Below are positions 1 to 64,000 of a stretch of 64,000 nucleotides of DNA, piece after piece. The stretch is taken from positions 1 to 64,000 of the IMG/VR virus record IMGVR_UViG_3300017963_000024. One strand, written 5' to 3'. Under the pieces are notes generated by a model that did no database searches, was not told the origin of the DNA, and worked only from the letters and a program-made list of their open reading frames with translations. Positions within the stretch are counted from its first letter, which is position 1; every line of letters starts with the position of its first letter. This DNA is from a virus. The position numbers and the translations under genes were made by a program.

Positions 1-21
1 ACCCTCTTTGGAAAAATCGGA

Positions 22-375
22 GTGTCACCTGATGGGGAAGGTACAGGACAACTCCTTTCGTCCGCCTTTACAATCCCCGCCAATTGGACTGGTTTTTTTC
101 TCGGGGGGACGGTCTACGTCGCAACGGCAAAGCCAGCCTCCGTCGAGGTGAAGCAAAGATTGAGTGCTGATGTGGTTTCTTCTCCTTTCGGCGGGATGAG
201 CTATTGGGTCACGGCTTTTGGAATTGAGGGGCCTTTTGCGATCCCCATGAAAGGACCTTCCAGCCCAATCCCTTCAAAAACTGATTTGTGGGCAGCAGCG
301 AAAGGAGACTCAGTCACGAGTAAGATCTCCATCGAATATGAACTTTTGCTTGTCGCTAATTCTGTGTTACCGTAG
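22..375 (+). CDS. hypothetical protein, possibly the C-terminal part of a virion protein that starts upstream of the window
   Basis: ORF directly upstream of the lysis genes; no recognisable motif. Confidence 0.45.
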   Translation: MSPDGEGTGQLLSSAFTIPANWTGFFLGGTVYVATAKPASVEVKQRLSADVVSSPFGGMSYWVTAFGIEGPFAIPMKGPSSPIPSKTDLWAAAKGDSVTSKISIEYELLLVANSVLP

Positions 376-384
376 GAGCAAACC

Positions 385-567
385 ATGATGAATAGACCAC
401 TAGGCTTGCCCGTTGGAACTGTCAGAGCGATTCTGGCTCTCAGTATCATTGGAGTAACCCTTGCCATGTGGTTCCTTGGCAAGAACGTTTCCTCTGAACA
501 GTTGGCCCTTACCTCAATGGTTGGCGGTGTCTACTTCGGGGCCAGAACGCAGAATGGACACCAATGA
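385..567 (+). CDS. putative holin (small, two TM segments)
   Basis: 60 aa; hydrophobic segments AILALSIIGVTLAMWFLG and LALTSMVGGVYFG; AGGAG SD; upstream of endolysin. Confidence 0.6.
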   Translation: MMNRPLGLPVGTVRAILALSIIGVTLAMWFLGKNVSSEQLALTSMVGGVYFGARTQNGHQ

Positions 568-866
568 AATACCTTTGGGAAGTGCTCAAACTTTTGCCAG
601 TAAAAGCGATTGCCCTGATCGCTCTGGCACTCGCGGGCATTTCAATCTACCACGTCTATGCTGGTGAGGTCCGTACAAATCGAGAGGGTCTAGCGGATAC
701 GACAGCGAAGGTAGAGGCTCAAGAAAAGACCCAGCAGGAGGTCAATCGAAGTCTGGAGAAGATTGCAGATGGGCAGGAGCGGCGTATTCAGTTCATTGAG
801 CAGCAGATGATGAAAGCCGCTGGTGTGCCATCTCAACCAAGTGAGGCAGGAGCTACGGGTCCATGA
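564..866 (+). CDS. membrane-anchored coiled-coil lysis accessory protein (spanin/holin-like)
   Basis: N-terminal TM followed by coiled coil; ATGA overlap coupling within the lysis cluster. Confidence 0.45.
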   Translation: MKYLWEVLKLLPVKAIALIALALAGISIYHVYAGEVRTNREGLADTTAKVEAQEKTQQEVNRSLEKIADGQERRIQFIEQQMMKAAGVPSQPSEAGATGP

Positions 867-1186
867 ATGAACTCACCATTATCGTCAACCTTATCCTGAA
901 AGTTGTTGTTTCTCTCGCAGCTTTAGGGGGACTGATAGGGCTTGGGGCATGGATTGCCAAAGCTTCTCGTTGGGCTGGAAAGCTCGACGAGAAGTTGGAT
1001 GCGGGATTCAAGCAGAACGCTAAGGATCACAGAGAACTGAAGGAAAGCTTGGACGAGCATTCGGCAACCCTAGCGTCCCACGCCCTTGAGTTGACGGAGC
1101 ATCGGGTGAGAATTACAGGGCTTGAGAAGCAAATCTACAAGCAAGAGTGTGTTCGGAATGGGAAACATCAAGAGGAACCAAAATGA
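863..1186 (+). CDS. membrane protein with coiled coil, holin-like
   Basis: N-terminal TM, heptad repeats, directly before endolysin. Confidence 0.45.
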   Translation: MNELTIIVNLILKVVVSLAALGGLIGLGAWIAKASRWAGKLDEKLDAGFKQNAKDHRELKESLDEHSATLASHALELTEHRVRITGLEKQIYKQECVRNGKHQEEPK

Positions 1187-1632
1187 TCCCAAAACGAATC
1201 GTTCTCCACAACAGCGACACGAAGGATAGTGGAAGTGTCTCGTGGGGGGCAATCAGATGGTGGCACACAGACGGAAAGCACCATTGGCCCGACATCGGAT
1301 ACCACTTCGGGATCGAGGAAATCGAAGATGCTGCGAAGCGGGCTTATATCGAAGTGCTGCTCGGGCGTCTCCCCAACGTTCAAGGAGCACACACGAAGGG
1401 CCACAACTTCGACACACTCGGAATCTGCTTCGTGGGAAGCTTCGAGCAGGAACCACCGCCTCCCGTGAATTTGGCGAAGGGTCTCGATCTGGTTGAGTGG
1501 TTATGCCGAGTTCACGACATTCACCCATCGAATGTTTTCGGGCATCGCGAGCTAGCGAGCTACAAAACTTGCCCCGGATCACAATTTGATTTGGATGCTT
1601 TTCGTTTCGAGCTACTCAAACGTTTGGGCTGA
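1183..1632 (+). CDS. endolysin, N-acetylmuramoyl-L-alanine amidase (Amidase_2, T7 lysozyme-like)
   Basis: IVLHNS, DIGYHFGI, GAHTKGHN, GICFVG, GHREL...KTCPG motifs; likely start at ATG 1183. Confidence 0.92.
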   Translation: MIPKRIVLHNSDTKDSGSVSWGAIRWWHTDGKHHWPDIGYHFGIEEIEDAAKRAYIEVLLGRLPNVQGAHTKGHNFDTLGICFVGSFEQEPPPPVNLAKGLDLVEWLCRVHDIHPSNVFGHRELASYKTCPGSQFDLDAFRFELLKRLG

Positions 1633-2801
1633 TGGGACACTACGGCACATTCAACTACGGAAGCGGTGTTCACTACGGAGACGGCCAAGGAGCAGTTGTT
1701 CCTGCGTGGACTCCTCTTGGTGGCGGAAACCATCTCGGCAAAGATTGGATTATTACCAAAGATACCGTCGTTGCTGGAGTTCACTACAACATTGGGCATT
1801 TCGAGGTTGTAGATGGCGTCGTTGCGATCATCAAGGAGTATGATGGCGCGGCCTATGGTGGTTTCGAGGTGCTATGCAAAAGCGCAAGGGTTCTCGGGTC
1901 TATCTCGGGTAGCTTGTCGGGGCATCCCGGTGGCCCCGGTGGAGGGGGAGGAGGTGGAGCCGGGTCGGTGTCGGCGGGGGTCGGCGGCTTAGGCGGCGTG
2001 GCCCCTGTCGGCCCCGATGGTGAGGCTGGACAGGATGGGGCGGTCGGAGCTTCGGCTTTGGGCGGAGAAGGGGGTGACGGTGCTGCCGGGACGGGGGCCT
2101 ATGGGGGCAATTTGGGCGCAGGAGGCGCGTCCGGGGGTGGAGATGGGGGTTCGGCTACGGACGGCGGCTACGCGGTCGCAGGGGGCCAAGGAGACGTGTC
2201 TACGGACGAATCCTTGAACATGGGCAGTGGTGGTGGAGGAGGTGGAGGGGGCGGTGGTCAAAACACCGTTCCATCTACTATAACGGCTGGCGGCGGTGGT
2301 GCTGGTGGCTCCTCCGGGGGGAGCGGGGGAGCCATCGTCAAGATCGAGGCAATCGGGGGGATCATCGTCTCAGGGAAGATCTTCAGCCACGGAGGATTCT
2401 CAGTGGGCGGCAAGGATGGCAAGGACGCCATCCAAGGCGGCTCGTGTATCTTGGGCTACCCTGTGGGCCGTAAGGGGGGTGATGGGGGTGCTGGTGGCTC
2501 ACCTACCGATACGGATGCTCTACCCGGAGTTGGCGGCGAGAGCTTGCCTATCGGGGCAGACCCCGGAGGTGATGCGGGGGTTGGTGGAGACGGGGCAGGG
2601 GGAGGTATCTTGCTGAAGACGGCAGGACCAATTGGACTTGTAATCACAGGTGCGGTAAAAACTTTGGGAGGGATGACAGAAGTGGGCACTGGTGGAACCT
2701 ACAAGAAGTTCTACGCAGAAGGAGAAGACCACACCACAGGAACAGAGGAGGCGGGGAGAATCTATCCGAATAGTTCTCTCACTCAGGGCCATTTGGTATG
2801 A
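1632..2801 (+). CDS. glycine-rich tail or virion protein
   Basis: long GGxGG repeats and GGSGGAIVKI / GAGGGILL motifs typical of phage Gly-rich tail proteins. Confidence 0.65.
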   Translation: MGHYGTFNYGSGVHYGDGQGAVVPAWTPLGGGNHLGKDWIITKDTVVAGVHYNIGHFEVVDGVVAIIKEYDGAAYGGFEVLCKSARVLGSISGSLSGHPGGPGGGGGGGAGSVSAGVGGLGGVAPVGPDGEAGQDGAVGASALGGEGGDGAAGTGAYGGNLGAGGASGGGDGGSATDGGYAVAGGQGDVSTDESLNMGSGGGGGGGGGGQNTVPSTITAGGGGAGGSSGGSGGAIVKIEAIGGIIVSGKIFSHGGFSVGGKDGKDAIQGGSCILGYPVGRKGGDGGAGGSPTDTDALPGVGGESLPIGADPGGDAGVGGDGAGGGILLKTAGPIGLVITGAVKTLGGMTEVGTGGTYKKFYAEGEDHTTGTEEAGRIYPNSSLTQGHLV

Positions 2802-2810
2802 GGGGGAGGA

Positions 2811-3416
2811 TTGAAACACAAATCTTTGTTGGACATCGTAGCGAGTCTCGGAAAGGAGATCAGAAGACCGATGGACAAAATTGAAGTGACACGCGAAGAA
2901 GTTGTGGAGATGTATAACGCACTCCTCAACGCAAAGCTTTTGAGGGGGGACCCTCAGATCACGTATGCCCTTGGAAGGACGAAGCGATCATTGCGCGATC
3001 CGGCTGAGTCGATCACCGAGGGCAACGTCCCCTCTGACGAGTTCAATCAGTTCAACAAGCTTCGGGATGACCTGTGCCAGAAGTTCGCTTTGAAGGACGG
3101 CAAAGGGCGGCCTCTCTCCAGTGGCAATCAGTGGGTCATGGACCCCGACAAGGCCGAGGAGTTCGAGAAAGCCGCCGAAGACCTCAAAGCAAAATACGAG
3201 AAAGCACTCAAAGAAGAGGAAGAGCGGCGCAAGGGCTTCAAAGCTTGGAAACGTGAGAAGATGGACGTAAAGGTCCACAAGGTCAAGCTTTCGGCGCTGA
3301 AGCGAGTCTACAACAAGGAGAAGCCAGAAGAGTCCCTGACGGTTGACCAGATGGACGCACTAGCTCCGATGATTATCGTAGACTTCGACCTCAAAGACGA
3401 AAAGGTTCCCGAGTGA
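2811..3416 (+). CDS. hypothetical charged protein, possibly a tail fibre assembly chaperone
   Basis: K/E-rich helical ORF after the tail gene; alternative start at ATG 2871. Confidence 0.5.
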   Translation: MKHKSLLDIVASLGKEIRRPMDKIEVTREEVVEMYNALLNAKLLRGDPQITYALGRTKRSLRDPAESITEGNVPSDEFNQFNKLRDDLCQKFALKDGKGRPLSSGNQWVMDPDKAEEFEKAAEDLKAKYEKALKEEEERRKGFKAWKREKMDVKVHKVKLSALKRVYNKEKPEESLTVDQMDALAPMIIVDFDLKDEKVPE

Positions 3417-4717
3417 TGGCTCCCGCTACGCAAATGGTTTCGGCCAAGAAAAAGAAGAAAAAGAAGAAGGACAAAGTCAAAGCTTCGGATAATGGGAGGA
3501 ATCTTCGGCTAGAGTGGGTTGATCCCCGCACACTCTCTCCGAATCCGAAGAATTGGCGACGGCATCCAAAGACTCAGGTCGAGTCTGTAGAGGGAGTCAT
3601 CAAAGATGTGGGGTGGGCCGGAACTCTTCTGTTCAACGAAGCGACTGGACGGCTCATTGATGGACATCTCCGAAGAAATCTAGGCTTCAAGGAGGTTCCC
3701 GTTTTGATGGGTAGCTGGACAGAGGAGCAAGAGGCAGAGATTCTAGCGACTCTTGATCCAACAGCCGAGCTTGCTCTGATGAATGAGAAGGCTTTGGCTG
3801 TTGTCATGGCTCAGTCAAAAGCCAAGAGTCCCGCCGTCAAGAGATTATACGATGCCATGCTGAAAGAGAACGAAGGACTTCAGAGGGAAATGGAGTCTTT
3901 GCTCGATCAGCAACTCAGCGATCTTGAAGGCATGGACGACCTCGATCTCGACGAGGGTGATGACTTGACTCCTATCTCAGAAACACCAAACATCTTCTTT
4001 CGAGAAGACGCGGTGTTCTCCTCGACGAACAAGTGGGGATTACCTGATCTCAAAGAGGATATGCTGAGTGAAATCATTCCGACCGAAGTGTTTGGAGGCG
4101 AGTCCATCGAGCAGATTGGTGATCCGTCTCGGTGGTTATTCATGTACGGTAAGGCAAAGTTCACTCCTGAGATGGTACAAGGCGGTGTGCTGGGCTTCTA
4201 CGTTGAAGACGAGAATTTCAACGTGGTGTGGCAAGAAGCTGTTGCGACTGTCGAAAAGCTTTACCGGCTGAATTGGGGTGGGATTATCGCTCCAGACTTC
4301 TCATTATGGGCAGACGATCCACTTGTCGTTCAGCTTTGGAATGTCTATCGGGCAAGGTGGGTTTCTCGATTCTGGCAGGAAGCTGGAATCAAGGTGATCC
4401 CGAACATGGGATGGTCCGACAAGCGAAGCTACGATTTCTGCTTTGACGGGATTCCGAAGAAATGTCCTGTGATTTGCTGTCAGTGCCGTTCCCTCGGACG
4501 GGCGAAAGAGGAGAAAAAGCAGGGTCAAAAAAGTTGGCTCAGAGGATTCATTGAGGGGTGCAAAACGCTTGAACCCGCCAACATTTTGATCTATGGGGGA
4601 ATTGAGCATAGGGCATGGATCGAGAAGGGACTGCCAAAGAAGGGCCTTCCAAAAATCTACTGGCTAGATTCTTGGATGGCAAAACGAAGAGCAGCCAACT
4701 TCAAGATCGGAGACTGA
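3413..4717 (+). CDS. ParB/Srx-like N-terminal domain fused to DUF4417-like domain
   Basis: LSPNPKNWRRH...LIDGHLR (ParB-like); GFYVEDENF, IIAPDFSLW, WNVYRARW, GIKVIPNMGWS, ILIYGG (DUF4417-like). Confidence 0.75.
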   Translation: MMAPATQMVSAKKKKKKKKDKVKASDNGRNLRLEWVDPRTLSPNPKNWRRHPKTQVESVEGVIKDVGWAGTLLFNEATGRLIDGHLRRNLGFKEVPVLMGSWTEEQEAEILATLDPTAELALMNEKALAVVMAQSKAKSPAVKRLYDAMLKENEGLQREMESLLDQQLSDLEGMDDLDLDEGDDLTPISETPNIFFREDAVFSSTNKWGLPDLKEDMLSEIIPTEVFGGESIEQIGDPSRWLFMYGKAKFTPEMVQGGVLGFYVEDENFNVVWQEAVATVEKLYRLNWGGIIAPDFSLWADDPLVVQLWNVYRARWVSRFWQEAGIKVIPNMGWSDKRSYDFCFDGIPKKCPVICCQCRSLGRAKEEKKQGQKSWLRGFIEGCKTLEPANILIYGGIEHRAWIEKGLPKKGLPKIYWLDSWMAKRRAANFKIGD

Positions 4718-4733
4718 AAAGGAGGTGAATCGA

Positions 4734-4874
4734 ATGCGCGCAATCGTAAACCCGAACACTCGGCCCGAAGTTGGAGCCGGGGGCGGCGGTGGCCGTGGAG
4801 GTCGTCGGCGTCGGGGAGCAGGGCTGGCTCGTGCCCTCGGCGGCGTCGGCGGAAGATTCCGTCGAGGCGGCTGA
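4734..4874 (+). CDS. 46-aa Gly/Arg-rich peptide, missing from the ORF track
   Basis: AAGGAGGTG SD at 4719-4727; reads MRAIVNPNTRPEVGAGGGGGRGGRRRRGAGLARALGGVGGRFRRGG*; followed by a terminator. Confidence 0.8.
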   Translation: MRAIVNPNTRPEVGAGGGGGRGGRRRRGAGLARALGGVGGRFRRGG

Positions 4875-4925
4875 GAGCTAGAGTAGTCCTCCAATCCCTC
4901 ACATTCAGCCACCTAGTAGCACAGG

Positions 4926-4963
4926 CGGCCCCGGTCTTACCCACCGGGGCCGTTCTGTTTTTT
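4926..4963 (+). terminator. Rho-independent terminator
   Basis: CGGCCCCGGT / ACCGGGGCCG 10-bp stem followed by TTCTGTTTTTT. Confidence 0.75.
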
Positions 4964-5353
4964 CAACTCTATCCAAAGCTTCACCCACCAATGTCCATTC
5001 GGGTAGTCTACCAGAGCAACCCGCCCGTAATCAGGATCAAACACCTTCCGATCTCTCACAGCAACCCAATGCCCTGAGAGGGATCGTCTTTGCCGCGTGA
5101 TGAGCACGGCACCTTCCCGGCAAATCTCTTGGTCACACCAATCATAGAGATTGAGAGTCTCATCCCAAGTGAACATCTCGTAACGCTTCCCCGTTAGTAT
5201 TCGGAGAAGTTCGATCAACTTGGAACCATCGAGAGATTCTTCTACTCCTAAGCTTTTAGCTGCACGGTATGTCTTACCGTAGGGCTTTCTGGCTAACATT
5301 GCAGCCACAGCTATTCCACAGTCATCTTCCTCTCGTTGCTCGATGATCCGCAT
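4937..5353 (-). CDS. stand-alone peptidase C39-like cysteine protease
   Basis: QREEDDCGIAVAAML (Q-x5-C), GHWVAV, VFDP give a Cys-His-Asp triad; SD GGAGGGG on the minus strand; only convincing minus-strand gene in the window. Confidence 0.8.
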   Translation of the reverse strand: MRIIEQREEDDCGIAVAAMLARKPYGKTYRAAKSLGVEESLDGSKLIELLRILTGKRYEMFTWDETLNLYDWCDQEICREGAVLITRQRRSLSGHWVAVRDRKVFDPDYGRVALVDYPNGHWWVKLWIELKKQNGPGG

Positions 5354-5483
5354 TTGCCCCTCCTATCAGCACTCACATTATTTTCTTTTCCCTCTGGACA
5401 GTCAAGCCGATCCGTGGGATAAAAGGGGGCAAGCTAAAAGAGGGTAAAAACAGAAAGACCAAATCTTTGGAGGATTCGATGAA

Positions 5484-6965
5484 ATGACAGAAACCGTTAC
5501 AATTCAACGACTTACGGGGGTCACCTGTCGGCTGATTGGCCCAAAAGATGCGGCTATCTTAGCAGATGAAACCCTGATAGTTCCTCACCCGTCGGCAAAG
5601 TTTCAAAAGCGGTACAGAAGAAGGGGTTGGGATGGAATGGTTCACTTCTACCAAAAAGCGAAAGGTGTGTTCCCTTCTGGACTAGCCTACAAGGTTTCAA
5701 AAGCTTTGAAGAAGGGTGGATTCAAAGTCAAGTTCGACTACCCGAACTTGTCCTACCGCCCGATTCCTCTCGATTCACTTCTAGGAATCGAACTCAGGAG
5801 TTACCAGAGCAGGGCCGTGGATGTTGTCGAGAAAAGCCGAGGAGCCAGCATTCAATGCCCTACCGCTGGGGGCAAGACAGAAATAGGGGCTGAACTTATC
5901 CGAAGAACTGGTTTCAGAACCTTGTGGATGTGCAATGGAATCTCTCTCATGTACCAGACTCAACAACGACTCATGCGGCGGCTTGGAGTTCGAGTTGGAG
6001 TCATTGGTGATGGAAAGTTTGATCTTGAGGACATCACAGTAGGGATCGTAAACTCGCTTTCCCGTATCACTGACAAAGATTTCTGGCCGATTTGGGAACA
6101 ACTGATAATCGACGAAGCTCACCTTGGGAGCGCAAAGACGTGGTATGATTGTTCAAATCTTTGTGTCAACGCCTACATTCGGATGAATCTATCAGGGACC
6201 ATGAAGACGGGGGACGAGTTCAGAGACATGAGGGCGGAAGCTGCTGCTGGCCCCGTTGTTCCTATCGTCACGACTATGGAACTGGCAGACCTTGGATTCG
6301 TAGCTCGTCCAACAGTGGTTATGCTCCGCGCTCCTCGTGAGAGCTATCCTTCTTGGGAGCAAATTCGTGACAATGTAGCTCCTGATTGGAGAGACAATCC
6401 ACAAGTTTTAAGGCCGCGTGGAGGTGAGTTGTTTTCTCATGCGTATGATCTTGGAGTGATCCGAAATAAAGCACGTACAGAACTTGTGACAGCTATTGTC
6501 AAAAAGCACCTGAGAAGAAAGGAGCGTATTCTACTCGCGTGCAAGAGAACGTACCACGGTTCTGTCCTACAAGCGGCAATCTTCGACGCACGATGCACTT
6601 GGCTATGGGGTGAATCTTCGGCCAAGGAGAGAGAAACCTCAATTGAGAAGTTCAAAAACACAGAAGGGGGAGCGGTTCTCGTTGCCTCAGAGATTTTCAA
6701 AACAGGCATCGACATTCCAGAAATCGACGTGTTGATCCTCGCCACTGGAGGAAAATCTTCAATCGACATTTTGCAATGGTGTGGCCGCTCTATGAGAGTC
6801 CGACCGGGCAAAAAAACCGTGTTGATCTATGACTTTATCGACGGACGCACAACAACTGACAAGCGTGATTACTTGGGCAGCCACTCGAAGGCCCGATTAG
6901 AGGAGTACGAAAATGCGGGGTTTACTGTTGCAACGCCGAAGAAACTCGACTATTCGTGGCTATAG
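5484..6965 (+). CDS. superfamily 2 DNA helicase (UvsW/SSL2-like)
   Basis: LRSYQ, PTAGGKT, IIDEAH, LSGT, GIDIP, QWCGRSMR motifs. Confidence 0.92.
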   Translation: MTETVTIQRLTGVTCRLIGPKDAAILADETLIVPHPSAKFQKRYRRRGWDGMVHFYQKAKGVFPSGLAYKVSKALKKGGFKVKFDYPNLSYRPIPLDSLLGIELRSYQSRAVDVVEKSRGASIQCPTAGGKTEIGAELIRRTGFRTLWMCNGISLMYQTQQRLMRRLGVRVGVIGDGKFDLEDITVGIVNSLSRITDKDFWPIWEQLIIDEAHLGSAKTWYDCSNLCVNAYIRMNLSGTMKTGDEFRDMRAEAAAGPVVPIVTTMELADLGFVARPTVVMLRAPRESYPSWEQIRDNVAPDWRDNPQVLRPRGGELFSHAYDLGVIRNKARTELVTAIVKKHLRRKERILLACKRTYHGSVLQAAIFDARCTWLWGESSAKERETSIEKFKNTEGGAVLVASEIFKTGIDIPEIDVLILATGGKSSIDILQWCGRSMRVRPGKKTVLIYDFIDGRTTTDKRDYLGSHSKARLEEYENAGFTVATPKKLDYSWL

Positions 6966-7010
6966 GGTGTTTGCCCACACCCGTTGTCGAATGTGGTCGG
7001 TTGACCTTGT

Positions 7011-8183
7011 GTGCCACGAGGTCTTCGGATCGCTCCTCCGCCGCCCGCAGGAGACGACAAACGGCAGGGGGCTTCAGCGATGAGGTCCCCTGCCATATTC
7101 ACCAATCTTCATTGGAGAGATCTGTCCCCATCGGCAGCAAAGCTTTATTTGATTCTTCTTTCTCTTTCTACTGAAAAAAGAAGAATTCGTATCCGCCATG
7201 TGGACCTAGCTAAAGAAGCCGATTTGACTGAGAGCACCTTCCGATTGGCACGTCGGAAATTGCAGCATTGTGGCCTAGTTACAATCAGGTCTGGACTAGG
7301 TCGGGGAAATGAGTCAGAATGGATTCTTCTGAAGGTAGAGGACTTATACAACGGTCTAGTACAAAGGAGCGAACCAATGAGGAAGGCAGTAAGGGGGCTG
7401 AGTGGCACTGAAACAAAACTTCTAGGCGCAGCACTTTTTCTTGCAGATAACACAGGAAGATTCCGGGCAACGCTCTCAAAGCTTCAAACACTTTCTGGTT
7501 TGGGGAAAGACTCAATCAGAACAGCTAGAAAAGCTTTGAGACAGAGGCGAATGCTGGACTTTCAAGTTCAGAACGGAGCACTCACATTCTATCAGCTTTT
7601 GCAGCCAGCCTCTCGCGTCTCACAGGTAGAAATGTCGCCTGTCACAGGGAACGGCAAAGCTTTTGCTGATTATACATTAACAAATACACGTAAGAGTAAA
7701 AGAGTAAATAGTATTCTATCCCCATCTAGAGATGGGGAAGCCCTAGCCAGAATACAAGAAGAACTGGAGCTTCAACCGCACGAGATTTACGCTTTCATCA
7801 ACGAATGCAGCTTGCTGGTTGGCTCGGTGAAGTACAACCCCGGAAGACCGGGGCCGGGAGCACGGCTCAGAAAGATGCTCGCGGCTCGTCTCAAAGACGG
7901 GTACACACTCAAAGATTTGAAGAGAGCCTGTCAAGCAGCCGCCGCCGACCGCGCCAACGGAAGTCGCTGGAGAATGCTGTCAAATCTTTTCTACATTTGG
8001 GGCAATGGTCTACATTCATTTCTCGCAAAACCAGCAGATGTTCCCGTTGCAACAGGAGGAAAGAGACGACGCGCTCCTGTGTTCAGAAAAGGCGAGGAGT
8101 TGGAAAGCTGGAGAAAGGGGTCCACGACGGAAGAGCAACGACACGCCCGCGTCGAGGATTTCATAAAACGAATGGGCAATTAA
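7011..8183 (+). CDS. putative replication initiator with tandem winged-HTH domains
   Basis: two repeats of LSxxxxKL...LAKEADLTESTFRLARRKL-type HTH; upstream of helicase loader and helicase; start may be ATG 7080. Confidence 0.6.
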   Translation: MPRGLRIAPPPPAGDDKRQGASAMRSPAIFTNLHWRDLSPSAAKLYLILLSLSTEKRRIRIRHVDLAKEADLTESTFRLARRKLQHCGLVTIRSGLGRGNESEWILLKVEDLYNGLVQRSEPMRKAVRGLSGTETKLLGAALFLADNTGRFRATLSKLQTLSGLGKDSIRTARKALRQRRMLDFQVQNGALTFYQLLQPASRVSQVEMSPVTGNGKAFADYTLTNTRKSKRVNSILSPSRDGEALARIQEELELQPHEIYAFINECSLLVGSVKYNPGRPGPGARLRKMLAARLKDGYTLKDLKRACQAAAADRANGSRWRMLSNLFYIWGNGLHSFLAKPADVPVATGGKRRRAPVFRKGEELESWRKGSTTEEQRHARVEDFIKRMGN

Positions 8184-8216
8184 CCCCGGCGGGCAAGCCG
8201 GAGAAGGAGGAGCGAA

Positions 8217-8489
8217 ATGGAAAACAACAGTGTGGAGCAGTGCGCCCAAAATGCTGCCGTTGTAAAGGTAAGGATCATCTATGGGTTCTTACACCAACTC
8301 TCAAAGATTGGTGGCATAGATGCGGCAGCCGTTGCAGGAGAGCTAGCCAAGGTCCGTTGTGATGCTGACGGACAAACAGTCGTTCCAAAAGCAGAACGCA
8401 AAGCTTGCTGGGATCATTTTTGGGATGTGTTGATGAACATTGAAGAGGCGTTCGACCAGCGAGCGCATGAAGATGGGTATGCAGAATGA
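8217..8489 (+). CDS. hypothetical protein
   Basis: AAGGAGGAGCGAAATG SD motif. Confidence 0.6.
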   Translation: MENNSVEQCAQNAAVVKVRIIYGFLHQLSKIGGIDAAAVAGELAKVRCDADGQTVVPKAERKACWDHFWDVLMNIEEAFDQRAHEDGYAE

Positions 8490-8704
8490 AAGGCATACTC
8501 CACGAGGTTTTCGAGGGTGTTCCAAAGGGTAAGTGGACTGAGCTACCTTGGTACTTCATCGTAACAGTCGCTTACCTTCGTAGAGCACTTCCAGAATTTG
8601 ACGAACATCATCCACCGAAAGCAGCAAAGCTTTACAATAGATACTATGAGCAGATCGAAAGGATGAGGAGGGAGGCGAGGAGGTTCAGCAAATGGCAAAG
8701 CTGA
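8486..8704 (+). CDS. hypothetical protein
   Basis: ATGA coupling with the upstream gene. Confidence 0.5.
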   Translation: MKGILHEVFEGVPKGKWTELPWYFIVTVAYLRRALPEFDEHHPPKAAKLYNRYYEQIERMRREARRFSKWQS

Positions 8705-9372
8705 CAATCGAGCAGAGGTGTAGGCTGGAAGCCGCCGGATTGAAAGGTCGTCAGTTGAAGTGGTCGTTCAAGTCAGCACCAACACAAGTACAGAATTCAA
8801 CAGCTTACAAGGCAGTCAAAGCTTGGTCTAATACGAAGACCCCAAAGCCGCCGGGTCTTGTTTTGTACGGACCAGCCGGGTTGGGAAAAACAGGGCTTGC
8901 CATCTCTACTGTCAGGGAACGTGCCTTCGCAGGAGATGGGGCGGCAATTGATTGGGTTAGTACGGCTCATCCTGATGTTCGTAGAGGAATGGCAACGAAG
9001 GGTTTGAGAGTTCGAGCGGCCCCCGTCTGGTTCGAGTCATGGGCCAGCATTTCGATGAGACTGTGGTCAGCTTCGATGAATGGAGTTGATCGAAGCGACC
9101 CAAGGTCTGTCGGGGAGTTGATCGACGAGCTTCAAAGCTTGAGCCTTCTGGTGGTAGACGACCTCGATGTTGGCACTTACACTGAGTTCCGCGAAATGGT
9201 CATGCTCTCGATTCTCGAACGTGTCAGCTTGGGCAAACGTTTGATTATTGTAATGAACAGAGCGCCGGAAGAGTTGATTGACTCATTCGGGGAGAGGGTG
9301 GCGGATAGGCTGCAAGACACCGAAATGGTGCTGGTGATCCCGATGAGTGGCGAGTCACTTCGGAGGAAATGA
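8692..9372 (+). CDS. DnaC/IstB-like helicase loader ATPase
   Basis: LYGPAGLGKT Walker A, LLVVDDL Walker B, GERVADRL. Confidence 0.85.
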   Translation: MAKLTIEQRCRLEAAGLKGRQLKWSFKSAPTQVQNSTAYKAVKAWSNTKTPKPPGLVLYGPAGLGKTGLAISTVRERAFAGDGAAIDWVSTAHPDVRRGMATKGLRVRAAPVWFESWASISMRLWSASMNGVDRSDPRSVGELIDELQSLSLLVVDDLDVGTYTEFREMVMLSILERVSLGKRLIIVMNRAPEELIDSFGERVADRLQDTEMVLVIPMSGESLRRK

Positions 9373-10769
9373 GGATGGGACAGAGATATAGGTTCGGGGA
9401 GGAATTCCGAAGAAAGATTCTCGCTCAAGCTATCCGTGGTGATCTGCTTCGGACTTCAAAAGATACATTCAAAGCAAAGTTTTTCTCAGAGGGAAAGAAA
9501 ACTTTCTCTCCACAACAAAGACTAGCGAGCCTCGTCGAGAAGTTTGCCAAGACCAACCGGGGGGAGCGTCCCGGTGTCATCACGATGGATGAGCTAGTGA
9601 AGGAGGAGGCGCGTAGACTAGGTACAAACGAAGCCAAAGCCTTGAAGAGGGAATGGAGGGGGGTCCGCTCAATCAAGATACCAGACCCGCGTTACGTTAC
9701 CTCCAAGGTTCGTGAGTTTGCACAGGAAGCGGCATTGGCATCTGCTGTAATGGATGCTGCCGAATTGATCGACCAAGCTCGACTATCTGGAGATCAAGTC
9801 GATGCAACGCGGATACGGAGTCTGATCGACTCTGCAATGCAAGTTGGACAGGCTGATTCAGTCCGACGTGGCTACCTTCTCAAAGATGCTGCCATGCGAA
9901 TGGTAAGGTGGGGGGAAGACGACACGAGGCGGCGAATACCAACTGGCCTCAAAACTTTGGATGGTATGCTAAGTGGTGGACCTTCCTTCGGGGAGGTCTT
10001 CTACGTTCTGGCCGAACCAAAAGGAGCGAAATCTTGTTTCCTTCTGAATGTTGCCCTTGGAGCTATCCGAAGAAGACACAGTGTTGCATTCTTCTCCTAT
10101 GAAATGCGCTGGGAAAAGATGCTGATGAGAATGGATCAGAACGTCTCCCGTATGACAAAGGTAGACCTGAAGACAGGCTCAGGGCTGTCAAAGCTTGAGC
10201 GGTCTATGAAGGGCCTGACCAAGGCAGGAGTAGGAGAGATCGTGGTTCAGGAGTTCAACTCGCGTCAGCATGGCTGTGCAGAAGCGGCTCGTGTAGTAGA
10301 GGAATTGAGAGGCTACGGTCTGAATATAGATTTGATTGTCCTAGACTACCTCAACATCATGGGTTCAGGAGGAAGGGGGGAGCGTCGGCACGAGATTGCT
10401 GACATCTCGCGTCAAATGAGCTTCCTCGGAAAAGAAACTGACACACTCATCTGGTCAGCGGCATTGGTGAACAGGGCTGCCGTTGAGAAAGCAATCATCA
10501 CGAAGACGGACATCGCGGAAGCTTTCGAGGTCATCGCAATTCTGGACGGTGCTGTTGCCATCTGTGGAGACAAAGGTTTGAGAGAAGCTGGAATGCGGGG
10601 ACTCTATCTAACTGCTCTCCGTGAAGAAGAGGACGAAAGATTGGCGGGCATCTACAGGGTTGACCGTGCTCGAATGAAGTTCTTTGACGTGACGGATGAG
10701 GTATTGGGGGCGGAGGAGATGATTTCTCCAGATGATGTGGAGGCTTTGCCAGCGGCAGACTTGAGGTGA
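9369..10769 (+). CDS. replicative DNA helicase (DnaB/gp41-like)
   Basis: IPTGLKTLD, AEPKGAKS (variant Walker A), FFSYEM, LIVLDYL, DIAEAF. Confidence 0.85.
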   Translation: MRMGQRYRFGEEFRRKILAQAIRGDLLRTSKDTFKAKFFSEGKKTFSPQQRLASLVEKFAKTNRGERPGVITMDELVKEEARRLGTNEAKALKREWRGVRSIKIPDPRYVTSKVREFAQEAALASAVMDAAELIDQARLSGDQVDATRIRSLIDSAMQVGQADSVRRGYLLKDAAMRMVRWGEDDTRRRIPTGLKTLDGMLSGGPSFGEVFYVLAEPKGAKSCFLLNVALGAIRRRHSVAFFSYEMRWEKMLMRMDQNVSRMTKVDLKTGSGLSKLERSMKGLTKAGVGEIVVQEFNSRQHGCAEAARVVEELRGYGLNIDLIVLDYLNIMGSGGRGERRHEIADISRQMSFLGKETDTLIWSAALVNRAAVEKAIITKTDIAEAFEVIAILDGAVAICGDKGLREAGMRGLYLTALREEEDERLAGIYRVDRARMKFFDVTDEVLGAEEMISPDDVEALPAADLR

Positions 10770-10772
10770 ATC

Positions 10773-11348
10773 ATGCCTGTTTACATACGAGACTCACGAA
10801 TGCAATTCATGCAGGACCCTGTAGAGATGCAAAGTTTTGGTGGGCCATCGCTGATGTTCCGTGGTCGTGGATGGGTTGAGATTGATATTAGTATCATCAT
10901 CGAAGGCGAGACTGATGGTCGTGGCTTGTGGAATGCACTCTCTGAGCGGGATGCTGCAAACTTTGCTGTGGCTCTCTGGCGTGCAGCAAAAAGTGATGAG
11001 ATTCAGCGGGGTGAGGCACCCTTAGAACCTATGGTTGCTGTTGGGGATCCACTCAAAGAGGCGGTTTACAACGGTCCAGATCAGCCGATCATCTCCACAT
11101 TCAAGGTAGAAAGGATGACGTTCAGGGATGCCTCGGAAACGAAAAGAGCCGTTAAGCGAGAATCTTCTAAACGTTCTGTCGCTGAAAGATCAAGCAGAGA
11201 AAGTGCTGGAGATGCCAAGGAGCTTCCCGTTGCTAGTAGCGGGAGAAGAGCCATCCGAAGGGTACGTCCTTCCAAGACCGCTCGTAGACAAACTCCTGAA
11301 ACGGAACAGAGCACGACGGAGGAGACAAGCAATGAAGGCGGCGCTTAA
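10773..11348 (+). CDS. hypothetical protein
   Basis: GAGGTG SD; lies within the operon. Confidence 0.55.
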   Translation: MPVYIRDSRMQFMQDPVEMQSFGGPSLMFRGRGWVEIDISIIIEGETDGRGLWNALSERDAANFAVALWRAAKSDEIQRGEAPLEPMVAVGDPLKEAVYNGPDQPIISTFKVERMTFRDASETKRAVKRESSKRSVAERSSRESAGDAKELPVASSGRRAIRRVRPSKTARRQTPETEQSTTEETSNEGGA

Positions 11349-11661
11349 CACCACAAAATTCATTGTGTCTGCTGATCCCGGTAATGGCGTGTCCGCTAAC
11401 TTGCATTTGGATTTCGCAATCTTCAAGGAAGAATTCGGGAAGGAGATTCAAGGCTGTTTTGCAGAAGACCTTGGCGGAAAATTCATGGGGAGGATGTCTC
11501 CTGTTGGTATTCTGCACCTACTAGAACTTCTACTAGATTCTCAGTTAGAAGCTTTGACCCTAGAAGACAATGTTGTACTTCGGATGTTCTCCCGCCAGTA
11601 TGCGCCAGAAATCAAAGCTTCGACTGGTAGGGCAATAAAAAAGGTGAGGAAAAAAACATAA
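11332..11661 (+). CDS. hypothetical protein
   Basis: GGAG SD before ATG 11332; ends STGRAIKKVRKKT. Confidence 0.5.
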   Translation: MKAALNTTKFIVSADPGNGVSANLHLDFAIFKEEFGKEIQGCFAEDLGGKFMGRMSPVGILHLLELLLDSQLEALTLEDNVVLRMFSRQYAPEIKASTGRAIKKVRKKT

Positions 11662-11684
11662 TAAAATCAATAATTTAGCAAAAC

Positions 11685-11713
11685 TTGACAAGGGAAAAGC
11701 TTTGTGGCATACT
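11685..11713 (+). promoter_or_regulatory. sigma70 promoter with AAGCTT in the spacer
   Basis: TTGACA-17-CATACT with extended TG and an AT-rich UP element. Confidence 0.8.
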
Positions 11714-11770
11714 CTAGGCACGTTAAACGTCAGTCCGATGGGCAACGGGCAGACGGAAAGGAGGAGCGAT

Positions 11771-12355
11771 ATGCAGAAGCTAGCAGAACTTCTGGACCCT
11801 ATTCGGGACAGAATCAAGATCAAGAGACAGATGGCACCCCCGGAACATTACGTTTCGGAAACAGGTGTCACTCCACGGGAATTCGTTGAGCCTTGTGATT
11901 GCGTGCTCATCGAAGACCGGAAGAATCCGACATGGACCTATATGGTTCCAGAAACGGAGGAGGAAGTTCCTGTGCGGGTCATCAAGCTTTGTGACCACCA
12001 CATGAAGCACCCGGAGGTCATGTCGGTTGGCGGGTACGTCCTAGACCGATGGGCTGAAGAAAAGCTTGCAGAGTTTCGTGAAGTTCCCGATCCCCGTCAG
12101 GCTGAGATCACTGTTGATTGGGTGAAGGGGACGCGGAAGAAGCCGGGATACTTCAAAGCCAAGATCGGCAGAAAATTCTGTCGAGGTGAGTCATTCAATG
12201 AGGCGGTTCAGAAGCTCGTCCGAAAGGTAAAAGAGGAGGATGGCACCAACTTCGATTTTCGGGTAGTAGCTGGACGCGAGAAGAGAAAGGCAACCGTAAA
12301 GATCAGCCTTCCAAAACCAGCGCGGAAGGATGATGGTTGGTTCCCGTGGTTCTGA
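11771..12355 (+). CDS. hypothetical protein
   Basis: AAAGGAGGAGCGATATG SD after the promoter. Confidence 0.65.
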   Translation: MQKLAELLDPIRDRIKIKRQMAPPEHYVSETGVTPREFVEPCDCVLIEDRKNPTWTYMVPETEEEVPVRVIKLCDHHMKHPEVMSVGGYVLDRWAEEKLAEFREVPDPRQAEITVDWVKGTRKKPGYFKAKIGRKFCRGESFNEAVQKLVRKVKEEDGTNFDFRVVAGREKRKATVKISLPKPARKDDGWFPWF

Positions 12356-12551
12356 TGAAACAGAAATTGAAAAAGGAGATCGTGAAGTGTATTACTTACA
12401 TTGTGGAGAATGACTATCCTGCGGAAGCTGGATGGTTCCCAATGGGTAGTTCTTTCGATGCTGTGATTTGGGGCTACAATCATCCGAAGACCGTCAAGAA
12501 GCTTGTAGCGGCTGCGCGAGAAACACTGGTCAGAAAAAGGAGGCGGCGAAA

Positions 12552-12866
12552 ATGAGCTATATGTACGTTCTGGAAGGACAAACTCCTGTTCCTACTGACA
12601 ATGCGGTTGAATGGGGAAAATGGTTCAAGGCGGCGGATCGCCATGTTGGTCTTGACAGGCTTTCGGAGGATATTGTCGTCAGCACGGTTTTCCTCGGGAT
12701 GGATCACAGCTTCGGCGGTTGTCCTCCACTCCTGTTCGAGACAATGATCTTCGGAATAGAGGAGGACGAGCTTCTTAAGGATTATCAGGTGAGGTACTGC
12801 ACATGGGATGAGGCTGTGGCGGGTCACGCCCTCGCGGTCAAGTTTGCAAAGGAGTATTTGGAATGA
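12552..12866 (+). CDS. conserved phage hypothetical protein
   Basis: VSTVFLGMDH...PLLFETMIF...RYCTWDEAVAGH, a recurrent phage family. Confidence 0.65.
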   Translation: MSYMYVLEGQTPVPTDNAVEWGKWFKAADRHVGLDRLSEDIVVSTVFLGMDHSFGGCPPLLFETMIFGIEEDELLKDYQVRYCTWDEAVAGHALAVKFAKEYLE

Positions 12867-13342
12867 GCGATATGGATTTGGAAGAAGAAGCAGCAAAGTT
12901 TGCTCTTTCTTCAATGGCTGACGCTCGTGACCACTTCATGCAGTTCCGTGATCTCTTCCCTCCCGGCAAGGTTCTCATTCACAAAGAGCACTTGGGTTGG
13001 GTAGCAGCGGGCGTCTTTGAGTTCCCCAATGACCTCAAAGATTTCGGAGAGGCGATTAACTACCTGCTGAAGGAACTTGATTGTGATGCTGTGGTGATTG
13101 TTCAGGATACAATCCTTTCCATCGAGGGTGACGACGCGGAGATCACTCCTGCGATCTTGGGAGTGGCGATTACAGAGTGGATGAGCAAAGCTTGGATACT
13201 GACTTACTACGAGGAAGACAATCAGTTCCACTTTGCAAAGAGCGCGGAGGAACTGGACGATGATGCTCTTCAGGGAGGTTACATCCTTGAGTGCATCACA
13301 GCGATGCGTCCAGAGATGCCAGAAGGGACGATGCTCCAATGA
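12863..13342 (+). CDS. hypothetical acidic protein
   Basis: ATGA coupling, AAGGAG SD. Confidence 0.55.
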   Translation: MSDMDLEEEAAKFALSSMADARDHFMQFRDLFPPGKVLIHKEHLGWVAAGVFEFPNDLKDFGEAINYLLKELDCDAVVIVQDTILSIEGDDAEITPAILGVAITEWMSKAWILTYYEEDNQFHFAKSAEELDDDALQGGYILECITAMRPEMPEGTMLQ

Positions 13343-14346
13343 GTCGCTTCAGCGCATGGGCACCTCTACCCGATCTCGTGGACATCCCTCGATACGTTCG
13401 ATCCCGCGTCGCAGTTCGTTCGACTCGCTACAACGGCATCATGGTTTTCGATTGTCCTTTCTGTGGAGATAGCAGAGGACGTGGATGGGTCCTGCCCGTC
13501 ACAGATCGAACAAGTCATGGGGCCGCTGGGTGTTGGAATGAAGGATGTGTGGCAAACCCGAAGATGGAAGGAGGTTTTCTCGCTTGGGCACAGAAGCTAG
13601 AGGGCTACAGAATGAAGGGTGAAGCCTATACGTTTCTGAGGTTGACTTTTCCTGGCAGGACGCGGCCACCAAAACGGGAGAAGATAAAGCATACAGAAGT
13701 TGAAATTCCTTTTCCTGTTGATCCGATTCTCGACAGGCGTGATGCGATCAAGTTCGTTCGAGATCAATGGGGAGTCCAAGCTTGGAAAGCGGCAAAAGCT
13801 GGTTTGGTAGTTTCAACCAGTAACGTTTCATCCATGCCGGATGAGCACAAAGCTTGGTTGTGGCGTATAATCGCTCCCATTTTCCAAGATGGAAAGATGG
13901 TCGGGTTTCAAGGTCGAACGATGTACGACCACGTTCTACCGAAGTACAAAGTTGAAGCGGGAATTCCAACACACTCCTTGCTCTACGGATTGGATGATGT
14001 CGAGAAAGGAGATGCGGTCCTGCTAGTTGAAGGAATAGGGGATGTTCTCCGGTGGAATCAGGATCACAAGGGAGGTCCAAAGGCAGTCGGTCTGTTTGGT
14101 GCGGAACTGTCCTCAGAAAAGCTTGCCTTGGTCTATCTGAAGAAACCACGAAGCGTAACCTTGGCTCTTGATGCAGACGTTCCCCGTAGGAAGGTTATCC
14201 GCTTAGGAGCAGAGGTCAAAGCTTGGGGCATTCCTACCAAGCTAGGTTTCTGGGAGAATGGAAAAGATGCTGCAAGTGGAGCTACCCTATGTACCGTACC
14301 TATGAATACTTTATTGGGTGCTGTACGCGGATTACTTACTGATTGA
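13339..14346 (+). CDS. DNA primase (Zn finger + TOPRIM)
   Basis: CPFC...C...C; GFQGR; LLVEGIGD; LALDAD; GKDAA. Confidence 0.88.
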   Translation: MSRFSAWAPLPDLVDIPRYVRSRVAVRSTRYNGIMVFDCPFCGDSRGRGWVLPVTDRTSHGAAGCWNEGCVANPKMEGGFLAWAQKLEGYRMKGEAYTFLRLTFPGRTRPPKREKIKHTEVEIPFPVDPILDRRDAIKFVRDQWGVQAWKAAKAGLVVSTSNVSSMPDEHKAWLWRIIAPIFQDGKMVGFQGRTMYDHVLPKYKVEAGIPTHSLLYGLDDVEKGDAVLLVEGIGDVLRWNQDHKGGPKAVGLFGAELSSEKLALVYLKKPRSVTLALDADVPRRKVIRLGAEVKAWGIPTKLGFWENGKDAASGATLCTVPMNTLLGAVRGLLTD

Positions 14347-14409
14347 TCCCCACAAGACCGAAAAGCTTGCCAGCCGTAAACGGTTGATTTTTAAGCCATT
14401 TTTCGGCAC

Positions 14410-14439
14410 TTGACAAACCCATTATATGTGTGGTAAAGT
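14410..14439 (+). promoter_or_regulatory. sigma70-like promoter for the HNH gene (short or leaderless 5' UTR)
   Basis: TTGACA-18-TAAAGT with TG just upstream of ATG 14446. Confidence 0.5.
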
Positions 14440-14445
14440 CTTGCC

Positions 14446-14889
14446 ATGACAAAAAATGAGATCGAGGCATGGGTGCGGGACTTTTGGCAGAGTGTCAGAA
14501 TTAGAGGAGAAAATGATTGTTGGAACTGGAAGTATCCTCTACGGAATGGGTATGGTGTTTGGAGCGGTAAGCCAGCCTCTCGTGTGGCTTGGATGCTTGC
14601 TAATGGCAGAGTTGCTCCAAAAGGAATGTTTGTTTGCCATACGTGCGATAACAAAGCTTGTTGCAATCCAAGACATCTCTACTTAGGAACACCAGCGGAT
14701 AACTCACAAGACATGGTTGAACGTGGTCGAACTCGCCGAGGTAAAATCACACACAGTGGCAAGCAACTTCGTGTGGCTGTTCTTCGTTTGATTGGTACTC
14801 TTCCTCAACGAGACATCGCCCGTCGCTTTGGAGTATCTGAAAGTTATATTAGCCGTATTAAGTCGGGCGACCGATTGAACGGAACTTGA
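14446..14889 (+). CDS. HNH homing endonuclease with C-terminal HTH
   Basis: CWNW, GYG, VCHTCDNKACCNPRHLYLGTPADN; QRDIARRFGVSESYISRI. Confidence 0.9.
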   Translation: MTKNEIEAWVRDFWQSVRIRGENDCWNWKYPLRNGYGVWSGKPASRVAWMLANGRVAPKGMFVCHTCDNKACCNPRHLYLGTPADNSQDMVERGRTRRGKITHSGKQLRVAVLRLIGTLPQRDIARRFGVSESYISRIKSGDRLNGT

Positions 14890-14914
14890 CAAAGCTTTGA
14901 ACTTGTGGGATAAT
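14886..14914 (+). promoter_or_regulatory. sigma70 promoter with AAGCTT in the spacer
   Basis: TTGACA-AAGCTTTGAACTTGTGG-GATAAT. Confidence 0.8.
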
Positions 14915-14965
14915 CCCGACACATTGGGCAAGCCCCCACGGGGGCACAACGAAAGGAGGAGCGAT

Positions 14966-16513
14966 ATGAAAGAGATTCAGGAACTTGTGTTGTCTGCAAG
15001 GAGTGTTTCGACTCCCTTGATAGGAGTCGAGACATCCGATCCAGCAGCGACGATTGCGGCCATCTCAGAGGCAGTCGTCAATGAGGAGGAAGGCGGAGAC
15101 AAGGTCCCTCAGATCGAGTGGGACATCATCCGTGGTTTGGTTGGAAGAAATCAGATCGGACAGAAGGTAGTGGCGAATTTGGCACCCCCGGAAGTGGACA
15201 TTGCTGCCATCTCACAGAATCCTTCGGAAGCGTTGGCACTTCTCCCGAAGGTTCCCGAACAGACAATCGTCTACTTTCACAATGCACAACGTTACTTGAA
15301 CCCACAGCTTCCGGGTAGTGAGGCGGTGGCACAGGGTATCTGGAACTTGAGGGATCAGTTCAAGTCAACATTCAGAACTCTCATTCTTCCCTCACCGATG
15401 TTGCGGCCCCCGGACGAACTGGCACAGGACATCATTGTGTTTAGTGAGCCGCTTCCAGATGACGAAAAGCTTGGAGAGATCGTCGATACTGTGTACGCAG
15501 CAGCGGACTTGGAAGCACCGTCGAATAGAAAGAAAGCCGATACGATATTTGCTCTGAGGGGCTTGGCAGCGTTTCCAGCAGAGCAAGTGACGGCAATGTG
15601 CCTCACCGAAGAGGGAGTCGATCTTGACGATGTGTGGGACAGAAAGCGGACGATGATCGAGCAAACTCGTGGACTAGCATTTCTCCCACGTCGATTCACC
15701 CTCAACGATGTTGGTGGATTGGATCAGATCAAGAAATTCAGTAAGCCGCTGTTTGCTGGGGAGTACCCACCGACTACGGTACTATTCATCGACGAGATCG
15801 AAAAGATGTTCGCTGGAGCGTTCGGCGGCGTGGCTGATTCTTCTGGTGTCAGTCAGGATCAGTTGGGGGTGATGCTTAGAGCGATGGAGGACAACAACTG
15901 GTCTGGCTGCATCTTCGTAGGTCCTCCGGGGACTGCAAAGTCGATGGTGGCACAGGCGATGGGCAACACCTACGGCAAACCAGTGATCGCAATGGATCTT
16001 GGAGCGGTCAAAGGCTCTCTCGTTGGTCAGTCGGAAGCTCAGATGAGAGGCATGATGAAAACCGTCTACGGAATCGGTGGTGATGGTGTGTTCATTGTGG
16101 CAACGTGCAACAGGCTGGAAAGCTTGCCACCGGAATTGCGGAGACGGTTCAAGTACGGCATCTGGTACTTCGACATTCCTTCAGAGGACGAGCGAAAGCC
16201 TATTTGGAAGTTGAACCTCAAAAGGTACAACCTGAAGAACAGCACTCTTCCAAACGATCACAACTGGACGGGTGCGGAGATCAGAAATGTTTGTGAACTC
16301 TCGTGGAGGTTGGGCATCTCTCTCGAAGAGGCTTCCAACTACATCGTCCCCGTGATGAAGAGCGATCCTGAAGCAGTCAATCGTCTCAGGAAGATGGCGG
16401 ATGGAAAGTTCTTGTCGGCAAGCTATGAAGGAACCTACGTGAGGCTGGACGTGGAGAAATCAACCAAGAAGGGGCGAAAGATTCGGGTAAAGGGACCGAA
16501 GACTCGTCAGTAG
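14966..16513 (+). CDS. Ycf46-like AAA+ ATPase with permuted motif order
   Basis: DVGGLDQIK, LFIDEIEK, GPPGTAKS, SLVGQSE, VATCN, LPPELRRRF; strong SD before ATG 14966. Confidence 0.85.
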   Translation: MKEIQELVLSARSVSTPLIGVETSDPAATIAAISEAVVNEEEGGDKVPQIEWDIIRGLVGRNQIGQKVVANLAPPEVDIAAISQNPSEALALLPKVPEQTIVYFHNAQRYLNPQLPGSEAVAQGIWNLRDQFKSTFRTLILPSPMLRPPDELAQDIIVFSEPLPDDEKLGEIVDTVYAAADLEAPSNRKKADTIFALRGLAAFPAEQVTAMCLTEEGVDLDDVWDRKRTMIEQTRGLAFLPRRFTLNDVGGLDQIKKFSKPLFAGEYPPTTVLFIDEIEKMFAGAFGGVADSSGVSQDQLGVMLRAMEDNNWSGCIFVGPPGTAKSMVAQAMGNTYGKPVIAMDLGAVKGSLVGQSEAQMRGMMKTVYGIGGDGVFIVATCNRLESLPPELRRRFKYGIWYFDIPSEDERKPIWKLNLKRYNLKNSTLPNDHNWTGAEIRNVCELSWRLGISLEEASNYIVPVMKSDPEAVNRLRKMADGKFLSASYEGTYVRLDVEKSTKKGRKIRVKGPKTRQ

Positions 16514-16528
16514 AAAGGAGGAGCGAAA

Positions 16529-16852
16529 ATGCCTTGTGACAGAATCATCTACAATAGGTTGGAGTTGAAACTGGCCGATAGGAAAAAGCTGATCGAAGCT
16601 TTGAAGGCGGAGGGCATTCAGTTCAATGAGTACGGAAGAACTGTCAGTTTCTATGACAAACAAACCGGAATCTCAGGAGAGATCGGAAAAAGCGACATCA
16701 GACTCGATGCAACAGGGCAACGGGCAACCGATTTCGTCAACCGAATCAAGCGAGCCTACTCAACCCAAGTCGTCAAATCCACTGCCCGAACGTTCAAGTG
16801 GAACCTCAAGCAAGTTGGGCCTAATCGGTTCGTTGCTCAGAGACGCTTCTAA
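16529..16852 (+). CDS. DUF1257-like small protein (AAA partner)
   Basis: LIEALKAEG...NRIKRAYS...ARTFKW pattern; lies after the Ycf46-like AAA gene. Confidence 0.55.
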   Translation: MPCDRIIYNRLELKLADRKKLIEALKAEGIQFNEYGRTVSFYDKQTGISGEIGKSDIRLDATGQRATDFVNRIKRAYSTQVVKSTARTFKWNLKQVGPNRFVAQRRF

Positions 16853-17552
16853 AGGTGTCTTTGGCTTTGTGAAGCAAGCACAAGAAGCAGAGATAGCGAT
16901 GAAACGATTTACGTCCACAGTACAAAAGCTGTCAGCCGATGCGGAACTGGCAAAAGCCATGCGTTCCAAGTTGGTTCAGCAGATGAGGGAGGACAGAAGG
17001 CGAGCCGATGAACTAAGGCTTGATAGGAATGCAAGGCAGCGGGCAATCAGTCAGCTTCGTCGGGATCTGGAAGCCGAAGCGATGACTAGCATTCAGGTTC
17101 CCGTTGAAACTTTCGATTCCATTTCCACACCTGCCAAAGCTTTTGGAAAGCAGATGGATGCGGTTGCTGTTTGGTGGGTTGAGGAAGACGAAAAGCGGCA
17201 CGTAGTGGTTCTGGATGTGGAAGGTACTCTGCGGTGTTCTTGCATGGCGTGGCCGGACAATCTCAGTTGTGAGCACGTTAAAAAGTTTGCTGTGCTCGCA
17301 AGACAGCGTTGGGATTCATGGCAAGAGGAAAGACTGCTACAGCAAACAAGGGAACGAGAGACAGTCCAACTTCAGCGGAGAACTCTTGAACTTCGAGAAC
17401 GCCTTGAGGAGATAATGGGGCAGATGAAGATGTTGAAGGAGCGAGCACCGACAACATTTGCCATGCCGTCCGATGATGGTGGCGGGGCACTCTCACAAGC
17501 TGCAAAAAAACTTGGTCGGGCAATTCGGATCAAGAAGAAAGGAGGAGCGTAA
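16626..17552 (+). CDS. SWIM zinc-finger coiled-coil protein (true start probably near 16899)
   Basis: CSCMAWPDNLSCEHV fits CxC-xn-CxH. Confidence 0.7.
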   Translation: MSTEELSVSMTNKPESQERSEKATSDSMQQGNGQPISSTESSEPTQPKSSNPLPERSSGTSSKLGLIGSLLRDASKGVFGFVKQAQEAEIAMKRFTSTVQKLSADAELAKAMRSKLVQQMREDRRRADELRLDRNARQRAISQLRRDLEAEAMTSIQVPVETFDSISTPAKAFGKQMDAVAVWWVEEDEKRHVVVLDVEGTLRCSCMAWPDNLSCEHVKKFAVLARQRWDSWQEERLLQQTRERETVQLQRRTLELRERLEEIMGQMKMLKERAPTTFAMPSDDGGGALSQAAKKLGRAIRIKKKGGA

Positions 17553-17752
17553 TGGGCAACGATCAGTTGGAGATCGAGATCATGGAAGATGGGACGATCA
17601 AGACAACGACAGGGAGGATCAGCGCAGCGAATCACAAGAACGCAGATGAGTTCATGGCAATGATGGCACGCATGACTGGTGGCAAGACAGAGTCACAGAA
17701 GAAAGCGCAAGCAACACCGACGCAGCATCATCACCAACTCATCCGTCGTTAA
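17552..17752 (+). CDS. DUF2997-like small protein
   Basis: EIEIMEDGTIKTTT...MARMTGG, 66 aa, in the AAA module. Confidence 0.55.
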   Translation: MGNDQLEIEIMEDGTIKTTTGRISAANHKNADEFMAMMARMTGGKTESQKKAQATPTQHHHQLIRR

Positions 17753-17777
17753 TTGGGCAAACGAAAGGAGGAGCGAA

Positions 17778-18740
17778 ATGGCACAACAGGAAACAAAGAG
17801 AGTTCAAATCCAGAAGGGAACGATGATCCTTCATCTCTCATTCAGCAAACCGGGAATCGAGAGAAAGATTGATTCGGCGGACGTGGAACTTGAGGCAGAC
17901 AATTCGATGTTCCATGTCACGAAGGACATCATGGACAGCAAGGAACTGAAAGCGGTTCAGTCCTTCGACAACCAGACAACGAACCTCATCAGGAAGCGAC
18001 CGACGACGTTTCCATTCTTCAGAGGGATGCACGGTTTCTATACCATCCTCATTACCGATCTTGCCAGTGTCAATGCTTTGCTGCGGGATCGAGAGGCAAT
18101 CCGTAGTGGATTGATCGAGAAGTTCATCAAAGCCATCCCCCGTCTGAAGGAGGAAGCGAAACGAAGACTCGGCAAGCACTATGACGAGTCGGATTACTAC
18201 ACGGAGGAGCAGTATCGTGAGTTGTTCAGAATGCGGTGGACACCTGTGGAACTCGATGTTCCTGCCCGACTCGAAGACATCGACCCGGAGGAATACAAAG
18301 CGAAGTCGGCAGAGATGAATGAGCAGTACAATCTCCTGTGGGACGACATTCGATTGCTCATGCGGGTTGGGCTTCAGGGTATGCTCGACAAGTTCTCTGG
18401 TATCTTGAAGGGTGAGAAAGACGGCAAGCCGCTGACATTCAAGAACGTCACCTTCGACCGGATCATCGAGTTTGTTGACAACTTCGGAAGCAGAAACATC
18501 ACGAGTGACAAAGACCTCGCAGCGATTGTTGGGGAGGTCAAGGAGTTACTGGAACAGTTCGAGCCGGATGAACTCCGGTACTACTCCACCGACAACGATG
18601 AAGCACGAGGCGCAGTGAGAGAGCTTCGTAAAGCTGTTGCTGAAGGGTTGGACGAGATTACCGAGACGTTGAGCGGCATGGTTGGACCGAAACCTGTGAG
18701 GGCAATTCGTCTCAGGAAGAAGGTCAAGGCCAAGAAGTAA
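17778..18740 (+). CDS. DUF3150-like helical protein
   Basis: size, helical pattern (LGKHYDESDYYTEEQYRELF) and position in the AAA module. Confidence 0.45.
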   Translation: MAQQETKRVQIQKGTMILHLSFSKPGIERKIDSADVELEADNSMFHVTKDIMDSKELKAVQSFDNQTTNLIRKRPTTFPFFRGMHGFYTILITDLASVNALLRDREAIRSGLIEKFIKAIPRLKEEAKRRLGKHYDESDYYTEEQYRELFRMRWTPVELDVPARLEDIDPEEYKAKSAEMNEQYNLLWDDIRLLMRVGLQGMLDKFSGILKGEKDGKPLTFKNVTFDRIIEFVDNFGSRNITSDKDLAAIVGEVKELLEQFEPDELRYYSTDNDEARGAVRELRKAVAEGLDEITETLSGMVGPKPVRAIRLRKKVKAKK

Positions 18741-18755
18741 TCCAAGGAGGCAGCG

Positions 18756-19190
18756 ATGCCTACGATCAATGATTACCTTAATGATCCTTTGAATGACATA
18801 GCAACACAGGAAGAGATCATCCGGGCCTTGAGTCCAAAGCGAAAAAAAGCTTTACCCAAGGTCCGGTTGACGAACCGAGGAAGGAGGTTAGAAGGCAAAA
18901 GGCCGCCTCCTAAGAAAAACTTTAAGCCGGGTGTGATGGCAACTGCCGTTGCTCTCATGCTGAAAGCAGGGAGCAACGGGTTCACACGGTCGGAGGTTGT
19001 GGATGAACTCCATAGGATCTTTCCGAAACGGAAGCGATCTGGTTTGGAAACAACCGTCTATCTCTTGTCTCTTGGTAATCTACCAAATGGACACAGGATG
19101 AGGGTGATCGAAAAACCAGACGGGCGGCTGGTCGTGCTTCCGAAATCGGTGCCAGAAAGTTTTGGCAAAAGACCAGCAGCGGAGGTCTGA
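18756..19190 (+). CDS. basic hypothetical protein, possible winged HTH
   Basis: AAGGAGG SD; FTRSEVVDELHRIFP. Confidence 0.5.
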   Translation: MPTINDYLNDPLNDIATQEEIIRALSPKRKKALPKVRLTNRGRRLEGKRPPPKKNFKPGVMATAVALMLKAGSNGFTRSEVVDELHRIFPKRKRSGLETTVYLLSLGNLPNGHRMRVIEKPDGRLVVLPKSVPESFGKRPAAEV

Positions 19191-19435
19191 TATGCTGAGT
19201 GAGTTCAGAGAAGCTTTCGAGAAAGACTATTGGCCGAAGAGACGAACCGCCTGTCATCTTTACTTCATCAGTGGGGTAGCCCTGACGACAGCCGCAAAAG
19301 CGTTTATAGAGGAATCCTTTATCATGTTTGGAGTTCTTCTGCTTGTCTGTATCATGTTCTGGCAAGCAGGGCTGCGATTGGTGAATCGAGAAATCCAAAT
19401 CGAAGAAGAAGAGATTAGGAAGATGGAGGAGAAGG

Positions 19436-20656
19436 ATGGCACTCGTAAAAGCGTTGGGAAGGACGAAACTGCTGGGTGACTGCTGTGAGGATTGTCCGCT
19501 TCGGGAGAGAATCAAAGTTCTGCCGACTCTCCCACCGAACAGAAAAGTAACAGTCGTCGGGTTGGCACCCGGACAGACTGAGGAAATACAGGGCAAGAAC
19601 TTTGTAGGTCGGGCTGGTGCGCTCCTCCGAAAGATACTAGCTAAAGCTGGTCTTGATCCTACAGAGGATGTCGGCTACGTCAATCTGACTCGTTGCCGCC
19701 CAATCGACGATCAGTTCAATGCCGAATGGAACAAGGCGCGACGTAGGTGTGAAGGTTTCTTCATGGATGACCTTCTCACTCCCACCACCAGTTACAAGAC
19801 GGGCACTGGCCCGCTGCTGGTGTGTGGGACCGACGCAGTTAAGGTAGTCAAAGAAGACCGGAAAGCGCAGATCACGCAGGAACGTGGACTCTGGCAACTC
19901 TCTCCCGTTCGTCGTCCATTCATTGCTACATGGCACCCAGCAGCGATCTTGAGATCGGGAAGTCTCGAACGAGCAAAGCAGTTCGAGGAAGACATCTTCC
20001 GAATGGCAAAGCGGGTGAACCGTCAGGACAAACTGCCAAGCATCAAGCAGATCGTCTGCAAGAACATCGACACCGCTATTCCTTTTCTGACAAAGCTTGC
20101 CTTGCAGAAAACTCCGTGGGCGTTCGATATTGAAACCTATGATGCGAAAAAGTTTCCCTCTAGGAAGGGAGTGGCTGTTGATCCTTTCCACCCCGACTTC
20201 AGAGTTCGAGGAATCGCTTTTGCAACAAGTGACAAAGGGGGATTCTATGTCGATCTGAAAGAGGATGAGGAAAACATCCCGCTGGAGATTCGTACCGAAG
20301 GTGGTCAACTACTTACTGAAGTATTCACCAGTGGTGCGGACAAGTGGGCATACCACGGGAACTTCGATGAAGAAGGTTTAGTCGCACAGGGTTGGACGCA
20401 GAAAGTCACGAATAGGCGAGGTGATGGTCTGCTAGCTCTGATTGCTTTAGGTGACGGTAGACGATCCTCGAATACGCTTGCTCGTGCTGTGACTGAAGTC
20501 TTGAAAGAACCAACATATTGGGAAGCTGACAAAACAGAAATGCGGGATCTTCCCTTGGAGGTGGTAGCTGAAGGTGCAATCCGTGATGCCGTAGCAACTT
20601 TCCGCCTCGTGAAAAAATTGCATGGGTTCATGGAGAATGGAAAGTATTGTGTATGA
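19436..20656 (+). CDS. DNA polymerase N-terminal part: family-4 UDG-like domain + 3'-5' exonuclease
   Basis: CEDCPL, VGLAPG, FVGRAG, NLTRCRP, WHPAAILR; FDIET, HGNFD, AIRDA. Confidence 0.85.
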   Translation: MALVKALGRTKLLGDCCEDCPLRERIKVLPTLPPNRKVTVVGLAPGQTEEIQGKNFVGRAGALLRKILAKAGLDPTEDVGYVNLTRCRPIDDQFNAEWNKARRRCEGFFMDDLLTPTTSYKTGTGPLLVCGTDAVKVVKEDRKAQITQERGLWQLSPVRRPFIATWHPAAILRSGSLERAKQFEEDIFRMAKRVNRQDKLPSIKQIVCKNIDTAIPFLTKLALQKTPWAFDIETYDAKKFPSRKGVAVDPFHPDFRVRGIAFATSDKGGFYVDLKEDEENIPLEIRTEGGQLLTEVFTSGADKWAYHGNFDEEGLVAQGWTQKVTNRRGDGLLALIALGDGRRSSNTLARAVTEVLKEPTYWEADKTEMRDLPLEVVAEGAIRDAVATFRLVKKLHGFMENGKYCV

Positions 20657-21021
20657 AAAAATTGATCCTCGTTCTGGACGATACGCTTATTCAGAAAATG
20701 GATGGGCAGATCGAGACTGCTGAGAAAAGAGCGAAGAACATGAGTCCTTCCTCTGGACTGATCTTTCAGGGACAGAGAAATGATGATTCCTATCGTTGGG
20801 GATTCGAGGAGGGCAAAGCCGCTGCAATGCGCGAACTCTTGAAATATCTAAAGGCCGAACTGATGACAGCAACAACCGATCTACAATGCGCGAAGTGCGG
20901 TTCTTCATTCAACTTCGATGGTGAAACTTTTCTACGTGCTCAGAAGTCGGGGTCCGGTAGGGCAATTCGTCCACGAAAGCGAAAAGAAATGGAGCAGCAA
21001 AGTGGACGCGGAGCACCATAG
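20647..21021 (+). CDS. hypothetical protein between the two polymerase halves
   Basis: 124 aa with CAKC; ends GRAIRPRKRK. Confidence 0.55.
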   Translation: MCMKKLILVLDDTLIQKMDGQIETAEKRAKNMSPSSGLIFQGQRNDDSYRWGFEEGKAAAMRELLKYLKAELMTATTDLQCAKCGSSFNFDGETFLRAQKSGSGRAIRPRKRKEMEQQSGRGAP

Positions 21022-21051
21022 AACTAGAAGCCATAAGCGCGGAGGAGCAAA

Positions 21052-22644
21052 ATGAAGATTGGAGACTACTACCACAAGATCTTGATGCCAGCGAATACTG
21101 CTGTAAGTTCCATGCGTATCGCTGGTATTCCCGTTAGCATGGAACGACTTAACGATTGCTATGTTGACTTCAACAAACGCATAGCAAAGCTTGAAAAGAG
21201 GCTAACGCGGAAGGCAAAAAAGAAAGGAATGGACCTCACATTCAGTGCAGCCCATCGACCTAGTACGATTGCGCTTCGGCAGTTTCTCTACGGACGCAAG
21301 GGCTTGGGGCTGGAATGTACGGTTTTTACGGACAAAACGAAGCAGCCCGCCACCAGTGCTGAAGCTTTAATGAGATACGCCTCCATCGCAAATCCTAGAA
21401 AAGACGATGTTCCAGAGGTTTCTGATCTTCTGAAGCTCAGTTCGCTGGCAAAGGCTGTAGCTACTTACGTTCTACCCTTTGCTAGAGCCGTTCGCGCTGA
21501 TGGGGCAATCCATCCAAAGTTTAATTGGGGAGTTGTGAGAACTCCGCGTCTGAGTGCTTCCGATCCCCCTGTTCATCAGATTCCAGAGAAAGCAGACAAA
21601 GAAGTAGCGGCTGGGATCAAACGTTGCTTCGTTCCCCGTGAAAAACCGTGCTTGGACCCGGAGGATTGGGACCCGCGTAAGCACGGTTCCTGTTTCAAGT
21701 GGGACATTTCGGGTGCTGAGATGGCTGTTCGCGCTGCTATGCTCACAAAGCTTTTTTGCAAGAGTGAGTTGACTCTGTGGGATTACATCCGAAATGGTAA
21801 GGACCCGCATGGCAAGACTGCTGCTCTGATGTACGATACTGAAGACGGAACCTACAAGAAGGGAGATTACGAGCGGGATGTTGTTGGCAAAATTTCAAAC
21901 TTCTCACTTCTGTACGGTGGATCGTCTTATACCCTACAACGAACGTTGCTCCTCAAGGCGCGTGTATTCTGGACGGATGAGGAATCTGCCTTGAGGCACG
22001 GACGATTTTTCGAGGGCTATCCCGAACTCGCTGAAATGTACGAGTGGGACAAAGCTTTTCTTGGGAAGAATGGGTACTGCCAAGATGGATACGGCAGGAG
22101 GCGTTGGATCGAGCTTCCAGCAAACGCAAAGTTCCTTGGAATTCGCTTTGGAAAAAGTCAGTGGAGGGTTCCTAGAGGTGATCGGCAAGCTTGGAGAGAA
22201 CTCGACCACTGCTTTCACGTTGCTGCGAACACACCTACTCAGGGAATGTCAGCAACAGACAATCTGTGGATGCTCGCTCTTTGCTTTCATGGTGAGTACG
22301 TCGAGTTGAGAGTTGTTCCCATGTGGGAGGACAAGGGTGGAGTGCTCTTTCCCGAAGCGAAGAACTGGCAGTTCCACGAAGGACCGGGACCGGGAGGGAA
22401 ACCATTCAAAGCTTGGCATACGAACACGGTTCACGACTCAGGTTGGGGGGATTGCGGTCCGGGGTATGTCGAACCAGTGATGAAGGTGATCGCACGGAGA
22501 TGCAGTGCGCTTCCGTTTGATTGGAGATTGAAAGCAGACGTTCCGTACAGAGTTGATCTGGAAGTAGGTCCAGACATGGGCAATCTGCGGGACTACAACG
22601 ACGTGGCGAAGGAGTTTGGACTTGAGCCAATGCCCGTCAGATAG
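21052..22644 (+). CDS. polA: family A DNA polymerase, polymerase domain
   Basis: TPRLSASDP, WDISGAE (motif A), R..GKISNFSLLYGG (motif B), NTPTQG, VHDS (motif C). Confidence 0.92.
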   Translation: MKIGDYYHKILMPANTAVSSMRIAGIPVSMERLNDCYVDFNKRIAKLEKRLTRKAKKKGMDLTFSAAHRPSTIALRQFLYGRKGLGLECTVFTDKTKQPATSAEALMRYASIANPRKDDVPEVSDLLKLSSLAKAVATYVLPFARAVRADGAIHPKFNWGVVRTPRLSASDPPVHQIPEKADKEVAAGIKRCFVPREKPCLDPEDWDPRKHGSCFKWDISGAEMAVRAAMLTKLFCKSELTLWDYIRNGKDPHGKTAALMYDTEDGTYKKGDYERDVVGKISNFSLLYGGSSYTLQRTLLLKARVFWTDEESALRHGRFFEGYPELAEMYEWDKAFLGKNGYCQDGYGRRRWIELPANAKFLGIRFGKSQWRVPRGDRQAWRELDHCFHVAANTPTQGMSATDNLWMLALCFHGEYVELRVVPMWEDKGGVLFPEAKNWQFHEGPGPGGKPFKAWHTNTVHDSGWGDCGPGYVEPVMKVIARRCSALPFDWRLKADVPYRVDLEVGPDMGNLRDYNDVAKEFGLEPMPVR

Positions 22645-22652
22645 GAGGAGCG

Positions 22653-23165
22653 ATGGAAAGAGAATGTGGTGAGTGCAAGCTTTGTTGCAAGTGTCTCTCA
22701 ATCGTCGAGATCGTCAAACCGGGCGGAAAGTGGTGCCCTCATGCAAAAGGAAAGGGGTGTGACATCTACGAGGACAGGCCGCCTTCATGCAAACAATTCA
22801 GATGTGCTTGGCTCGATGGATTGACTCCTGAAGAATTCCGACCAGACAAAGTTCATGCGGTATTCGTAGTTGAGGGTACTCCAGATATTCCTATCATCTC
22901 TTGCTATGAGCACATCAATGGAATCGCCCTTGCATCTAAGAAACTCCGTTGGTGCATTGAGAACTTCAAGGCAGAGGATGGAGAGCGTCTTGAAACGGGG
23001 ATCATTTCTCCACAGGGAGAACGAACTCTTCTCAATGAGAGGCTGGAAGTAATCGAGAAGCTTCCGCCTCACGTCATGTTTACATTGGAAGACGGGTGGG
23101 AGTTGGAAGTTCAAAAGCTTGCTGAGTCATTCAGTAAATTTCTGGCAAAAGGAGGAGCGAAATGA
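22653..23165 (+). CDS. YkgJ-like Cys-cluster (Zn/Fe-S) protein
   Basis: CGECKLCC...CPH...CDIYEDRPPSC. Confidence 0.75.
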   Translation: MERECGECKLCCKCLSIVEIVKPGGKWCPHAKGKGCDIYEDRPPSCKQFRCAWLDGLTPEEFRPDKVHAVFVVEGTPDIPIISCYEHINGIALASKKLRWCIENFKAEDGERLETGIISPQGERTLLNERLEVIEKLPPHVMFTLEDGWELEVQKLAESFSKFLAKGGAK

Positions 23166-23395
23166 GCAAGAGAATAAAGGCAACGTTCAGGAAAAGCTTC
23201 CAAGTTGGGCAGGGACCGTGGCAAACAGTCGAACTTGGAATCGAAGAGGACATCAAGAGCGAGAAGAACGCAATCGAAGAGGTACGGAAGCTTCACCGGG
23301 AACTGGTCATTCTAGGGGAAGAGATCGTAGCCCAAGAGATTCGGAAGAGCCGTCCCGCGCCCGGAACGAAAAATCGTCAGTCAAAACTTTTTTAG
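23162..23395 (+). CDS. hypothetical protein
   Basis: GGAGGAGCGAAATG SD. Confidence 0.6.
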   Translation: MSKRIKATFRKSFQVGQGPWQTVELGIEEDIKSEKNAIEEVRKLHRELVILGEEIVAQEIRKSRPAPGTKNRQSKLF

Positions 23396-23493
23396 TTGGA
23401 CACTTCACAGGGGCTTGACGACTTGATATAGTGTCGTGTGAGTGGGCAAGCACCGTTGGGATTCCTATTCCCTAAACTGAAAGGAGGAGCAGA

Positions 23494-24057
23494 ATGAAGC
23501 GACAGGAGAAGAACGAAGTGGACATCACAGAGAATGAGGTGTCCATGTCAATTGATTTGAGTGGTCGGGTTTTCGATGAGGACCTTACCGCTCAACTGGC
23601 CTTCAGTTCGGACCCCCAAGGTCTGAATGAAGCTTTGGTTGACCACGCAAATCGGTTTGCTCATTGGGCAGCGATGGAATGTGTGGCGAAAGAAAACTTG
23701 GAAGAGGCAAAGAATGGAATGAAGCTTTTGGAAGCTGATCTCTTCCGGCGGATCGAGAAAACTTTGACCGAAGAACAGGACGGGAAAAAACCGACTCTCG
23801 ACCGGATTCGGTCAGAGATGGTGAAGCGAGACGACTACCAAGAAGGATCAGATACGGTTGCACGAGCACAAGTCATGCTCGACAGAATCGTTGTCGGGCG
23901 TCAAGCGATGATGCACCGGAAAGACTGTCTCATCGAGGTAGCCAGAAACATGAGGGCGGAAATGGACGCTGGGCTGGTGGTTCAGAGCAGACCAGAGAAA
24001 GGAGTGGAAAACGCAAAGAGGAAAGAAGAAAGAGCGAGAAGGAAGAGGATGCAGTAA
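23494..24057 (+). CDS. UvsY-like recombination mediator
   Basis: helical protein with KKPTLDRIRSEM...Y; directly before the SSB and RecA-like genes. Confidence 0.55.
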   Translation: MKRQEKNEVDITENEVSMSIDLSGRVFDEDLTAQLAFSSDPQGLNEALVDHANRFAHWAAMECVAKENLEEAKNGMKLLEADLFRRIEKTLTEEQDGKKPTLDRIRSEMVKRDDYQEGSDTVARAQVMLDRIVVGRQAMMHRKDCLIEVARNMRAEMDAGLVVQSRPEKGVENAKRKEERARRKRMQ

Positions 24058-24096
24058 AGAGGGGCCAAGTTCAACCAACAGAGAAGGAGGATACAA

Positions 24097-25407
24097 ATGG
24101 CATTGAGCAAAGCGTTGAAAGAGGAAATGATGAAGCAAAGCGCCGCCGTCAAGCAGTCGATGTTTGGTGGTGGTAACCGGATCGACCTTTCTGGCAAGAA
24201 CGCAATCGTGCAGCCGGGAAGTTCCGTGACGCTGCGTCTGCTGCCCCGGTGGGATGGTGACGACAACAAACCGATCTATGTGGCAGCCAAGCAGCACTGG
24301 CTCGACTCCGCGACTCAGCCGGGAGTCCGAATTCCTGTCTGGTGTCGGAAGCAGTTCGGGAAAACTTGCCCCGTCTGTGAACAGTCGAAAGCTTTGTCCA
24401 AGAGCAAGGACCCAGACGAGCGGCAGACGGCAGTCGATCTCTCACCCTCTGAGGTGTTTCTTTACAACGTGGCGGTTGGCAAGAAGGAAGATCGGACCAC
24501 TGACGACATCGGCTACGTGGTTCTGCAAGGAACGCTCTTCACTCAGATCATCGACATTATGACCGGGGGCGGTGACGATGATGCTGCTTACGACGACGTG
24601 TCTGACATCAAGAAGGGATACGATCTCAGGTTCATCCGTCCTGCCAAGAAGGGCGACCGCTGGTCAGTCAAGCCCGTGAAGAACTCCTCGCCACTGTTCG
24701 ATAAGGCGGACAAGCAAGAGTGGAAGGGGTGGGAAGACGAGATGGCTAACCTTGAAGAGATCGTGCAAGGCGACGTTCGTAGCTACTCCGAAATCTACAA
24801 GCTTTTGTTCGGAGTGGAACCGGATGAGGTCCCCAATGAGGACAATGCCTCTCCGAAGAAGTCCAAGGTGCGGAAGTCGAAGAGCAAGGCAAGCGACGAC
24901 GAGGAAGAGGAAGAAGAGGACTTTGGCTTCGACGACGAGGAAGAAGAGGACGAAGGCGAAGAAGAGGAGGAGACGGACGACGAGGAGGAAGAAGAGGGGG
25001 AAGAGGAGGACGACGAGGAAGAGGAAAGCGACGAAGACGAGGAAGAGGAGGACGACGAGGAAGAGGAAAGCGACGAAGACGAGGAGGACGATGAGGAGGA
25101 CTCCGACGAAGAGGGGGAAGAGGAGGACGACGACGAGGAGGAAGAAAACGACGAAGACGAGGAGAATGAAGGTGACGATGAGGACGAGGAAGAGGATGAC
25201 GAGGAGGATGACGAGGAGGATGATGAAGATGATGACGATGACCTCTTCGCCGCTCTCGACAAAGAGGTGAGCAGCAAGGGCAAGGGCAAGAAGGCTCCTA
25301 CCAAGAAAGCACCTCCAAAGAAACAGCCCGCCAAGAAGAAGGCTCCTGCCAAGAAGAAGGCGGCTCCGAAGAAGGCTCCTGCCAAGAAGGGGAAGGGCCG
25401 AAAGTAG
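24097..25407 (+). CDS. gp32-like single-stranded DNA-binding protein with long acidic tract and PAKK-rich tail
   Basis: LRLLP, H..C...CPVCE Zn site, LYNV, DVSDIKKGYDLRFIR. Confidence 0.75.
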   Translation: MALSKALKEEMMKQSAAVKQSMFGGGNRIDLSGKNAIVQPGSSVTLRLLPRWDGDDNKPIYVAAKQHWLDSATQPGVRIPVWCRKQFGKTCPVCEQSKALSKSKDPDERQTAVDLSPSEVFLYNVAVGKKEDRTTDDIGYVVLQGTLFTQIIDIMTGGGDDDAAYDDVSDIKKGYDLRFIRPAKKGDRWSVKPVKNSSPLFDKADKQEWKGWEDEMANLEEIVQGDVRSYSEIYKLLFGVEPDEVPNEDNASPKKSKVRKSKSKASDDEEEEEEDFGFDDEEEEDEGEEEEETDDEEEEEGEEEDDEEEESDEDEEEEDDEEEESDEDEEDDEEDSDEEGEEEDDDEEEENDEDEENEGDDEDEEEDDEEDDEEDDEDDDDDLFAALDKEVSSKGKGKKAPTKKAPPKKQPAKKKAPAKKKAAPKKAPAKKGKGRK

Positions 25408-25416
25408 AGGTTAGCA

Positions 25417-26595
25417 ATGGGACGGAAGCCTAAGAGTGGTGACGCCGCTGATTATCGAAAAACTTTGATCGAACTGGCAAGCACAGCAGTCGAGAAGAGG
25501 TTCAAGAAGAAAGGCGGTGTTGCCATCGAGACAGCTTCCGACTCCCTCATTACTCCCTCGCTGTGGGTGTCCACGGGGAGCTTGGCCCTAGACCGGGTCT
25601 GCCGGGGTTTCAACCCCGGTGGAATCCCGGTCGGCCCCAAGCGAGGTCGGCTTGTCCATATTGCGGGCAAGTGGAGCACACTCAAAAGTTTGATCCTCGA
25701 CCATCTGTTCAAGTCGGTTCAAGAGTTGGAGGGGATTGCGGTGTGTACTGAGTCGGAGGGGAGTCGGGACCCGTACTTTCCAGACCGCATTGGACTTGAT
25801 CTGTCGGAAGTGAAGATCATGTATCCAGATACGATTGAGTCTGCTTTCGATGCGGGACTCAGCTTTGCCAGTACAATCCGTGCTGTCGATAAGGAGATAC
25901 CTATTATTTGGGGTGTTGATTCAATCGAGGCAATGGAAGCGAAGAAGACGGCAGACTCAGGGTTGTCTGAGAGTGGTTCCTTCCACTATGGAGGAGGAAG
26001 GACACAAGCTTTAGGTGCGGCCTTCAGAAAGGTCGTAGGCGAAACGAACAAGCACCCAACAACTGTAGTTCTCATCAACCAGACACGGACAAACCCAATG
26101 ATCCTGTTCGGTGACAAGAGCACAACGGGGGGAGGCAATGCACCTCACTTTTACGCTTCTCTCGAAATCTTTCTCAATCCCTCACAGAAGGGTAAAGTGT
26201 TCTCCCCGTATCGCGGATCGAGGCTCCCGAAGGAACTCCGAAAGAAGCTAGGCTTGAAGGTTACGGAGAAGGGGCACGTCGCTGGCTTTTGGGTTCATGC
26301 CCGTGTAAACAAGTCCAAGGTTGGAGGAACGCTTGGGCGGGAATGTGACATCTACCTCGACTTCCAAACCGGGATCAATCCTGTAGCAGGACTTCTTGAA
26401 GTTCTGCTCGAAGAAGGCGTTGTGGACTTCGATGGTAAGAAGGTTGTCCACCATCTTCCAACTGCAAAGAAGCGAACATTCTCTTCACAAGCTTTGTGGG
26501 AGGAGTGGATTCTGGACAATCTCGAAGTTCTCGGGCCGGAAAGTGTGAGGCGCAATGGCAAGAGGACTAAGAAGAAGAGACGTAAAGAAGATTGA
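25417..26595 (+). CDS. RecA/UvsX-like recombinase
   Basis: VSTGSLALD, GGIP.G, VDSI, LINQTR, TTGGGNAPHFYAS, VNKSKV. Confidence 0.88.
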   Translation: MGRKPKSGDAADYRKTLIELASTAVEKRFKKKGGVAIETASDSLITPSLWVSTGSLALDRVCRGFNPGGIPVGPKRGRLVHIAGKWSTLKSLILDHLFKSVQELEGIAVCTESEGSRDPYFPDRIGLDLSEVKIMYPDTIESAFDAGLSFASTIRAVDKEIPIIWGVDSIEAMEAKKTADSGLSESGSFHYGGGRTQALGAAFRKVVGETNKHPTTVVLINQTRTNPMILFGDKSTTGGGNAPHFYASLEIFLNPSQKGKVFSPYRGSRLPKELRKKLGLKVTEKGHVAGFWVHARVNKSKVGGTLGRECDIYLDFQTGINPVAGLLEVLLEEGVVDFDGKKVVHHLPTAKKRTFSSQALWEEWILDNLEVLGPESVRRNGKRTKKKRRKED

Positions 26596-27100
26596 GAAAG
26601 CCTTTCACAAGGCCACCGAGCGCATTACTGAGGAAGTTTCAAAGGGGCAGGACAACTTGTTCGAGGAAGTTGTGTTTCCTTCTCCACAGTCAATGAATTC
26701 GCTGGTTAAGCTTCTAACTCTCACCAATGAAGCTGTCGCAGGTGCTATTTCAGATCACATCAGCGAGCCTCAGAATGAGGGTACTCTTAAAATCTTGGGG
26801 ATGATAGACGCTGCTTGCGTGGAAATGGCTTCTGTAGTTGAAGCTGAAAAGACTTCTATTTGTCTATCCACGCCTCTTTGGGCGCACGTTATCCTATCCC
26901 TCGAAAGCTTTTCAGACGGATTGAAAAATAAGCTTGCTGATCCTGAATGTGGAAAGGAAGCGCGTATTACCTTTACATTGATGAAGGAAATGTCCTCAAT
27001 CATTAGAGGACAAGCTTTGAACGCAGCAAAGGAGGCTGACAAGCTGAGTAACACTTATAATAACCATGTCGCTTCGATGAAACCAATGGGTTCGGCATGA
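26555..27100 (+). CDS. hypothetical protein
   Basis: ORF within the operon. Confidence 0.5.
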   Translation: MARGLRRRDVKKIEKAFHKATERITEEVSKGQDNLFEEVVFPSPQSMNSLVKLLTLTNEAVAGAISDHISEPQNEGTLKILGMIDAACVEMASVVEAEKTSICLSTPLWAHVILSLESFSDGLKNKLADPECGKEARITFTLMKEMSSIIRGQALNAAKEADKLSNTYNNHVASMKPMGSA

Positions 27101-28206
27101 ACTGCTGCTCATTCATACACACGGCAGATTGGCATCTACATCGCTTTCGGAGTTGTTCCAAGAACAACGGACTAGACCGGCTGAATGATGGTCTGTCCGT
27201 AGTCGAACAAATTTTTGATTACGCTTCTGAGTACGAATGCCCCATCGTGGTTGCTGGTGATCTGAAACAGCAAAAAGGAACATGGGACCAGCTAGCTCTG
27301 AGCGGCCTCATCGACATCTGTGAACGGCACTCTCACGTTCAGGTCCTCGCTCTTTCAGGCAACGGTAATCACGACGGCACAGGGAAAGAGACAACGGGGG
27401 AGTCAGCATTGGCTCCCCTTCGCTTGCACATGAGATGCCATTCAGAACCCTTCGTCGGTCGCCTCGACATCTTCGATGAGATGCCCATCGCTCTTTGGCC
27501 TTGGCAACCAACACTGGAAGCCTTACCTCAGTTTCTTAGAGATGCTGAGTTCCACGGAGCGAGGATTCTCTTTGGTCATGGTATGTTCGAGGGGTCAGCC
27601 GTGGGTCCAATTGAATACCGACCATCGGGGGCACCGCTCAAGCTTTCTGACTTTGGACTTTCAGGACCACCGAAGAACAGGAAGTTCGATGCCGCTTTCT
27701 TTGGGGACGTTCACAAGAAACAAAAACTTGGTGGCGTCTACTACTGTGGTAGTCCTTATGCTCAGAATTGGGGCGAGCGGGAAATCGACAAGGGTGTGTA
27801 CTTTGTAGAGATCGACTGGAATGCTGAGAAGGGACGCATTGACAGCATCAAGGCTACTGAACTGCGGATCAAAGCACCACGGTATCGAGTGATCGACCTA
27901 TCGAAGCGGCTTCCCAGCAAGGTGCCGTGGGGAAAGTTCAAGGATGACTTCGTTCGTGTGCTTGTTCCAGTGGGAATGAGTCTCAACACGGAACAGGTGC
28001 AGGAAGAAACCAAAGCCCGCTGGTTAGAGTTCAGACCAATTCGGAAGGTACAGAAGATCGAGAGAAAGGAGGAGATCAACGCTGCGATGTCTCCAGTGGA
28101 CATCATCGAGGGCTACGTCCGGGCAGTGCCGCCGGGTGAGGAGTTTTCGGCACGAGACGTAGCAAAGCTTGGACTTAAACTCTGGAAGGAAGGAGGAGCG
28201 AAATGA
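27097..28206 (+). CDS. sbcD: Mre11/SbcD-like metallophosphoesterase nuclease
   Basis: TADWH, VAGDL, GNHD, FGH, GDVH, YCGSP. Confidence 0.9.
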   Translation: MNCCSFIHTADWHLHRFRSCSKNNGLDRLNDGLSVVEQIFDYASEYECPIVVAGDLKQQKGTWDQLALSGLIDICERHSHVQVLALSGNGNHDGTGKETTGESALAPLRLHMRCHSEPFVGRLDIFDEMPIALWPWQPTLEALPQFLRDAEFHGARILFGHGMFEGSAVGPIEYRPSGAPLKLSDFGLSGPPKNRKFDAAFFGDVHKKQKLGGVYYCGSPYAQNWGEREIDKGVYFVEIDWNAEKGRIDSIKATELRIKAPRYRVIDLSKRLPSKVPWGKFKDDFVRVLVPVGMSLNTEQVQEETKARWLEFRPIRKVQKIERKEEINAAMSPVDIIEGYVRAVPPGEEFSARDVAKLGLKLWKEGGAK

Positions 28207-28610
28207 GTAGAGGAAGATTTGAATTTTTCATCTGCTTAGGACAAAACGATTACCACTTCATGTTCTTTGCAGCACGGGTGATGCTGAACGATTCGGAGAC
28301 AGGCGAGAATGTTCGCTGGTGTCGTTACATGGGCTGCCAAGTATCTGTAGACAATCATCCCATTGAACCGATACTGGCGCGGGTTTATCTGAGTGACAAA
28401 GACAAATGGGATACCCTCACCGGGCGAAGACGCGCTTTGGAACGTGCTCTCCAAATGTCGATGGTCGATAGGGAGGAGCGCATCAAAGTTTGGAATCGCT
28501 TCAACGAGCAACCAGAGATCAAGAAGCTGGTGGCTAGGGCTGCTGCAAAGTCGAAGAGTGAACGGGAGTGGGCTGCTTACTATGCTAAGTATCCCAAGCG
28601 ATGCCGATGA
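28203..28610 (+). CDS. hypothetical phage protein
   Basis: strong SD; DKWDTLTGRRRALERAL. Confidence 0.6.
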   Translation: MSRGRFEFFICLGQNDYHFMFFAARVMLNDSETGENVRWCRYMGCQVSVDNHPIEPILARVYLSDKDKWDTLTGRRRALERALQMSMVDREERIKVWNRFNEQPEIKKLVARAAAKSKSEREWAAYYAKYPKRCR

Positions 28611-29116
28611 CCGTCGAGGAGTGTCAGGACTTTCTCCCGCTTTGGCACGGCAAAGGACTAAAGCTTGCACCAAAGGTTGAAGCGGTTACTGATTGGCTTC
28701 TCAGTCAGTATCAACCAAGAAATCGGGAATCTCTTCCTCCTGATATCGCTAAGGTGATGAAGGATTTTGGTGGACCGATCAAGGAATGCTTCCACACGAC
28801 GCAGACGCTCGTGGCGAGCTTGGACAGAGCACAGTACGTCGAAGGCTTTGTATTCAACTGTGCGATCATTCCCATCGAACACGCTTGGATCGAAGTAGAC
28901 GGGTACGTTGTCGAACTGACTTTACGGTCAGACCCGGAAAGAAAGGGTGAAGCGGTTATCACTCCTGACCCGGAGTGGATCTACATAGGAATTCCTATGG
29001 GTACTTCGTTTGTTTTGCATACGATGTTGGAGCGGAAGTTCACTGGCCCACTGAAGTATGTACTAGCAGCGAAGGCTCTTGGGTATCCAGAGGGAGAGTA
29101 TCATGCTTGCTTTTGA
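28601..29116 (+). CDS. hypothetical protein with a transglutaminase-like C/H pattern
   Basis: KECF, YVEGF, IEHAW motifs. Confidence 0.55.
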   Translation: MPMTVEECQDFLPLWHGKGLKLAPKVEAVTDWLLSQYQPRNRESLPPDIAKVMKDFGGPIKECFHTTQTLVASLDRAQYVEGFVFNCAIIPIEHAWIEVDGYVVELTLRSDPERKGEAVITPDPEWIYIGIPMGTSFVLHTMLERKFTGPLKYVLAAKALGYPEGEYHACF

Positions 29117-30986
29117 GTTTCTGGAATTGGAAAACTTCATGTGCTTCCAATCCCCCGTGAAGATACCGCTACGGGATCAGGGTTTGGTTGTCATCAAAGG
29201 TGACAACCAAGTCAGCAACGTTTCCGATGCGAACGGAGTTGGAAAGACGGTGGTGGCCGCTGATGGTTTGGCATGGGTTCTATACGGACAAACCCTTCGG
29301 GGCCTCAAGGCAGATGCCGTCATCAATCGCTTCTCTGGAAAGAAGACGTGCAAAGGCAAGCTAACGTTCGAGAGTGATGGTGAGTTGTGGAGGATCGTCC
29401 GTGAGCGCCCGCATCGAATCTATGTCGTCAATGGAAGCAATGAGGAATGGACGGGACCGGAAGCTGAAGAGGTCATCCAGCGAAAGATTGGCATTGGCTT
29501 CAAAACTTTCTGCAATGCCGTTGTGTTCGGTCAGGGTGCATTCGAGCGATTTGCCAAGGCCGATCAAGCAACGAAGCTTCGGATGTTCGATGAGATTCAA
29601 GGGGTGGACTTCAGAAAGATGAGGGAAGCCGCTGTTGCTCTCCGTTCCAAGATCGAGGCAGAGCAATCTATCGTTGAATCAAAGCTCCAATCGCTGCGAA
29701 GCACTGGAGTAGACCTTGCCGACGAGAAGGAACAACTCGAAAGGGAACGAGACGACTTCAAAGCGGCGCAGAAAAAACGGCTGGCAGCGCGTCGTAAGGC
29801 GGAGGAAGAAGCGTTGGACGAATACCTCCGGGCCAAGGAAGCTTTCGAGGAGTTCAAGGCAGAACAGGCTAAATTACCGGAATTACAGCGGAAAAAGGCA
29901 AAGCTTGAGAAGGCTGCTGAGATTCTGGACGAGATGAGAGACGAACTAAACTCCGCAGAGTCCGAGAAGCGGGTTATCGACACGATCATTGCCAACGAGT
30001 TGAAAAGCTTGGAAAAGCTTGTGGCAGAAGGAGTTTGTCCTACCTGCCGCCGGGAGGTGCTCGATAGGGGTGATGTGAATGTCGTGACGGAGGCTTTCGA
30101 GCGTGAGGTCGCACCCTCCATTGAAGCTCAGAAGGAAGCTGAGAAGACTATCACTAGGTGTGTAAAAGCTTTGAACAAGGCTCAAGCGAGGTACGACAAG
30201 GCTGTTGCCGACAGTGGGGGTGTGACTTCAATCGAGATCGCCCGCTTAGAGGCAAAGTACGATGACGATGCCGAGGACATCCGACGAAAACGTCTGAAGA
30301 CCCTCAAGGCCGCTGCGGAGAAAGCACGCGACGAGTACCAAAATACTGTAACAACTGATACTTGGGGCGGTGAGCAAGCTTTAGCTAGGATAGTAGAGAA
30401 GCAACTGAAGGTTGGCAAGGAACTCAAGAAGCGAGTGAAGGAAAACGATAAGCTTCAACTCAAGTACGACATGGCGGACTATTGGGTGGTTGCGTTTGGT
30501 GATCGTGGGATTCGCTCCCGATTCCTCATGTCTCAGGCCGACTTTCTCAATGCTCGACTGTTGCAGCATCTCGAAACGTTAGCGGGTAGCGAAGCCGAAG
30601 TGCTCCTCTCACCAGAGAGGACAACAGGAAAGGGGGCAACCAAGCAGCAATTCAACATTCAGACGAAGTGGAATTGGGGCGGAGAAACCTACGAATCAGA
30701 AAGTGGAGGTCAAGAACGTCGGGTAGACCTTGCAATCTTTCTGGCTCTTCAAGACTTGGCAGAGAAAACCTCCGCGTCCCCGTTTCCTCTCCGAATGTGG
30801 GACCAGCCAGAAGAGGGCTTGGATGCGACGGGGTTGGAGATGTTCGGTAGGTGGATGAAGGTCGAAGCTCGTCGCAGAGGAACAGGTTTTCTAATCACAC
30901 ACAATCCAATTTTGGCGGAGGCAGTACAGGCGGATCAGGAATGGACAGTGCAGCTAACAGAAGATGGAAGTCGCTTAGTGCTCTAA
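29103..30986 (+). CDS. sbcC: Rad50/SbcC-like ATPase
   Basis: LENFM, NGVGKT, FGQG, CPTC zinc hook, SGGQ signature, DQPEEGLD, ITH. Confidence 0.92.
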   Translation: MLAFEFLELENFMCFQSPVKIPLRDQGLVVIKGDNQVSNVSDANGVGKTVVAADGLAWVLYGQTLRGLKADAVINRFSGKKTCKGKLTFESDGELWRIVRERPHRIYVVNGSNEEWTGPEAEEVIQRKIGIGFKTFCNAVVFGQGAFERFAKADQATKLRMFDEIQGVDFRKMREAAVALRSKIEAEQSIVESKLQSLRSTGVDLADEKEQLERERDDFKAAQKKRLAARRKAEEEALDEYLRAKEAFEEFKAEQAKLPELQRKKAKLEKAAEILDEMRDELNSAESEKRVIDTIIANELKSLEKLVAEGVCPTCRREVLDRGDVNVVTEAFEREVAPSIEAQKEAEKTITRCVKALNKAQARYDKAVADSGGVTSIEIARLEAKYDDDAEDIRRKRLKTLKAAAEKARDEYQNTVTTDTWGGEQALARIVEKQLKVGKELKKRVKENDKLQLKYDMADYWVVAFGDRGIRSRFLMSQADFLNARLLQHLETLAGSEAEVLLSPERTTGKGATKQQFNIQTKWNWGGETYESESGGQERRVDLAIFLALQDLAEKTSASPFPLRMWDQPEEGLDATGLEMFGRWMKVEARRRGTGFLITHNPILAEAVQADQEWTVQLTEDGSRLVL

Positions 30987-31453
30987 CAACAGACAGTACC
31001 ATCGTCCAGCGAATGTCGAAAAAGATCAAGAAGGGACCCGGATGCTGGGAGTGGACTGGCTCAAAAACTTTGTGTGGCTACGGGCAAATTCGCTTTGAGG
31101 GAAGATTGGAATTGGCCCATCGTGTCATGTGGATATTGGTAAAGCTAAAGCGTATTCCAAAAAAGCTTTGTGTGATGCATTCTTGTGACAATCCCGGTTG
31201 TGTTCGTCCTACACACCTAAAGCTTGGAACACACGCTGAGAACTCGCTAGATATGAAAGAGAAAGGAAGAAGTGCTGTAATTAGAGGAGGTGACAGCCCG
31301 CGAGCAAAGCTTTCTTGGGATGATGCGTATGAGATTAGGCGACTGTGCTATAATGGATTGGCAAATCAGAAGCAGCTTGCAGAGCGATACGGTGTTACAC
31401 AGCCAACTATTTCTTACATTGTAAACAAGAAGCATTACGTGAGACAGACATAG
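30851..31453 (+). CDS. HNH homing endonuclease with HTH (true start probably near 31013)
   Basis: CWEWTG, GYG, AHRV, MHSCDNPGCVRPTHLKLGT, QKQLAERYGVTQPTIS. Confidence 0.88.
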   Translation: MDEGRSSSQRNRFSNHTQSNFGGGSTGGSGMDSAANRRWKSLSALTTDSTIVQRMSKKIKKGPGCWEWTGSKTLCGYGQIRFEGRLELAHRVMWILVKLKRIPKKLCVMHSCDNPGCVRPTHLKLGTHAENSLDMKEKGRSAVIRGGDSPRAKLSWDDAYEIRRLCYNGLANQKQLAERYGVTQPTISYIVNKKHYVRQT

Positions 31454-31477
31454 AGTGGCTAAAGAAAGGAATGTACG

Positions 31478-31867
31478 ATGACAATGTTTGCTTTCGTAAG
31501 AGGAAGTCACAGGGCACATGAGATTGCGGAGGACAAAGTTCACACCCGATGTGGACTCATCTTTGATGAGGTGCAGGATATTACCCCTTGTGCGGCGACC
31601 AAGTTTTGTAAGGAGTGCCCACGAGAGGATGCCGCTTTTCCACCCGAAGCTGATATTCCAGAAGAGGTCGAGGTGAAGGAGTCCTCCCGTCAAAACGAGA
31701 TCGAACAGAAGCTCGCTGCTCTAGATTCTCTCTTCCCTAACAATCCGTACTTCTGGAACGCGGCTCTGATGCTGGCCTTTGCAGAACCTCACCGATACGA
31801 TTTTCGTTGTGATACAGCCATTGCCTTCATCAACGAGGCCCGGAGGATGCGAAAACTCAAAGGGTGA
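31478..31867 (+). CDS. hypothetical protein
   Basis: ORF with a Cys/His cluster. Confidence 0.5.
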   Translation: MTMFAFVRGSHRAHEIAEDKVHTRCGLIFDEVQDITPCAATKFCKECPREDAAFPPEADIPEEVEVKESSRQNEIEQKLAALDSLFPNNPYFWNAALMLAFAEPHRYDFRCDTAIAFINEARRMRKLKG

Positions 31868-31920
31868 GAGGTCAAAGTTTTTTCTTTCAGCCCTAGACAG
31901 CCAAAGCTTGACTTGATAGA

Positions 31921-32526
31921 GTGAGCACAATGGAACACAGGTCACGGAGAGCCAAGGGAAGGCGGCTGCAAGTGAAGGTTGCCGAAGCTCTAGCTCGTGA
32001 ATACAGCTTGACGATTGAGGCTGCTCCGCCCAGCAAACCGGGGATCAGGAAGGGAGTCCGATACGTTCCAGAGGGTTCCAATCCTGATCTCCGGGTCCGC
32101 GTCGGGGGTCAGCCGGGTGAGGATGTTGCTTTGGTATCGAAGAAGGCTCAAGAGGCGTGTGCAATTGGTGGAGACAAGCTCTACATCGAGTGCAAAAATG
32201 CGGAGGCTTGGGACTTCGGAGCAAACTTTTGGAACAAAGGAGGAAGACTAGAGTTCATCATCAGAGCGTTGGAGCAATCAGAGAGAGGCTTGGAGAAAAG
32301 GAGGGGGTCTTGGATTCCTGTCGCTTTCTTCTCGAAGAACCACTGGCCGATCCTTGTGGCTTTCACAGCACGGGGAGGCGAGATCATTCGGATGAGGGAA
32401 GAGACTCCGATCTTGGTTGCATCGGGATTCATCGTTGTAACCCTCCCCGCCTTTCTCAAAACTCTGGATGGGAGGAGTCTCAATGAAGACCAAAAAGAAA
32501 AAGGCATCCAGTGCCTCACCGACTAA
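31921..32526 (+). CDS. PD-(D/E)XK nuclease, Holliday junction resolvase-like
   Basis: SRRAKGRRLQ, GQPGEDV, IECKNAE. Confidence 0.75.
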   Translation: MSTMEHRSRRAKGRRLQVKVAEALAREYSLTIEAAPPSKPGIRKGVRYVPEGSNPDLRVRVGGQPGEDVALVSKKAQEACAIGGDKLYIECKNAEAWDFGANFWNKGGRLEFIIRALEQSERGLEKRRGSWIPVAFFSKNHWPILVAFTARGGEIIRMREETPILVASGFIVVTLPAFLKTLDGRSLNEDQKEKGIQCLTD

Positions 32527-32920
32527 GAGGCAACCCCCGAAGAAGAGAGAAGTAGCGAAGGGATCAAGTCAGCCCAAGGGCAACTACTACGCACAGATCA
32601 CTGATGAGAAGACAGGAGTTGAGCGGAAGGCCCAGTTCCAGTACGTCGAGGATCGAGATGTGTGGTTCCTTGCTTGGGGCATCAGAGACGCGCTGGAGAC
32701 GAAGGACAAAAAGTACCTCCGTGAATGTATCACGCTCCTCAAGAAGATTCCGGTGCTGCACTGATGGAAACTTTGAGAGAATTGGTGAGGCTAATCGTGC
32801 GGGAGTCGGCTTGGTGGCTTGTCGTCCTCTTCTGTGCCTACCAGCTTGGTTACATGACTGCCGTGAATCGAATGAGGGGAGCGGTCTTGGAAGAGCAGAT
32901 GGTGGATAGCGAGGTCTACA

Positions 32921-33475
32921 GTGGCAGTGTTCAAAAGGAAAAACCGGGCAAGTCTCTCTGCGAACCAAAGCGTTCAAGACCGATTTCTAGCCAAGGTCAG
33001 CAAAGAATCTAGGGAAGATGGTTGCTGGATTTGGACAGCGTCAATCCGAACGGATGGCTACGGTCAGTTTGGTTGGAAGGGGCGGATCATCGGTGCTCAC
33101 AAGTTTTCGTATATGCTCTTCGTTGGTGACGTTCCCGATCCACTTGTGGTGTGCCACAGATGCGACAATCAACTCTGCGTGAACCCGGACCACCTGTTTC
33201 TCGATACTCAGTCAGAAAACGTTTGGGATATGCGGAGAAAAAATAGGAACTTCAGGGCGACGGGTAACATGAACGGCATGAGACGACGACCAGACCGCGT
33301 GGCGAAAGGAGAAAAGCATGGACAGGCCAAGCTGACAAGAGAGACTGTGAAGGCGATCAAGCGTTTTGCAAAGCTTGGGTGGAAGCCGAAGGAGATAGCG
33401 GATCACTTCGGAGTCGGCCCCTCAACTATTCGTGATGTCCTCACGGGTAAGACATGGAAAGGAGACACAGCATGA
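32921..33475 (+). CDS. HNH homing endonuclease with HTH
   Basis: CWIWT, DGYGQF, VCHRCDNQLCVNPDHLFLDTQSEN, IADHFGVGPSTI. Confidence 0.9.
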   Translation: MAVFKRKNRASLSANQSVQDRFLAKVSKESREDGCWIWTASIRTDGYGQFGWKGRIIGAHKFSYMLFVGDVPDPLVVCHRCDNQLCVNPDHLFLDTQSENVWDMRRKNRNFRATGNMNGMRRRPDRVAKGEKHGQAKLTRETVKAIKRFAKLGWKPKEIADHFGVGPSTIRDVLTGKTWKGDTA

Positions 33476-33945
33476 AGATGAAAAAGCGAAAGAAGAAGAT
33501 CGGACTGGTCAACGCACTTGGCGGTGGCTCGGATAAGCCCAAGAAGAAAAAGAAGCAGGTCGAGGAAGCTGCCATCGAAGAGAAGCCCAAGAAGAAAAAG
33601 AAGCTGAAGAAGACGAAGAAGACGAAGAAGGGCAAGAAGGACCTCGCTGAACTGAAAGATAAGGTCAAGGCCGAACGTAAGAAGCCGAAGGGCCGCACCA
33701 TTGAGTTTCTCGATCTGAAGGTGGAGTACGATGTCGAGATTCCAGCCAAGGGCCGCCCGTCCTTGAAACGGATTCCGTTCGACAAGCTGAACAAGAAGAA
33801 CGCTTCTTTCTTCATTCCGTTCGAGGAGATGGCTCCTTCACAGGTCAACTCTGCCGTGGGTCAGGAAAATCTCCGTGCCGAAGGGAAGCGCAAGTACATC
33901 TACCGTTCGGTCGAAGGTGGCTCACGAGTCTTCCGAATCGACTAG
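33472..33945 (+). CDS. lysine-rich basic protein, possibly DNA-binding
   Basis: K-rich N-terminal half, globular C-terminus YRSVEGGSRVFRID. Confidence 0.55.
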   Translation: MKMKKRKKKIGLVNALGGGSDKPKKKKKQVEEAAIEEKPKKKKKLKKTKKTKKGKKDLAELKDKVKAERKKPKGRTIEFLDLKVEYDVEIPAKGRPSLKRIPFDKLNKKNASFFIPFEEMAPSQVNSAVGQENLRAEGKRKYIYRSVEGGSRVFRID

Positions 33946-34536
33946 AATGGCTGGTGTTTTTTCGAGAGACTACGGCTCGCACGTTGCAAAGTTTGAGGAC
34001 GTGCGGGCCACAGGGCAGACGATGGGGGGTGCTCTGATTTGTGAGATCAACGGCAAGTCGGAGTTCATCCCCCAAGGCTGTATTGACGACACCAGCGAGG
34101 TTTGGGAACCGGGGCACGAGGGGACGCTTGTGATTTGGGAGAAGATCGCAATCGAAAAAGGTCTGGTGTAGAATGTGTTCCCATGAAGCTTGCGACGAAG
34201 AGGTGGTTGCTGGCGGCTCTTGACGACATTCAAAAGCTTTCAGATGAGTTTGCGAATGACCCACGGGGAGTCGCTGATGCGTTATGGGAAGTGGGCTTTG
34301 AGGTGGAACAGGAACTAGCTTCAATGGATGGGCTACTGCCCAACGAAAGGAGTGATAATGAAGACAAGGCGAGTAACGGTGACGATGGAGATCGAGACTG
34401 ACATCCCTCTGAGTGATCTTCGCAAGAAGGCGAACTGGCATACTGATGTGTGCCGAAGAGGAGAGCGAGTAGCTGAACCTGTGGATGTGAAGCAAGTCAC
34501 GGTTCAGGTCGCCGCCAACTGACAAGCTTCGGTGTA

Positions 34537-34695
34537 CCTGCGGGCTAGGCCAGCACATTGTTTAACCGTGAATAGAATACAGGCACTCATCCTCGTTGTC
34601 AGCGCAAAGAGCACGAGTAGCCTTTTTTCTTTTCCCTTAGACGATGTCGTGCGAAGTGTCCGCAGGAAACGGGCCGGGTTGCTGGTCCCCGGCCC
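34537..34695 (+). ncRNA. candidate structured RNA (rod with central bubble, then a GC hairpin)
   Basis: CCTGCGGGC/GTCCGCAGG, ATTGTTTAA/TTAGACGAT and CTCGT/ACGAG pairings in a ~200-nt intergenic gap. Confidence 0.35.
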
Positions 34696-35142
34696 ACCCT
34701 TTGCAGATTCACGAGAAGGGGCGGTATGGAGGATAGAGCTTTCAACAATGTCTGGTTACTGCCTGAACTCTGGAGAGCGTTAATCTCAGGTGTATGCTTT
34801 GCTGAGAACCAATCCAGCAATAGGCGGTATGATTACTCCGGTCTACTCCAAGCTTTGCTTCTCCTCGATCAGATGCGGGAGGACGACGACATCATCGAGA
34901 TTCGCCTACTCAAGCCAGATGAGATCGGACTGAATGGGGAGGACTTGGGGTTGAACACGGAAGCTGTGACCGAGGTGCTGAGAGAAAAGCGGGTCATCAA
35001 CGTAAGACAACTTAGGCAGTTGCGGAGGAGGGCTGGATGAGGACGTTCAACGTTTACGTTACATCACCCAATGGGGCAGGGCGGTTTTTCTCCGTTCCTG
35101 CCCCGTTCACTTTGAAGGGCAGAGCTAGAAAGGGGGAGCGAA

Positions 35143-35322
35143 ATGAGAGTCAATCTAGGAACCATCGACATCAGCGACAAAGCACGAAAGGCGATCACAC
35201 GGCACCTGACCGATGGTAGGCGGGGCAGCTTGGCTGGCCGTGCCGAAGTCAAGGAAATCTTCCAGAAGGCGGGGAAGAAAGCCATCAAGAAGATGGTGAA
35301 GGAGTGGAGTGGGAGCGACTGA
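35143..35322 (+). CDS. 59-aa hypothetical protein (not in the ORF track), paralog of 37053..37304
   Basis: GGGGGAGCGAAATG SD; IDISDKARKAITRH...LAGRAEVKEIF versus IDVDDRVRRALRAY...LASREEVRHFY. Confidence 0.6.
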   Translation: MRVNLGTIDISDKARKAITRHLTDGRRGSLAGRAEVKEIFQKAGKKAIKKMVKEWSGSD

Positions 35323-35729
35323 TGCAAACGTTCCTCCCGTATGCCGACTTCGATCAGACTGCAAAGTGTTTGGACTTTCGTAGACTCGGCAAGCAGCGTG
35401 TTGAGGCAATGCAGATTCTCAAAGCATTGTGCTTCCCCGGCACGAGTCGGTGGGAACATCATCCCGCAGTGAAGATGTGGAGTGGTTGTGAAGAAGCCTT
35501 GGCCCTCTACTACAACACCATTGTACGTGAGTGGGTGCGGAGGGGATACAGAAACACGATGCCTTCCCTGTTGCTGGAGGACATCGTTCTTCCCTCTTGG
35601 CTGGGGAGCGAAAGTTTTCACGCAAGCCACCGATCAAACTTGCTGCGGAAAGACCCTGAGTGGTACGGACAGTTTGGATGGGATGAGCCTTCGGACTTGC
35701 CGTACATCTGGCCGAAGGGGGAGCGATGA
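35322..35729 (+). CDS. pyrimidine-dimer DNA glycosylase / endonuclease V family (MSMEG_6728-like)
   Basis: MQTFLPY, LDFRRLGKQRVEAMQIL, HPAVKMW, HASHRSNLLRKDP, LPYIWP. Confidence 0.9.
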   Translation: MQTFLPYADFDQTAKCLDFRRLGKQRVEAMQILKALCFPGTSRWEHHPAVKMWSGCEEALALYYNTIVREWVRRGYRNTMPSLLLEDIVLPSWLGSESFHASHRSNLLRKDPEWYGQFGWDEPSDLPYIWPKGER

Positions 35730-36211
35730 GAGCAATCACTCAAGAGGAGTTCGACAAACTTGAGTGCAACCAGTGTGGGGATTGTTGTGAACGTTTCTAC
35801 CTTCCCCTCCCAACAAAACTTTGGTCTGGTTGTCAGTGGCCGCTCGATCACTACAACTGGTCCGAAGAAGAAAAGGTAGAAGCCCGGAAGATGGCGATGT
35901 GGGTGTCTTTCGGAGTGGAGCCACTGGATGAACCGTTCACCGAGCGAAATAGGATGTCCTGCAAGTGCAACTGGTTCAGACGGATCACTCCAGACTACGG
36001 TGTCTGTACTCGCTACGAGGATCGCCCAAAAACGTGTTCAAGCTTTCCTCTCCACTGTACCATTGGGGATGAATTTCCCCGCTGCGTCTACAAAGTTTTC
36101 TCAGAAGAGGAGCAAACCAGTGACGACGAAGGCGAGGAGAAATTCGAGAAAGACAGAGAAGAAGCTGAAGTCACGCAAGAACCGATTACTGTCGAAGGAG
36201 GAGCGAAATGA
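35726..36211 (+). CDS. YkgJ-like Cys-cluster protein
   Basis: CNQCGDCC...C...CTRYEDRPKTCSSFP. Confidence 0.75.
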   Translation: MRAITQEEFDKLECNQCGDCCERFYLPLPTKLWSGCQWPLDHYNWSEEEKVEARKMAMWVSFGVEPLDEPFTERNRMSCKCNWFRRITPDYGVCTRYEDRPKTCSSFPLHCTIGDEFPRCVYKVFSEEEQTSDDEGEEKFEKDREEAEVTQEPITVEGGAK

Positions 36212-36660
36212 ATGTGTTGGTGTGTGGATCGAGGACATGGACCGACCGGGAGAGAATGAAGAGCGTGCTTGAAAAACTCCGTGAAGAGTTCGAGGGGGAA
36301 ATCCACCTCATCGTGGGGGGAGCGCGTGGAGCAGACGAGAGGGCTTGTCTGCTGGCAGAGGAACTTGGGTACACCTACGAGAACTACTACGCACAGTGGG
36401 ACCGCTACGGAAGGTCTGCTGGCCCGATCAGGAACAAGAAGATGGTGGACATCCTCGTTGAGGAGGGCGGCAAGCTTGTCCTTGCCTTCTTCGGCCCCGG
36501 CCCCTGCAAGGGAACGTGGAACACCGTCAAGTACGCCCGAACGAAGGAACTCACCGTCAGGGGGTTCCCGCAGGAAGGAATCTCCGTTGGCTTCAGCACA
36601 GAGGAGGACCATGATGGGAAAGGAAGTCGAGAAGTATCGACCAGTGTGGAAGGCAAGTAG
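36208..36660 (+). CDS. SLOG family (DUF2493/YspA-like) protein
   Basis: VLVCGSR, GGARGAD, WDRYGRSAGPIRNKKM, KGTWNTV. Confidence 0.88.
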   Translation: MNVLVCGSRTWTDRERMKSVLEKLREEFEGEIHLIVGGARGADERACLLAEELGYTYENYYAQWDRYGRSAGPIRNKKMVDILVEEGGKLVLAFFGPGPCKGTWNTVKYARTKELTVRGFPQEGISVGFSTEEDHDGKGSREVSTSVEGK

Positions 36661-37052
36661 TGCGGGAGGACTCCACTACTACGGAGCGTGGTTGAAAGCT
36701 TGGACCTTCGATGAGATGTGGCGGTGTGAGCACAGGCACAGAACCAGAGAAGAAGCTCTGGCCTGTGCAATGAAGTGGAAGCCGGGAAAGGCGGATGGAT
36801 GACGTACAAACTTTGGTGCTGCTGTGATGGAAGGTTCAAGTTGTGGTGGAGGCGAATCCAGAAAGTTTTAAAGGAAACCTACGGAGGAAAGAGGGGCTAC
36901 CAAGTGGTCAGCGTCGAGGAGTCCGAAGTCCCTCTGGAAGTCTTCGACCGGAGAAGAAGACTGGCAGGATTCGCTGGCCGGGGTAGATGCTCGTTCTGTG
37001 GGAGCAGGGACCCCCGGTACGAAGTCAAGCTTGAAATAGAAAGGAGGAGCGA

Positions 37053-37304
37053 ATGAAGGTGACGTTCTCAATCGACGTGGACGACCGGGTCAGGAGGGCA
37101 CTCCGCGCCTACCGAGGAAAGAGAGGGCTTGCCTCCCGTGAAGAGGTCAGGCATTTCTATATCAGCCACGGAGGAGCGGTCCTCGATGACGTGATGTGGG
37201 AATTTGAGAGGGGGGAGCGGTCTGATGAGGAAGAGGAGAGCGATAAAAAAGCAGAGGGGGGCGGGTCCTCCGATACCGTCAGCCCGCCAAGCCAGCATCT
37301 TTGA
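37053..37304 (+). CDS. hypothetical protein
   Basis: strong SD; paralog of 35143..35322. Confidence 0.55.
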   Translation: MKVTFSIDVDDRVRRALRAYRGKRGLASREEVRHFYISHGGAVLDDVMWEFERGERSDEEEESDKKAEGGGSSDTVSPPSQHL

Positions 37305-37734
37305 AATCTACCGTGGAACCAACTCAGCCCTGACCAATCTGGTAGCCTCAGAAAGAGATCCGATTTTCATCCCCGGCGGGGTAAAAGACTCCACCCCGCC
37401 AGCTTTCAAATCCCCGGAAAAGAGGCTCATGGCTGCAATCCTAGAAGCAGCCCTAGACGACCTCCGCAAGAAACCCACCTACCTATCCAGCCACACCCCC
37501 GACGAGAGACAGAGAAAGAACCGTCTAATTCGCTTGAAAAACAATGCGATAGACTGGTTCGAGGACGATGACGACACCTACGTCTTCTCCTTCCCCTCAG
37601 TCACACAAACGCTCTTCTCAGCCCACCCAGCTTCCATTCGAGAAGCCCTGAGAGCGTCCCACCTCCTTGAAAAAGAATCACCAGAAATCCCCCGTCAATC
37701 ACCCAAGAGAATCAAAAAGCCCGCCCACAAGTAA
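37225..37734 (+). CDS. hypothetical protein
   Basis: PEKRLMAAILEAALDD...AIDWF...YVFSF, a recurrent motif in small deltaproteobacterial-type proteins. Confidence 0.55.
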   Translation: MRKRRAIKKQRGAGPPIPSARQASIFEIYRGTNSALTNLVASERDPIFIPGGVKDSTPPAFKSPEKRLMAAILEAALDDLRKKPTYLSSHTPDERQRKNRLIRLKNNAIDWFEDDDDTYVFSFPSVTQTLFSAHPASIREALRASHLLEKESPEIPRQSPKRIKKPAHK

Positions 37735-37951
37735 TTCCCCGCCTGTTATATGTAAGGGGTAGATTCAAACTACCCCTCCCACCTGATTCAAAAACACCCT
37801 CAAAGATTTCAGGACAGAAAATCCAGCAAAAACAACGGGAAGCGATTCCACACAACCCAAAACAAACGGGGAGAGTTGTGAAAAAGCGGCCCTACCGATT
37901 CCAAAAACCTTCAGGGGGACACATCGCTGAAAAAGGGGGTAATCTCGCCTT

Positions 37952-38003
37952 CAAAAGGTCCTAGAGGGGGTAATCCACCCTACAAAAGGTCCTAGAGGGG
38001 GTA
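37952..38003. repeat. 21-bp direct repeat, two copies
   Basis: CAAAAGGTCCTAGAGGGGGTA at 37952 and 37983. Confidence 0.85.
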
Positions 38004-38117
38004 CACGCTTGAATGAAGTATCAATACTCGCTCGTGTGAGCACTGCGGTTGCAATACTCGTGAGTATTCGCACCGCTCACGGAGCGGCGTTCCTTATATA
38101 GACAGAAACCCATAGCA

Positions 38118-38229
38118 GCCCTCCTACGGTGCGAATACTCGTGAGTATTCGTGCCCTCCTACGGTGCGAATACTCGTGAGTATTCGTGCCCTCCTACGGT
38201 GCGAATACTCGTGAGTATTCGTGCCCTCC
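38118..38229. repeat. 35-bp tandem repeat (3 copies plus a partial) with palindromic core
   Basis: GCCCTCCTACGGTGCGAATACTCGTGAGTATTCGT at 38118, 38153 and 38188; another core copy near 38053. Confidence 0.95.
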
Positions 38230-38241
38230 CCCGCCCCCAAC

Positions 38242-38270
38242 TTGACAAAGCTTTGATAATGTGAGACAAT
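38242..38270 (+). promoter_or_regulatory. sigma70 promoter with AAGCTT in the spacer
   Basis: TTGACA-AAGCTTTGATAATGTGA-GACAAT. Confidence 0.75.
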
Positions 38271-38324
38271 ATGACCGTGGAAAAAGCCCATTCTAACGGT
38301 CACAGACCAGAAAGGAGGAACAGA

Positions 38325-38606
38325 ATGGCGGTATCGAAATCATTGGAGGAGCAGTTGGCGGCTTTGACTGGAAAAGGGGGCAATACGAAGAAAGCCCCTG
38401 CCAAGAAGAAGGGGGGCCGCCCCAAGAAGACCGAGGCGGAAAAGATCGTGGAGAAGGTCCTGAAAAAGGGTCCGAAGTGCAACTTCTGCGGGCGTCCTGC
38501 CACGGTCGAAGTTCTCATCGCTGAACTGGACGGTAGCCATGTGAAATCGGTGATGCTCTGCAAGGGCTGCACGGGGAAGCGCATGAACTTCAGGAAGGAG
38601 GGGTAA
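38325..38606 (+). CDS. small basic Zn-finger protein
   Basis: CNFC...CKGC; AAAGGAGG SD. Confidence 0.65.
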   Translation: MAVSKSLEEQLAALTGKGGNTKKAPAKKKGGRPKKTEAEKIVEKVLKKGPKCNFCGRPATVEVLIAELDGSHVKSVMLCKGCTGKRMNFRKEG

Positions 38607-38607
38607 G

Positions 38608-39093
38608 ATGGTGGCGAAGAGCACGTTCGTTTCCCCGATTCGGTTCACAGAAACGTGGGAGCGGCTAACCGAGAAACAGAGGGAGTTCGTTCTGGATGCT
38701 TTCGATGGTACTTCACAGGACGAACTGGTGGACGCGCTCACACGCATCGACACGATCATCGTCTACCACGGAATGCTCAAGGACGCGGAGGAGCACGAGA
38801 GGAACATGGACCCGAAACGCGGCACAGAGGATGAGGACTGCACCTGTCCACAGTGTCGCGGGTTTGGGCACGATGACAGGATCGTGGTCGATCTCCAGAA
38901 GGAGAAAGCCACAACGGGGACGCTCATCTGTGAGCTACTCCAAACCTTCATCGACGATGTTCCCCGTAGCGAGATCCTCGATGCAATCCACAGACTCCGG
39001 GTGTGGGTCGAGCGGCATCCGGGTGTCAGCCCTGACATTCGTAATCTGAAATGCTCCGCTCCAGACTACGAACTCTTCGAGGTTTGTCCGTGA
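38608..39093 (+). CDS. hypothetical protein
   Basis: AAGGAGG SD; CTCPQC. Confidence 0.55.
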   Translation: MVAKSTFVSPIRFTETWERLTEKQREFVLDAFDGTSQDELVDALTRIDTIIVYHGMLKDAEEHERNMDPKRGTEDEDCTCPQCRGFGHDDRIVVDLQKEKATTGTLICELLQTFIDDVPRSEILDAIHRLRVWVERHPGVSPDIRNLKCSAPDYELFEVCP

Positions 39094-39290
39094 GTACGCT
39101 CAAGCAACTCAGGAAGGTGCGTAACAAAGCTTACCGGCTGTCGATCATACTCGGGGATGTGATCGCAATCCTCAACGGGACTTACATCAAGCGTGTGATG
39201 AGAAAGCACGCGCTGAAGCGGGCCGGTAGAGCAACGATGTGGGGCATCCCCGTTTCAAAGCTGAAAGGAAAAAGGAGGAAGCGCAGATGA
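39090..39290 (+). CDS. small basic protein, paralog of 45722..45892
   Basis: KAYRLSIILGDVIAILNGTYIKRVMRKHALK. Confidence 0.55.
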   Translation: MSTLKQLRKVRNKAYRLSIILGDVIAILNGTYIKRVMRKHALKRAGRATMWGIPVSKLKGKRRKRR

Positions 39291-39568
39291 AGGGGAACTA
39301 CGAAGAAGGGAAATTGGGGCGAACAGCGGCAGAGAGTCTGCTGGCGGCTGCCAACCTGATGGGAAACGAAGCAGAGGTTGATGCGTTCATGGACACGATC
39401 ATGCGGTCCCACCGTACTCTGCAACAGGGGGCGGGGCGTTTCATCCAAGCTTTGATCTTCAACACGGCGGAGGACAAGTGGGGCCACGATCTCCGTAATG
39501 AAGCGTGGGTGGAGTTCTGCAAGGCAGCCAAACCTCTCGTGTGGGACCACCCGCTGCCGTTCATGTAG
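39287..39568 (+). CDS. hypothetical phage protein
   Basis: HRTLQQ, DLRNEA, LPFM; strong SD. Confidence 0.65.
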   Translation: MKGNYEEGKLGRTAAESLLAAANLMGNEAEVDAFMDTIMRSHRTLQQGAGRFIQALIFNTAEDKWGHDLRNEAWVEFCKAAKPLVWDHPLPFM

Positions 39569-39622
39569 CAGGGGGAGCGGCTCGCCATAGCGGGCCTACC
39601 CTGCTATGGCGGGACTGCTAAC

Positions 39623-39651
39623 TTGACAAAGCTTTGGGCATTTGGTACAAT
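39623..39651 (+). promoter_or_regulatory. sigma70 promoter with AAGCTT in the spacer
   Basis: TTGACA-AAGCTTTGGGCATTTGG-TACAAT. Confidence 0.85.
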
Positions 39652-39707
39652 GTGCCACCATCGAGAAACGGGGATTTCCCCCACACACACAACGAAAGGA
39701 GGAAGCG

Positions 39708-40313
39708 ATGGCAGTAGATCTGAAGAAGAAGTTGGCGGCCTTGAAGGCGAAGGCTGCCGCCGCGAAGAAGGAGTCCAACGGGAAGGTGCCGAAGAAGGGT
39801 GCTTTCAAGGAGGACAAGAAGGCAGCGGCAAAGGTGAAGGGTGAGGTGAAGAAGAAGGGGAAGAAGGACTACGACCCGGACAAGGAGGAGTTGTTCGGCG
39901 GGATGACCGAGAAGGAGATGAAGAAGATCGAGCGGACGACCAATCCGAGGGAACTCGATGTCTCCACCCGGCGTTACCTCCCGCAGATCAACGAGACGTG
40001 TGCCATCCTCCGGCAGATCGAGAAGCTGAACGAGGAAGTCTTCTGCGCGGTGGGGACGTTGCTGTTCGACAGGACGGTGGCGGGAGAATTGAAGTGGGCC
40101 AACCAGTGTCTCAAGGCCAACGACATGGGGCTGGACTTCAAGGGCGAGGTGGATCAGCCTGTCGAGAAGGTGCTCGACGTTCTGTATCTGGCAGGGTTCT
40201 ACGTGGCGGAGGTGCAGAAGAAGCAGATTGCTTTGGCCCACCAGACGAGCAAGGCCAAGGCGGTGGTGCTGGCCGGGAAGGATTCCTGCAAGGTTGCCGT
40301 TGCCAAGGTGTAA
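39708..40313 (+). CDS. early hypothetical protein with Lys/Ala-rich N-terminus
   Basis: own promoter and SD; strongly biased codon usage. Confidence 0.7.
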   Translation: MAVDLKKKLAALKAKAAAAKKESNGKVPKKGAFKEDKKAAAKVKGEVKKKGKKDYDPDKEELFGGMTEKEMKKIERTTNPRELDVSTRRYLPQINETCAILRQIEKLNEEVFCAVGTLLFDRTVAGELKWANQCLKANDMGLDFKGEVDQPVEKVLDVLYLAGFYVAEVQKKQIALAHQTSKAKAVVLAGKDSCKVAVAKV

Positions 40314-40340
40314 AGCGGCTCGCCATAGCGGGGAGGAAAG

Positions 40341-40369
40341 TTGACAAAGCTTTCCTCCCTTGCTATAAT
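40341..40369 (+). promoter_or_regulatory. consensus sigma70 promoter with AAGCTT in the spacer
   Basis: TTGACA-AAGCTTTCCTCCCTTGC-TATAAT. Confidence 0.92.
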
Positions 40370-40424
40370 GTATGCACAGTGAGGGAAGGGATTTCCCCTT
40401 CCCCTTAGACGAAGGAGGAGCGAA

Positions 40425-40676
40425 ATGGCAACATCGAAAGACAGAGAGATCGAGAAGCTGCGGAAGGAACTGGCTGCCATGAAGTCGAAGAAGTCGAAGG
40501 TGGAGTCGGGTCTGAACCTCTCGGTCACGTCGGGCAAGAACAGGCTGGCCGTGGCGGGGCTGGCCGGGATCAAGGGCTACGTGTTCACGTTCAAGCGGGC
40601 GACGATCATGGACATTCTGGAGAACGCGAAGCGCATCGTCGAGTTCCTCGACGAGCACCCCGAGATCGAGGAGTAG
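40425..40676 (+). CDS. early hypothetical protein
   Basis: own promoter and SD; N-terminal coiled coil. Confidence 0.7.
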   Translation: MATSKDREIEKLRKELAAMKSKKSKVESGLNLSVTSGKNRLAVAGLAGIKGYVFTFKRATIMDILENAKRIVEFLDEHPEIEE

Positions 40677-41014
40677 ACCGCCGGAGCACGGCCCCCTTCG
40701 GGGGGCCGCCCCCTCCCGAAACGAACCGCTCCCCGAGGAGCGGCCAGCCATAGGAGGCGAGTATGACGTTGGCAGTACAAGTTTGCCGCGTCTGCCTCCG
40801 ACCGGAGAATCTCTGCAAGTGTACCGAAGCTCTCGAACGCGCCTATGCAGAGAGTGAAGGTCCTTGGATCATTCGGACGGAGGAGGAGATAGCGGCTTTG
40901 GATTGCAGGGGCAGACCATGAGCAAAACATTCAAGGATGATCGAGGCGATGGAGACAAACGTTACCGGCTGCTGATGAAGAAGGCGGAGCAGTCGAGGAA
41001 GGAACGGAGGAGGT

Positions 41015-41296
41015 ATGAAGCTTTCAGTCGAAGCGAAGAAAGAACTCGTCAGGGTCGTGGACAACACATGGAGCGCAATCGCAATCGACGTGCTCCAGTG
41101 CCTAGCTGATTGCGAAGGCAAGAAGGTCGAGGCGGTCACAGTGGACCGGGAGTCCGTGTGTGACTCTGTCCTCAACTATTGGGAAACGCACGGCGGGAAG
41201 ATGAGTGACGAACTCAAAACCTTCCTCCGTTCGGGAAGCGATCTGGTCAGGAAGTCTGTCCGGGGGTGTCTGAAGTTCTCCCGTTACGGACTCTGA
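41015..41296 (+). CDS. hypothetical protein
   Basis: GGAGGAGGT SD. Confidence 0.6.
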   Translation: MKLSVEAKKELVRVVDNTWSAIAIDVLQCLADCEGKKVEAVTVDRESVCDSVLNYWETHGGKMSDELKTFLRSGSDLVRKSVRGCLKFSRYGL

Positions 41297-41467
41297 CCGC
41301 TACGGGCTGCTCCCTCTGTCCCCCCGGAGGGAGCGGTCCACCTCCCAGCCGCTTAGGGGTCGCCGCACAAGCGGCGCAATCTTTTTTTTAGCAAGCGGTG
41401 CAAGACCAGCCGCGAAGCGGCTGCTCATAAGGGCAACCCATAGGTGGGGGATAAGCCGCCTCTCGAT

Positions 41468-41496
41468 TTGACAAAGCTTCAAAGCTTTGCTATACT
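41468..41496 (+). promoter_or_regulatory. sigma70 promoter with two AAGCTT in the spacer
   Basis: TTGACA-AAGCTTCAAAGCTTTGC-TATACT. Confidence 0.9.
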
Positions 41497-41528
41497 GTAA
41501 CCATCGAAAACAACCACGGAGGAAGGAC

Positions 41529-41996
41529 ATGAGAAAGACAAAGTATAGATGGCCCGCAATGACCAAGGCACTAGAGGCAAAGTACGAGAGAGCCAGAAAG
41601 GAGGTTCCGCGACTCTGGAACGGAATTGTGCTGGGACTCGGGGAAGAGTTCCTGCTCCACTGGAAGAACCAGAGAGAGTGCCATGATAACCGCGACCTCG
41701 AAGAAGTGTGGGAGGTGTGGAGGCACCTGACGAGTGGAGGTGGTGCCCGCCCCAAGACCCCGAACGACACCTACCGGATTGCAATGGCATGGCTCCCAAA
41801 GCTTGTCCACCGTACTACCTCCGCAGGTGAGGCAATCCGTTGGGTGCAGGGGGTTCTCAACGAAGACGGGGAACTGTCGGACAATGGTATCGCCATCCCC
41901 TTCTTTGCCGTCTCCCATCATGGGACAACCCGCGATGCTCTGGAGCACATTGCCATGAAGAGGCATGAAGAAGTCTTTGACATGGGTTCTTGCTAG
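41529..41996 (+). CDS. hypothetical protein
   Basis: GGAGGAAGG SD after the promoter. Confidence 0.6.
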   Translation: MRKTKYRWPAMTKALEAKYERARKEVPRLWNGIVLGLGEEFLLHWKNQRECHDNRDLEEVWEVWRHLTSGGGARPKTPNDTYRIAMAWLPKLVHRTTSAGEAIRWVQGVLNEDGELSDNGIAIPFFAVSHHGTTRDALEHIAMKRHEEVFDMGSC

Positions 41997-42057
41997 AAAG
42001 AGAGTGTGTGCGCGGCCCCCCGTGGGTGTGGGGGCCGCCGAACCATAGGAGGAGAAA

Positions 42058-42333
42058 ATGAAAGAACTACAGGGCAATGAATTCTTTGATCTGTTCGACC
42101 CGGAGGTTCACCAGACGCTCAAGGACGTGGCAAAGAAGTTCGACGCGGACGGGATGATCGTGTTCGAGAATCTCCAGATGGACTCCAGTCAGTTCGGGGA
42201 GCGAACTGCCGTGGTGTTCGGGTCATGCTGCACCTACAAGACGGCGCAGGACGCGGAGGGGAAGTGGCTGTACGATCTCCCGTCTCAGAGGCAGTACGCA
42301 ACGGCATGGGTGGATGCGGTGTGGTTGGATTAA
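42058..42333 (+). CDS. hypothetical protein
   Basis: AGGAGGAG SD. Confidence 0.6.
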   Translation: MKELQGNEFFDLFDPEVHQTLKDVAKKFDADGMIVFENLQMDSSQFGERTAVVFGSCCTYKTAQDAEGKWLYDLPSQRQYATAWVDAVWLD

Positions 42334-42358
42334 CAGAAAACCATAGCGCGGGTCCAGC

Positions 42359-42387
42359 TTGACACTCCTTCAAAGCTTTGCTATACT
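42359..42387 (+). promoter_or_regulatory. sigma70 promoter with AAGCTT in the spacer
   Basis: TTGACA-CTCCTTCAAAGCTTTGC-TATACT. Confidence 0.9.
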
Positions 42388-42414
42388 GGTTGCAAATGGA
42401 GGAAGGAGATTCCA

Positions 42415-42900
42415 ATGACCAGAACCTATGAAGTTTGTGATCGGTGTTCCCGCGTCGTCAGCAAGTGGGAGAGAGATGCGGGCTGGGCTGCCTGTCATGG
42501 ACGGGGAGTCATCGAGGTCCCCGAAGAGGCAGCTAAGGACTACGAGTCCTGCCGCCTCTGCGATGAGCCAGCCGTCGCTTACGTGGAGTGGGTGAGTGAT
42601 GCTGATGGGTGGGACCGCAGGACGGGGCTGGCTACGGTGGTCGAACAGGTCGAACGGTTCCCGTACTGTTTGGAGCACGTTCAGACGACCATCTCCGATG
42701 GTGACGCTATCGGGAGTGAGCCTGTTGAGCCGCTGACGTTCGAGTTTCTGCTCAATATCTCGCGGAGTCTGGAGGATGTCTATGACTTCTTCTGGTCCTG
42801 CATGAAACACAAAGGAGTCTACCACCCGAACCACAGGAAGCGTCGTGGTCTTGCGCGTGCCTTTCGGGGGATTGGAGGAAGGGTTCGCCGAGGAGGGTGA
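42415..42900 (+). CDS. Cys-rich hypothetical protein
   Basis: CDRC, CRLC, CLEH; SD present. Confidence 0.55.
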   Translation: MTRTYEVCDRCSRVVSKWERDAGWAACHGRGVIEVPEEAAKDYESCRLCDEPAVAYVEWVSDADGWDRRTGLATVVEQVERFPYCLEHVQTTISDGDAIGSEPVEPLTFEFLLNISRSLEDVYDFFWSCMKHKGVYHPNHRKRRGLARAFRGIGGRVRRGG

Positions 42901-43049
42901 AAGCCCTACCTCATCCACCCGGTAGGCGGAATCTTCGGATTCCGCCTATGGCTGACCCCCACCCGTGGGGCTGATCGTGCGTAGCACGCGGGATCGTGGG
43001 GAACACCTAGCGGGTGCTCATAACAGAAACCCATAAGCCGCTAGTCCAT

Positions 43050-43077
43050 TTGACAAAGCTTTTAGATTTGCTATAAT
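43050..43077 (+). promoter_or_regulatory. sigma70 promoter with AAGCTT in the spacer
   Basis: TTGACA-AAGCTTTTAGATTTGC-TATAAT (16-nt spacer). Confidence 0.8.
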
Positions 43078-43119
43078 GTAGTCACGTTGGAAATGAATCC
43101 AACAACAAAGGAGGAAGGT

Positions 43120-43689
43120 ATGCACGCAGAAGGAAAAGTTGGAGTAAGTGAGTTCGTGCGGAGGCAAACCCCGGAATCACGCTTCGGGCACTTCGAGGGA
43201 ACGTAGGAAGAACTGGTGAAGATGGTCGAGGCAGTTGAAGTGGAGAAGTGGGAGCGTGGCTACCGGGATGGTGTGTGGCTCGTCCCCATAACGCGGAGTG
43301 AGCCGTGGGGGGGTGCGGTACAGAGATTCTTCACCAGCATCGTTCCCACGAAAGGCCGAATCATGTACGGGAGGTGGGAGGCGAGGAGGCCGGGTGAGAA
43401 ACCTGTGATGGTCCGAACGGTAGCTGGTGACAAAACCAGAGCTAACTTCGTGGCAATCGTGCTCTACGAAGATTGGGTGCTCGCGGAAGACAACGAACGG
43501 TCCACCGACAAGAAGTACGAGATCATCTCCATCAACGCCTCCCCGTTGGACAAGGATGTTCCGATGACCCCGGAAACGATGAAGCGCAACATGAACCACG
43601 AGGCTGGGGGAACGAAGGGAACATACACAGACGAGGAGTTCGCGGAGTCGGAGGCTTTCTGGAAGGCTCACGCAATGGTGGAGAGGTGA
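43120..43689 (+). pseudogene. DUF3228-like gene interrupted by an in-frame TAG at 43204-43206
   Basis: SD + ATG 43120 reads MHAEGKVGVSEFVRRQTPESRFGHFEGT*EELVKMV..., in frame with GYRDGV, RRPGE, IISIN, PMTPETMKRN...GGT. Confidence 0.65.
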
Positions 43690-44610
43690 GATGCTGAAGA
43701 CGATGCTGGGCGGACTGGTGAAGGAGGGGCTGAAACAAACGAGTGAGTTCAGGAATCGCCCCTCCGGGTTGTATGACAGGAACGAGGAAGAATTGACGTT
43801 CGAGGAGGTTTTCAAACACCTCCTCGATGCGCTAAGAAAAGGATAATCTGCGAGCGGTGAGACGGATACCTTCCCCCGTCACCCGTGTCGAGGGGCAGTC
43901 TTTCGGGACTGCCCCTTTTTTTGTCCTCGTCGCTCTGTGGACGAGCGGTGCATTTGACTTGCTAGCGGCGCGCCTTACGCTTCGTGGAGGTCGTTCAGTC
44001 AAAGCTTTCCTGAAAACGCGCGGTGCAGCTTTTAACGGCAGACTCGACGCTTTTGGACCCCCCCCGAACAGAAGTTCGTACCCCCTGACCGACCCCCTGA
44101 CCGGGGGTGTCAAAGCTTTGACGGTGCCGTGAAGTGTCACATGGTCAAAGTTTGTCACTTTCCAAAAGTCAAAGCTTTTCGACCACTTAGGGGGGAAGGT
44201 TCAAGGAAATTCGACCTTTGTGTCAAAGCTTTGACGGTAGTGCGAACAAACGTTCACGATAGGACGTCAAGGACCGTGCCAAAAGCTTTGAACCTTCAAA
44301 GCTTTGACGTTGGCACGGTCCTAGCTACCATTCCGAACCATGATCGGTTCACGTTCCCCCCCTTCGGTTCCCCTTCGGTCAAGCCTTCCCCTTGGAAGGT
44401 GAGGAACCAAAGGGGATTCGGCACCTTCCAAGGTGAGCAGTCAGGGATTGCAGAATAATCGTGGCTCCTGATTGGCCGAACGAAGGTTCGGTCACGTCAC
44501 TCCAGTTCTGATGATCGAAACCTTGGAAGGGGTGACAGGGAAGGGGAACCCTTCCTACCGAATAAGAACCCAAAAGCTTTGAACCTACAACGATCAAGGG
44601 AAGGTGAGAA

Positions 44611-45663
44611 ATGGCTACTGACAAAACTGAGTTTGTTACTCCTGAAGGGTTTGTTTTCTACGTTCCTACCTCTGATGCCGATGTAATCATGCAACAGAGG
44701 AAGGAAGGCCGTCGAACCCTTCTCGAAATTCTAGAAGGAAGGGGATATGAGCCTTCCGAAGTGACCGAACCTTCCGAACCCTTGGAAGTGGTCAAAGGCT
44801 CCGAGCCTGAACTTCCGATTGAACTTACAGACGTGGTCAACGAACCGAAGGTTCAAACGAAGCCACTTCGGAGAACAATCGTTGACCGTTCCCGTGAGTC
44901 AAAGCTTGAAGAACTGACAAGCCTTCTGACTCAACAGAACGAAGCTTTGAAAGCTCAGTTGCTTGAACTGAGGAAAGAAGCCAACGGGAACGAACCTGAA
45001 GCCAACGAAGCCACTTCGGAAACGGTCAACGGTCCTGTCACTCCTGAAATGGTCGAAGCCTTTTTCGTTTCCATTCTGGCAACAATCGGAAGGGATGTTA
45101 AAGCCTTCGTTTCCACGTTCGTTCGGTTCACCTTCAAGCTTGTTTCCTTCACCTTCAAGCTTGCCACTTCCCCCCTTTGGGTTCCTATCAAGTGGCTTGT
45201 CCGGTTCGGATTGTACCTGAACGGAGTTTCCCCTTCGGGAACGGTCAAGCCTTCAGGAACCGTCAAGGCTTCGGTTCCTTCCGAACCTTCCGAACCTTCG
45301 GGAACGAAGGGAACGAAGGGAACGAAGGGAACGAAGGGAACGAAGGCAAAGTCAAAGCTTATCCCTGAAGCCACTTCCTACAAGGCTTTGACCGAACGAA
45401 TCCGAACGAACTTTGGTTACGGTGCCGACCGTTGGCTTTGTGGCTGGATTGCAAACGAAGGTGAGGAACCGGGAGACGTTCCCGAACTTTCCAAAAGCCC
45501 TAGGATTGCAGACACGTTGGCTTTCCTTCATGCAATCAAGGAACGTGTTTTCAACGGGAACGAAGCTTTGACCGTCAAGTGGTACAACGAACACGTTCGG
45601 CAAGACAACGAATGGAAGGTTCGGAAGGGGAAGGCTTCAGCTAACGTCTACATTTCAGAGTGA
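44611..45663 (+). CDS. hypothetical protein with coiled coil, amphipathic/hydrophobic segment and GTK repeats
   Basis: 350-aa ORF; GGGAAGGTGAG SD; downstream hairpin near 45672-45703. Confidence 0.7.
   Translation: MATDKTEFVTPEGFVFYVPTSDADVIMQQRKEGRRTLLEILEGRGYEPSEVTEPSEPLEVVKGSEPELPIELTDVVNEPKVQTKPLRRTIVDRSRESKLEELTSLLTQQNEALKAQLLELRKEANGNEPEANEATSETVNGPVTPEMVEAFFVSILATIGRDVKAFVSTFVRFTFKLVSFTFKLATSPLWVPIKWLVRFGLYLNGVSPSGTVKPSGTVKASVPSEPSEPSGTKGTKGTKGTKGTKAKSKLIPEATSYKALTERIRTNFGYGADRWLCGWIANEGEEPGDVPELSKSPRIADTLAFLHAIKERVFNGNEALTVKWYNEHVRQDNEWKVRKGKASANVYISE
45301..45345. repeat. 9-bp tandem repeat GGAACGAAG, five copies, encoding GTK
   Basis: read directly from the sequence. Confidence 0.9.
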
Positions 45664-45721
45664 AGCCAACGAAGGGGGGAACGTTCCTCAGTTCCCCCCT
45701 TTCCTGAAGGGAAGGTGAGGA

Positions 45722-45892
45722 ATGAACATCAGGAAGGCAAGGGGAAAGCTTTACAGGCTTGCAAGGGTACTCGGTGACGTTCAGGCAATGCTAGACGGTC
45801 CCGAAGCCTACGTGAAGAGGCTTGCAAGGAAACAAGCCTTGAAGGCTTCGGGAAAGTCGATCAACCATGCAATCAGAAGGAAGGGAAGGTGA
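45722..45892 (+). CDS. 56-aa basic protein (not in the ORF track), paralog of 39090..39290
   Basis: MNIRKARGKLYRLARVLGDVQAMLDGPEAYVKRLARKQALK...; same island SD. Confidence 0.7.
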   Translation: MNIRKARGKLYRLARVLGDVQAMLDGPEAYVKRLARKQALKASGKSINHAIRRKGR

Positions 45893-45896
45893 GGAA

Positions 45897-46196
45897 ATGG
45901 AAATGAACTTCAGAAGGAACTACAACGATCAAAGCTTGATAGTTCCCCTTTGTGGACTGTGCAACGAACGGACAACAATCAACGAATTAACCGTGGCTAC
46001 AGTGCAAAGGGAAGGTGAGGAACCGAAGGTGAAGGCCGTGTGCTTCGATTGCTTAGGAGCCTACTCCGACTCTGAAGTGTCGAAGATCACTCGGACGTCA
46101 ATCGTGAAGGTTCGACCTTTTCCCGTTCGGGAAACTGAAGGGGGGGAACTGAAGGAACGTTCCTTCGGTAGAGTTCACCGATTCAACGTGTACTGA
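45897..46196 (+). CDS. small Zn-finger protein
   Basis: CGLC...CFDC; island SD. Confidence 0.6.
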   Translation: MEMNFRRNYNDQSLIVPLCGLCNERTTINELTVATVQREGEEPKVKAVCFDCLGAYSDSEVSKITRTSIVKVRPFPVRETEGGELKERSFGRVHRFNVY

Positions 46197-46212
46197 CAAA
46201 GCTTGAACAACG

Positions 46213-46252
46213 AAGGGGGGGAAGGGGGGAACGTTCCCCTTCCCCCCTTTTT
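46213..46252 (+). terminator. Rho-independent terminator
   Basis: AGGGGGGAAGGGGG / CCCCTTCCCCCTTTTT hairpin plus T run. Confidence 0.7.
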
Positions 46253-46297
46253 CTGGCTTCGTTCCTTCAATCAAACGTCATTCTAAAAGCTTTGATA

Positions 46298-46484
46298 TGC
46301 AACGAACGTGCCACTTCCGAACCGTCAAAGCTTTGACACGTTCGGGAACCGTTGGCACAAAGCTTGCAAGCCAACAGACGTTTGGCCTAGTCAAACGATT
46401 CCCCTTCAAGGAACGTGCCAAGTGGCTTCCCCTTGCCAAGTAAAGCTTTGACAAAAAGTGGCACCGTAGCAACGAACGTGCCAA
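46298..46484. promoter_or_regulatory. cluster of sigma54 (-24/-12)-like boxes
   Basis: TGGCACGTTCGTTGCA (- 46298-46313), TTGGCACAAAGCTTGCA (+ 46352-46368), TTGGCACGTTCCTTGAA (- 46405-46421), TTGGCACGTTCGTTGCT (- 46468-46484). Confidence 0.65.
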
Positions 46485-46888
46485 GGCCAGTAACAAAATT
46501 TGACCATGCACGGCTAGCACGAAGCCATTTTTGGCTGACCGACCCCTGACCGGGGACCCCTCTCCGCACGAATTTTCGTTCGTACCCCCTCTTTAGGACC
46601 CCCTCGAAAATATAGCGGAAAAATCTATCAAAACTTGGAAATTTGGCGGAAAAATTTATCAAGTTTTGAGGACTGCCTTAATGCGAGCGGGGGGAAATGG
46701 TGAAATGTGTGAATTGAAAAAAGTTTCGTTGTGCAGTGGAAGATTTCCGCTCGGCGTGCTAGGGTCCCATGTGTAAGCTGGCAGTAGGTCGAATAGCTAG
46801 AAAGGAGTATGCACGATGGAAGATGCCGAAGTGGTCGAACTGGTCATGGCCCTGTCCCGCGAGATCGGGTGGAGGAACGAGGAGGAGT

Positions 46889-47195
46889 GATGGACACAAT
46901 TGACGCTGAACACTGGTCACGTCTACAAGACATCTGGAAGCGACTCGATGACCTCAAGTGTGACATTCGCGGCATTGGGGCCGACGACCAGCGGATTGAT
47001 AGCCAAGTGGATGATGTGGTCGAGCTACTCTACACGGCACAGTGCCGCGTGGAGGAAGCGCAGGGTGCCATCGCAGACCACTATGACGAGATGATTGAAC
47101 AGAAAAACCAGCGCATTGAGGAGCTGGAAGAAGAGGTTGCCAGACTAAAGAAACCCGGCTCAGTAACCGCAGCCCGCGAGACTGAGGAGGAGTGA
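46889..47195 (+). CDS. coiled-coil hypothetical protein
   Basis: GGAGGAG SD; start approximate. Confidence 0.5.
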
Positions 47196-47706
47196 GATGA
47201 GGGCTACCGACACGCGAATTGTTTACGGCGCTAAGTGTACGTGGTGGGACGTAATCCAGACCGTCGCTACGCTCCCCCCGCGCATAGGAGATCGTGGTCT
47301 GGCGGGTCTACCATGCTGCCCACACTGCGACAGCGTCCTGATATTTGAGGTGGATGCCGCAACCGCGTGGCGCAACGTGGACGAATACGAACGGGATGGT
47401 CATCCGGGTTATAGGGCCATGATGGAGTGGGCATGGAAGAAATGCTTCCCGTCGAGGGTATGGACTTGGAGTTCGAGGACGGTTACGGCTTCCGCATCGA
47501 CTACATCAACGTGAAGCTGCCCAATGGTGAGATCGTCCTGTCCGAGAAGGAGGAAAGGTTGCAGATCAGCAGTGATCCACAGCACCTCCGCGATGCGATG
47601 GTACATCTCGACAAGCTTGCCGAAGAGTGGATAAGGAACGGATGGTCTGTCACCCGTTCGCCTGACATCAAGAAGATCGCAAATGAAGAGCGAGAGAGGA
47701 GGGCGA

Positions 47707-48021
47707 ATGAAGGCTAAGAGCACACTGGACTTCCTTCCGGGGTACAACCGGAAGAGGATGACAAGGCGGGAAGACTACGACACGAGCAACGAAGCTGCCG
47801 ACAGAGTGTTCACAAAGCTTCGCCCGTTGCAGAAGAGGGTTCTGGCTGCGCTTAGAAAGAAGCCGATGACTGACAGGCAGCTTGAAGCTTTGCCGGAGTT
47901 CGAGGAGTATATGTACTCCACAGTTCGTAAGCGGAGGAGTGAACTTTTCCAAGACGGGCTGGTCGAGAAAGCCGGAAGGGACCCGGAGACTCGAATGACG
48001 ATCTGGAGGGCTGCAAGATGA
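47707..48021 (+). CDS. winged-HTH hypothetical protein
   Basis: DTSNEAA, MTDRQL, STVRKRRSELFQDGLVE. Confidence 0.6.
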   Translation: MKAKSTLDFLPGYNRKRMTRREDYDTSNEAADRVFTKLRPLQKRVLAALRKKPMTDRQLEALPEFEEYMYSTVRKRRSELFQDGLVEKAGRDPETRMTIWRAAR

Positions 48022-49045
48022 GCTTTGAAATCTGGAGGTTCTCCTGCAATTTCCTCCGCCGTGGAGTTTTCATCTTCTTCAGGTTCGGACCTAACAAGAA
48101 GACTGGTGGCTGGATAGATTACAGAAAAGTAATCGGTTTCTATTGGCCTTGGTGGGGTTGGCTGGTCAGACGGGAGGAAAAGCGAAGGAGGCAGAAAGAT
48201 GGGGTATCTATTTCTGACGGCGAAAGACGGTAGTGAAACAATCATCAATCTTTTGCACGTCAAGATGATCTGCACCTCCCGTGAAGGTGGAAGTGAGATC
48301 CGAATGAGCGATGGTGGTTACTACACGACAACCACTTCCGTCAGTGAGTTGAAGAACCAAGTTGTTCAAGCCCTGCGGCAAGCTTTGTTTGGTCTAAGGG
48401 GTGTGTGATGGGCGTCGAATTCGGAGTTGATGGTCACAGTACACAGGACAAGCTTGCCCGAATGACCGAGAAGGCTCGCTTGCTGGACGAGCATCTGGTA
48501 AAAAGGACGGCAGAGAGAAACGCAATCATCTTCGAGATCGAAAGGATGGCCGAGAGCTACAGGGCGGAAGCAAGTGAAAGCTTGAAGGGGGCAGCTAGAT
48601 TGCTGTACGGAACCATCGCCCGTGAACTGGACGGGATAGCCAAACGTTTCAGGGGAGAGTTCAATGTCAGAGCAGTTGAAAGCGGAGTTGGACAAGAGGA
48701 TCAGGGAGAACACGGCACTACGGAGAGAGAATCGGGGAGCGAAACTTCGGATCAAGCATCTGGAGATTGAGAATGAAAGGTTGACGGACAAGCTTCGGGA
48801 TGCTGGACTGGAGCCATGAAGCGTAGAGAGTGGAGGATCGGGATTTCGATGGCTACGTTGGGACAAGTTTTGTGTGGGATTGGTGTCCATGATTACAGGC
48901 TGGACACTTCGTCAGGCTCGCTCGACTCGACTTTCCGTATCTGCAAACGACCGGGTTGCCACCACAAACAACGGTGGGTATCCTACGAGGAACTACCCGA
49001 CCCGCTCTATGGTCGGGCAACAGGAAGATGGGAGGACATAGAGGA

Positions 49046-49165
49046 ATGAAAAAGCTTTGTTTTCTGCTCATTTTCTTTACATTCATGGGCTGCGATGGCA
49101 AGTTCAACCCAATCACCAAGCAGCCTCGTCCGTTGCCAACCGCTGCCGTAGAGGTGCCACAATGA
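49046..49165 (+). CDS. 39-aa putative lipoprotein
   Basis: MKKLCFLLIFFTFMGC lipobox-like signal. Confidence 0.45.
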   Translation: MKKLCFLLIFFTFMGCDGKFNPITKQPRPLPTAAVEVPQ

Positions 49166-49839
49166 GAAAACTTTGTTTGCTGCTGGTTTTTCTGTTTCTT
49201 TTCGGTTGTGGTTCTCTGGCCCACAACAATGCAGACCCACGACCAGACCTCGCCTTGCCTGATCTTTGGGAGGAGCAACCTGCATCCTTCTACTTCGCAC
49301 CTCTGGCAATCGAGGATCACCCCGACAGTGATGTTGTACGGGAGACGGAACGGTCGATCCGCTACCTCAAGAACCACTACCTCCCGTACCTCGGGATGTA
49401 CGAGGACGAGGAGAATCCTGAGATCACGTTCCATACTATCCTGTTCGAGGACAACGACGACATCAACTTCGGGCGAACGTATCACCTAACCAAAGCTTGC
49501 CGAATCGAGTTGAACGAGGACAGGATCAAGGAAGTTCCAGTTCTTTGGGACCGTGCTCTGAAGAACACCTACGTCCACGAAGCGGGTCACTGCCTTGGCC
49601 TTGTTGTCACACCAACAGAGTCGGCCCAAAGATCACCGGGGGACACGCTTAACCATTGCCGTCATTTTGACTGTGCCATGACGATTCGTGGGATTGGCAG
49701 TGACCTCGATCAGTTTCTCGGCTGGCTGGAGAATGTTGGGAGTGACGAGCCAACTTTCTGCCGCCACTGCGAGGAGTATCTAATGAAACGCTTGGAGGAG
49801 AGGCACAATGAGCAGGAGAATGCTTCGGTTGCCCACTGA
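49162..49839 (+). CDS. lipoprotein zinc metalloprotease (metzincin, archaemetzincin-like)
   Basis: MRKLCLLLVFLFLFGC signal; HEAGHCLGL, NHC..CAM Met-turn, FCRHC. Confidence 0.75.
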   Translation: MRKLCLLLVFLFLFGCGSLAHNNADPRPDLALPDLWEEQPASFYFAPLAIEDHPDSDVVRETERSIRYLKNHYLPYLGMYEDEENPEITFHTILFEDNDDINFGRTYHLTKACRIELNEDRIKEVPVLWDRALKNTYVHEAGHCLGLVVTPTESAQRSPGDTLNHCRHFDCAMTIRGIGSDLDQFLGWLENVGSDEPTFCRHCEEYLMKRLEERHNEQENASVAH

Positions 49840-50037
49840 GAACCCCTACCCGTTGGAGGGATCAGCGGCAGTACCGGGAACAAGGGCTAGGGGTACTTTC
49901 ACCAGTGAAGAACTCGTCAAGCAAGTTTTGATGAGGTTGGCCGAGAAAGGCTTTCTGCGTGACGACACAGACGAGCGGCGAGAAGGCATCCTCAAGACGG
50001 TGAGTGAAGTGATGACGATCACAGATTCGGAGGAAGA

Positions 50038-50268
50038 ATGGAAAGGGTTCCTGTCGTAAGCTCGAACATCCACAGCGTCGGGTACGATCCAGACACCGAG
50101 ACGCTTCAAATCCAGTTCAAGACAAAGAACGGAGGACCGGGGTATGTCTACAACTATCCCGGTATTCCAGCCTCAAAACACGAAGATCTGATGACTGCTA
50201 AGTCGAAGGGAAAGTTCTTCGCAATGGAGATCAAGCCTCTCACCAAAGGTGAGCGGATTGAAGAGTAG
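50038..50268 (+). CDS. KTSC domain protein
   Basis: PVVSSNIHSVGYD, LQIQF, YNYPGIP, AKSKGKFF. Confidence 0.9.
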   Translation: MERVPVVSSNIHSVGYDPDTETLQIQFKTKNGGPGYVYNYPGIPASKHEDLMTAKSKGKFFAMEIKPLTKGERIEE

Positions 50269-50272
50269 GAGA

Positions 50273-50367
50273 GTTGGGGTCCCATCGGCATAGCCTGTTG
50301 TGAACCGTGCGTACTTCGACCTACGCCAGCCCGCAACGTGAGTGCTCCGGTAGGGACCCCGACACCA
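50273..50367 (+). ncRNA. candidate tRNA-like RNA (long stem ending in ACCA)
   Basis: GTTGGGGTCCC/GGGACCCCGAC stem followed by ACCA; internal GCGTA-CTTCGACC-TACGC hairpin; not a canonical cloverleaf. Confidence 0.4.
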
Positions 50368-51135
50368 AATTATGACGAACGAACAATTTGAGGAACTTCT
50401 AAACGAGATCAGGATAGGATTCGTGACTCTGAGTTCTGCCACACTGCACGGGTTTGACAATCTGGCGGAGTGCTTCAGAAAGTCACAGCACCAGTGGACT
50501 TCCCCGCATCAACTTGTTGACAAAGCCGAAGCTTTAATGGCAGATGTGAGGAGACACTATGGGACGATCAAAGACTAAGAGCAAGAAGCCGACGCAGGAG
50601 AAGAGGGCTAAGAAGAGGCGTGGCAAGAATCACAACTGATGAAGCCACCGGGACATACGATGTACCACTGTGACACGGGTTTTGCCTGTGGTTCTCTTTG
50701 CCTTGTCGGAGATACAGTTTGTGCCGCCCATTCAGCACCAATCTTTCGGAAGTGGAATGGAACAAGGTACAACAGGACATGGAAGCTCAATCGTTTGGGA
50801 GGAGCGAAAAATGCCAAGAGCCAGTCCGTAGTAAGTCCTCAGAGAAAAATTTCGATCTGAAACCCAAAACCTAAGAGGAGAAAAGCGATGTCTATGAAAG
50901 TTTTGTTAGGAGTTCCTTCCCCCTGTGAGTGTGCGCCCGGATTGGTTGAGAACCTGATCGAGGAAGTGCTCGACGAGTTTGCCTATCCGCCGGGACAGGA
51001 AGACCTTTGGGCTGGAATGTTTCTTTGTGGCGTGCTGATGAGCCGCCAAGACATCCTCGACAAGCTTCCGAAATGGCCCGGTACGGATGTTCCGATGATT
51101 ACCCCTGAGACGGTCAAGATCGGGATTCTCTCGAC

Positions 51136-51960
51136 ATGACCCGCTTTGCGCTTCTGCTGGCTCTGCTTGTCCCGGTGCTGGCCGGGGCGCAGACTTCCAT
51201 CGACGTTAAGGCTGCCGTGGCTCGCGCTGAAAGTGCGGCCATTCGAGCCGAAGTAGCCGCAATCAAGGCCCAGCAAAAATCCACAGTGGCTACAGAGGCA
51301 GCCGAACGTGCCGAAGCGGTTGTCAGAATCATGGAGGTTCCTCCAAAGCTTGAAGTAACTCCAGAGGAGCCTGTAATTACAGAATACACTGCCCCCTTAA
51401 CCTTCGTACCTCGTAGAGCGTCAATGGGCGGAGGAGGGGGAACTGATGCGTGTGGGGTGGACCCCGGAGCCGTTACTACGGACGGCTTCGGGATGTACGA
51501 GATCACGAATATCGAGAGTGGCACGAAGATCAAGCCCTTCAAGGTTGGTGGAACGTGCAACGCAATTTCTGCTCTCGATGCCTCGTGGATTCTGCAATAC
51601 GTGGTCGGAAAGAGGGAGTTCGACTCGTTCCAACTTTTAGCCTGTGACACTACAGGAAATGGTACGTGTTCGTCTCTCGATGCAGCAAAGATTTTACAGT
51701 ACATGGTGGGTAAGATTGACAGGCTCCCCGCTGCTGACCTCTGCTGCTCCGACTGGCTGTTTTGGCCCGTGATTTCGGCTCTTCCCGTTGGTGTGGATCT
51801 TGTGACGGTCGCTCCCAATTTCGCTGGAGGCGTCTGCACGATGGGTTCTGCTGAATATACTTGGGAAGAGCCTCCTCCTGACGGAAGGATCATAGGCCAG
51901 AATTACAAGGGGATCGTGATCGGTGACGTAACCGGAAACTGGCAACCTTGTGAGGAGTAG
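51136..51960 (+). CDS. secreted protein with dockerin-type repeats
   Basis: signal peptide; ISALDASWILQYVVG, CDTTGNGTCSSLDAAKILQYMVG, GDVTGNW. Confidence 0.75.
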   Translation: MTRFALLLALLVPVLAGAQTSIDVKAAVARAESAAIRAEVAAIKAQQKSTVATEAAERAEAVVRIMEVPPKLEVTPEEPVITEYTAPLTFVPRRASMGGGGGTDACGVDPGAVTTDGFGMYEITNIESGTKIKPFKVGGTCNAISALDASWILQYVVGKREFDSFQLLACDTTGNGTCSSLDAAKILQYMVGKIDRLPAADLCCSDWLFWPVISALPVGVDLVTVAPNFAGGVCTMGSAEYTWEEPPPDGRIIGQNYKGIVIGDVTGNWQPCEE

Positions 51961-51962
51961 AG

Positions 51963-52262
51963 ATGAATGTGTTTGTGACCATGCTGATTCAGACCGCTCT
52001 AAAGCTTTTGGGCGAACTCATCGTTGCTTTCATCGAGAATCTTCGGAAGGCAAGGATGGATGATCCCGATCTCGCTGGTGTGGTTCTGAAGATCGTGCAG
52101 GGAATCAACAATGACCACCCTGAGTGGGACAACGAACAGAAATGGCGTTACGCAAAGGACGCCGTCATCCAGTACGGCAAGGGCCTTGGAAAAGATTTCA
52201 AGGATTCGCTCATCAACACGCTGATCGAGCTTGCCGTGCAGAAAGTGAAGCTCAATGGCTAA
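51963..52262 (+). CDS. LL-H-type holin-like protein
   Basis: N-terminal hydrophobic segment; EQKWRYA...LINTLIELAV. Confidence 0.5.
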   Translation: MNVFVTMLIQTALKLLGELIVAFIENLRKARMDDPDLAGVVLKIVQGINNDHPEWDNEQKWRYAKDAVIQYGKGLGKDFKDSLINTLIELAVQKVKLNG

Positions 52263-52960
52263 GAAATGTGGTGGAGGCAAACGGAAGAGGCAGCGCAAGG
52301 GCCAAGGGGCGAAGTGATGAATCACCACATCCATGTCTACTTGGTTGCAGGGTTACGGGAGTATGACTTCAAGGATTGCACCGAGACAGAAGCTCTGCAA
52401 CGCGCTCTCGACAACGCACTGGACGGCAGAAAGAAATTCAAGCAAGCTGACTGTGTAGTTGTCGCGCTCTCTCCTTCTAACCCAGCAAACAAGACACAGT
52501 CGAAACCAAAGGGCGCTCCCGGTTCTGTGTTCTCGACCAGTGATCTCAGAGGAGGATCAAGGTGATGTCCGACGAGACACCAAAAACCCCTGTTGCAATG
52601 GAAGCCGCGTACAAGGAGGTATGCGAGCTTCGTGCAAAGCTTTCTGTGGCTCAAGAGGCTATGGAGGAGCGAGCCAAAGCGCACGACCTGACGAGGCGAG
52701 AGTTGGATCGCGCTGCTACGGTTCGAGACAACCTTAAAGAGCAACTCGACAAGGCTCTGCAAAAGTTTCAGAACGCGACTTTGAAGGCTTGACTTTGGTC
52801 TTGGCTACTTTACCCTAGAGAAGGGTGGATCGCTGTCCGCCTTCCTCCTTGGTGACGGGGGCTAGCCCCCCTTCAGGCCCCCGTCACCAACCCAAACTTG
52901 GATTTTTTAGAACAGGGTGTTGACTTTCATGGGAGAGTTGTGACCAAAATATGCACAATC

Positions 52961-53047
52961 CTCTTTCCCCCTCGTGGGGCGGCCCTGATGGTGGCCGAAG
53001 TTTTGTCCCCCGACCATCAGGGTCGCCCGCCTCGGAGGAAGAGGGGA
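52961..53047 (+). other. long hairpin in the leader of the secreted-protein/packaging operon
   Basis: GGGCGGCCCTGATGGT/ACCATCAGGGTCGCCC stem enclosed by CTCTTTCC/GGAAGAG. Confidence 0.5.
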
Positions 53048-53066
53048 TGAGGAAAGGAGAGAGAGG

Positions 53067-53705
53067 ATGAGAGATCAGAGGTTCTTCGGGGTTCTTACAA
53101 CCCTGATTGTGCTGACGCTTCTTGGGCTTATTCTTCTGGCGTCTCCAACTTACGGTCAGGAAACCCCAACCGACACTCCAACGGACACGCCTACGGAGAC
53201 TCCGACAGAGACTCCAACGGATACGCCTACGGCAACTCCAACAGACACCCCAACCGAAACACCGACACCCACCGACACGCCTACAGAGACTCCAACTGAC
53301 ACTCCAACGGACACGCCTACCGACACACCTACTTCGACGCCAACCAGCACTCCAACAGCAACGCCAACAACCACATCTACGAACACTCCGACACCAACAG
53401 CTAGACCCGCTGGTTTCATGGGACCAATCTCATCGTGTCCAAGTCCTCCTTGTTGCACAAACATCATGGGAGGTCTGACCAAAGGTTTGAAGACGGTTTC
53501 GGTTAAGCAGACAGGCACGGCAACTATGAAAGTGATGTGCCGCGTCTGTGACGACTTCAGTTGCCCGTTTGTGCAGATTGGTTCTGACATTACCGATTCA
53601 GCCGCACTCCTGACCTTTAGTGACTGGTGTTCAGAGTTAAAGCTTTGCGTCGATCCTTACACAGACGGCTCTTCAATGGGATGGGTCCGGTCTACAGGCA
53701 AATAG
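53067..53705 (+). CDS. secreted PT-repeat protein with Cys-rich C-terminal domain
   Basis: signal peptide, about 20 TPT(D/E) repeats. Confidence 0.8.
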
Positions 53706-53713
53706 GAGAAAGT

Positions 53714-54463
53714 ATGGATATTTTAGCAGCGGCAATGGCCGCTTGGCTCATTGGAGCGCAGGACAAGCCAACCAGAACTCCCCGTCCACAGAGAACTCCA
53801 CGCCCCACCCGTACTCTGAAAGCTGTCCCTACCATTGGAGATAAGGACCACGGGGGCAAAGGAAAGAGTGAGAAGGCCAAGGCGGCAGACAAGAGCAAGA
53901 CGAAGGACATTTGGAACAACGCCAAGCCAGAAGACGCTCCCGGTCAGGTCAAGAAGCTGGCCGAGATCACGCAAATGTGCATGGCGGACAATCCAACAAA
54001 CACTGACAAGTGGGACAGAAAGTGGGGTAATGCCAATGGTCGAGGACGTGTGCTGAAGAAGAGTGGCAAAACTTTGGCTTTCACTACTCTTCCTCCAGCG
54101 TTTGAGGAAAGCGTCAGGAATATCAACGGAAAGATGTACTGCCCGTTCGACATCATTGTTCTCAACACTCAGGAAGCTGACGTTCAGGACGATGGTATTG
54201 CACTCTACAAGACGTTCTCAATGGACGTTGTGGGCGACTTGCAGGGAATGGGCTATGATGGCCTCTACGTCATCACACCAAAGCGCATTGGCGATTCGGA
54301 CGACAAGCTTCCCGGCTACTTTGTGACTCTCGGTGAACTCGGGTTCACTGAGTACGTCTACAAAATGGACGTGGATGGAAATGCAACGAAGTGGCTTTAC
54401 ACGGTTGACTTCAACGAAGTGCAGACAGGGATGATTCTCGATGCGGCGAGAGGAGGGGTGTGA
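53714..54463 (+). CDS. hypothetical protein, possibly exported
   Basis: AGGAG SD before ATG 53714; short hydrophobic N-terminus and RTP repeats. Confidence 0.6.
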   Translation: MDILAAAMAAWLIGAQDKPTRTPRPQRTPRPTRTLKAVPTIGDKDHGGKGKSEKAKAADKSKTKDIWNNAKPEDAPGQVKKLAEITQMCMADNPTNTDKWDRKWGNANGRGRVLKKSGKTLAFTTLPPAFEESVRNINGKMYCPFDIIVLNTQEADVQDDGIALYKTFSMDVVGDLQGMGYDGLYVITPKRIGDSDDKLPGYFVTLGELGFTEYVYKMDVDGNATKWLYTVDFNEVQTGMILDAARGGV

Positions 54464-55629
54464 TGAAGTTGGTCAAATTTTTGCTGACTCTTCTTCTGCT
54501 AGGCTCTCCAGCCTTCGGCCAGATTTGGCCCACTCCCCCTGCTGTAACTCCGACTCCTCAGACTGGTGGCCCTATCGCCGCTGATGTTGTCATGTTTGAG
54601 GGGACGTTCGAGGACACGCTTGAGGTTCTACACTTTTACGAGGGCGAATTCACTCCCGAGACTATCGAACCCACATGGGTTGGTGTATTTCCCTCCAAAG
54701 GTGGTGGCTTAGGCAACCTTACCCGTGCGCTTTATCAGTTGAACCTCTACGACATTGGAGCAGAACCGGGTGACACAATTCTTCAGTGCCTTGTAGGGCT
54801 GGTAACTGAGGAGGTTGGTGTAGGCTTCTCTGACGGCGAGGTTTACAAAACTACAGTTCCTTGGGAGCCTGTGCCGGGGCCTACATGGTGGACGGCTGCT
54901 GGGGATATAGTAAAGCTTTATGGTTTTTACGAAGATCCTGGCATTATAGAGGATGCGGGATTTGAAATGACGCCTCCTCTTCCTTTTGGTGCAACAGACC
55001 CCGGTTGGCCCACCTCAACGATTGGGGACTCGACCGTCATCTACCGCTCGCCTTATACGAACCTTCGGACGTGGGAAACTTCGGGAGGTGACTGGACTGT
55101 TACCGATGGAATTACTGGCATCGTTTGTGACACGGTCGATGAGTGGCTAATCCTTGATGTTCTGCCTTGGTGCAAGGACGCGGTTGAAGGTGGTGGAAAC
55201 GGGGTTGTGCAATTCATTTTCAAACGTGCCTCAGAGGATGTAACCGCAGGGGTGTGTGGCTACTCTGGAACAGACCACGCGGACGAGAGCCGCCATCCAG
55301 TCTTCGGCCTCAGTCTTCTTCGTGGTTCTGGTTTTGGACAGGTCGAAACGTGCTCGTCTGCTCCGTGCGCTTCTCCCCGAAAGCTTACAGGAGCAACTGT
55401 TGGACGAAAGACTATATCCATCAACAACGAAGAGGGAGCCTCAGTTTCGGTCTATTGCCGGATCAGCAGTGAATTTGCCGCCCCTCCCGTTGTGATCGAC
55501 AGCACAACGACTTCCGAAAACATTGTCTTCGATGATTGGTGCGAGGAAGTCTGGTACGAAGTAACGGCTACGTGCGATCCTTGCAATGTCACAGCTACTC
55601 TACGGATCGACAAAGGAGCTTGTTTGTAA
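54460..55629 (+). CDS. secreted acidic beta-rich protein (DNRLRE-like) with Cys-rich C-terminal domain
   Basis: signal peptide; WETSGGDW, LDVLPW, SGTDHADESRHP. Confidence 0.6.
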   Translation: MMKLVKFLLTLLLLGSPAFGQIWPTPPAVTPTPQTGGPIAADVVMFEGTFEDTLEVLHFYEGEFTPETIEPTWVGVFPSKGGGLGNLTRALYQLNLYDIGAEPGDTILQCLVGLVTEEVGVGFSDGEVYKTTVPWEPVPGPTWWTAAGDIVKLYGFYEDPGIIEDAGFEMTPPLPFGATDPGWPTSTIGDSTVIYRSPYTNLRTWETSGGDWTVTDGITGIVCDTVDEWLILDVLPWCKDAVEGGGNGVVQFIFKRASEDVTAGVCGYSGTDHADESRHPVFGLSLLRGSGFGQVETCSSAPCASPRKLTGATVGRKTISINNEEGASVSVYCRISSEFAAPPVVIDSTTTSENIVFDDWCEEVWYEVTATCDPCNVTATLRIDKGACL

Positions 55630-56207
55630 TGTCTAAGGGGGCTAAACCCAAAGTGAGTGCGGAAGTTCCCTCCGCTCATGGAGGGAAACGCCCCGGTGCT
55701 GGCCGACCAAGAGGCTCAAAGAACGCACCAAGGCCCACTGCTAGTTCACTTGCTAAGATGTCACGTCGGGAAGCTCGTGAAAAATTTAAGGAGCTTCTCG
55801 AACCAGTTGAGCGCGCCGCAGCAGTGAGGCTCACTCAAATCTTGCTAAAGGAAACAAAGGATCGACCAGACCTCGCGCTGGAAGCGTGTCGGTTGGTGTT
55901 TGAGTTCCGTCAGGGCAAACCGGCTCCGATGGAGTGGCTGGACGAGATGCCAGAAGGACTTGTGTCCGGGCAACAGCAACCTCAGATCGGACAACAAGCG
56001 AACATTGGCGTCCTGATGATCGGGGGAAACGAAGAGGAGTACAAAGAAGGTCTTCGTATGCTCCGAATGAAGATGAGGGGAACTGCCGAGCCTCAACAGG
56101 TTGACCTCTCCAAGATTCCTCCACCCCTTCCAGCCCCCGTGCAGTCCGACGTTGTGGACGTAACTCCTGAAGAGGAGTCAGAAGCGACGGGAACCGATGG
56201 CGACTAA
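55629..56207 (+). CDS. terS: putative terminase small subunit
   Basis: HGGKRPGAGRPRGSKN motif; upstream of TerL. Confidence 0.65.
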   Translation: MSKGAKPKVSAEVPSAHGGKRPGAGRPRGSKNAPRPTASSLAKMSRREAREKFKELLEPVERAAAVRLTQILLKETKDRPDLALEACRLVFEFRQGKPAPMEWLDEMPEGLVSGQQQPQIGQQANIGVLMIGGNEEEYKEGLRMLRMKMRGTAEPQQVDLSKIPPPLPAPVQSDVVDVTPEEESEATGTDGD

Positions 56208-56484
56208 CGACGTTGATTTCAAGTTTACTTGGAAGATTCTCTCTTGGCCTGAACAGGAAGAAGGCTTTCTAACAAAGCTTTTTGATCCTGATCGCCTTGG
56301 ATTTCCTCTCGATCCTGACGAGAAGATTACTTCCGAGCGTATTAGAAGAGCCTTGGAATCTCCTCAATTCCGAGATGAGTTCAGACGGAACTTGAATGAG
56401 ATTGTGGAGGAAACGGCTAGAAAGATATTTCGAGAAGCTTTGGAAAAGGGTTTTACGGCCATTGAGCTAGAGCCAACACCATGA
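56197..56484 (+). CDS. hypothetical protein
   Basis: overlaps both neighbouring genes. Confidence 0.5.
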   Translation: MATNDVDFKFTWKILSWPEQEEGFLTKLFDPDRLGFPLDPDEKITSERIRRALESPQFRDEFRRNLNEIVEETARKIFREALEKGFTAIELEPTP

Positions 56485-58925
56485 GTGAAGTAGCCTTTGA
56501 TCCGCTTTCGGTAATCGACGACAGCACTCCTTGTGCTTTTAGTCGGTTTCCTCAGACGGACGACGAACTTTGGGAGTTCGTGGCAACGGTTTGGGGCGTT
56601 GAGATCCCAAGGAAAAAGATTTGCCCCCAGCACTGTGCTCCGTTCGATGCTTTTGCCGATGCCTTCTTCTGTAAAGCGGAAAACGCGATCTGGCTCGCAA
56701 GCCGTGGGTTGGGTGGCAAGAGTTTCCTTCTTGCTACGCTGGGCCTCACTGAAGCAGTTTGTCTTGGGGCGACGGCAACGGTCCTTGGTGGATCAGGCGC
56801 ACAATCACAAAACGTTCACAGGTATATGCAAGATATGTGGAGTTACCCTGCCGCGCCACGTCAATTGCTTGCGGAGGACCCCACGAAAATGAGGACCGTT
56901 CTTAAGAACGGTGCCTATGTTCAAGCTTTGCTGGCTTCATCCACCAGTGTTCGTGGCCCTCACCCTGTAAGGCTTCGGTGCGACGAGTGCCTCACTGGAG
57001 ATTCACTCGTTCTAATGGCTGATGGTTCTAAGAAACGTTTGGACAGGGTAGAACCCTCAGACAAGGTGGTTACTTTCTATAGGGGTTGTTTATGTGAGGG
57101 TGTTGTGTTAGCCTCTGAGTATAAGGGTGTCAGAGAGACACTAAAGCTTAGAACGGAGGCTGGTAATGAAATCGTCTGCACAAAAGAACATCCGGTCCTC
57201 GGAGAAAGTGGTTGGCGAGAAGCGTCTACCTTTGCAGCGGGGGATTACATCTGGCTATCCGATAACTCTGCCGACGTACTCCCACCGGGACGTGAAGAAG
57301 TGTCTCGACTGTGGGAAAGCTTTGAAGCACAAGATGGCTCGGCTGGTGACGGGGTACTGCAAAGAGTGTCTAACGGAGAAGGTCAAGAAACCGAAGTTCT
57401 GCGAAGAATGCGGGACTCAGGTTGGAAGCCAATCGAAGCTTTGTCGGCCCTGTTGCTTCAAACGAAGGAAGAAGTCAAAAGCTTTTTGCAAGGATTGTGG
57501 AACCGAATTGCGTTTAGCTTCTACGAAGCGTTGTCGCCCCTGCCACCTCAAGTTCATGTCCTCGGAACGCATGGTTTCGAGGATGTCGGCTTCCAGAGCT
57601 ACGGCTATGAAAAACAGGGAGGAGAGATCGAGAGCCGAAACACAGGCGGCGGAGCTTCTTCGACTGTTCAAGATAAACTTTCGAGAGCAAGTTCCAGCCT
57701 CCCGTTATATTCTGGACTTCGTTCTGGACGACTACAAGGTTGTGATCGAGGTACACGGGGCGTATTGGCACGACAGGCCCGCTGCGAAGAAAAGGGATCA
57801 AGCAAAAAAGAAAGCTTTGGAGAAGAGGGGTTGGCAGGTTCTTTTCTGGCGAACCGAAAAGCTCCACCTGTGGTGGCTCGATCTCGTGTCGCCTCCATTC
57901 AACAAGCTGGGAGAAGTGGAGTCTATGATATAAGAGTTTCTCCTGGCAAGAGCTTCGTCGCTAACGGTATCATTGTTCATAACTGTGACGAGATGAAGCT
58001 CGACATTCTCGATGCGGCTCTAGGCCAGCCGATGTCGAAGGACGGAATTCCCGCTCAAACAGTAATGTCCTCGACGCACCACTATCCTGACGGTACGGTC
58101 ACAGAGCTTCTGAATCGAGCCAAAGAACGTGGGATGCCCGTCTATAACTGGTGCTACCGGGAAAGTATGGCCGGGGGCTGGCTTTCCCCTGCCGATGTGG
58201 AAGCCGCCCGTGCTCGTGTTCCACTGGCAATGTGGGATGTTGAGTTTGAGCTTCAGGAGCCGAGTCCTGAAGGACGCGCCATCCAGCCACAAGCTGTAGA
58301 GTGGACTTTCGATCAAAGCTTGGGATACTTTGAAGGCCAAGCGAATGAAAAGATCGTGCTTGAACCCCCACAGGAGGGGGCTAAGTACGTGACCGGGGCA
58401 GATTGGGCGAAGGAGAGTGACTGGACAGTCATCATTACGTTCCGAATTGACGTTACTCCTTGGAAGCTTGTCATGTTCGAGCGGCTTGGCCGACGCCCTT
58501 GGCCGGAAATGGTTGAAAAATTCAATGACAGGCTTACTCGCTACCGAGGTGTCGGCGTCCACGATGCAACAGGGCTGGGAAATGTTGTGGATGACTTCGT
58601 GACCAACAGAGCCGCCAGAGGGGAAGTTTTGGTGGGAAAGAATAGGGCTGAAATTTTCTCTGAATACGTTGCAGCACTGGAAAACCGTGAAGTGGTTGCA
58701 CCGAGAATTGACTTCATGTATGCAGAGCACAAGTATTGCACGGTGGATGATTTGTGGGGGAGTGGGCACCCGCCTGATTCCTTTGTTGCTGGTGCGCTGG
58801 CATGGCGAGGCAAACGTTTCAGCCAGTCTACGGGAACCGTAAGGTCCATTGTGTCCCACCCGAAGTGGAAAGAGCGGTCGGACGAGAGGATCGCACGTCG
58901 GCTTGAACCTTGGAAGTTCGACTAG
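56481..58925 (+). CDS. terL: terminase large subunit containing an intein
   Basis: SRGLGGKS Walker A; RLRCDE|CDEM Walker B split by the intein; GADWAK..DWT, VHDATGLG, HPPDSF nuclease motifs. Confidence 0.92.
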   Translation: MSEVAFDPLSVIDDSTPCAFSRFPQTDDELWEFVATVWGVEIPRKKICPQHCAPFDAFADAFFCKAENAIWLASRGLGGKSFLLATLGLTEAVCLGATATVLGGSGAQSQNVHRYMQDMWSYPAAPRQLLAEDPTKMRTVLKNGAYVQALLASSTSVRGPHPVRLRCDECLTGDSLVLMADGSKKRLDRVEPSDKVVTFYRGCLCEGVVLASEYKGVRETLKLRTEAGNEIVCTKEHPVLGESGWREASTFAAGDYIWLSDNSADVLPPGREEVSRLWESFEAQDGSAGDGVLQRVSNGEGQETEVLRRMRDSGWKPIEALSALLLQTKEEVKSFLQGLWNRIAFSFYEALSPLPPQVHVLGTHGFEDVGFQSYGYEKQGGEIESRNTGGGASSTVQDKLSRASSSLPLYSGLRSGRLQGCDRGTRGVLARQARCEEKGSSKKESFGEEGLAGSFLANRKAPPVVARSRVASIQQAGRSGVYDIRVSPGKSFVANGIIVHNCDEMKLDILDAALGQPMSKDGIPAQTVMSSTHHYPDGTVTELLNRAKERGMPVYNWCYRESMAGGWLSPADVEAARARVPLAMWDVEFELQEPSPEGRAIQPQAVEWTFDQSLGYFEGQANEKIVLEPPQEGAKYVTGADWAKESDWTVIITFRIDVTPWKLVMFERLGRRPWPEMVEKFNDRLTRYRGVGVHDATGLGNVVDDFVTNRAARGEVLVGKNRAEIFSEYVAALENREVVAPRIDFMYAEHKYCTVDDLWGSGHPPDSFVAGALAWRGKRFSQSTGTVRSIVSHPKWKERSDERIARRLEPWKFD
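56988..57983 (+). mobile_element. intein (332 aa) inserted in the TerL Walker B motif
   Basis: block A CLTGDSLVLMADG, block B CTKEHPV, block F GVYDIRV, block G FVANGIIVHN followed by Cys. Confidence 0.92.
57166..57933 (+). CDS. Zn-finger + DUF559/Vsr-like endonuclease overprinted in the +1 frame inside the intein
   Basis: GGAGG SD 6 nt before ATG; three CxxC...CxxC units; FREQVP..YILDF...VIEVHGAYWH...KRDQAKKKALEKRGWQVL. Confidence 0.85.
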   Translation: MKSSAQKNIRSSEKVVGEKRLPLQRGITSGYPITLPTYSHRDVKKCLDCGKALKHKMARLVTGYCKECLTEKVKKPKFCEECGTQVGSQSKLCRPCCFKRRKKSKAFCKDCGTELRLASTKRCRPCHLKFMSSERMVSRMSASRATAMKNREERSRAETQAAELLRLFKINFREQVPASRYILDFVLDDYKVVIEVHGAYWHDRPAAKKRDQAKKKALEKRGWQVLFWRTEKLHLWWLDLVSPPFNKLGEVESMI

Positions 58926-58933
58926 GAGTGGTC

Positions 58934-60499
58934 ATGTCCCGAAGCAAAAAGCGAATAATGAAGACCGGGGGAGCCGTTCAGGTTTCCAAATCAACGGTCG
59001 TCAAAGAAGATCAAGAACCACTCCTGCCGACGATGTTCGTGAGGGTCATTAAGGCGGCAAAGCCAGTGACTTCTACTCCTCCAAGTCAGCAGATTACAAA
59101 CGATGACTTCAGTTCGTACTACGAAGGCGAGGTTGTCGTCCAACCTTATGTAGACCCTTCTGCGCTTCTAAACCTCGCTCAAGAGAATCCTGTTCATTGT
59201 GCTTGCATCACTGCTGTTGCGGCTGATGCTACTGGCCGGGGTTGGAAATTGGAGTGGTCTGGTCAGCCTGATCTTAGGATCGAGCAGAAGGATGTGAAGC
59301 AAGCACAGCAAGAACTTTGGCAAAAGCTTGAAGACATTACACCAAATCTCACGTTTTCCGAACTCCTTCGTCAGGCAGTTTGGGAGCTTCGGGCAATTGG
59401 GTGGGCCGCTTGGGAGGTCGCTCGTGACAGCAGTGGCGAAATTGGTGCTCTCTACCCAATTCCCGCCCACACCGTTCGAGTTTTGAAGGACAAGACTGGT
59501 TACATCCAGATTCGAGGTGGCAAAGCTCGATATTTCCGAAACTTTGGTCAGGAGGGCGCGCTTCCAGAAGGTGTGGAGTTCGTGAATGTGGATACAGGCG
59601 ATGCTTCCCGAGCCAATGAACTTCTTTTCTTCCAATCTTACCATCCACGAACTCCTTTCTATGGACTTCCCGATTGGGTTTCCGCCGTTTCGTCGATGGC
59701 TGAGATGACTCAGATTCGAGAGTTCAATATGTCGTTCTTCTCAAGTGGAGGGATGGCAGACAGAATCATCACTGTAAAAGCCGATAACGAGGCAGTTGCC
59801 GATGCGCTTGGTAAAAAGATCGAGGAGCAAGTCCAAGCTGCTAAAGGTCTAGCTCACGTTTCCATAGTAATCAGTGGAACGACTGATGTTGAAGTTCGTG
59901 TGGAATCAATGAGCCGAACCGAGGGCGATAGGGATGGTCAGTTCAGAACTCGGCGGGATGACCTCGTAAAAGAAATTCTCATGGCCCACAGTGTTCCTCC
60001 ATACAGAATCGGCTTTGCCGAGCTAGGAACTCTTGGAGGATCAGCAGCCCGTGAAATGCTTCGAGCCTACCGCTTTGGGGCAATCGAGCCTGTCCAGACA
60101 ATCATCGAAGACCGACTAACTCAAACTTTGTTCGGTCAACAAGGCTTGCAGATTCCATCAAGCATGAGATGGGTTCTGCAAGACGTTGATTTTGAGTTGG
60201 TTGATTTGAATCTTCTCATCGCTACCCGAGGAGTTCAAAATGGTTTTGCCACTCCCTCACAAGCTGGACAGTTGATGGGATTCGAGCCAACTGACGATCC
60301 AGCGGCAAACCGTCTCTATATGGATGGTGTTCCTATCACTGGAGATGTTCGTGAAGGCCAACCATCTGGATTATCTACAGAGCAACCAAGCGGATTGCCA
60401 GAAGGAATGGCTCCGACCGCCCCGACACCGATGGAGACTCCAGCACCACAGAGCGGGGGCAATGGTCGAGGAGGAACGATTGAGGTTGCTTCCGCGTGA
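58934..60499 (+). CDS. portal protein (PBSX/HK97-like)
   Basis: GWAAWEV.RD, LYPIPAHTVR, FYGLPDW, ILMAHSVPPYRIG; follows TerL. Confidence 0.9.
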   Translation: MSRSKKRIMKTGGAVQVSKSTVVKEDQEPLLPTMFVRVIKAAKPVTSTPPSQQITNDDFSSYYEGEVVVQPYVDPSALLNLAQENPVHCACITAVAADATGRGWKLEWSGQPDLRIEQKDVKQAQQELWQKLEDITPNLTFSELLRQAVWELRAIGWAAWEVARDSSGEIGALYPIPAHTVRVLKDKTGYIQIRGGKARYFRNFGQEGALPEGVEFVNVDTGDASRANELLFFQSYHPRTPFYGLPDWVSAVSSMAEMTQIREFNMSFFSSGGMADRIITVKADNEAVADALGKKIEEQVQAAKGLAHVSIVISGTTDVEVRVESMSRTEGDRDGQFRTRRDDLVKEILMAHSVPPYRIGFAELGTLGGSAAREMLRAYRFGAIEPVQTIIEDRLTQTLFGQQGLQIPSSMRWVLQDVDFELVDLNLLIATRGVQNGFATPSQAGQLMGFEPTDDPAANRLYMDGVPITGDVREGQPSGLSTEQPSGLPEGMAPTAPTPMETPAPQSGGNGRGGTIEVASA

Positions 60500-62454
60500 G
60501 AGGTGAGATCATGGCAGCAATGAAAACGGAAAGGGGCATGAAGTTCCCCTCCAAAGCCTACGCATACGTTCCAGATGCGTCCAAACCTTCAACATGGAAA
60601 CTTCGTCTCTGGTCAACCCCGACCAGTGGAGTGACGGCCCAACAGGTAGGAGCCGCAATCGCAGCAGTGGGTCCCAAAGGCTTCCGTGGGAAACGAGTTC
60701 AGATTCCGAGTTCCGCGATGGGTTCCGTGAAGCAAAAGATCAGGGGGGCTTTCAAAAAGTTGCACCCCGGTCGAATGCTCCCGGCAGCCCTCAAGAAAAG
60801 CTTTGAGGCCATCGAAAAAGCCGTTGAGCGGCTGGAGAAATCGGACAACGTCCTGAAAGCTTGTGGGGCCTGTATGTTTCCGACTCTCCCCGATGATCCT
60901 CTCTGCCAGTGGTGCGGAAGTCCTCTCGCAGAAACAGCCGAGGAGCTTATGAAAGAAGAAGTAAAGAAGGTCACTGGAGGAATCGAAGAGACGGATCGCA
61001 GCTACCGCGTTCGTGTGACGGCCCCGAAGGGCTTTCTCAAAGGAACCATGCGTCACAAGGAAATGACAGGTGGTGTTACAGGCTTGTTCGGAAAAAAGTC
61101 AGCTTCCGGCAAAATGATTCTGCGGACTCTAATCTTCGACAAGTCGGCGTTCAAGGACACCAGAGCTGTCCGGGCGTGGATGACCCGCAACAAGGTCAAG
61201 AAAACCGAGGATGGGTACGAGCAGCCGACCTTCCCTCTCTGGCTGGAAGACGACAAGGAGTTCGTTCTTGTAAAAGCTTTGATCGACTCCGATCAGGTTG
61301 CCGAGTACAGCTATATGCAGATCAACCGAAAGGATGGGGTCCGAATCTCGCTGGAGCACAACGGAACCGAGTGGTATGTCTCCAGCCTTGGATTCAGCCG
61401 TGATCCCTACCCAACGATGGAGCAAGCCGAAGCGTGGATCAACGAGACGCGCTCGACGGTAGAAGCCTCGAAGAACAAGTGGTCGGAGGGTGCCGTTCTT
61501 CCTCTGGATGGTGGCCCACAAAAATTTGTCATTCACGCTTCATTTGATGGCTTGTCGCAGAAGGAATCCACAGAATCCTTCCCGATTCTCAAGGAGAAGT
61601 TTCAGCCTGTGTTTGATGTACGATTCGGAACCTCACGGGATCGCAGTGGGTTCTTCGGCTGGCGCACAGACACAGATCTCTCCAAAGCTTGCCCGATCCT
61701 GAAACGGGCACCGGGTCCCGCGTTCTGGCTAGACACCGACAACGTGGCCCCTAAAGTCATCAAGACAGCCGGAGCCTACCCTCCCGTCTCGACATATCGT
61801 GAGACATTCGTGATGGACTATGGAGAGTGGCGGCTGCGGCACGCAACTCCCACCAATCTTTCGATTTCCATCGAAAGTGCTCTCAAGAAGTTTTCCGGTG
61901 ACGTTGAATTGGTCTATGACGAAGACATTGGCTGGTTGTGGTTGCCCGCTGCCAAAGCTTCTGACCCCGGTGATCGAATTACTTGGGCCAAGAAGGAACT
62001 GGAGTGGGTGATCGTTCCAGATGGTGCCACACACACGAAGATTGACGTGGATGCCTCCGCGACAAAGCTTCGTCAGTACAACGTTATCAAGTCCACCGGG
62101 GAACGTCGATTCACTCTCGGAGTAGCTTATCCGGTTGCTGAACTCGATGCTCACAAGGACTACATGACCAAGGAGCGACTGGAAGAAGCTGCTTGGCTCT
62201 ACATGGCGAAGTGTCAGGACATCGGCTTGTACCACAAGGATGGAACAAGTGGTTCCGGTCAAGTGGTGGAGTCCTACATCTATCGGGGTCCTGATTGGGA
62301 AGTTGGAGATCAGATCATCAAGTCTGGTGACTGGCTTCTCGGTGTGCTCTGGAGCGAGGAAGCTTGGGAAGTTGTGAAAAGTGGAAAAGTGAAGGGTTAC
62401 AGCTTCCAAGGGCTTGCCAAGAGGGTAATTCGAGAACTCAAGAATGCCGCCTAA
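60496..62454 (+). CDS. multidomain prohead protease with XkdF-like C-terminus
   Basis: GVAYP..LDAHKD, IGLYH, VVESY, GDWLLGV, VKSGKVKGYSFQG; N-terminal AYAYVPD...WKLRL domain. Confidence 0.8.
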   Translation: MRGEIMAAMKTERGMKFPSKAYAYVPDASKPSTWKLRLWSTPTSGVTAQQVGAAIAAVGPKGFRGKRVQIPSSAMGSVKQKIRGAFKKLHPGRMLPAALKKSFEAIEKAVERLEKSDNVLKACGACMFPTLPDDPLCQWCGSPLAETAEELMKEEVKKVTGGIEETDRSYRVRVTAPKGFLKGTMRHKEMTGGVTGLFGKKSASGKMILRTLIFDKSAFKDTRAVRAWMTRNKVKKTEDGYEQPTFPLWLEDDKEFVLVKALIDSDQVAEYSYMQINRKDGVRISLEHNGTEWYVSSLGFSRDPYPTMEQAEAWINETRSTVEASKNKWSEGAVLPLDGGPQKFVIHASFDGLSQKESTESFPILKEKFQPVFDVRFGTSRDRSGFFGWRTDTDLSKACPILKRAPGPAFWLDTDNVAPKVIKTAGAYPPVSTYRETFVMDYGEWRLRHATPTNLSISIESALKKFSGDVELVYDEDIGWLWLPAAKASDPGDRITWAKKELEWVIVPDGATHTKIDVDASATKLRQYNVIKSTGERRFTLGVAYPVAELDAHKDYMTKERLEEAAWLYMAKCQDIGLYHKDGTSGSGQVVESYIYRGPDWEVGDQIIKSGDWLLGVLWSEEAWEVVKSGKVKGYSFQGLAKRVIRELKNAA

Positions 62455-62794
62455 GATGGCTGAAGAAATTACAGAGAGTGCTGCCCTCAGTAAGTTGAGG
62501 GAGGTCAAAGACATCAACCGTCTGTTTGTTGACGTGCGCTGCCGCAAGTGCCGCAAGCTTTTCTTCAAATGGTTACCCGTGCAGCAGATCATGTTTGAGG
62601 TCAAGTGCAGTCGGTGTGGGCACATCGAAACTCGGAATATGTGCGGCATATTGACGCCGGACTTTTTTCCAGAAAGGGGTTGCAAAAAACAAAACAGCGG
62701 ATTAAAAGTTGGGACCGATGAGGAAGAAACTGAAGTGTCTGAGCACCCTTCAAGAGTGCCATCGAATGAAGCCATTCAAACTTTTGGAGGGTGA
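62444..62794 (+). CDS. Com-like zinc-ribbon protein
   Basis: DVRCRKCRKLF...EVKCSRCG. Confidence 0.65.
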   Translation: MPPKMAEEITESAALSKLREVKDINRLFVDVRCRKCRKLFFKWLPVQQIMFEVKCSRCGHIETRNMCGILTPDFFPERGCKKQNSGLKVGTDEEETEVSEHPSRVPSNEAIQTFGG

Positions 62795-62797
62795 ACC

Positions 62798-63400
62798 ATG
62801 AGTCTGTTCAGCTTTACCGTTGCAGACAAGCCGGAGACGGAACTCGAAAAGCTCCAAGTCGCCCGCGTGGATGCTGTCGAGGACCCGGCAACAGGCCGAT
62901 CTTTCATCATTACGAAATCGGAAGACACGGCTGAACTGCGGGCGAATATCGAGAAGCTTGCGAAGAAGACCGACGAGGTACTTCGCAAGATTCACAAGTC
63001 GAGTCCAAAGCTTTCGGACGAGGCAGTTGTGACTTCTCTCAACGAACTTTCAACGCTACTCGGTACGGAGAAAGACGTGAAGTTCGAGTACGCGAAGAAG
63101 GAAGAGGGTGATAAGCCCTCCGATGCTCCGGCAACGGAGGCCACGAAACCCGAAGACGACAAGGACAAGGTGGAGACACCGGAAACTCCGGCAACAGAAG
63201 CCGCCAAGTCCGCTCCCACTGTGGAGGAGATCGCCGATGCCGTCATCAAGAAGCTCGAAACAAAGCTTCAGAAGGACGACGGCAAGGAGAAGAGCAAGCC
63301 AGCTTCCCAGCAAGTTCAGGCGGGCGACGATGTGAAGAAGTCGAAGAAGCCCGATTTGGGAGAGGGCCTGTTCGAGAGTGTCGTCTTCTCGCAAGAGTAG
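62798..63400 (+). CDS. capsid scaffold or protease-related protein
   Basis: RVDAVEDPATGRSFIITK, charged linker, directly before the capsid gene. Confidence 0.65.
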   Translation: MSLFSFTVADKPETELEKLQVARVDAVEDPATGRSFIITKSEDTAELRANIEKLAKKTDEVLRKIHKSSPKLSDEAVVTSLNELSTLLGTEKDVKFEYAKKEEGDKPSDAPATEATKPEDDKDKVETPETPATEAAKSAPTVEEIADAVIKKLETKLQKDDGKEKSKPASQQVQAGDDVKKSKKPDLGEGLFESVVFSQE

Positions 63401-63440
63401 ACGGACAACCTCAAATCTTTTCTGAGTGAGGAGAAGAAAC

Positions 63441-64000
63441 ATGAATCTTTCACAGTGGTTGGAGAAGGCAACTTTTACGACCGACGACATCGACCCCTCG
63501 ATCACCGCAGGAGCAGGTGGGCTTCTCTCTCCGCGTCAGACGCAGCAGTTCCTTCGCATCGCAATCGAAGCACAGGTAATTGCGCGTGAGGCCCGGATCG
63601 AGACTTCCCCCTCTCCGAAGTTCGAGGTTCCCCGGCTGGCAATGGCCGACCGCATCATGCGGGCTGGTGTCGAAGGTGCTCGCGTAGTGGATGGTGACAG
63701 GGTTAAGCCCCGTACCGGACTGATGGAGTTGTCCACGGTCCTCCTGAAGGGCGAAATGCCCGTCACTGACGAACTGTTCGAGGATCAGATCGAACGGGGT
63801 GCCATCGCAGACACTCTGATGATGATGCTCGCACAGGGAGTCGGTCGAGACATCGAAGAACTCGCCATCAAGGGTGACACCGACAGAACGGCAGCCGATG
63901 ACGGTCTGCTCGGAACCAGCGAGCGGGAATTCATGGCGTCGATGGACGGTATCGTCAAGCACGCGCAGGACGACTTCGATGCTGGTGTTCTGGTGGACGC
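63441..64000 (+). CDS. major capsid protein (5' part, runs off the window)
   Basis: GAGGAG SD; MNLSQWLEKA...GGLLSPRQTQQFL...VTDELFEDQIE...GRDIEELAIKGDT, HK97/XkdG-like. Confidence 0.85.
   Translation, partial: MNLSQWLEKATFTTDDIDPSITAGAGGLLSPRQTQQFLRIAIEAQVIAREARIETSPSPKFEVPRLAMADRIMRAGVEGARVVDGDRVKPRTGLMELSTVLLKGEMPVTDELFEDQIERGAIADTLMMMLAQGVGRDIEELAIKGDTDRTAADDGLLGTSEREFMASMDGIVKHAQDDFDAGVLVD

Follow-up and report, generated by a model that had tools for sequence, protein, structure and literature searches.

An iterated AAGCTT palindrome in a phage genome largely stripped of other six-base-pair palindromes

The DNA analysed here (the window) is a stretch of 64,000 nucleotides from the IMG/VR virus record IMGVR_UViG_3300017963_000024, and the complete phage genome comprises 86,832 bp. 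The + strand of the window encodes a ParB-like/DUF4417 protein (3413–4717; DUF4417 match with E 6.2e-40, phrog_940 with 1.7e-50, and ParB-like PHROGs matching residues 30–180), whose family is labelled 'nuclease' in PHROGs, an AAA ATPase (14897–16513), and an orphan protein of 350 amino acids (44611–45663) for which no family was found and the Atlas model is poor. Scattered over the window are 159 copies of AAGCTT (960–63268, unstranded), the HindIII site. No tRNA genes were found in the phage genome and no close phage record for it; the endolysin and AAA ATPase homologues carried no useful taxon names for host assignment, and the Atlas taxa of the RecA-like protein are viral.

AAGCTT is the top-ranking hexamer, and its count in the window, where copies start between 960 (first) and 63263 (last), compares with a mononucleotide expectation of 13.6. 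The complete genome contains 212 copies (2.44 per kb), against 18.9, 27.5, and 56.7 expected under mononucleotide, Markov-1, and Markov-2 models, respectively. An earlier note on this DNA had counted about 36 copies in the first 15 kb, which is the exact number, and had described a roughly 10-fold excess continuing to the end of the window; the density does persist, with 6–20 copies in every full 5-kb bin of the genome (4 in the final partial bin), and the excess over about 19 to 57 expected copies, depending on the model, is stronger than stated. The core is sharp, as AAGCTT is enriched 7.7-fold vs at most 1.8-fold for hexamers with one mismatch. Across the whole genome (n = 212), copies have a mean gap of 405 bp and are spaced slightly more evenly than by chance (largest gap 1710 bp vs a simulated mean of 2421 bp, P = 0.023), this evenness being weak (gap CV 0.90, P = 0.08).

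Based on 114 simple gene calls made in this analysis, 168 of the 212 copies lie inside genes, distributed over frame 0 (n = 80), frame 1 (n = 66), and frame 2 (n = 22), and 44 are intergenic or at gene edges, corresponding to densities of 2.29 per kb in coding and 3.23 per kb in non-coding DNA. The 168 genic copies compare with 42.4 ± 5.3 after shuffling synonymous codons, 30.4 ± 5.3 after shuffling codon order, and 121.4 ± 5.4 in a dicodon-preserving shuffle. The last of these leaves frame 0 fixed by construction, so that only frames 1 and 2 are free to vary, and both retain an excess (66 observed vs 30.6 and 22 vs 12.1, respectively). Between genes, a dinucleotide shuffle yields 4.4 ± 2.3 copies vs 42 observed. 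Lysine–leucine dipeptides are spelled AAG-CTT in 80 of 142 cases (23.6 expected), while the dipeptide itself is not enriched (142 vs 126.6 expected). A codon, dipeptide, or dicodon artefact is ruled out by the distribution over frames and by all four shuffles: selection for AAGCTT acts at the DNA level, and codon bias does not account for the excess. This agrees with the earlier note, which had observed sites in different frames and between genes, considered codon bias insufficient, and named the dicodon-preserving shuffle as one test that could overturn the claim; the excess outlasts this shuffle as well as the synonymous and codon-order ones.

AAGCTT forms the centre of a longer, symmetric word, (C)(A)AAGCTT(T)(G). 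Among the 212 sites, position -1 is an A in 135, position -2 a C in 88, position +6 a T in 110, and position +7 a G in 87, and the context (C)AAAGCTT(T), recognized by eye in the earlier note, is thus real. The same flank preferences are found in frames 0, 1, and 2, and they peak between genes (81% A, 52% C, 61% T, and 56% G). CAAA-N2-TTTG occurs 34 times vs about 2.4 expected (summed Markov-1), with a GC centre in just nine of these. Single-nucleotide changes are tolerated most at the outer positions (10.5-fold), followed by the centre (3.7-fold) and the two inner A/T positions (1.0- to 1.7-fold), and one-nucleotide variants of AAAGCTTT number 117 at the outer positions vs 9, 17, and 49 at the inner ones. 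Recognition of AAGCTT looks symmetric and graded. Six of the nine perfect 10-mers fall within 40–50 kb. Left and right extended flanks occur together at 9 sites, fewer than the 18.6 predicted under independence (P = 0.0015), and AAACTT/AAGTTT are raised (103 vs 57.6 expected). VSP-type repair bias was rejected, as no AAGCTT neighbour is depleted, and so was a dispersed mobile mini-repeat, as the flanks beyond ±2 are near random and the top motif-containing 10-mer has only 16 copies. A directional, Chi- or KOPS-like polarity was likewise rejected, since the asymmetric forms CAAAGCTT and AAGCTTTG show no switch along the genome.

Most other six-bp palindromes have been removed from this genome. 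The complete sequence lacks 40 of the 64; in coding sequences, 43 are absent vs 0.1 in synonymous shuffles, and palindromes other than AAGCTT total 150 vs 888 ± 27. CCWGG, GRGCYC, RCATGY, GGTCTC, CCTNAGG, GCTNAGC, CCANNNNNTGG, and CAGNNNCTG are also absent or nearly so. The broad purge is limited to contiguous six-bp palindromes (47 of the 56 with an expectation of at least 10), and the few depleted palindromes with a spacer are known restriction words or contain a purged word, which rules out a generic structural avoidance of palindromes. This DNA-level shortage of known Type II words resembles the restriction-site avoidance that passages of a review (PMC6286503) describe as a phage strategy. 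It differs from the usual case in its unusual extent and in that one classic site, AAGCTT, is about 10-fold up. The tolerance of 212 HindIII-type sites in a genome purged to this degree suggests that they are never cut. Near-total loss of palindromes and the multiplication of one of them within a single genome show strong selection in both directions on six-bp words.

A subset of the copies holds a fixed place in promoters. We found 12 strong sigma70-like promoters on the + strand, eight of which contain AAGCTT in the spacer (binomial P = 5.6e-8), directly after the -35 box TTGACA in six and elsewhere in the spacer in two more. At 14886–14914, the promoter reads TTGACA-AAGCTTTG-N9-GATAAT, with AAGCTT abutting the -35 box. 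Those at 38242–38270 and 39623–39651 carry TTGACAAAGCTTTG, those at 40341–40369 and 43050–43077 carry TTGACAAAGCTTTC and TTGACAAAGCTTTT, respectively, each with the -10 box TATAAT, and the promoter at 41468–41496 has AAGCTT twice within the spacer, at offsets 6 and 14. CAAAGCTTTG adjoins the -10 box at 42359–42387, and AAGCTT lies mid-spacer at 11685–11713. The highest site density is reached in an island at 44000–46650 (+ strand; 20 sites, 7.55 per kb), which encodes the orphan 350-aa protein. Palindromes of 12–14 bp stand on both sides of this 2.6-kb island, as established from the sequence read together with the site list: to the left lies a cluster of extended palindromes, (G)TCAAAGCTTTGA(C), with six AAGCTT copies (44002–44304), and to the right another with five, including GTCAAAGCTTTGAC (46199–46448). 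The geometry of the promoter and island sites is consistent with that of operators.

The trait follows the phage lineage. In the closest relative (65% identity for PolA, 60% for the ParB-like/DUF4417 protein, and 55% for the portal), AAGCTT ranks first or second among palindromes with a weaker excess, and AAAGCTTT is present in 10 and 5 copies vs 2.6 and 1.3 expected. Iterated palindromes also occur in unrelated phage contigs, one of which contains 192 copies of TCCGGA, while in another a word nearly identical to the AAGCTT-centred one, CAAACGTTTG, is found 57 times vs 0.10 expected, at a regular 1.1-kb spacing (CV 0.39). AACGTT is iterated in two near-complete phage genomes, both with N6_N4 methyltransferases. 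Each of the iterated cores across phages (AAGCTT, TCCGGA, AACGTT, and AGTACT) is a classic Type II specificity. In the TCCGGA and CAAACGTTTG contigs, both incomplete, a search for two methyltransferase families found none. Scanning IMG/VR for the promoter word TTGACAAAGCTTTG-N10-ANNNT returned 52 stretches, none of them AAGCTT-rich (maximum 1.3 per kb). On the cellular side, portal relatives with 41–46% identity were identified in three MAGs (Dehalococcoidia, Chloroflexota, and Thermogutta), which contain 0, 0, and 4 copies of CAAAGCTTTG; among 401 sampled Chloroflexota genomes, the top count is 37 copies in 6.5 Mb, and the five richest have about 0.33 AAGCTT per kb vs 2.44 per kb in the phage. 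Neither these 401 genomes nor the three MAGs show a comparable AAGCTT excess.

A protein reading the word was sought in the phage genome itself. When all six frames of the complete genome were searched with PF01555, PF02086, PF00145, and PF02384, no classical DNA methyltransferase was detected, and Pfam scans of 84 ORFs (77 in the window and 7 past its end) identified no AAGCTT reader; in these ORFs, helix-turn-helix domains are restricted to a replication-initiator-like protein and two HNH endonucleases. A scan of 20 small early ORFs found no DNA-binding domain. The AAA ATPase was the sole protein matched in all four other fetched contigs with iterated palindromes (G000 tblastn), and iterated palindromes are found at 7 of 80 AAA ATPase loci vs 0 of 73 (Fisher P = 0.014). 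This association is tentative because the AAA loci have the greater mean length (18.5 kb vs 15.9 and 12.2 kb) and the seven loci are not independent, G405 and G406 (L166 and L190) having near-identical motif profiles.

We tentatively propose, as quite possible though short of probable, that AAGCTT is a selected recognition word, (C)(A)AAGCTT(T)(G), which a dimeric, sequence-specific DNA-binding protein would recognize on double-stranded DNA. Selection would spread the word over the whole chromosome, at about one copy per 405 bp and mainly by synonymous codon choice, while restriction pressure would strip nearly all other six-bp palindromes. The strongest versions may act as operators, abutting or inside the spacers of early sigma70-type promoters, and the 12–14-bp palindromes around the island may do the same. 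Through the roughly 190 weaker genic copies, this protein might recognize the chromosome along its entire length, either loading onto or coating the DNA as ParB, KorB, or Noc do, or using the copies as a tag that sets phage DNA apart from other DNA; this role is conjectural, since transcription-factor sites are normally not ten-fold enriched in genes. We infer the existence of the reader, its identity, and the part played by the dispersed copies. The earlier note had proposed either a modification target, possibly of ParB-DUF4417, or a binding site for a phage genome-coating protein. Its view of the word as a selected, HIP1-like element and as a binding site has gained support, the latter from flanks that are symmetric in each frame class, the fixed position beside the -35 box, and the enrichment of CAAA-N2-TTTG whatever its centre, while the proposed modifier has not. 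Several observations count against a binding protein: the Pfam scans identified no reader, the core is as sharp as an enzyme site would be, the Type II-like cores of several phages would equally suit a methyltransferase or restriction-type reader, and the deficit of joint flanks is not predicted by a simple cooperative dimer model.

ParB, KorB, and Noc systems use a handful to about 70 sites of 13–16 bp, whereas the present word of 6–10 bp occurs in 212 copies, mainly inside genes. The sites of these systems are read by a dimeric protein able to act at a distance (for KorB, see PMC11790492), and a ParB-like protein is encoded here, but no helix-turn-helix was detected in it, and Pfam ParB_N has zero matches in the six frames of the phage genome. 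Like parS, the OB sites of KorB (plasmid RK2), and the Noc sites, AAGCTT is a palindrome present in multiple copies on one replicon, with some copies adjacent to promoters. Dispersal of many copies over a phage genome, beyond promoters, is also shared with a class of phage repressor-type sites, the stoperators. In the cluster A mycobacteriophages L5 and D29, these are asymmetric, oriented 13-mers, intergenic and numbering about 20–30 per genome. The AAGCTT word, in contrast, is palindromic with 168 of 212 copies in genes, and D29 has no iterated palindrome.

The main alternative, which we regard as somewhat unlikely, is an element like HIP1 of cyanobacteria: a host methyltransferase, orphan or belonging to a restriction-modification system, would methylate AAGCTT, and the excess would stem from methylation-linked repair bias, as in Elhai's HIP1 model, or from a methylation-dependent function such as strand marking or promoter timing, with the phage inheriting or copying the host trait. 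As described in PMC4390886 and PMC13756078, HIP1 (GCGATCGC) is a short word, many-fold over-frequent, in all frames and between genes, and other cyanobacterial lineages carry alternate palindromes, just as different phages do here. Elhai also reports that one-nucleotide variants of HIP1 gather at the outer positions, which the 117 outer variants of AAAGCTTT parallel, and that a methyltransferase specific for the iterated word or its core accompanies HIP1 (Elhai 2015). The resemblance suggested in the earlier note is one in kind, extending to the frames, the intergenic copies, and the outer-position variants. A classic six-bp Type II core, other such cores in other phages, the apparently uncut HindIII-type sites, and the N6_N4 methyltransferases of both AACGTT phages fit this alternative. 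Yet AAGCTT sits in a virus and not a cell, has an A/T-flanked six-bp core unlike the GC-rich HIP1 octamer, stands in a genome from which nearly all other palindromes have been purged, and holds a fixed promoter place. No member of four methyltransferase Pfam families was found in the complete genome, nor of two in the incomplete TCCGGA and CAAACGTTTG contigs. Furthermore, repair bias predicts depleted neighbours, whereas AAACTT/AAGTTT are raised, and the enriched CAAA-N2-TTTG forms with other centres would be invisible to an AAGCTT-specific enzyme. The missing excess in the 401 Chloroflexota genomes and three MAGs also speaks against it, weakly, since the true host may lie outside these genomes.

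It appears improbable that the phage imitates a word by which a motif-rich host recognizes self (a tag for DNA uptake, a Chi-like tag, or one that exempts from defence) and so passes as self. Dispersed, fairly even copies in all frames agree with such a tag, and a palindrome would presumably work from either end of a linear genome, but the surveyed Chloroflexota and MAGs include no motif-rich host, and mimicry predicts neither the fixed place in promoters nor the operator-like clusters. We know of no uptake or Chi word that is palindromic. Modification or cutting of AAGCTT by the ParB-like/DUF4417 protein is very improbable. The gene is intact, and fusions of ParB folds with methyltransferases are described in the literature as frequent in phages, but the two phages examined among the 513 phage records with DUF4417 homologues, D29 and Javan394, lack an iterated palindrome, although Javan394 carries a full-length ParB-DUF4417 fusion. 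In the four other contigs with iterated palindromes, tblastn with the protein gave no hit at E ≤ 1e-4, and no solved structural relative of it was found. Modification by this protein, as put forward in the earlier note, is thus unsupported. This protein may still be a binder, if a weak candidate; in the closest relative it is retained (60% identity), along with a weaker form of the motif. Finally, a by-product of composition, be it a bias in codons, dipeptides, or dicodons or a side effect of the purge, is negligible in our judgement: AAG, CTT, and GCT are common codons and a Markov-4 model expects 145 of the 159 window sites, but its pentamers already contain the motif, the excess appears in three frames, persists in both free frames of the dicodon-preserving shuffle, and peaks between genes, and the remaining tolerated palindromes reach merely 0.6–1.8 times the mononucleotide expectation.

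The iterated palindromes in other phage contigs, one of them regularly spaced, suggest a wider phenomenon. A broader idea, which on balance we doubt, is that some tailed phages might each have an identity word of their own, a short palindrome that differs between phages and is placed in hundreds of copies through synonymous codons, by which a phage protein would tell the phage's DNA from that of the host or of competitors. Words that could be viewed in this way are AAGCTT here, TCCGGA (192 copies), and the quasi-periodic CAAACGTTTG (57 copies, 1.1-kb spacing). If true, such a word would serve protection, silencing, organization, or packaging, and would be the viral equivalent of HIP1, uptake sequences, and parS. 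Highly iterated palindromes have resisted explanation for three decades, and to our knowledge almost all described cases are cyanobacterial. In our limited literature search, neither an AAGCTT excess nor a hyper-abundant phage palindrome had been described before, and the wider phenomenon seems little noticed in print; simply counting k-mers across virus collections could map it. An 87-kb phage with 212 copies, about a hundred genes, no recognizable methyltransferase, and copies fixed in early promoters offers a far smaller system for asking what reads such a word.

AAGCTT, the HindIII site, is the top-ranking hexamer of the window, with 159 copies. The complete phage genome (86,832 bp, of which the window covers the first 64 kb) holds 212 copies, compared to 18.9 expected under a mononucleotide, 27.5 under a Markov-1, and 56.7 under a Markov-2 model; as the expectation varies with the model, each figure applies to the model named. 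The earlier note had counted about 36 sites in the first 15 kb by eye, which is exactly the number present, and the genome-wide enrichment it proposed is borne out. Also as described there, sites occur in different reading frames and between genes: 80 copies lie in frame 0, 66 in frame 1, 22 in frame 2, and 44 in intergenic or gene-edge positions, with a higher density outside genes (3.23 per kb) than within them (2.29 per kb). The word barely alters the amino-acid sequence. K-L dipeptides number 142 (126.6 expected), and 80 of them are spelled AAG-CTT (23.6 expected). In coding sequences, the 168 copies compare to 42.4 ± 5.3 after a synonymous-codon shuffle, 30.4 ± 5.3 after a codon-order shuffle, and 121.4 ± 5.4 after a dicodon-preserving shuffle, which holds frame 0 constant by construction. 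The earlier note had named loss of the enrichment under this last shuffle as a refutation, but the excess persists in the frames left free (66 vs. 30.6 in frame 1 and 22 vs. 12.1 in frame 2) and is thus not refuted. Intergenic DNA carries 42 copies, whereas dinucleotide-shuffled versions of it carry 4.4 ± 2.3.

The source virus is a tailed phage. The ends of its record share a 123-bp terminal overlap; in IMG/VR it falls into the class with direct terminal repeats, with a CheckV completeness estimate of 100%. Matches to Pfam and PHROGs reveal genes for replication and recombination that form a module (helicase, DnaD-like initiator, DnaA-like loader, DnaB, primase, family A polymerase, UDG-like protein, SSB, RecA, and SbcCD) as well as an intein-bearing large terminase, a portal, a protease, and a GTA-like tail module. 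According to our own simple, heuristic gene caller, 106 of the 114 genes are located on the + strand. The GC content is 52%, the complete genome encodes no tRNA genes, and the amino-acid usage resembles that of a mesophile (IVYWREL 0.391). The intein in the large terminase (56481-58925) matches Intein_splicing (E 4.6e-10), and two HNH_3 endonuclease paralogues with C-terminal HTH domains are encoded amid the recombination genes (30851-31453 and 32921-33475).

No less striking than the AAGCTT excess is the purge of the other six-bp palindromes, among which AAGCTT is the only one to be multiplied. In the complete genome, 40 of the 64 have zero copies, and those other than AAGCTT total 186 vs. 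about 1307 expected. Within coding sequences, 43 of the 64 are missing vs. 0.1 in synonymous shuffles, and the non-AAGCTT palindromes sum to 150 vs. 888 ± 27. Also affected are CCWGG (4 vs. 187 expected), GRGCYC (0 vs. 96), RCATGY (0 vs. 82), GGTCTC (1 vs. 45), and CCTNAGG, GCTNAGC, CCANNNNNTGG, and CAGNNNCTG (0 vs. 22 each), while 4-bp palindromes escape (TCGA 586 and GATC 459 vs. 332 expected each). Of the contiguous hexamer palindromes with an expectation of at least 10, 47/56 fall under 0.2x; AACGTT, TTGCAA, GAATTC, CAATTG, AAATTT, GCTAGC, and TAGCTA are tolerated at 0.6-1.8x. Few spacered palindromes are depleted, and these are known restriction words or contain a purged word. Since the broad depletion is confined to contiguous hexamers and few spacered palindromes are affected, the purge bears the mark of numerous actual restriction enzymes acting as selective agents. 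The alternative that dyad symmetry is avoided for structural reasons is rejected, as spacered palindromes are mostly undepleted.

AAGCTT is itself the core of a longer symmetric word, (C)(A)AAGCTT(T)(G). Among the 212 copies, A is found at -1 in 135, C at -2 in 88, T at +6 in 110, and G at +7 in 87, a preference seen in every frame class and peaking between genes (81% A, 52% C, 61% T, and 56% G). AAAGCTTT has 64 copies vs. 2.2 expected. How well its one-letter variants are tolerated depends on the position: enrichment is 10.5x if the outer pair is changed, 3.7x if the central GC is, and only 1.0-1.7x for changes at the two inner A/T positions. The fall from the core is sharp, with one-mismatch hexamers of AAGCTT enriched at most 1.8x and none depleted. 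The gapped form CAAA-N2-TTTG occurs 34 times vs. about 2.4 expected (summed Markov-1 expectations), with a GC centre in 9 of the 34 copies, and the half-sites are therefore enriched independently. The CA extension on the left and the TG extension on the right are found together in nine copies, i.e. more rarely than the 18.6 expected by chance (Fisher P 0.0015), and six of these perfect 10-mers lie within 40-50 kb.

AAGCTT falls within the spacer of 8/12 strong sigma70-like sites on the + strand (binomial P 5.6e-8), in six of these eight immediately 3' of TTGACA. An island of 2.65 kb (44.0-46.65 kb, + strand) carries 7.55 copies per kb vs. 1.8-2.5 elsewhere; both its sides bear extended copies of 12-14 bp, (G)TCAAAGCTTTGA(C), and it encodes an orphan protein of 350 aa. 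Outside the island, copies occur alike in the early, replication, and structural modules. Over the genome as a whole, the spacing of the word departs from random only slightly, towards evenness (the largest gap is 1710 bp, and simulations average 2421, P 0.023; spacing CV 0.90, P 0.08).

These features are best explained by a word that is read on duplex DNA by a putative dimeric protein, because the flanks are symmetric and graded, the half-sites are enriched independently of the centre, and the placement at promoters and the island resembles that of operators. The strong copies at promoters and around the island would then act in an operator-like way, and the roughly 190 genic copies may serve as sites for loading or coating, like those of ParB, KorB, or Noc, or, alternatively, as a tag by which the phage marks its DNA.

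The chief alternative explanation is a host-supplied element tied to a methyltransferase, similar to HIP1, the highly iterated palindrome of cyanobacteria. HIP1 is the nearest described phenomenon to the phage AAGCTT excess, of which no earlier report was found in the literature searched. Such an element would account for the sharp, Type II-like core, for cores differing between phages, and for the tolerance of 212 HindIII-type sites by a restriction-purged genome. Furthermore, variants of the AAGCTT word are biased to the outer positions, as Elhai reports for the one-nucleotide variants of HIP1. However, neither six-frame searches for the four main families across the whole phage genome nor Pfam scans of 84 ORFs detected a DNA methyltransferase, no neighbour word of AAGCTT is depleted, and sites with a variant centre are enriched.

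A further suggestion of the earlier note, that a ParB-DUF4417 protein may modify AAGCTT, is unsupported. The protein in question (3413-4717, + strand) contains a DUF4417 domain (Pfam), matches the 'nuclease' family phrog_940, and has a ParB-like N-terminus according to PHROGs. Pfam ParB_N does not match it, and no solved structural relative was found. Of 513 phage records with DUF4417 homologues, the two examined (D29 and Javan394, the latter with a full-length ParB-like/DUF4417 fusion) have no iterated palindrome, and a preprint on the ParB-CTPase fold lists DUF4417 among phage-enriched fusions of unknown function; together, these points leave the modification-enzyme idea without support. As a binder of AAGCTT, the protein is a possible candidate.

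Among relatives, portal homologues share at most 55% identity, and the portal-derived loci (55 from IMG/VR and 3 from MAGs) lack an AAGCTT excess over mononucleotide expectations, except for one with a mild excess (L003, 12 vs. 2.4). In a sister phage, a large part of the replication module is conserved (identities of 65% for the polymerase, 60% for DnaB, 60% for the ParB-like/DUF4417 protein, and 55% for RecA). In its DNA, AAGCTT is the first or second commonest palindrome (40 copies over 44.2 kb and 29 over 29.7 kb, or 3.4-3.8x what a mononucleotide model predicts), AAAGCTTT has 10 and 5 copies vs. 2.6 and 1.3 expected, CCWGG is nearly gone (1 vs. 72 and 3 vs. 52), and TTCGAA is common. Judging from these counts, the sister lineage possesses the trait at lower strength, and it has been amplified in the studied phage. 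A 10.7-kb contig from the sister phage's sample (L001, IMGVR_UViG_3300037524_001295) contains 8-mers such as TGGCCCGT, GTGGCCCG, and AGGGTGGC in 18-23 copies, which may derive from a single longer repeat, from a tandem repeat, or from a CRISPR-like array. In the search for a host, none of the 401 Chloroflexota genomes and 3 MAGs sampled showed a comparable AAGCTT excess. Five Chloroflexota genomes of 5.8-6.8 Mb (G147, G102, G226, G051, and G192) carry 29-37 copies of CAAAGCTTTG vs. 1-2 of a reversed control word, with AAGCTT at merely about 0.33 per kb.

Iterated palindromes were also found among 80 IMG/VR loci retrieved by homology to the phage's AAA ATPase (14897-16513, + strand). Loci of at least 8 kb were flagged if a palindromic 8-mer reached at least 7 copies and at least 15x expectation or, alternatively, a hexamer reached at least 15 copies and at least 5x. 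This applied to 7/80 loci of the ATPase set, 0/40 of the portal set, and 0/33 of a promoter-pattern scan (7/80 vs. 0/73, Fisher P 0.014), and whole contigs confirm genome-wide iterated palindromes in other phages. The contig G408 (IMGVR_UViG_3300025536_000016, loci L198-L201; 63.3 kb, GC 0.40) has 192 copies of TCCGGA vs. 8.9 (mononucleotide) or 31.7 (Markov-1) expected, evenly along the contig and in all three frames, with 180 in coding sequences, where synonymous shuffling leaves 54 ± 5.5; a search of this record, estimated to be just 59% complete, yielded neither an N6_N4 nor a C5 methyltransferase. In the 64.1-kb contig G404 (IMGVR_UViG_3300028388_003135, loci L202-L205), CAAACGTTTG, which differs from the word of the studied phage solely in the central dinucleotide, has 57 perfect copies vs. 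0.10 expected, 21 of them lengthened to CCAAACGTTTGG. The copies are regularly spaced (mean 1106 bp, CV 0.39, reached in 0/5000 simulations), and one adjoins a sub-threshold ParB_N match (14595-14843). Two other contigs, G405 and G406, contain 68 and 67 copies of AACGTT, respectively, flanked by GGA...TCC.

When the gene calls of the studied phage were compared to these four contigs by tblastn, the AAA ATPase was the sole protein matching all four (37-40% identity); the remaining matches were three weak ones of 23-30% identity, each to a single contig. A link between iterated palindromes and this protein, a member of the classical AAA clade (phrog_8638), is tentative, because the ATPase loci have a greater mean length, some of them are interrelated, and the ATPase has no known function in phages. 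That other phage contigs carry words of their own adds to the interest of the AAGCTT finding.

Follow-up and report, generated by a model that had tools for sequence, protein, structure and literature searches.

Which common task joins three adjoining genes in the viral record IMGVR_UViG_3300017963_000024 (positions 1-64,000, the whole 64-kb stretch analysed here and called the window)? They encode a ParB-DUF4417 fusion protein, a 46-aa Gly/Arg ORF and a peptidase of the C39 fold. The papers found that name DUF4417 do not describe its partners; our literature searches found no description of a peptidase-linked DUF4417 form. All three genes had been proposed earlier from the letters of the sequence, and the ORF list together with the sequence places them where the original prediction had them (3413/3416-4717, 4734-4874 and 4937-5353), including the 46-aa ORF with its strong Shine-Dalgarno (SD) sequence. 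The following features are relevant:

3413-4717, plus strand: ParB-DUF4417 fusion gene (ORF list, Pfam, PHROG)
3500-3757, plus strand: ParB/sulfiredoxin-fold domain, about residues 30-115, with a D-G-H-x-R motif
3995-4702, plus strand: DUF4417 domain, residues about 195-430, predicted TIM barrel
4720-4725, plus strand: Shine-Dalgarno sequence AGGAGG of the peptide ORF, 8 nt upstream of its ATG
4734-4874, plus strand: 46-aa Gly/Arg ORF, with the sequence as originally predicted
4734-4778, plus strand: putative propeptide leader MRAIVNPNTRPEVGA, 15 residues
4779-4874, plus strand: peptide core with GGGGG, Arg-rich tail and stop codon, 31 residues
4924-4964, plus strand: terminator-like hairpin with a 12-bp stem, 9 G-C pairs and a T run
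4937-5353, minus strand: C39-fold cysteine peptidase of 138 aa, stand-alone and convergent with the peptide gene
5377-5405, minus strand: sigma-70-like promoter match TTGACT-17 nt-AATAAT upstream of the peptidase, 10/12 consensus

The hairpin marks the end of the plus-strand unit and extends into the 3' end of the peptidase gene. Lysis genes precede the module in the window (amidase, 1147-1632). The minus strand of the 64-kb window contains further long ORFs, e.g. 33845-34558 and 39618-40751, without family matches.

The ParB-DUF4417 protein

The gene starts either with GTG at 3413 (434 aa) or, likelier, with ATG at 3416 (433 aa, the length of the database copy P0001), overlapping the upstream stop, and the protein carries a run of eight lysines at its N-terminus. 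Its relatives P0002 and P0003 are 64% and 50% identical. The Pfam family DUF4417 (PF14386) scores 137.1 bits on residues 257-401, where the cut-off is 28.9, and 138.8 bits in a six-frame genome search. ParB-like PHROG families match residues 30-137 (phrog_940, E 1.7e-50), and Pfam ParBc gave no match to the protein at E ≤0.01. In the alignment of homologues D82, G83, H84 and R86 are near-invariant. The ParB part resembles the ParB-N domain of pNOB8 in Foldseek (5k5d_B, E 7e-4; also 6sdk_A and 7bnr_A) and PadC in a fold comparison (6ryk_B, Z 9.7). Judged by these fold matches and residues the N-terminal domain is a ParB/sulfiredoxin fold with a conserved Arg-containing nucleotide-binding motif, and NTP binding is predicted.

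The original prediction noted that ParB-like domains are often fused to phage DNA-modifying enzymes, and the very same ParB module is indeed found on DNA methyltransferases elsewhere. In 21 of the 120 matches listed the ParB part alone was aligned and the DNA methylase family PF01555 was present; among the matches listed the window ParB module is 41-58% identical to the methylase-fused modules, in alignments that cover the N-terminal 21-43% of the window protein. The accessible part of a recent report describes this class of phage ParB-methyltransferase fusions (bioRxiv 10.1101/2025.10.10.680097). The window protein shares the N-terminal ParB module with them and differs in that a C-terminal DUF4417 replaces the methylase and that a peptide partner and a peptidase are added.

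The AF2 model of the DUF4417 domain has a pLDDT above 90, and an invariant set of residues (D, D, S, R, Y) sits past the C-terminal strand ends of the predicted barrel. In VIA-align the top barrel rows were ArcTGT (Z 10.3), QTRT2 (9.9) and DpdA (9.8). Unrelated TIM barrels reached 9.3, Cap10 was at rank 49 by fold (Z 7.5), and Foldseek returned generic barrels only. A profile of DUF4417 compared with eight phage DpdA sequences gave an hhalign probability of 0.33%; neither a PDB sequence match nor a match to the Pfam TGT family (PF01702) was found for the domain. The suggestion of a TGT-like barrel thus keeps a weak lean by predicted fold (Z 10.3 vs 9.3 for unrelated barrels) and loses its sequence side: the barrel model weakly resembles TGT and DpdA, with no likeness by sequence.

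The putative leadered glycine-run peptide

The core of the window peptide has nine Arg and no acidic residue. Its codons are mixed (GGA, GGG, GGC and GGT for Gly, CGT and CGG for Arg), which argues that the core is not a simple DNA repeat. An SD-led ORF of the same design (leader, Gly run and, in most cases, a polycationic tail) is located between ParB-DUF4417 and the peptidase in all nine peptidase-bearing locus clusters (defined below). The leaders before the Gly run are 7-19 residues long in these nine clusters, and the junction offers a G-[A/G/S] dipeptide with Gly after it in every lineage. The predicted cores are Arg- or Lys-rich without acidic residues in 9 out of 10 cases in peptidase-bearing lineages, the exception being the non-cationic core GGGGGIAVNFVV of locus L010.

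Such ORFs are concentrated behind DUF4417. The slot of 305 nt after the DUF4417 gene contained, in 46 representative loci, 11 SD-led ORFs with at least four consecutive Gly in the first 35 residues, compared to 6 elsewhere in the same loci (about 690 kb, both strands), so that the slot is approximately 90-fold denser. In one group (L086, L088, L089, L094 and L100) the leader MK(D/E)IYGN is conserved and the tails are divergent, each ORF has an SD, and all lengths (222-243 nt) are multiples of three. As judged from these sequences, this pattern is a coding signal for the peptide ORF. At locus L102, from an Acidobacteria MAG, the DUF4417 frame continues stop-free into MGNKLQNESIGN-GGGGGGGG-TGGRGGRGGR..., and the peptidase abuts.

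The leaders are short, unlike canonical double-glycine leaders, which speaks against a processing model. A cut right before the Gly run would place A, K, R or N at P1.

The peptidase

The peptidase gene has AGGAGGGG 5 nt upstream of its ATG; the sigma-70-like promoter further upstream is a consensus match only, with 3 such matches in the region vs 1.5 expected. The gene product had been described as C39-like, and it does have a predicted C39 fold with the Q/C/H/D residues conserved. Pfam Peptidase_C39 (PF03412) reaches 19.7 bits on the window protein, which is below the cut-off of 22 and covers residues 2-58 only; it matches 8 of the 11 family members at E ≤0.1 (best 1.7e-4). The AF2 model (pLDDT 90.8) found the double-glycine peptidase domains of ComA, PCAT1 and LahT as best Foldseek matches (E 2e-5, TM 0.63-0.65), the top rows being 5xe8_A (E 2.2e-5, TM 0.63/0.65), 7n87, 3k8u, 8vp5_B and 6mpz_D. 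A profile search against the PDB likewise returned the ComA peptidase domain as best match (E 0.003), with Q and DCG aligned to ComA. Invariant in 11 peptidase sequences are Q6, D11-C12-G13, G94-H95 and D106-P107, and Q6, C12, H95 and D106 fit, by conservation, the oxyanion Gln, the catalytic Cys and His and the Asp of C39. The family is tiny, with 16 proteins among 5.8 billion clusters.

Co-occurrence of the three genes

To define loci, the best 80 of 115 DUF4417 relatives, the peptidase-seeded loci and the window were clustered at 70% identity, leading to 49 DUF4417 locus clusters. A peptidase homologue occurs in 9 of the 49, and in all nine DUF4417 is ParB-fused and the peptidase convergent. 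No peptidase was found in the eight clusters whose partner starts with M-G-(G/S/R/N). This is the distribution that the original prediction had set as its test, namely C39 with leadered partners and none with MGG starts (9 vs 0/8 clusters). For the leader/peptidase association the one-sided Fisher test gave p values of 0.0013 to 0.004, which overstate independence since the lineages are related, and the table omits 27 of the 49 clusters that have no Gly-run partner by the criteria used. Leadered Gly-run ORFs without a peptidase occur at L033, L035 and, with a DUF4417 that looks degraded, L039-43.

Starting from the peptidase, a convergent ParB-DUF4417 gene was found within about 80-370 nt in 16 out of 16 viral loci, 7 of them on further contigs. 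The bacterial loci have it in two of five cases plus one remnant, and one trio locus is a prophage of Paraburkholderia panacisoli; for the bacterial peptidase homologues L101 and L103, no DUF4417 gene lies within 4 kb. A quick DUF4417 tree shows the peptidase-bearing lineages scattered, requiring at least three changes, so that the trio appears to have been kept or regained across deep divergence. The gene anatomy, the folds, the conserved catalytic residues and the synteny, seen from both search directions, are observations.

The partners of other DUF4417 genes are informative as well. The original prediction named ORFs beginning with MGGRG as frequent followers of DUF4417, which holds in the loci analysed: MGGRG-type starts directly follow at L034, L045-L054, L056, L057 and others. 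These partners are complete and unrelated proteins of 100-260 aa with the tag at residue 2. In the window the Gly-rich tag also follows directly after DUF4417, but behind the leader of 15 residues. Many ParB-DUF4417 loci without a Gly-run partner have a Lys/Ala-rich MAKKK... protein next, and at stand-alone DUF4417 loci the next protein has GGKY 3-9 residues in; a Gly N-terminus on DUF4417 partners is therefore not universal.

Proposed mechanism and alternatives

We propose a three-gene phage module in which removal of the leader by the peptidase exposes the oligo-Gly end for use by DUF4417, probably on DNA; this we judge about equally apt to prove right or wrong. ParB-DUF4417 would unite a ParB-fold NTP-binding, DNA-associating domain and a TIM-barrel enzyme domain in one protein, and the 46-residue propeptide, with its 15-residue leader, oligoglycine run and Arg-rich tail, would be co-transcribed with it. 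The convergent, separately promoted C39-type peptidase may cut at or just inside the leader/Gly junction (..VGA/GGGGG or ..GG/GGG, the slash denoting the cut), leading to a peptide that starts with several glycines. Other DUF4417 genes have M-G-G-(R/S)-G partners, which would arrive at an N-terminus of the same type simply by losing Met, and the free oligoglycine end could be a handle which is bound or chemically used by the DUF4417 domain. The peptidase probably trims the leader of the peptide, and the conserved trio suggests that the DUF4417 enzyme requires a partner with a free N-terminal glycine. Phage DNA would be the most likely site of DUF4417 action, given the fusion to ParB and the polycationic tails. 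Translation of the peptide ORF, its cleavage and the cleavage site, the chemistry of DUF4417 and DNA as its target are what we infer from these data. A more specific version, in which a ParB-guided DUF4417 covalently joins the free N-terminal Gly of its partner to phage DNA or a base as a peptide or protein hypermodification, with a protamine-like polycation as the cargo here and the C39 peptidase licensing the reaction by generating the reactive Gly end, is unlikely.

The opposite strand and the separate promoter of the peptidase would also permit antagonism rather than cooperation. The peptidase could act as a deconjugase, confer immunity or switch the system off by clipping the Gly-run peptide, or a conjugate made by DUF4417, and be expressed from its own promoter at another time (e.g. 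early or in the lysogen). The opposite orientation in 9 out of 9 clusters, the promoter-like site and the hairpin shared between the 3' ends in the window, and Josephin-type deubiquitinases (papain-like folds) lower in the fold list are in agreement with this. A general deconjugase would yet be expected with MGG-start partners too, where it occurs in 0/8 clusters; the presence of the peptidase follows that of the leader, and the in-frame form at L102 requires a cut to free the peptide, so that we regard antagonism as unlikely. If, instead, the polycationic peptide acted alone in DNA condensation, restriction masking or host nucleoid shut-off, the peptidase would merely activate it, and ParB-DUF4417 would handle DNA independently, as a neighbour by a shared DNA task. 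The Arg-/Lys-rich cores without acidic residues (9/10) favor this, and so do the Lys/Ala-rich proteins without a Gly N-terminus next to peptidase-free ParB-DUF4417 genes. It is improbable in our view, as it leaves unexplained the oligo-Gly start of every predicted processed peptide and the M-G-G-R-G start common to unrelated full-size partners, and as the L010 core is non-cationic.

An enzyme, a leadered small peptide and a C39 peptidase also make up the classical RiPP layout. DUF4417 might modify the core in a leader-dependent manner and C39 might remove the leader, as for a lanthipeptide or class II bacteriocin, giving a product directed at membranes or cells (as a lysis aid, as a toxin or for killing competitors). 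The nearest solved folds are those of domains that process bacteriocins and quorum peptides, and in the window the module comes after the lysis genes. Against this reading, no match to the ABC transporter family PF00005 was found in the complete 86,832-bp phage genome, leaders of only 7-9 residues do not suffice for the usual leader recognition, and the cores consist of low-complexity poly-Gly/Arg/Lys sequence. It is moreover ParB-DUF4417 and not the lysis genes that is conserved as a neighbour, and DUF4417 partners elsewhere are whole proteins tagged at residue 2; a bacteriocin-like unit thus seems rather unlikely. Very improbable, finally, is that the 46-codon frame is untranslated GC-rich spacer or terminator DNA between convergent genes. 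Frames on the opposite strand are likewise open across the GC-rich stretch, but SD-led ORFs of the same design fill the slot in all nine peptidase-bearing clusters with differing GC and codon choice, indels in the L086 group stay in frame with the leader conserved, the slot enrichment is about 90-fold, and at L102 the fusion is in frame.

Relation to known systems

Glycine N-termini as enzyme handles are described, in the accessible parts of the respective reports, for CdnD with Cap10 (M(G/S)G(G/S)GG; bioRxiv 10.1101/2025.04.06.647259) and for QatB (MGTS; PMC13279940). According to the same parts, type IV CBASS Cap9/Cap10 with CdnD (N-terminal deazaguanylation) and QatBC have a flexible glycine-starting tail whose first Gly has to be free, and the pocket of a TIM-barrel TGT-family enzyme holds this end. 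As far as these sources describe them, the proposed module would share with both systems a glycine-starting partner tail and a TIM-barrel enzyme. It differs from Cap9/Cap10 in being phage-encoded with the enzyme fused to ParB, in a Gly end predicted to be exposed by a dedicated peptidase and not by Met removal, in the missing sequence relation of DUF4417 to TGT/DpdA, and in the phage having no QueC-like ligase: PF06508 was not matched anywhere in the complete genome of the phage, with a control that was positive in 13 of 14 genomes, although a host enzyme might take the place of the ligase.

DpdB, a ParB-fold NTPase, acts on DNA together with the TIM-barrel enzyme DpdA in 7-deazaguanine insertion, as described in the accessible part of PMC10164549. 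The order of a ParB-like and then a DpdA-like gene is annotated in the actinophages Godines, Hilltopfarm and Sonali. The pairing of a ParB fold with a barrel is similar, with DpdA among the top three fold matches of DUF4417. Unlike Dpd, ParB and barrel are fused in the window, no preQ0 pathway genes accompany the window's ParB-DUF4417, the hhalign probability to DpdA is negligible, and there is a peptide partner, which Dpd does not have.

With the C39 domains of PCATs (ComA, PCAT1, LahT) the peptidase shares the fold, the Gln/Cys/His/Asp set, a short leader and Gly-(Gly/Ala/Ser) at the junction of the predicted substrate. It differs in standing alone (138 aa) in a genome without an ABC transporter, in a Pfam score under the curated cut-off, and in leaders that are not canonical amphipathic ones. 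The adenovirus cysteine protease cuts at Gly-containing sites in pVII and pX/mu, leading to Arg-rich peptides that coat the packaged genome. This is an analogy only: the protease belongs to another clan, the virus is a eukaryotic one, and no DUF4417-like enzyme is known to be involved.

Conclusions

DUF4417 is a common phage domain of unassigned function, and the trio provides a three-protein biochemical system in which it can be tested; one copy of the trio lies in the culturable host Paraburkholderia panacisoli. The peptidase-linked form represents a natural experiment: the protease accompanies a Gly tag that is buried behind a leader and is absent where the tag directly follows Met, which indicates that a free N-terminal oligoglycine is the feature that matters. 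If the chemistry involves DNA, this would be a new viral way to decorate or package genomes, and a phage-side counterpart of the conjugation at N-terminal glycines that was recently discovered in bacterial immunity.

Organization of the module in the phage genome

The virus record is complete (86,832 bp with direct terminal repeats), and the window represents its first 64 kb. The three genes that the original prediction had grouped are all present, according to both the ORF list and the reading of the sequence, and are arranged as follows:

3413-4717, plus strand: ParB-DUF4417 fusion gene, a 434-codon frame in the ORF list
4734-4874, plus strand: small Gly/Arg ORF, 46 codons, with AGGAGG 8 nt 5' of the ATG
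4937-5353, minus strand: peptidase gene, 138 codons, likewise with a strong SD
4924-4964: hairpin with a G+C-rich 12-bp stem and a T run, at which the plus-strand unit ends and which extends into the 3' end of the peptidase gene
Upstream of the minus-strand peptidase gene: promoter-like consensus match TTGACT-17-AATAAT

The likely start of ParB-DUF4417 is the ATG at 3416, which overlaps the stop of the upstream gene; the database copy has 433 residues. Eight consecutive Lys codons (AAG/AAA) stand at the start of the gene (3440-3466). Lysis genes are found on one side of the module and replication genes on the other.

Some further parts of the window were inspected. The long minus-strand ORFs match no PHROG or Pfam family, and the one at 43177-43815 is probably a shadow, since a plus-strand ORF overlapping it (43216-43689) matches Pfam DUF3228 (E 1.6e-14). 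The 652-residue protein encoded at 60496-62454 matches PHROG head-maturation-protease families with its last ~120 residues and a family without known function with its first ~110. Just 3' of the amidase gene, positions 1632-2801 encode a 389-residue protein that matches no Pfam family and contains very long stretches of Gly (GGGGGGGGGG). It was considered as a substrate of the peptidase and rejected, as outside the window it occurs only in L003 and L004, the loci of the closest ParB-DUF4417 homologues, where the copy is 52% identical.

Coding potential of the small ORF

To judge whether the small ORF is a gene we counted SD-led ORFs with at least four consecutive Gly residues near their start in 46 loci. 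The slot that follows DUF4417 holds 11 of them versus 6 elsewhere in the same loci, an approximately 90-fold higher density. In one group of related loci (L086, L088, L089, L094 and L100) the leader MK(D/E)IYGN is conserved and the tails are divergent, and every length difference is a multiple of three. The Gly run in the window is not a simple DNA repeat, because Gly and Arg codons are mixed. None of the sequencing runs searched that carry this stretch is an RNA run; the two that carry it are DNA runs from sediment and seawater metagenomes, from which the record may derive.

In an Acidobacteria metagenome-assembled genome (L102:4390-5814, minus strand) ParB-DUF4417, leader, Gly run and an Arg-rich tail lie in one frame. 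The DUF4417 frame lacks a stop and reads directly into the leader and Gly run, which are still preceded by an SD and an ATG. A sequencing error could explain this join, as could a natural fusion.

Co-occurrence of peptidase, leader and DUF4417

A single window protein as query returned no viral relative. An alignment of 27 ParB-DUF4417 sequences yielded 115 viral relatives, of which the best 80 were kept, and the peptidase alignment yielded 16 viral and five bacterial loci. All DUF4417 ORFs were clustered at 70% identity, leading to 49 clusters; for the closest homologues, P0002 and P0003, gene neighbourhoods were read from the IMG/VR copies L003 and L004.

The peptidase occurs in nine of the 49 clusters (window, L003, L007, L010, L011, L025/L087, L037, L086 and L090). 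In all nine, DUF4417 is fused to ParB, the peptidase gene is convergent, and an SD-led ORF between both genes encodes a leader of 7-19 residues and a Gly run, in most cases with a polycationic tail behind it. Junctions between leader and Gly run (marked by a slash) read:

..YRGK/GGGGSRGRR..
..IEGR/GGGGGVGGG..
..IPIRR/GGGGG..
..EEAR/GGSGGGGKKAKK..
..FLVGR/GGGGGGKAAAK..
MKDIYGN/GGGGGKGE..
..GGDGK/GGGGGKKAKK..

In eight clusters the partner starts with M-G-(G/S/R/N) (e.g. MGGRGSGGG..., MGGRSGGGGR...), so that ORFs of the MGGRG kind, originally named as frequent followers of DUF4417, do exist in these loci; a peptidase stands beside none of the eight. The association proposed originally, C39 with leadered partners and none with MGG starts, is therefore observed, with three leadered clusters without peptidase as exceptions (L033, L035, L039) and L055 and L019/L023 as weak further cases. 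No peptidase was found in the whole records of five leadered and five MGG-start loci, all ten of which are fragments. The one-sided Fisher test gives p = 0.0013 (9/0 versus 3/8) or 0.004 (9/0 versus 5/8), values which are generous because the lineages are related and which leave out 27 clusters without a Gly-run partner by our criteria.

Starting from the peptidase, all 16 viral loci have a convergent ParB-DUF4417 alongside, seven of them on contigs outside the DUF4417-seeded set. The bacterial loci comprise the complete trio in L100 (a prophage of Paraburkholderia panacisoli DCY113) and L102, a remnant of it in L104, and two loci (L101, L103) with no DUF4417 within 4 kb of the peptidase. In these two the homologues lie in metagenome-assembled genomes at L101:4001-4393 and L103:3959-4369. 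By eye, the former adjoins a 665-residue protein that resembles an NTPase and two ORFs that resemble a toxin-antitoxin pair of the nucleotidyltransferase/HEPN type, and the latter is near an ORF resembling an integrase.

A quick DUF4417 tree was built from 51 rows, rooted at the midpoint and with SH-aLRT as its sole support measure; on it the peptidase-bearing rows require four changes. They do not form one shallow clade, since at least three of these changes are forced by well-supported branches. The group L039-L043, sister to the peptidase-bearing L010, has a degraded-looking DUF4417 frame: in five near-identical contigs the ORF (~4080-4691) is N-terminally truncated and scrambled, and is followed by a 27-residue leadered GGRGGGSS ORF and no peptidase. 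It seems to be a copy of the module in decay.

Other partners of DUF4417

Many ParB-DUF4417 loci have a Lys/Ala-rich MAKKK... protein as the next gene. In the peptidase-free loci L005, L006, L012-L014 and L020-L022 these proteins (MAKKKAA...) have 98-185 residues, directly follow ParB-DUF4417 and are reminiscent of histone H1. Stand-alone DUF4417 loci have no peptidase, and the next protein carries GGKY a few residues in; in L060-L082 such partners have 60-95 residues, a G-G-K-Y (or GGI-Y) motif that lies 3-9 residues after the start, and a KRRKKRK-type tail, and in several of these loci the following ORF looks portal-like by sequence. Eight Lys-rich partners and two Gly-run peptides matched no Pfam family. 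The module often borders packaging genes, as DUF4417 and its small partner lie directly upstream of an HTH protein resembling the small terminase subunit in L033, L035 and L039-L044.

The two proteins

The window peptidase reaches 19.7 bits against Pfam Peptidase_C39, under the cut-off of 22, and 8 of 11 family members match. In a PDB search the profile of the family has the ComA peptidase domain as its best hit (E 0.003). The AF2 model (pLDDT 90.8) is most similar to the double-glycine peptidase domains of ComA, PCAT1 and LahT (E 2e-5 to 9e-4, TM ~0.6), and Q6, D11-C12-G13, G94-H95 and D106-P107 do not vary within the family. With 16 proteins in a collection of 5.8 billion clusters, this family is very small. 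The peptidase stands alone; the complete phage genome contains no ABC transporter. A predicted complex with the 46-residue peptide scored 0.00, from which nothing was inferred.

In ParB-DUF4417, ParB-like PHROG families match residues 30-137 and Pfam DUF4417 matches residues 257-401 (137 bits). The AF2 model (mean pLDDT 80.5, DUF4417 part above 90) consists of a ParB-N fold matching 5k5d_B, 6sdk_A and 6ryk_B (Z 9.7 for the last), a helical linker and a TIM barrel. Among the 120 best-listed homologues, 21 match in the ParB part alone, where they are 41-58% identical, and contain the DNA methylase family PF01555. Sequence comparison thus indicates one ParB module swapped between DNA methylase and DUF4417, and agrees with the earlier statement that ParB-like domains are often fused to DNA-modifying enzymes. 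Both fusions are called phage-typical in a 2025 preprint (10.1101/2025.10.10.680097).

Fold comparison leans weakly towards the suggested TGT-like barrel. VIA-align of the predicted barrel gives its highest scores to three TGT-family structures (ArcTGT Z 10.3, QTRT2 9.9, DpdA 9.8), with unrelated barrels reaching Z 9.3 and Cap10 7.5. By sequence the relation is not seen: the DUF4417 profile returned nothing relevant among PDB sequences, Pfam TGT does not match, and hhalign against eight phage DpdA sequences gave a probability of 0.33%, for which reason homology to TGT was not adopted. In BFVD, the matches by fold were all ParB proteins or unnamed relatives with DUF4417, and a search of the protein atlas with the domain gave no usable match. 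Because the fold ranking lies near unrelated barrels and sequence methods see nothing, "TGT-like" is a lead from modelling and not a result.

Potential function of the module

At the junction each leadered peptide has Gly-(Gly/Ala/Ser) and then another Gly, and Gly-(Gly/Ala/Ser) is the classical C39 cut site. The peptidase would probably cut at this junction and leave an oligoglycine N-terminus, while MGG-start partners would reach the same Gly end by ordinary Met removal. The main argument that this free end may be what DUF4417 needs is that the peptidase tracks the leader and not DUF4417 as such. Precedents come from three papers. CdnD starts with M(G/S)G(G/S)GG, and its G2 bears deazaguanine and sits in the pocket of TGT-family Cap10 (bioRxiv 10.1101/2025.04.06.647259); QatB (MGTS) with QatC is a second case of a Gly end as enzyme handle (PMC13279940); and the ParB-fold NTPase DpdB helps the barrel enzyme DpdA to act on DNA (PMC10164549). 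The complete phage genome has no QueC-like gene; a Cap9-type step would thus depend on an enzyme from the host, unless the chemistry is a different one.

Less probably, the peptidase is an antagonist of the system, a role that its opposite strand and separate putative promoter would suit as well. Against leader removal one must keep in mind that the leaders are short and atypical. The Gly-end reading is further opposed by leadered loci without peptidase (L033, L035, L039), by peptidases without DUF4417 (L101, L103), by the MAKKK... partners and the peptidase-free GGKY partners, and by the weak evidence as to what DUF4417 is. Leader removal is a well motivated, putative role of the peptidase.

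In the actinophages Godines, Hilltopfarm and Sonali the annotation lists a ParB-like gene, a DpdA-like transglycosylase and QueC/D/E genes in this order (ParB-like/DpdA-like loci L106:1-1829, L107:202-2050 and L108:890-2370). These ParB-like and DpdA-like genes parallel the ParB-barrel arrangement in unfused form.

Each part can be placed in a known family (ParB fold, DUF4417, C39 fold), but their assembly matches no described system. Bacteriocin systems have an ABC transporter and deazaguanylation systems a QueC ligase, both missing from the phage module, and the sequence signature of TGT and DpdA is absent from DUF4417. The accessible literature naming DUF4417 mentions no partner or peptidase, and our search for phage C39, ParB and glycine-rich combinations found nothing on this module. 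The original observation holds, and its interpretation is supported in part, through the co-occurrence of leader and peptidase. We conclude that the three genes form a genuine, conserved module that had not been described; by analogy, DNA would be its likeliest place of action because of the ParB-NTPase/barrel precedents together with the polycationic tails.

Follow-up and report, generated by a model that had tools for sequence, protein, structure and literature searches.

It is likely, with a rough probability of 0.8 judged from the sequence, that the large terminase (TerL) gene of an uncultivated phage carries in its Walker B motif a mobile class-1 intein whose homing endonuclease is a separate gene in the +1 frame of the intein middle, and not an in-frame domain. 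The window is a stretch of 64,000 nucleotides (positions 1 to 64,000) of the IMG/VR record IMGVR_UViG_3300017963_000024, a complete phage genome of 86.8 kb. In the proposed mechanism, ribosomes would start internally at the ATG at 57166 on the terminase mRNA and produce a nuclease of 255 aa. The TerL-frame reading of the same DNA would give a hydrophilic spacer of ~199 aa, looped out between the splicing lobes, and this spacer would be removed with the intein on splicing to restore the sequence ...RLRCDE-CDEM.... During co-infection, the nuclease would cleave terminase alleles without the intein, close to the Walker B codons, and repair would copy the intein together with its nested gene into the cut alleles. 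Separate translation would uncouple the amount and the timing of the nuclease from those of the abundant late terminase.

The features of the locus are listed in Table 1. The N-extein matches phrog_9 (terminase large subunit) with the e-value 4.3e-5. The intein begins with Cys1 (TGC at 56988; CLTGDS...), includes block B (...VCTKEHP) and block F (...VYDIRV), and ends with ...IIVHN, followed by Cys at the +1 position (TGT at 57984). The N-terminal Cys nucleophile, the TxxH of block B, the C-terminal His-Asn and the +1 Cys are all those of a class-1 intein. The score against Pfam Intein_splicing is 43.3 bits (cut-off 35.8); all five related inteins match this family, and C1, T65, H68, H331 and N332 are invariant in their alignment. 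The N-lobe shows 28-42% identity between lineages and 33-37% identity to the TerL inteins of Gordonia phages (tblastn). Across the predicted splice junction, the alignment to two intein-less terminases, L046 (...RLRLDEIDEMD) and P0154 (...KLLLDEVDEMD), is gapless. The intact splicing residues and the essential role of TerL suggest that splicing of the precursor restores the terminase.

Table 1. Coordinates of the TerL intein, its nested nuclease gene and the neighbouring features in the window.
Feature	Position	Strand	Remarks
TerL precursor ORF, 814 aa	56481-58925	+	From the ORF list; no stop through the intein
N-extein	56481-56987	+	C-terminal end ...GPHPVRLRCDE (Walker B)
Class-1 intein, 332 aa	56988-57983	+	Cys1 ... 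His-Asn, then Cys+1; Intein_splicing 4.2e-11
Intein N-lobe, blocks A and B	56988-57272	+	TerL-frame conservation in the five-intein alignment
Shine-Dalgarno sequence GGAGG	57155-57159	+	6 nt 5' of the nuclease ATG (57166); inside intein codons T-E-A
Nested +1-frame gene, 255 aa	57166-57933, stop included	+	Zinc ribbons and Vsr-like/EDxHD nuclease
TerL-frame intein spacer, ~199 aa	57273-57869	+	Open; residues unconserved
Three CxxC...CxxC zinc ribbons	57301-57543	+	Nuclease residues 46-126; presumed DNA-binding part
Vsr-like/EDxHD nuclease domain	57598-57876	+	Nuclease residues ~145-237; C-terminal family motif HLWW
Intein C-lobe, blocks F and G	57870-57983	+	Shares its first part with the end and stop codon of the nuclease gene
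C-extein	57984-58925	+	First residues CDEMKLDILDAALGQPM
Portal gene	58910-60499		3' of TerL; phrog_12 at 1.6e-35

The protein encoded in the +1 frame has two parts in a conserved order, the binding region and then the nuclease. Its stop codon TAA (57931-57933) lies within the codons for D-I-R of block F. The three zinc units are composed of C46/C49-C65/C68, C79/C82-C93/C96 and C108/C111-C123/C126, and C46, C49, C68, C79, C82, C96, C108, C111, C123 and C126 are invariant in the seven sequences compared. Pfam DZR is matched by the window nuclease at 27.4 bits (cut-off 27.3), and DZR or DZR_2 by 5-6 of the seven members; no NUMOD or helix-turn-helix DNA-binding family was reported by Pfam in the N-terminal part. 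The C-terminal part matches DUF559 with the e-value 3.2e-12 (46.7 bits, cut-off 20.6), as do all seven members, and Pfam Vsr at 27.6 bits (cut-off 27). When the nuclease profile was compared with the sequences of solved structures, the best match was I-Bth0305I (3r3p, 5.2e-12), and Vsr (1cw0) was found at 1.5e-6. D184, E195, H197, H202, D211 and H234-W237 are invariant in the seven sequences. D184, E195, H202 and D211 probably correspond to Asp51, the family Glu at the position of Phe62, His69 and Asp97 of Vsr, a mapping based on the alignments to Vsr (DFV-, IFTHG vs IEVHG, WH-, VERD) and on the catalytic residues of EDxHD/Vsr-like nucleases given in the available part of Dassa et al. 2009 (PMC2677866). 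Proteins related to this nuclease are annotated as separate genes in other metagenomes.

Comparison at the DNA level was performed for five lineages: the window, L001/L002, L003, L004 and L005. The contigs other than the window came from a metagenome scan, and the five DNA contexts include two short contigs, which apparently encode P0002-like and P0003-like proteins. In all five, the TerL gene contains an intein, and the nuclease lies in its +1 frame. The nucleases share 41-58% identity between pairs of lineages, and the window nuclease is 42-49% identical to the others. No interruption of the TerL frame is seen in the window, L001, L004, L005 or the available part of L003. L002, a near-copy of L001, has one TerL-frame stop with no convincing restart downstream; thus, the spacer is not always open, or the contig has an error, or the variant is dead.

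Both the TerL frame and the nuclease frame are free of stops over ~770 nt. When the synonymous codons of the window nuclease ORF were permuted, 12.9 TerL-frame stops appeared on average, and none of the 20000 permutations was stop-free; the openness of two frames is therefore far beyond chance. In the comparison of the lineages, no TerL-frame stop was observed in the window, L001, L004 and L005, against permutation means of 13.0, 12.0, 7.6 and 6.7, respectively. L003 also has none, against a mean of 2.4, which alone is not significant (P = 0.059). Between 2 and 19 stops are found in the third frame, depending on the lineage, as expected. The avoidance of stops is visible in the codon order of the window nuclease: none of the 74 codons starting with AA, AG or GA follows a T-ending codon, compared with 50 of the 180 other codons.

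The conservation of residues is limited to the nuclease frame. Over 170-181 columns and 10 pairs, the nuclease frame reaches 45% identity, compared with 22% for the TerL frame and the same value for the third frame. The identity of the nuclease (42-58%) is similar to that of the exteins (42-57%) and higher than that of the splicing N-lobe. In the alignment, the leader of the nuclease over the intein N-lobe is not conserved. Selection keeps the TerL frame stop-free without conserving its residues, and it conserves the residues of the nuclease frame. In the TerL frame, the five inteins match only Hint/intein families of Pfam, and no nuclease family is matched in their centre. The spacer is composed of S, G, R, Q, E, P, K, A or D at 67% of its residues, and this composition, together with the lack of conservation, suggests that it is disordered.

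These results confirm, with one small correction, the features described in an initial annotation made from the window alone. It had placed an intein with intact splicing blocks and an open frame in the Walker B motif, a zinc-unit and DUF559/Vsr-like protein in the +1 frame, a GGAGG just before block B and the nuclease stop in block F, and all of these are found here at the coordinates given. Its description of the intein centre as lacking an in-frame nuclease was borne out, and its length of ~220 aa was not, as the boundaries determined here give ~199 aa. Its proposal of a separately translated nested gene over a stop-free linker gains support from the +1 offset in five lineages, the stop avoidance, the conservation of the nuclease frame only and the Shine-Dalgarno sequence in four of the five lineages. 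The pattern that it had suggested looking for in related inteins, with both frames open and purifying selection on the +1 frame, holds across the five lineages.

It is improbable that the nested ORF is a relic, unexpressed or inactive, in which case the element would amount to a mini-intein with an extended spacer, passed on vertically. Pseudogenisation is raised as a possible fate in the accessible part of a preprint on similar inteins (bioRxiv 10.1101/2025.01.02.630785), and L002 indicates that the region can accept a damaging change. In every one of the five lineages, however, the ORF remains undamaged, with invariant catalytic and zinc-binding residues, and its frame shows twice the conservation of the other two, a level equal to that of the essential exteins. 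The sporadic occurrence of the intein among close terminases, at two sites, also argues against a relic.

The start of the nested gene is preceded by a recognizable signal. A core Shine-Dalgarno motif was seen at 21 of the 38 ORF starts checked in the window phage, many of them of the GGAGG type. In four of the five lineages, GGAG(G) is positioned 6-7 nt 5' of an ATG or GTG, 4-6 codons before the Cys of block B. The chance of such a signal and start given the same peptide is 0.045 for the window and 0.045-0.079 per lineage; the four occurrences are not fully independent, because the lineages have a common ancestry and GAG is supplied by the codon of a Glu that is conserved in the intein. In L004, GGAGG runs directly into the ATG, and the normal spacing is found only for a GTG two codons later. 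L005 is without a clear Shine-Dalgarno sequence and start near block B; the only ATG is ~30 codons upstream with no Shine-Dalgarno sequence, and the GTG has just AAGGG. Folding of the RNA at the start site gave an unremarkable structure (z = -0.32).

The nuclease could instead be reached by programmed ribosomal frameshifting, which would generate a fusion of the N-extein, the N-lobe and the nuclease or, after a second shift back, an in-frame intein, with no internal initiation. The two frames share a strand, that of the nuclease is already open from 57145, upstream of the ATG, and L005 would fit such a route. This explanation is considered unlikely: the start signal recurs above chance in four lineages, no recognizable slippery site was seen by eye in 57255-57300 or 57850-57933, a full in-frame product requires two shifts, and the nuclease leader over the N-lobe is unconserved.

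The distribution of the intein bears on its mobility. Of the 120 best-listed relatives of the TerL C-extein, 118 are 447-533 aa in length with no intein family on record, and the nearest one, P0154, lacks the intein at 68% identity. In the repeated xDE-xDE of Walker B, the intein is inserted at either of two points separated by three codons; it follows ...LDE in the window and L004 and precedes CDE in L001, L003 and L005. The intein thus appears to be rare and sporadic among close terminases, and its two sites point to past movement.

Relatives of the nuclease were searched for in several data sets. Viral contigs gave no match with the single nuclease as a query, and with the nuclease alignment they gave only two distant free-standing relatives (L048 and L049) at 24% identity. 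The scan of genome contigs revealed 13 loci, which match the nuclease domain only, at 31-48% identity over 30-75 residues; no close prophage copy was found there, and therefore no host is inferred. No longer protein with the nuclease in frame was found at E <= 0.001 among 1418 candidates, which is weak evidence. Among the best 150 of 10165 matches in the nuclease profile search, the first long protein is P0064 (rank 63, 1274 aa, E = 1.6e-18), and all 62 proteins ranking above it are 81-416 aa. Homologs carrying the nuclease in frame had been named in the initial annotation as evidence against a nested gene; among these best 150 matches, none of TerL size is closer than E = 1e-18. By eye, the N-terminal leaders of some distant relatives (AQKNI/AHQNI type) resemble +1-frame 'shadows' of block B, and the C-terminal tails of some (STT type) resemble those of the terminal VHN.

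It is conceivable, with a low probability, that the nuclease is expressed but has another role, such as the cutting of competing phage or host DNA, with no self-copying. Nucleases of the Vsr/DUF559 type have many roles, and the free-standing L048 and L049 are zinc-finger proteins from other phage contigs. Against this, a nuclease gene fixed within a self-splicing element, at the best-conserved position of an essential gene, bears the signature of homing, and the best solved relative, I-Bth0305I, is a proven homing endonuclease according to the available part of Taylor et al. 2011 (PMC3239194).

An assembly or sequencing artefact, in which two compensating indels put an in-frame endonuclease domain out of frame, can practically be dismissed: the window is a metagenome-assembled virus record, but the same +1 offset is present on separate contigs of the four other lineages, the contigs rebuilt from two runs (which may be the source of the record and, as their contigs are of equal length, may not be independent) showed 0 differences and 0 gaps at ~30x word depth, with none of the indels that the initial annotation had envisaged, and an artefact would not strip all the expected stops from the terminase frame.

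Inteins are generally taught as single polypeptides with an in-frame endonuclease. The locus described here indicates that one DNA stretch can hold two genes, one for the splicing element and one for the nuclease, which supports the order of splicing first and nuclease invading later. The occurrence in five lineages indicates that the two-frame state is old and actively maintained, not transient. The clear and conserved ribosome-binding site would answer, for the family of the window, the open question of how hidden nucleases are translated. Nested genes of this sort are overlooked or misannotated by gene callers, and the inteins that hold them will probably be recorded as decaying inteins or mini-inteins. 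A small zinc-ribbon nuclease and a contiguous intein tolerating a spacer of ~200 residues may interest protein engineers.

Out-of-frame intein endonucleases are an already published kind, and the novelty implied by the initial annotation was too high. The features of the published non-canonical inteins are found here: a host frame that is open without an in-frame nuclease, and a complete nuclease ORF in another frame under purifying selection. Work by Gorbalenya from 1998 is reportedly cited by both preprints on out-of-frame intein endonucleases. The closest systems are the actinobacteriophage inteins with a separate-frame homing endonuclease (Gosselin, Arsenault and Gogarten, bioRxiv 10.1101/2025.01.02.630785). 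As far as the available part of this preprint goes, they likewise have intact splicing lobes, a host frame open without recognizable structure and a complete nuclease in another frame of the centre, and many are in TerL; it is proposed that they arose when a free-standing endonuclease gene invaded an intein. One of them, the TerL intein of the Gordonia phage Angelicage, has an Endonuclease_7 ORF in the third frame (3.8e-20), and its N-lobe is 37% identical to that of the window. The TerL family and the insertion site differ, the window having Walker B ...DE|CDEM and Angelicage ...VLVM|...|TRWHEDD. The Vsr-like nucleases described in the same part are antisense, and its same-strand case is endonuclease VII-like ('frame 3'), whereas the window has a same-strand +1 Vsr-like/EDxHD nuclease with zinc ribbons, a conserved Shine-Dalgarno sequence and start, and uncultivated hosts. 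A same-strand +1 Vsr-like zinc-ribbon nuclease with a conserved ribosome-binding site was not found in print, although the supplementary tables of this 2025 preprint could list a same-strand Vsr-like case.

A cyanobacterial dnaX intein with an out-of-frame LAGLIDADG endonuclease was reported by Phillips, DeSimone and Gogarten (bioRxiv 10.64898/2026.09.14.751524). In the portion of the text at hand, the endonuclease ORF overlaps on the same strand, with purifying selection on the nuclease frame and relaxed selection on the host frame over the overlap, and a secondary invasion of a mini-intein is proposed as its origin. It differs from the window in the LAGLIDADG family, the +2 frame, the dnaX host gene and the cellular organisms, not phage, in which it resides. 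With respect to the examples in the accessible parts of these preprints, the window adds a third nuclease family on the same strand. Out-of-frame HNH endonuclease insertions in phage methylase genes, known as the ShiLan domain (Arsenault, Gosselin and Gogarten 2025, PMC11855218), are similar in that a nuclease gene overlies an insertion through which the host frame runs without a stop. As described in the part of that paper available, they have no splicing domain and no detectable ribosome-binding site, in contrast to the full intein and clear GGAGG of the window.

The fractured genes, in which a Vsr-like endonuclease gene stands free between the two parts of a split intein (Dassa et al. 2009, PMC2677866), include one terminase locus, and I-Bth0305I is the EDxHD prototype (Taylor et al. 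2011, PMC3239194). Judging from the accessible parts of both papers, the nuclease family is shared with the window, as indicated by the 3r3p match and the invariant Glu at the Vsr Phe62 position, and so is the order of an N-terminal DNA-binding part and a C-terminal nuclease. Also shared is a separately translated nuclease gene inside an intein of a DNA-acting phage gene, although here the translation is predicted. Those DNA-binding parts are of the NUMOD/helix-turn-helix type, while that of the window nuclease consists of zinc ribbons. The fractured inteins are split by a stop and a restart, whereas the host frame of the window runs through, so that the intein is contiguous, and only the variant L002 has a stop.

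As a tentative and rather doubtful extension, the present family may be a long-lived state linking canonical inteins, mini-inteins and the fractured genes of Dassa et al. This is suggested by the +1 overprinting of a Vsr-like gene kept while the host terminases diverged to ~45-57% identity, by the ribosome-binding site written into the intein's own block B region, and by L002, in which a single change silent for the nuclease splits the host frame. If this is the case, L002 would show a route from a contiguous intein to a split, or dead, one. Separate initiation would set the nuclease dosage apart from that of the highly expressed terminase, and this could explain why the two-frame arrangement persists instead of turning by an indel into an in-frame domain.

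The intein interrupting the large terminase (TerL) gene and the ORF nested in it were described in the initial annotation as an intact splicing element without an in-frame nuclease in its middle, overlapped in the +1 frame by a zinc-ribbon and DUF559/Vsr-like protein with its own GGAGG, ATG and stop codon. This description was confirmed by database searches, and the elements were found at the places listed in the table. The catalytic residues at both splice junctions, including the Cys at position +1, are present. The Pfam family Intein_splicing is matched at 43.3 bits (threshold 35.8), and no other family was matched by the central part of the intein in the TerL frame. The 255-aa product of the nested ORF matches DUF559 (3.2e-12), Vsr (27.6 bits, threshold 27) and, for a double zinc ribbon, a further family (27.4 bits, threshold 27.3). 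The sequence data support the view that a separately translated nuclease gene is nested in the intein, whose TerL-frame reading would be a stop-free linker.

Features of the terminase locus, with positions in the window
Feature	Position	Size, frame or match	Description
TerL ORF with intein	56481-58925	814 aa	packaging module
Intein	56988-57983		TGC (Cys1) to AAC (Asn332); Cys codon next
GGAGG	57155-57159		6 nt ahead of nuclease ATG
Nested nuclease ORF	57166-57933	+1 frame	three CxxC...CxxC units and C-terminal nuclease domain
Nuclease stop TAA	57931-57933		within block F codons
Portal gene	58910-60499	phrog_12, 1.6e-35	follows TerL ORF

The source virus record is 86,832 bases long, has direct terminal repeats and is rated complete; the window is its first 64 kb. 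Profile matches of the 814-aa ORF are weak, but its identification as TerL appears reasonable, because its N-extein matches the large-terminase family phrog_9 (4.3e-5), an intein-less relative (L046) matches phrog_9 and phrog_7579, a portal gene adjoins it, and it contains GxxGKS and ...VRLRCDE, which are taken here to be Walker A and Walker B. Antisense to the C-extein lies a 279-aa ORF (58020-58859, minus strand) with no obvious features, probably a chance open frame.

A word-indexed protein search revealed only three relatives of the nuclease, 42-48% identical and called separately as genes of 186-262 aa. With the alignment of these three, a scan of metagenomes found 43 loci, five of them close (L001-L005). 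L001, L003 (partial), L004 and L005 contain a TerL intein in the same region with a nuclease in the +1 frame, and no stop interrupts the TerL frame. L002 is nearly identical to L001. The three frames were compared for each of the 10 pairs in a codon-threaded alignment whose 170-181 columns cover the core (zinc ribbons through nuclease domain). The mean core identity was 45% in the nuclease frame and 22% in both the TerL frame and the third frame; thus, the TerL-frame peptide is conserved no better than a frame filled with stops. The absence of stops appears to be the sole visible constraint on this peptide over the nuclease core, and the few strings that recur in the spacer (the TerL-frame reading of the intein middle), such as LLARQ and LLARP, are the shadow of the nuclease motif YWHDRP. 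Only Hint/intein families were matched in the TerL frame of all five inteins, and DUF559 was matched by all seven nuclease-frame proteins. Between lineages, identity is 42-58% for the nuclease, 42-57% for the exteins and 28-42% for the intein N-lobe; the nuclease thus equals the exteins in conservation and exceeds the N-lobe. The spacer is hydrophilic: hydrophobic residues make up 18-27% of it, and 67-74% are S, G, R, Q, E, P, K, A or D.

The likelihood of a double open frame by chance was evaluated by permuting synonymous codons within the nuclease ORF and counting stops in the TerL frame. Permutations of the window ORF contained 12.9 TerL-frame stops on average, and none of 20000 was stop-free. 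A TerL-frame stop arises where a nuclease codon ending in T precedes a codon starting with AA, AG or GA; in the window nuclease, a T-ending codon precedes 0 of 74 such codons vs. 50 of the 180 others. No TerL-frame stop was observed in L001, L004, L005 or L003 (permutation means 12.0, 7.6, 6.7 and 2.4, respectively; P = 0.059 for L003), and one was observed in L002 (mean 12.4). The third frame, used as the control, contains 2-19 stops, near the permutation means. The expectation that both frames stay open is borne out by L001, L003 in its available part, L004 and L005 and fails in L002; purifying selection on the nuclease frame is supported by the pairwise identities above.

L001 and L002 differ at 11 positions in 2409 nt. 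Eight of these fall in the exteins, seven being silent in the TerL frame; the other three fall in the nested part, and two of them change the TerL-frame peptide but not the nuclease. These numbers are small, but they point in the direction expected from selection on the nuclease frame. The stop in L002 (1023-1025, corresponding to L001:3661) is a C-to-T change, silent for His in the nuclease frame and converting Gln to TAA in the TerL spacer. No convincing restart with a ribosome-binding site was found downstream of it. The change may have killed the allele or begun its conversion to a split intein, or it may be a sequence error of this short contig.

An artefact of compensating indels was also considered. 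Over 56400-59000, Logan contigs from two runs agree with the record at every base and need no gap (word depth about 30), and no such indels were seen. The runs, a sediment metagenome (2018) and a seawater metagenome (2021), belong to two studies and yielded contigs of equal length (62416). A single data set may have been deposited under both, or they may be the record's own source, and therefore their agreement is not strong independent support. The comparison across lineages provides such support against an artefact.

A core GGAGG-type motif was found at 21 of the 38 phage ORF starts checked; some of the 17 starts without it are probably mis-set. In the window, L001/L002 and L003, GGAG(G) is located 6-7 nt ahead of an ATG, and 4-6 codons separate this ATG from the Cys of block B downstream. 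GGAGG directly adjoins the ATG of L004, where a GTG two codons further on has a 6-nt spacer. No convincing Shine-Dalgarno sequence with a start was found near block B in L005. The internal start signal, proposed to be conserved, is therefore seen in the window, L001/L002, L003 and, with GTG, L004, while L005 is the exception. When sequences were resampled with the intein peptide fixed and the codon usage of each gene, the signal arose by chance in 4.5-7.9% of resamplings per lineage. Its presence in four of five lineages against this expectation is suggestive of selection, although the lineages share ancestry and a Glu codon is conserved. The RNA fold around the nuclease start was not unusually structured. 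We infer that the nuclease would be made by internal initiation.

A seven-member profile of the nuclease was compared with solved structures. The catalytic domain of I-Bth0305I (3r3p, "mobile intron protein") was matched at 5.2e-12, followed by E. coli Vsr at 1.5e-6 and the DUF559 structure 3hrl at 1.2e-4. The Vsr-like homing family is characterized by residues matching Vsr Asp51, His69 and Asp97, together with an invariant Glu where Vsr has Phe62 (Dassa et al. 2009, PMC2677866). In the Vsr alignments, D184, H202, D211 and E195 of the nested nuclease take these four positions, respectively, and they do not vary among the seven sequences. I-Bth0305I is a genuine homing endonuclease, in which the DNA-binding region is N-terminal and the nuclease C-terminal (Taylor et al. 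2011, PMC3239194). The window nuclease keeps this order, but its binding region consists of zinc ribbons rather than NUMOD/helix-turn-helix.

A full-library search with the nuclease profile gave 10165 matches, 25 of them at E <= 1e-30. Homologs carrying the nuclease in frame were sought among the 62 listed matches ranking above P0064, a long protein match; these are 81-416 aa, and none is long enough for a TerL-sized in-frame fusion. P0064 itself (1274 aa, from an AT-rich source) contains two inteins, each with an in-frame DUF559/Vsr-type nuclease; by Pfam, Intein_splicing, DUF559 and Vsr each match it twice. Canonical in-frame versions therefore exist for distant relatives of the nested nuclease. 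On an AT-rich viral contig, two tandem free-standing genes encode proteins of 541 and 557 aa (L048:1184-2806 and 2964-4634; also in L049), each combining several DUF4379 zinc-finger units with a Vsr-like core and an additional C-terminal domain. They are distant free-standing relatives, with 24% identity to the nested nuclease.

The 120 best-listed relatives of the C-extein include the window's own protein and P0247; the other 118 have lengths of 447-533 aa and no recorded intein family. P0154, the nearest relative (68% identity), reads ...KLLLDEVDEMD... and L046 (52-55% identity) ...RLRLDEIDEMD..., both without an intein. Compared with such relatives, the intein of the window and L004 follows ...DE, and Cys replaces Ile or Val; in L001, L003 and L005, it is inserted three codons earlier, and Cys replaces Leu. 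Since both sites are matching positions of the local repeat xDE-xDE, a nine-base slip in some past invasion is suggested. The window intein is flanked by a near-repeat (56979-56987 and 57984-57992; 8 of 9 bases alike), both copies encoding Cys-Asp-Glu. Where intein-less relatives have Leu, the window has the upstream Cys (RLRCDE), possibly a trace of an intein formerly inserted at the neighbouring site. P0247 has Cys at the window's +1 position in its Walker B (...RLRLDECDEM...) without an intein there, and one may speculate that both Cys residues are scars of precise intein loss. P0247 (900 aa) contains two other inteins, one within its Walker A region and the other, which is small, in the half of the protein nearer the C terminus, and therefore at least four intein sites exist in this terminase clade.

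Out-of-frame intein endonucleases are being described just now. Actinobacteriophage inteins, many in TerL, were reported with endonucleases in separate frames: antisense LAGLIDADG, antisense Vsr-like matching 3R3P, and same-strand endonuclease VII-like in "frame 3" (Gosselin, Arsenault and Gogarten, bioRxiv 10.1101/2025.01.02.630785). In the TerL intein of Angelicage, one of these phages, whose sequence was checked, the third frame carries an Endonuclease_7 ORF; of all phage-database matches to the window's intein, the N-lobe of this one is the best (37% identity). Cyanobacterial dnaX inteins contain a same-strand +2 LAGLIDADG ORF with frame-dependent selection, and the idea is credited there to Gorbalenya 1998 (Phillips, DeSimone and Gogarten, bioRxiv 10.64898/2026.09.14.751524). 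Out-of-frame HNH insertions were described without a splicing domain or a detectable ribosome-binding site (Arsenault et al. 2025, PMC11855218). The nuclease family of the window is also that of the free-standing Vsr-like genes reported between split-intein halves, one terminase locus included (Dassa et al. 2009, PMC2677866). No Vsr-like nuclease on the same strand, in the +1 frame of a contiguous intein, was found in full-text literature searches and the parts of these papers that were covered. The window's intein is a variant of this published class, to which useful detail is added by the conserved ribosome-binding site, a depth of conservation that extends over five lineages, the pair of offset sites and the variant L002.
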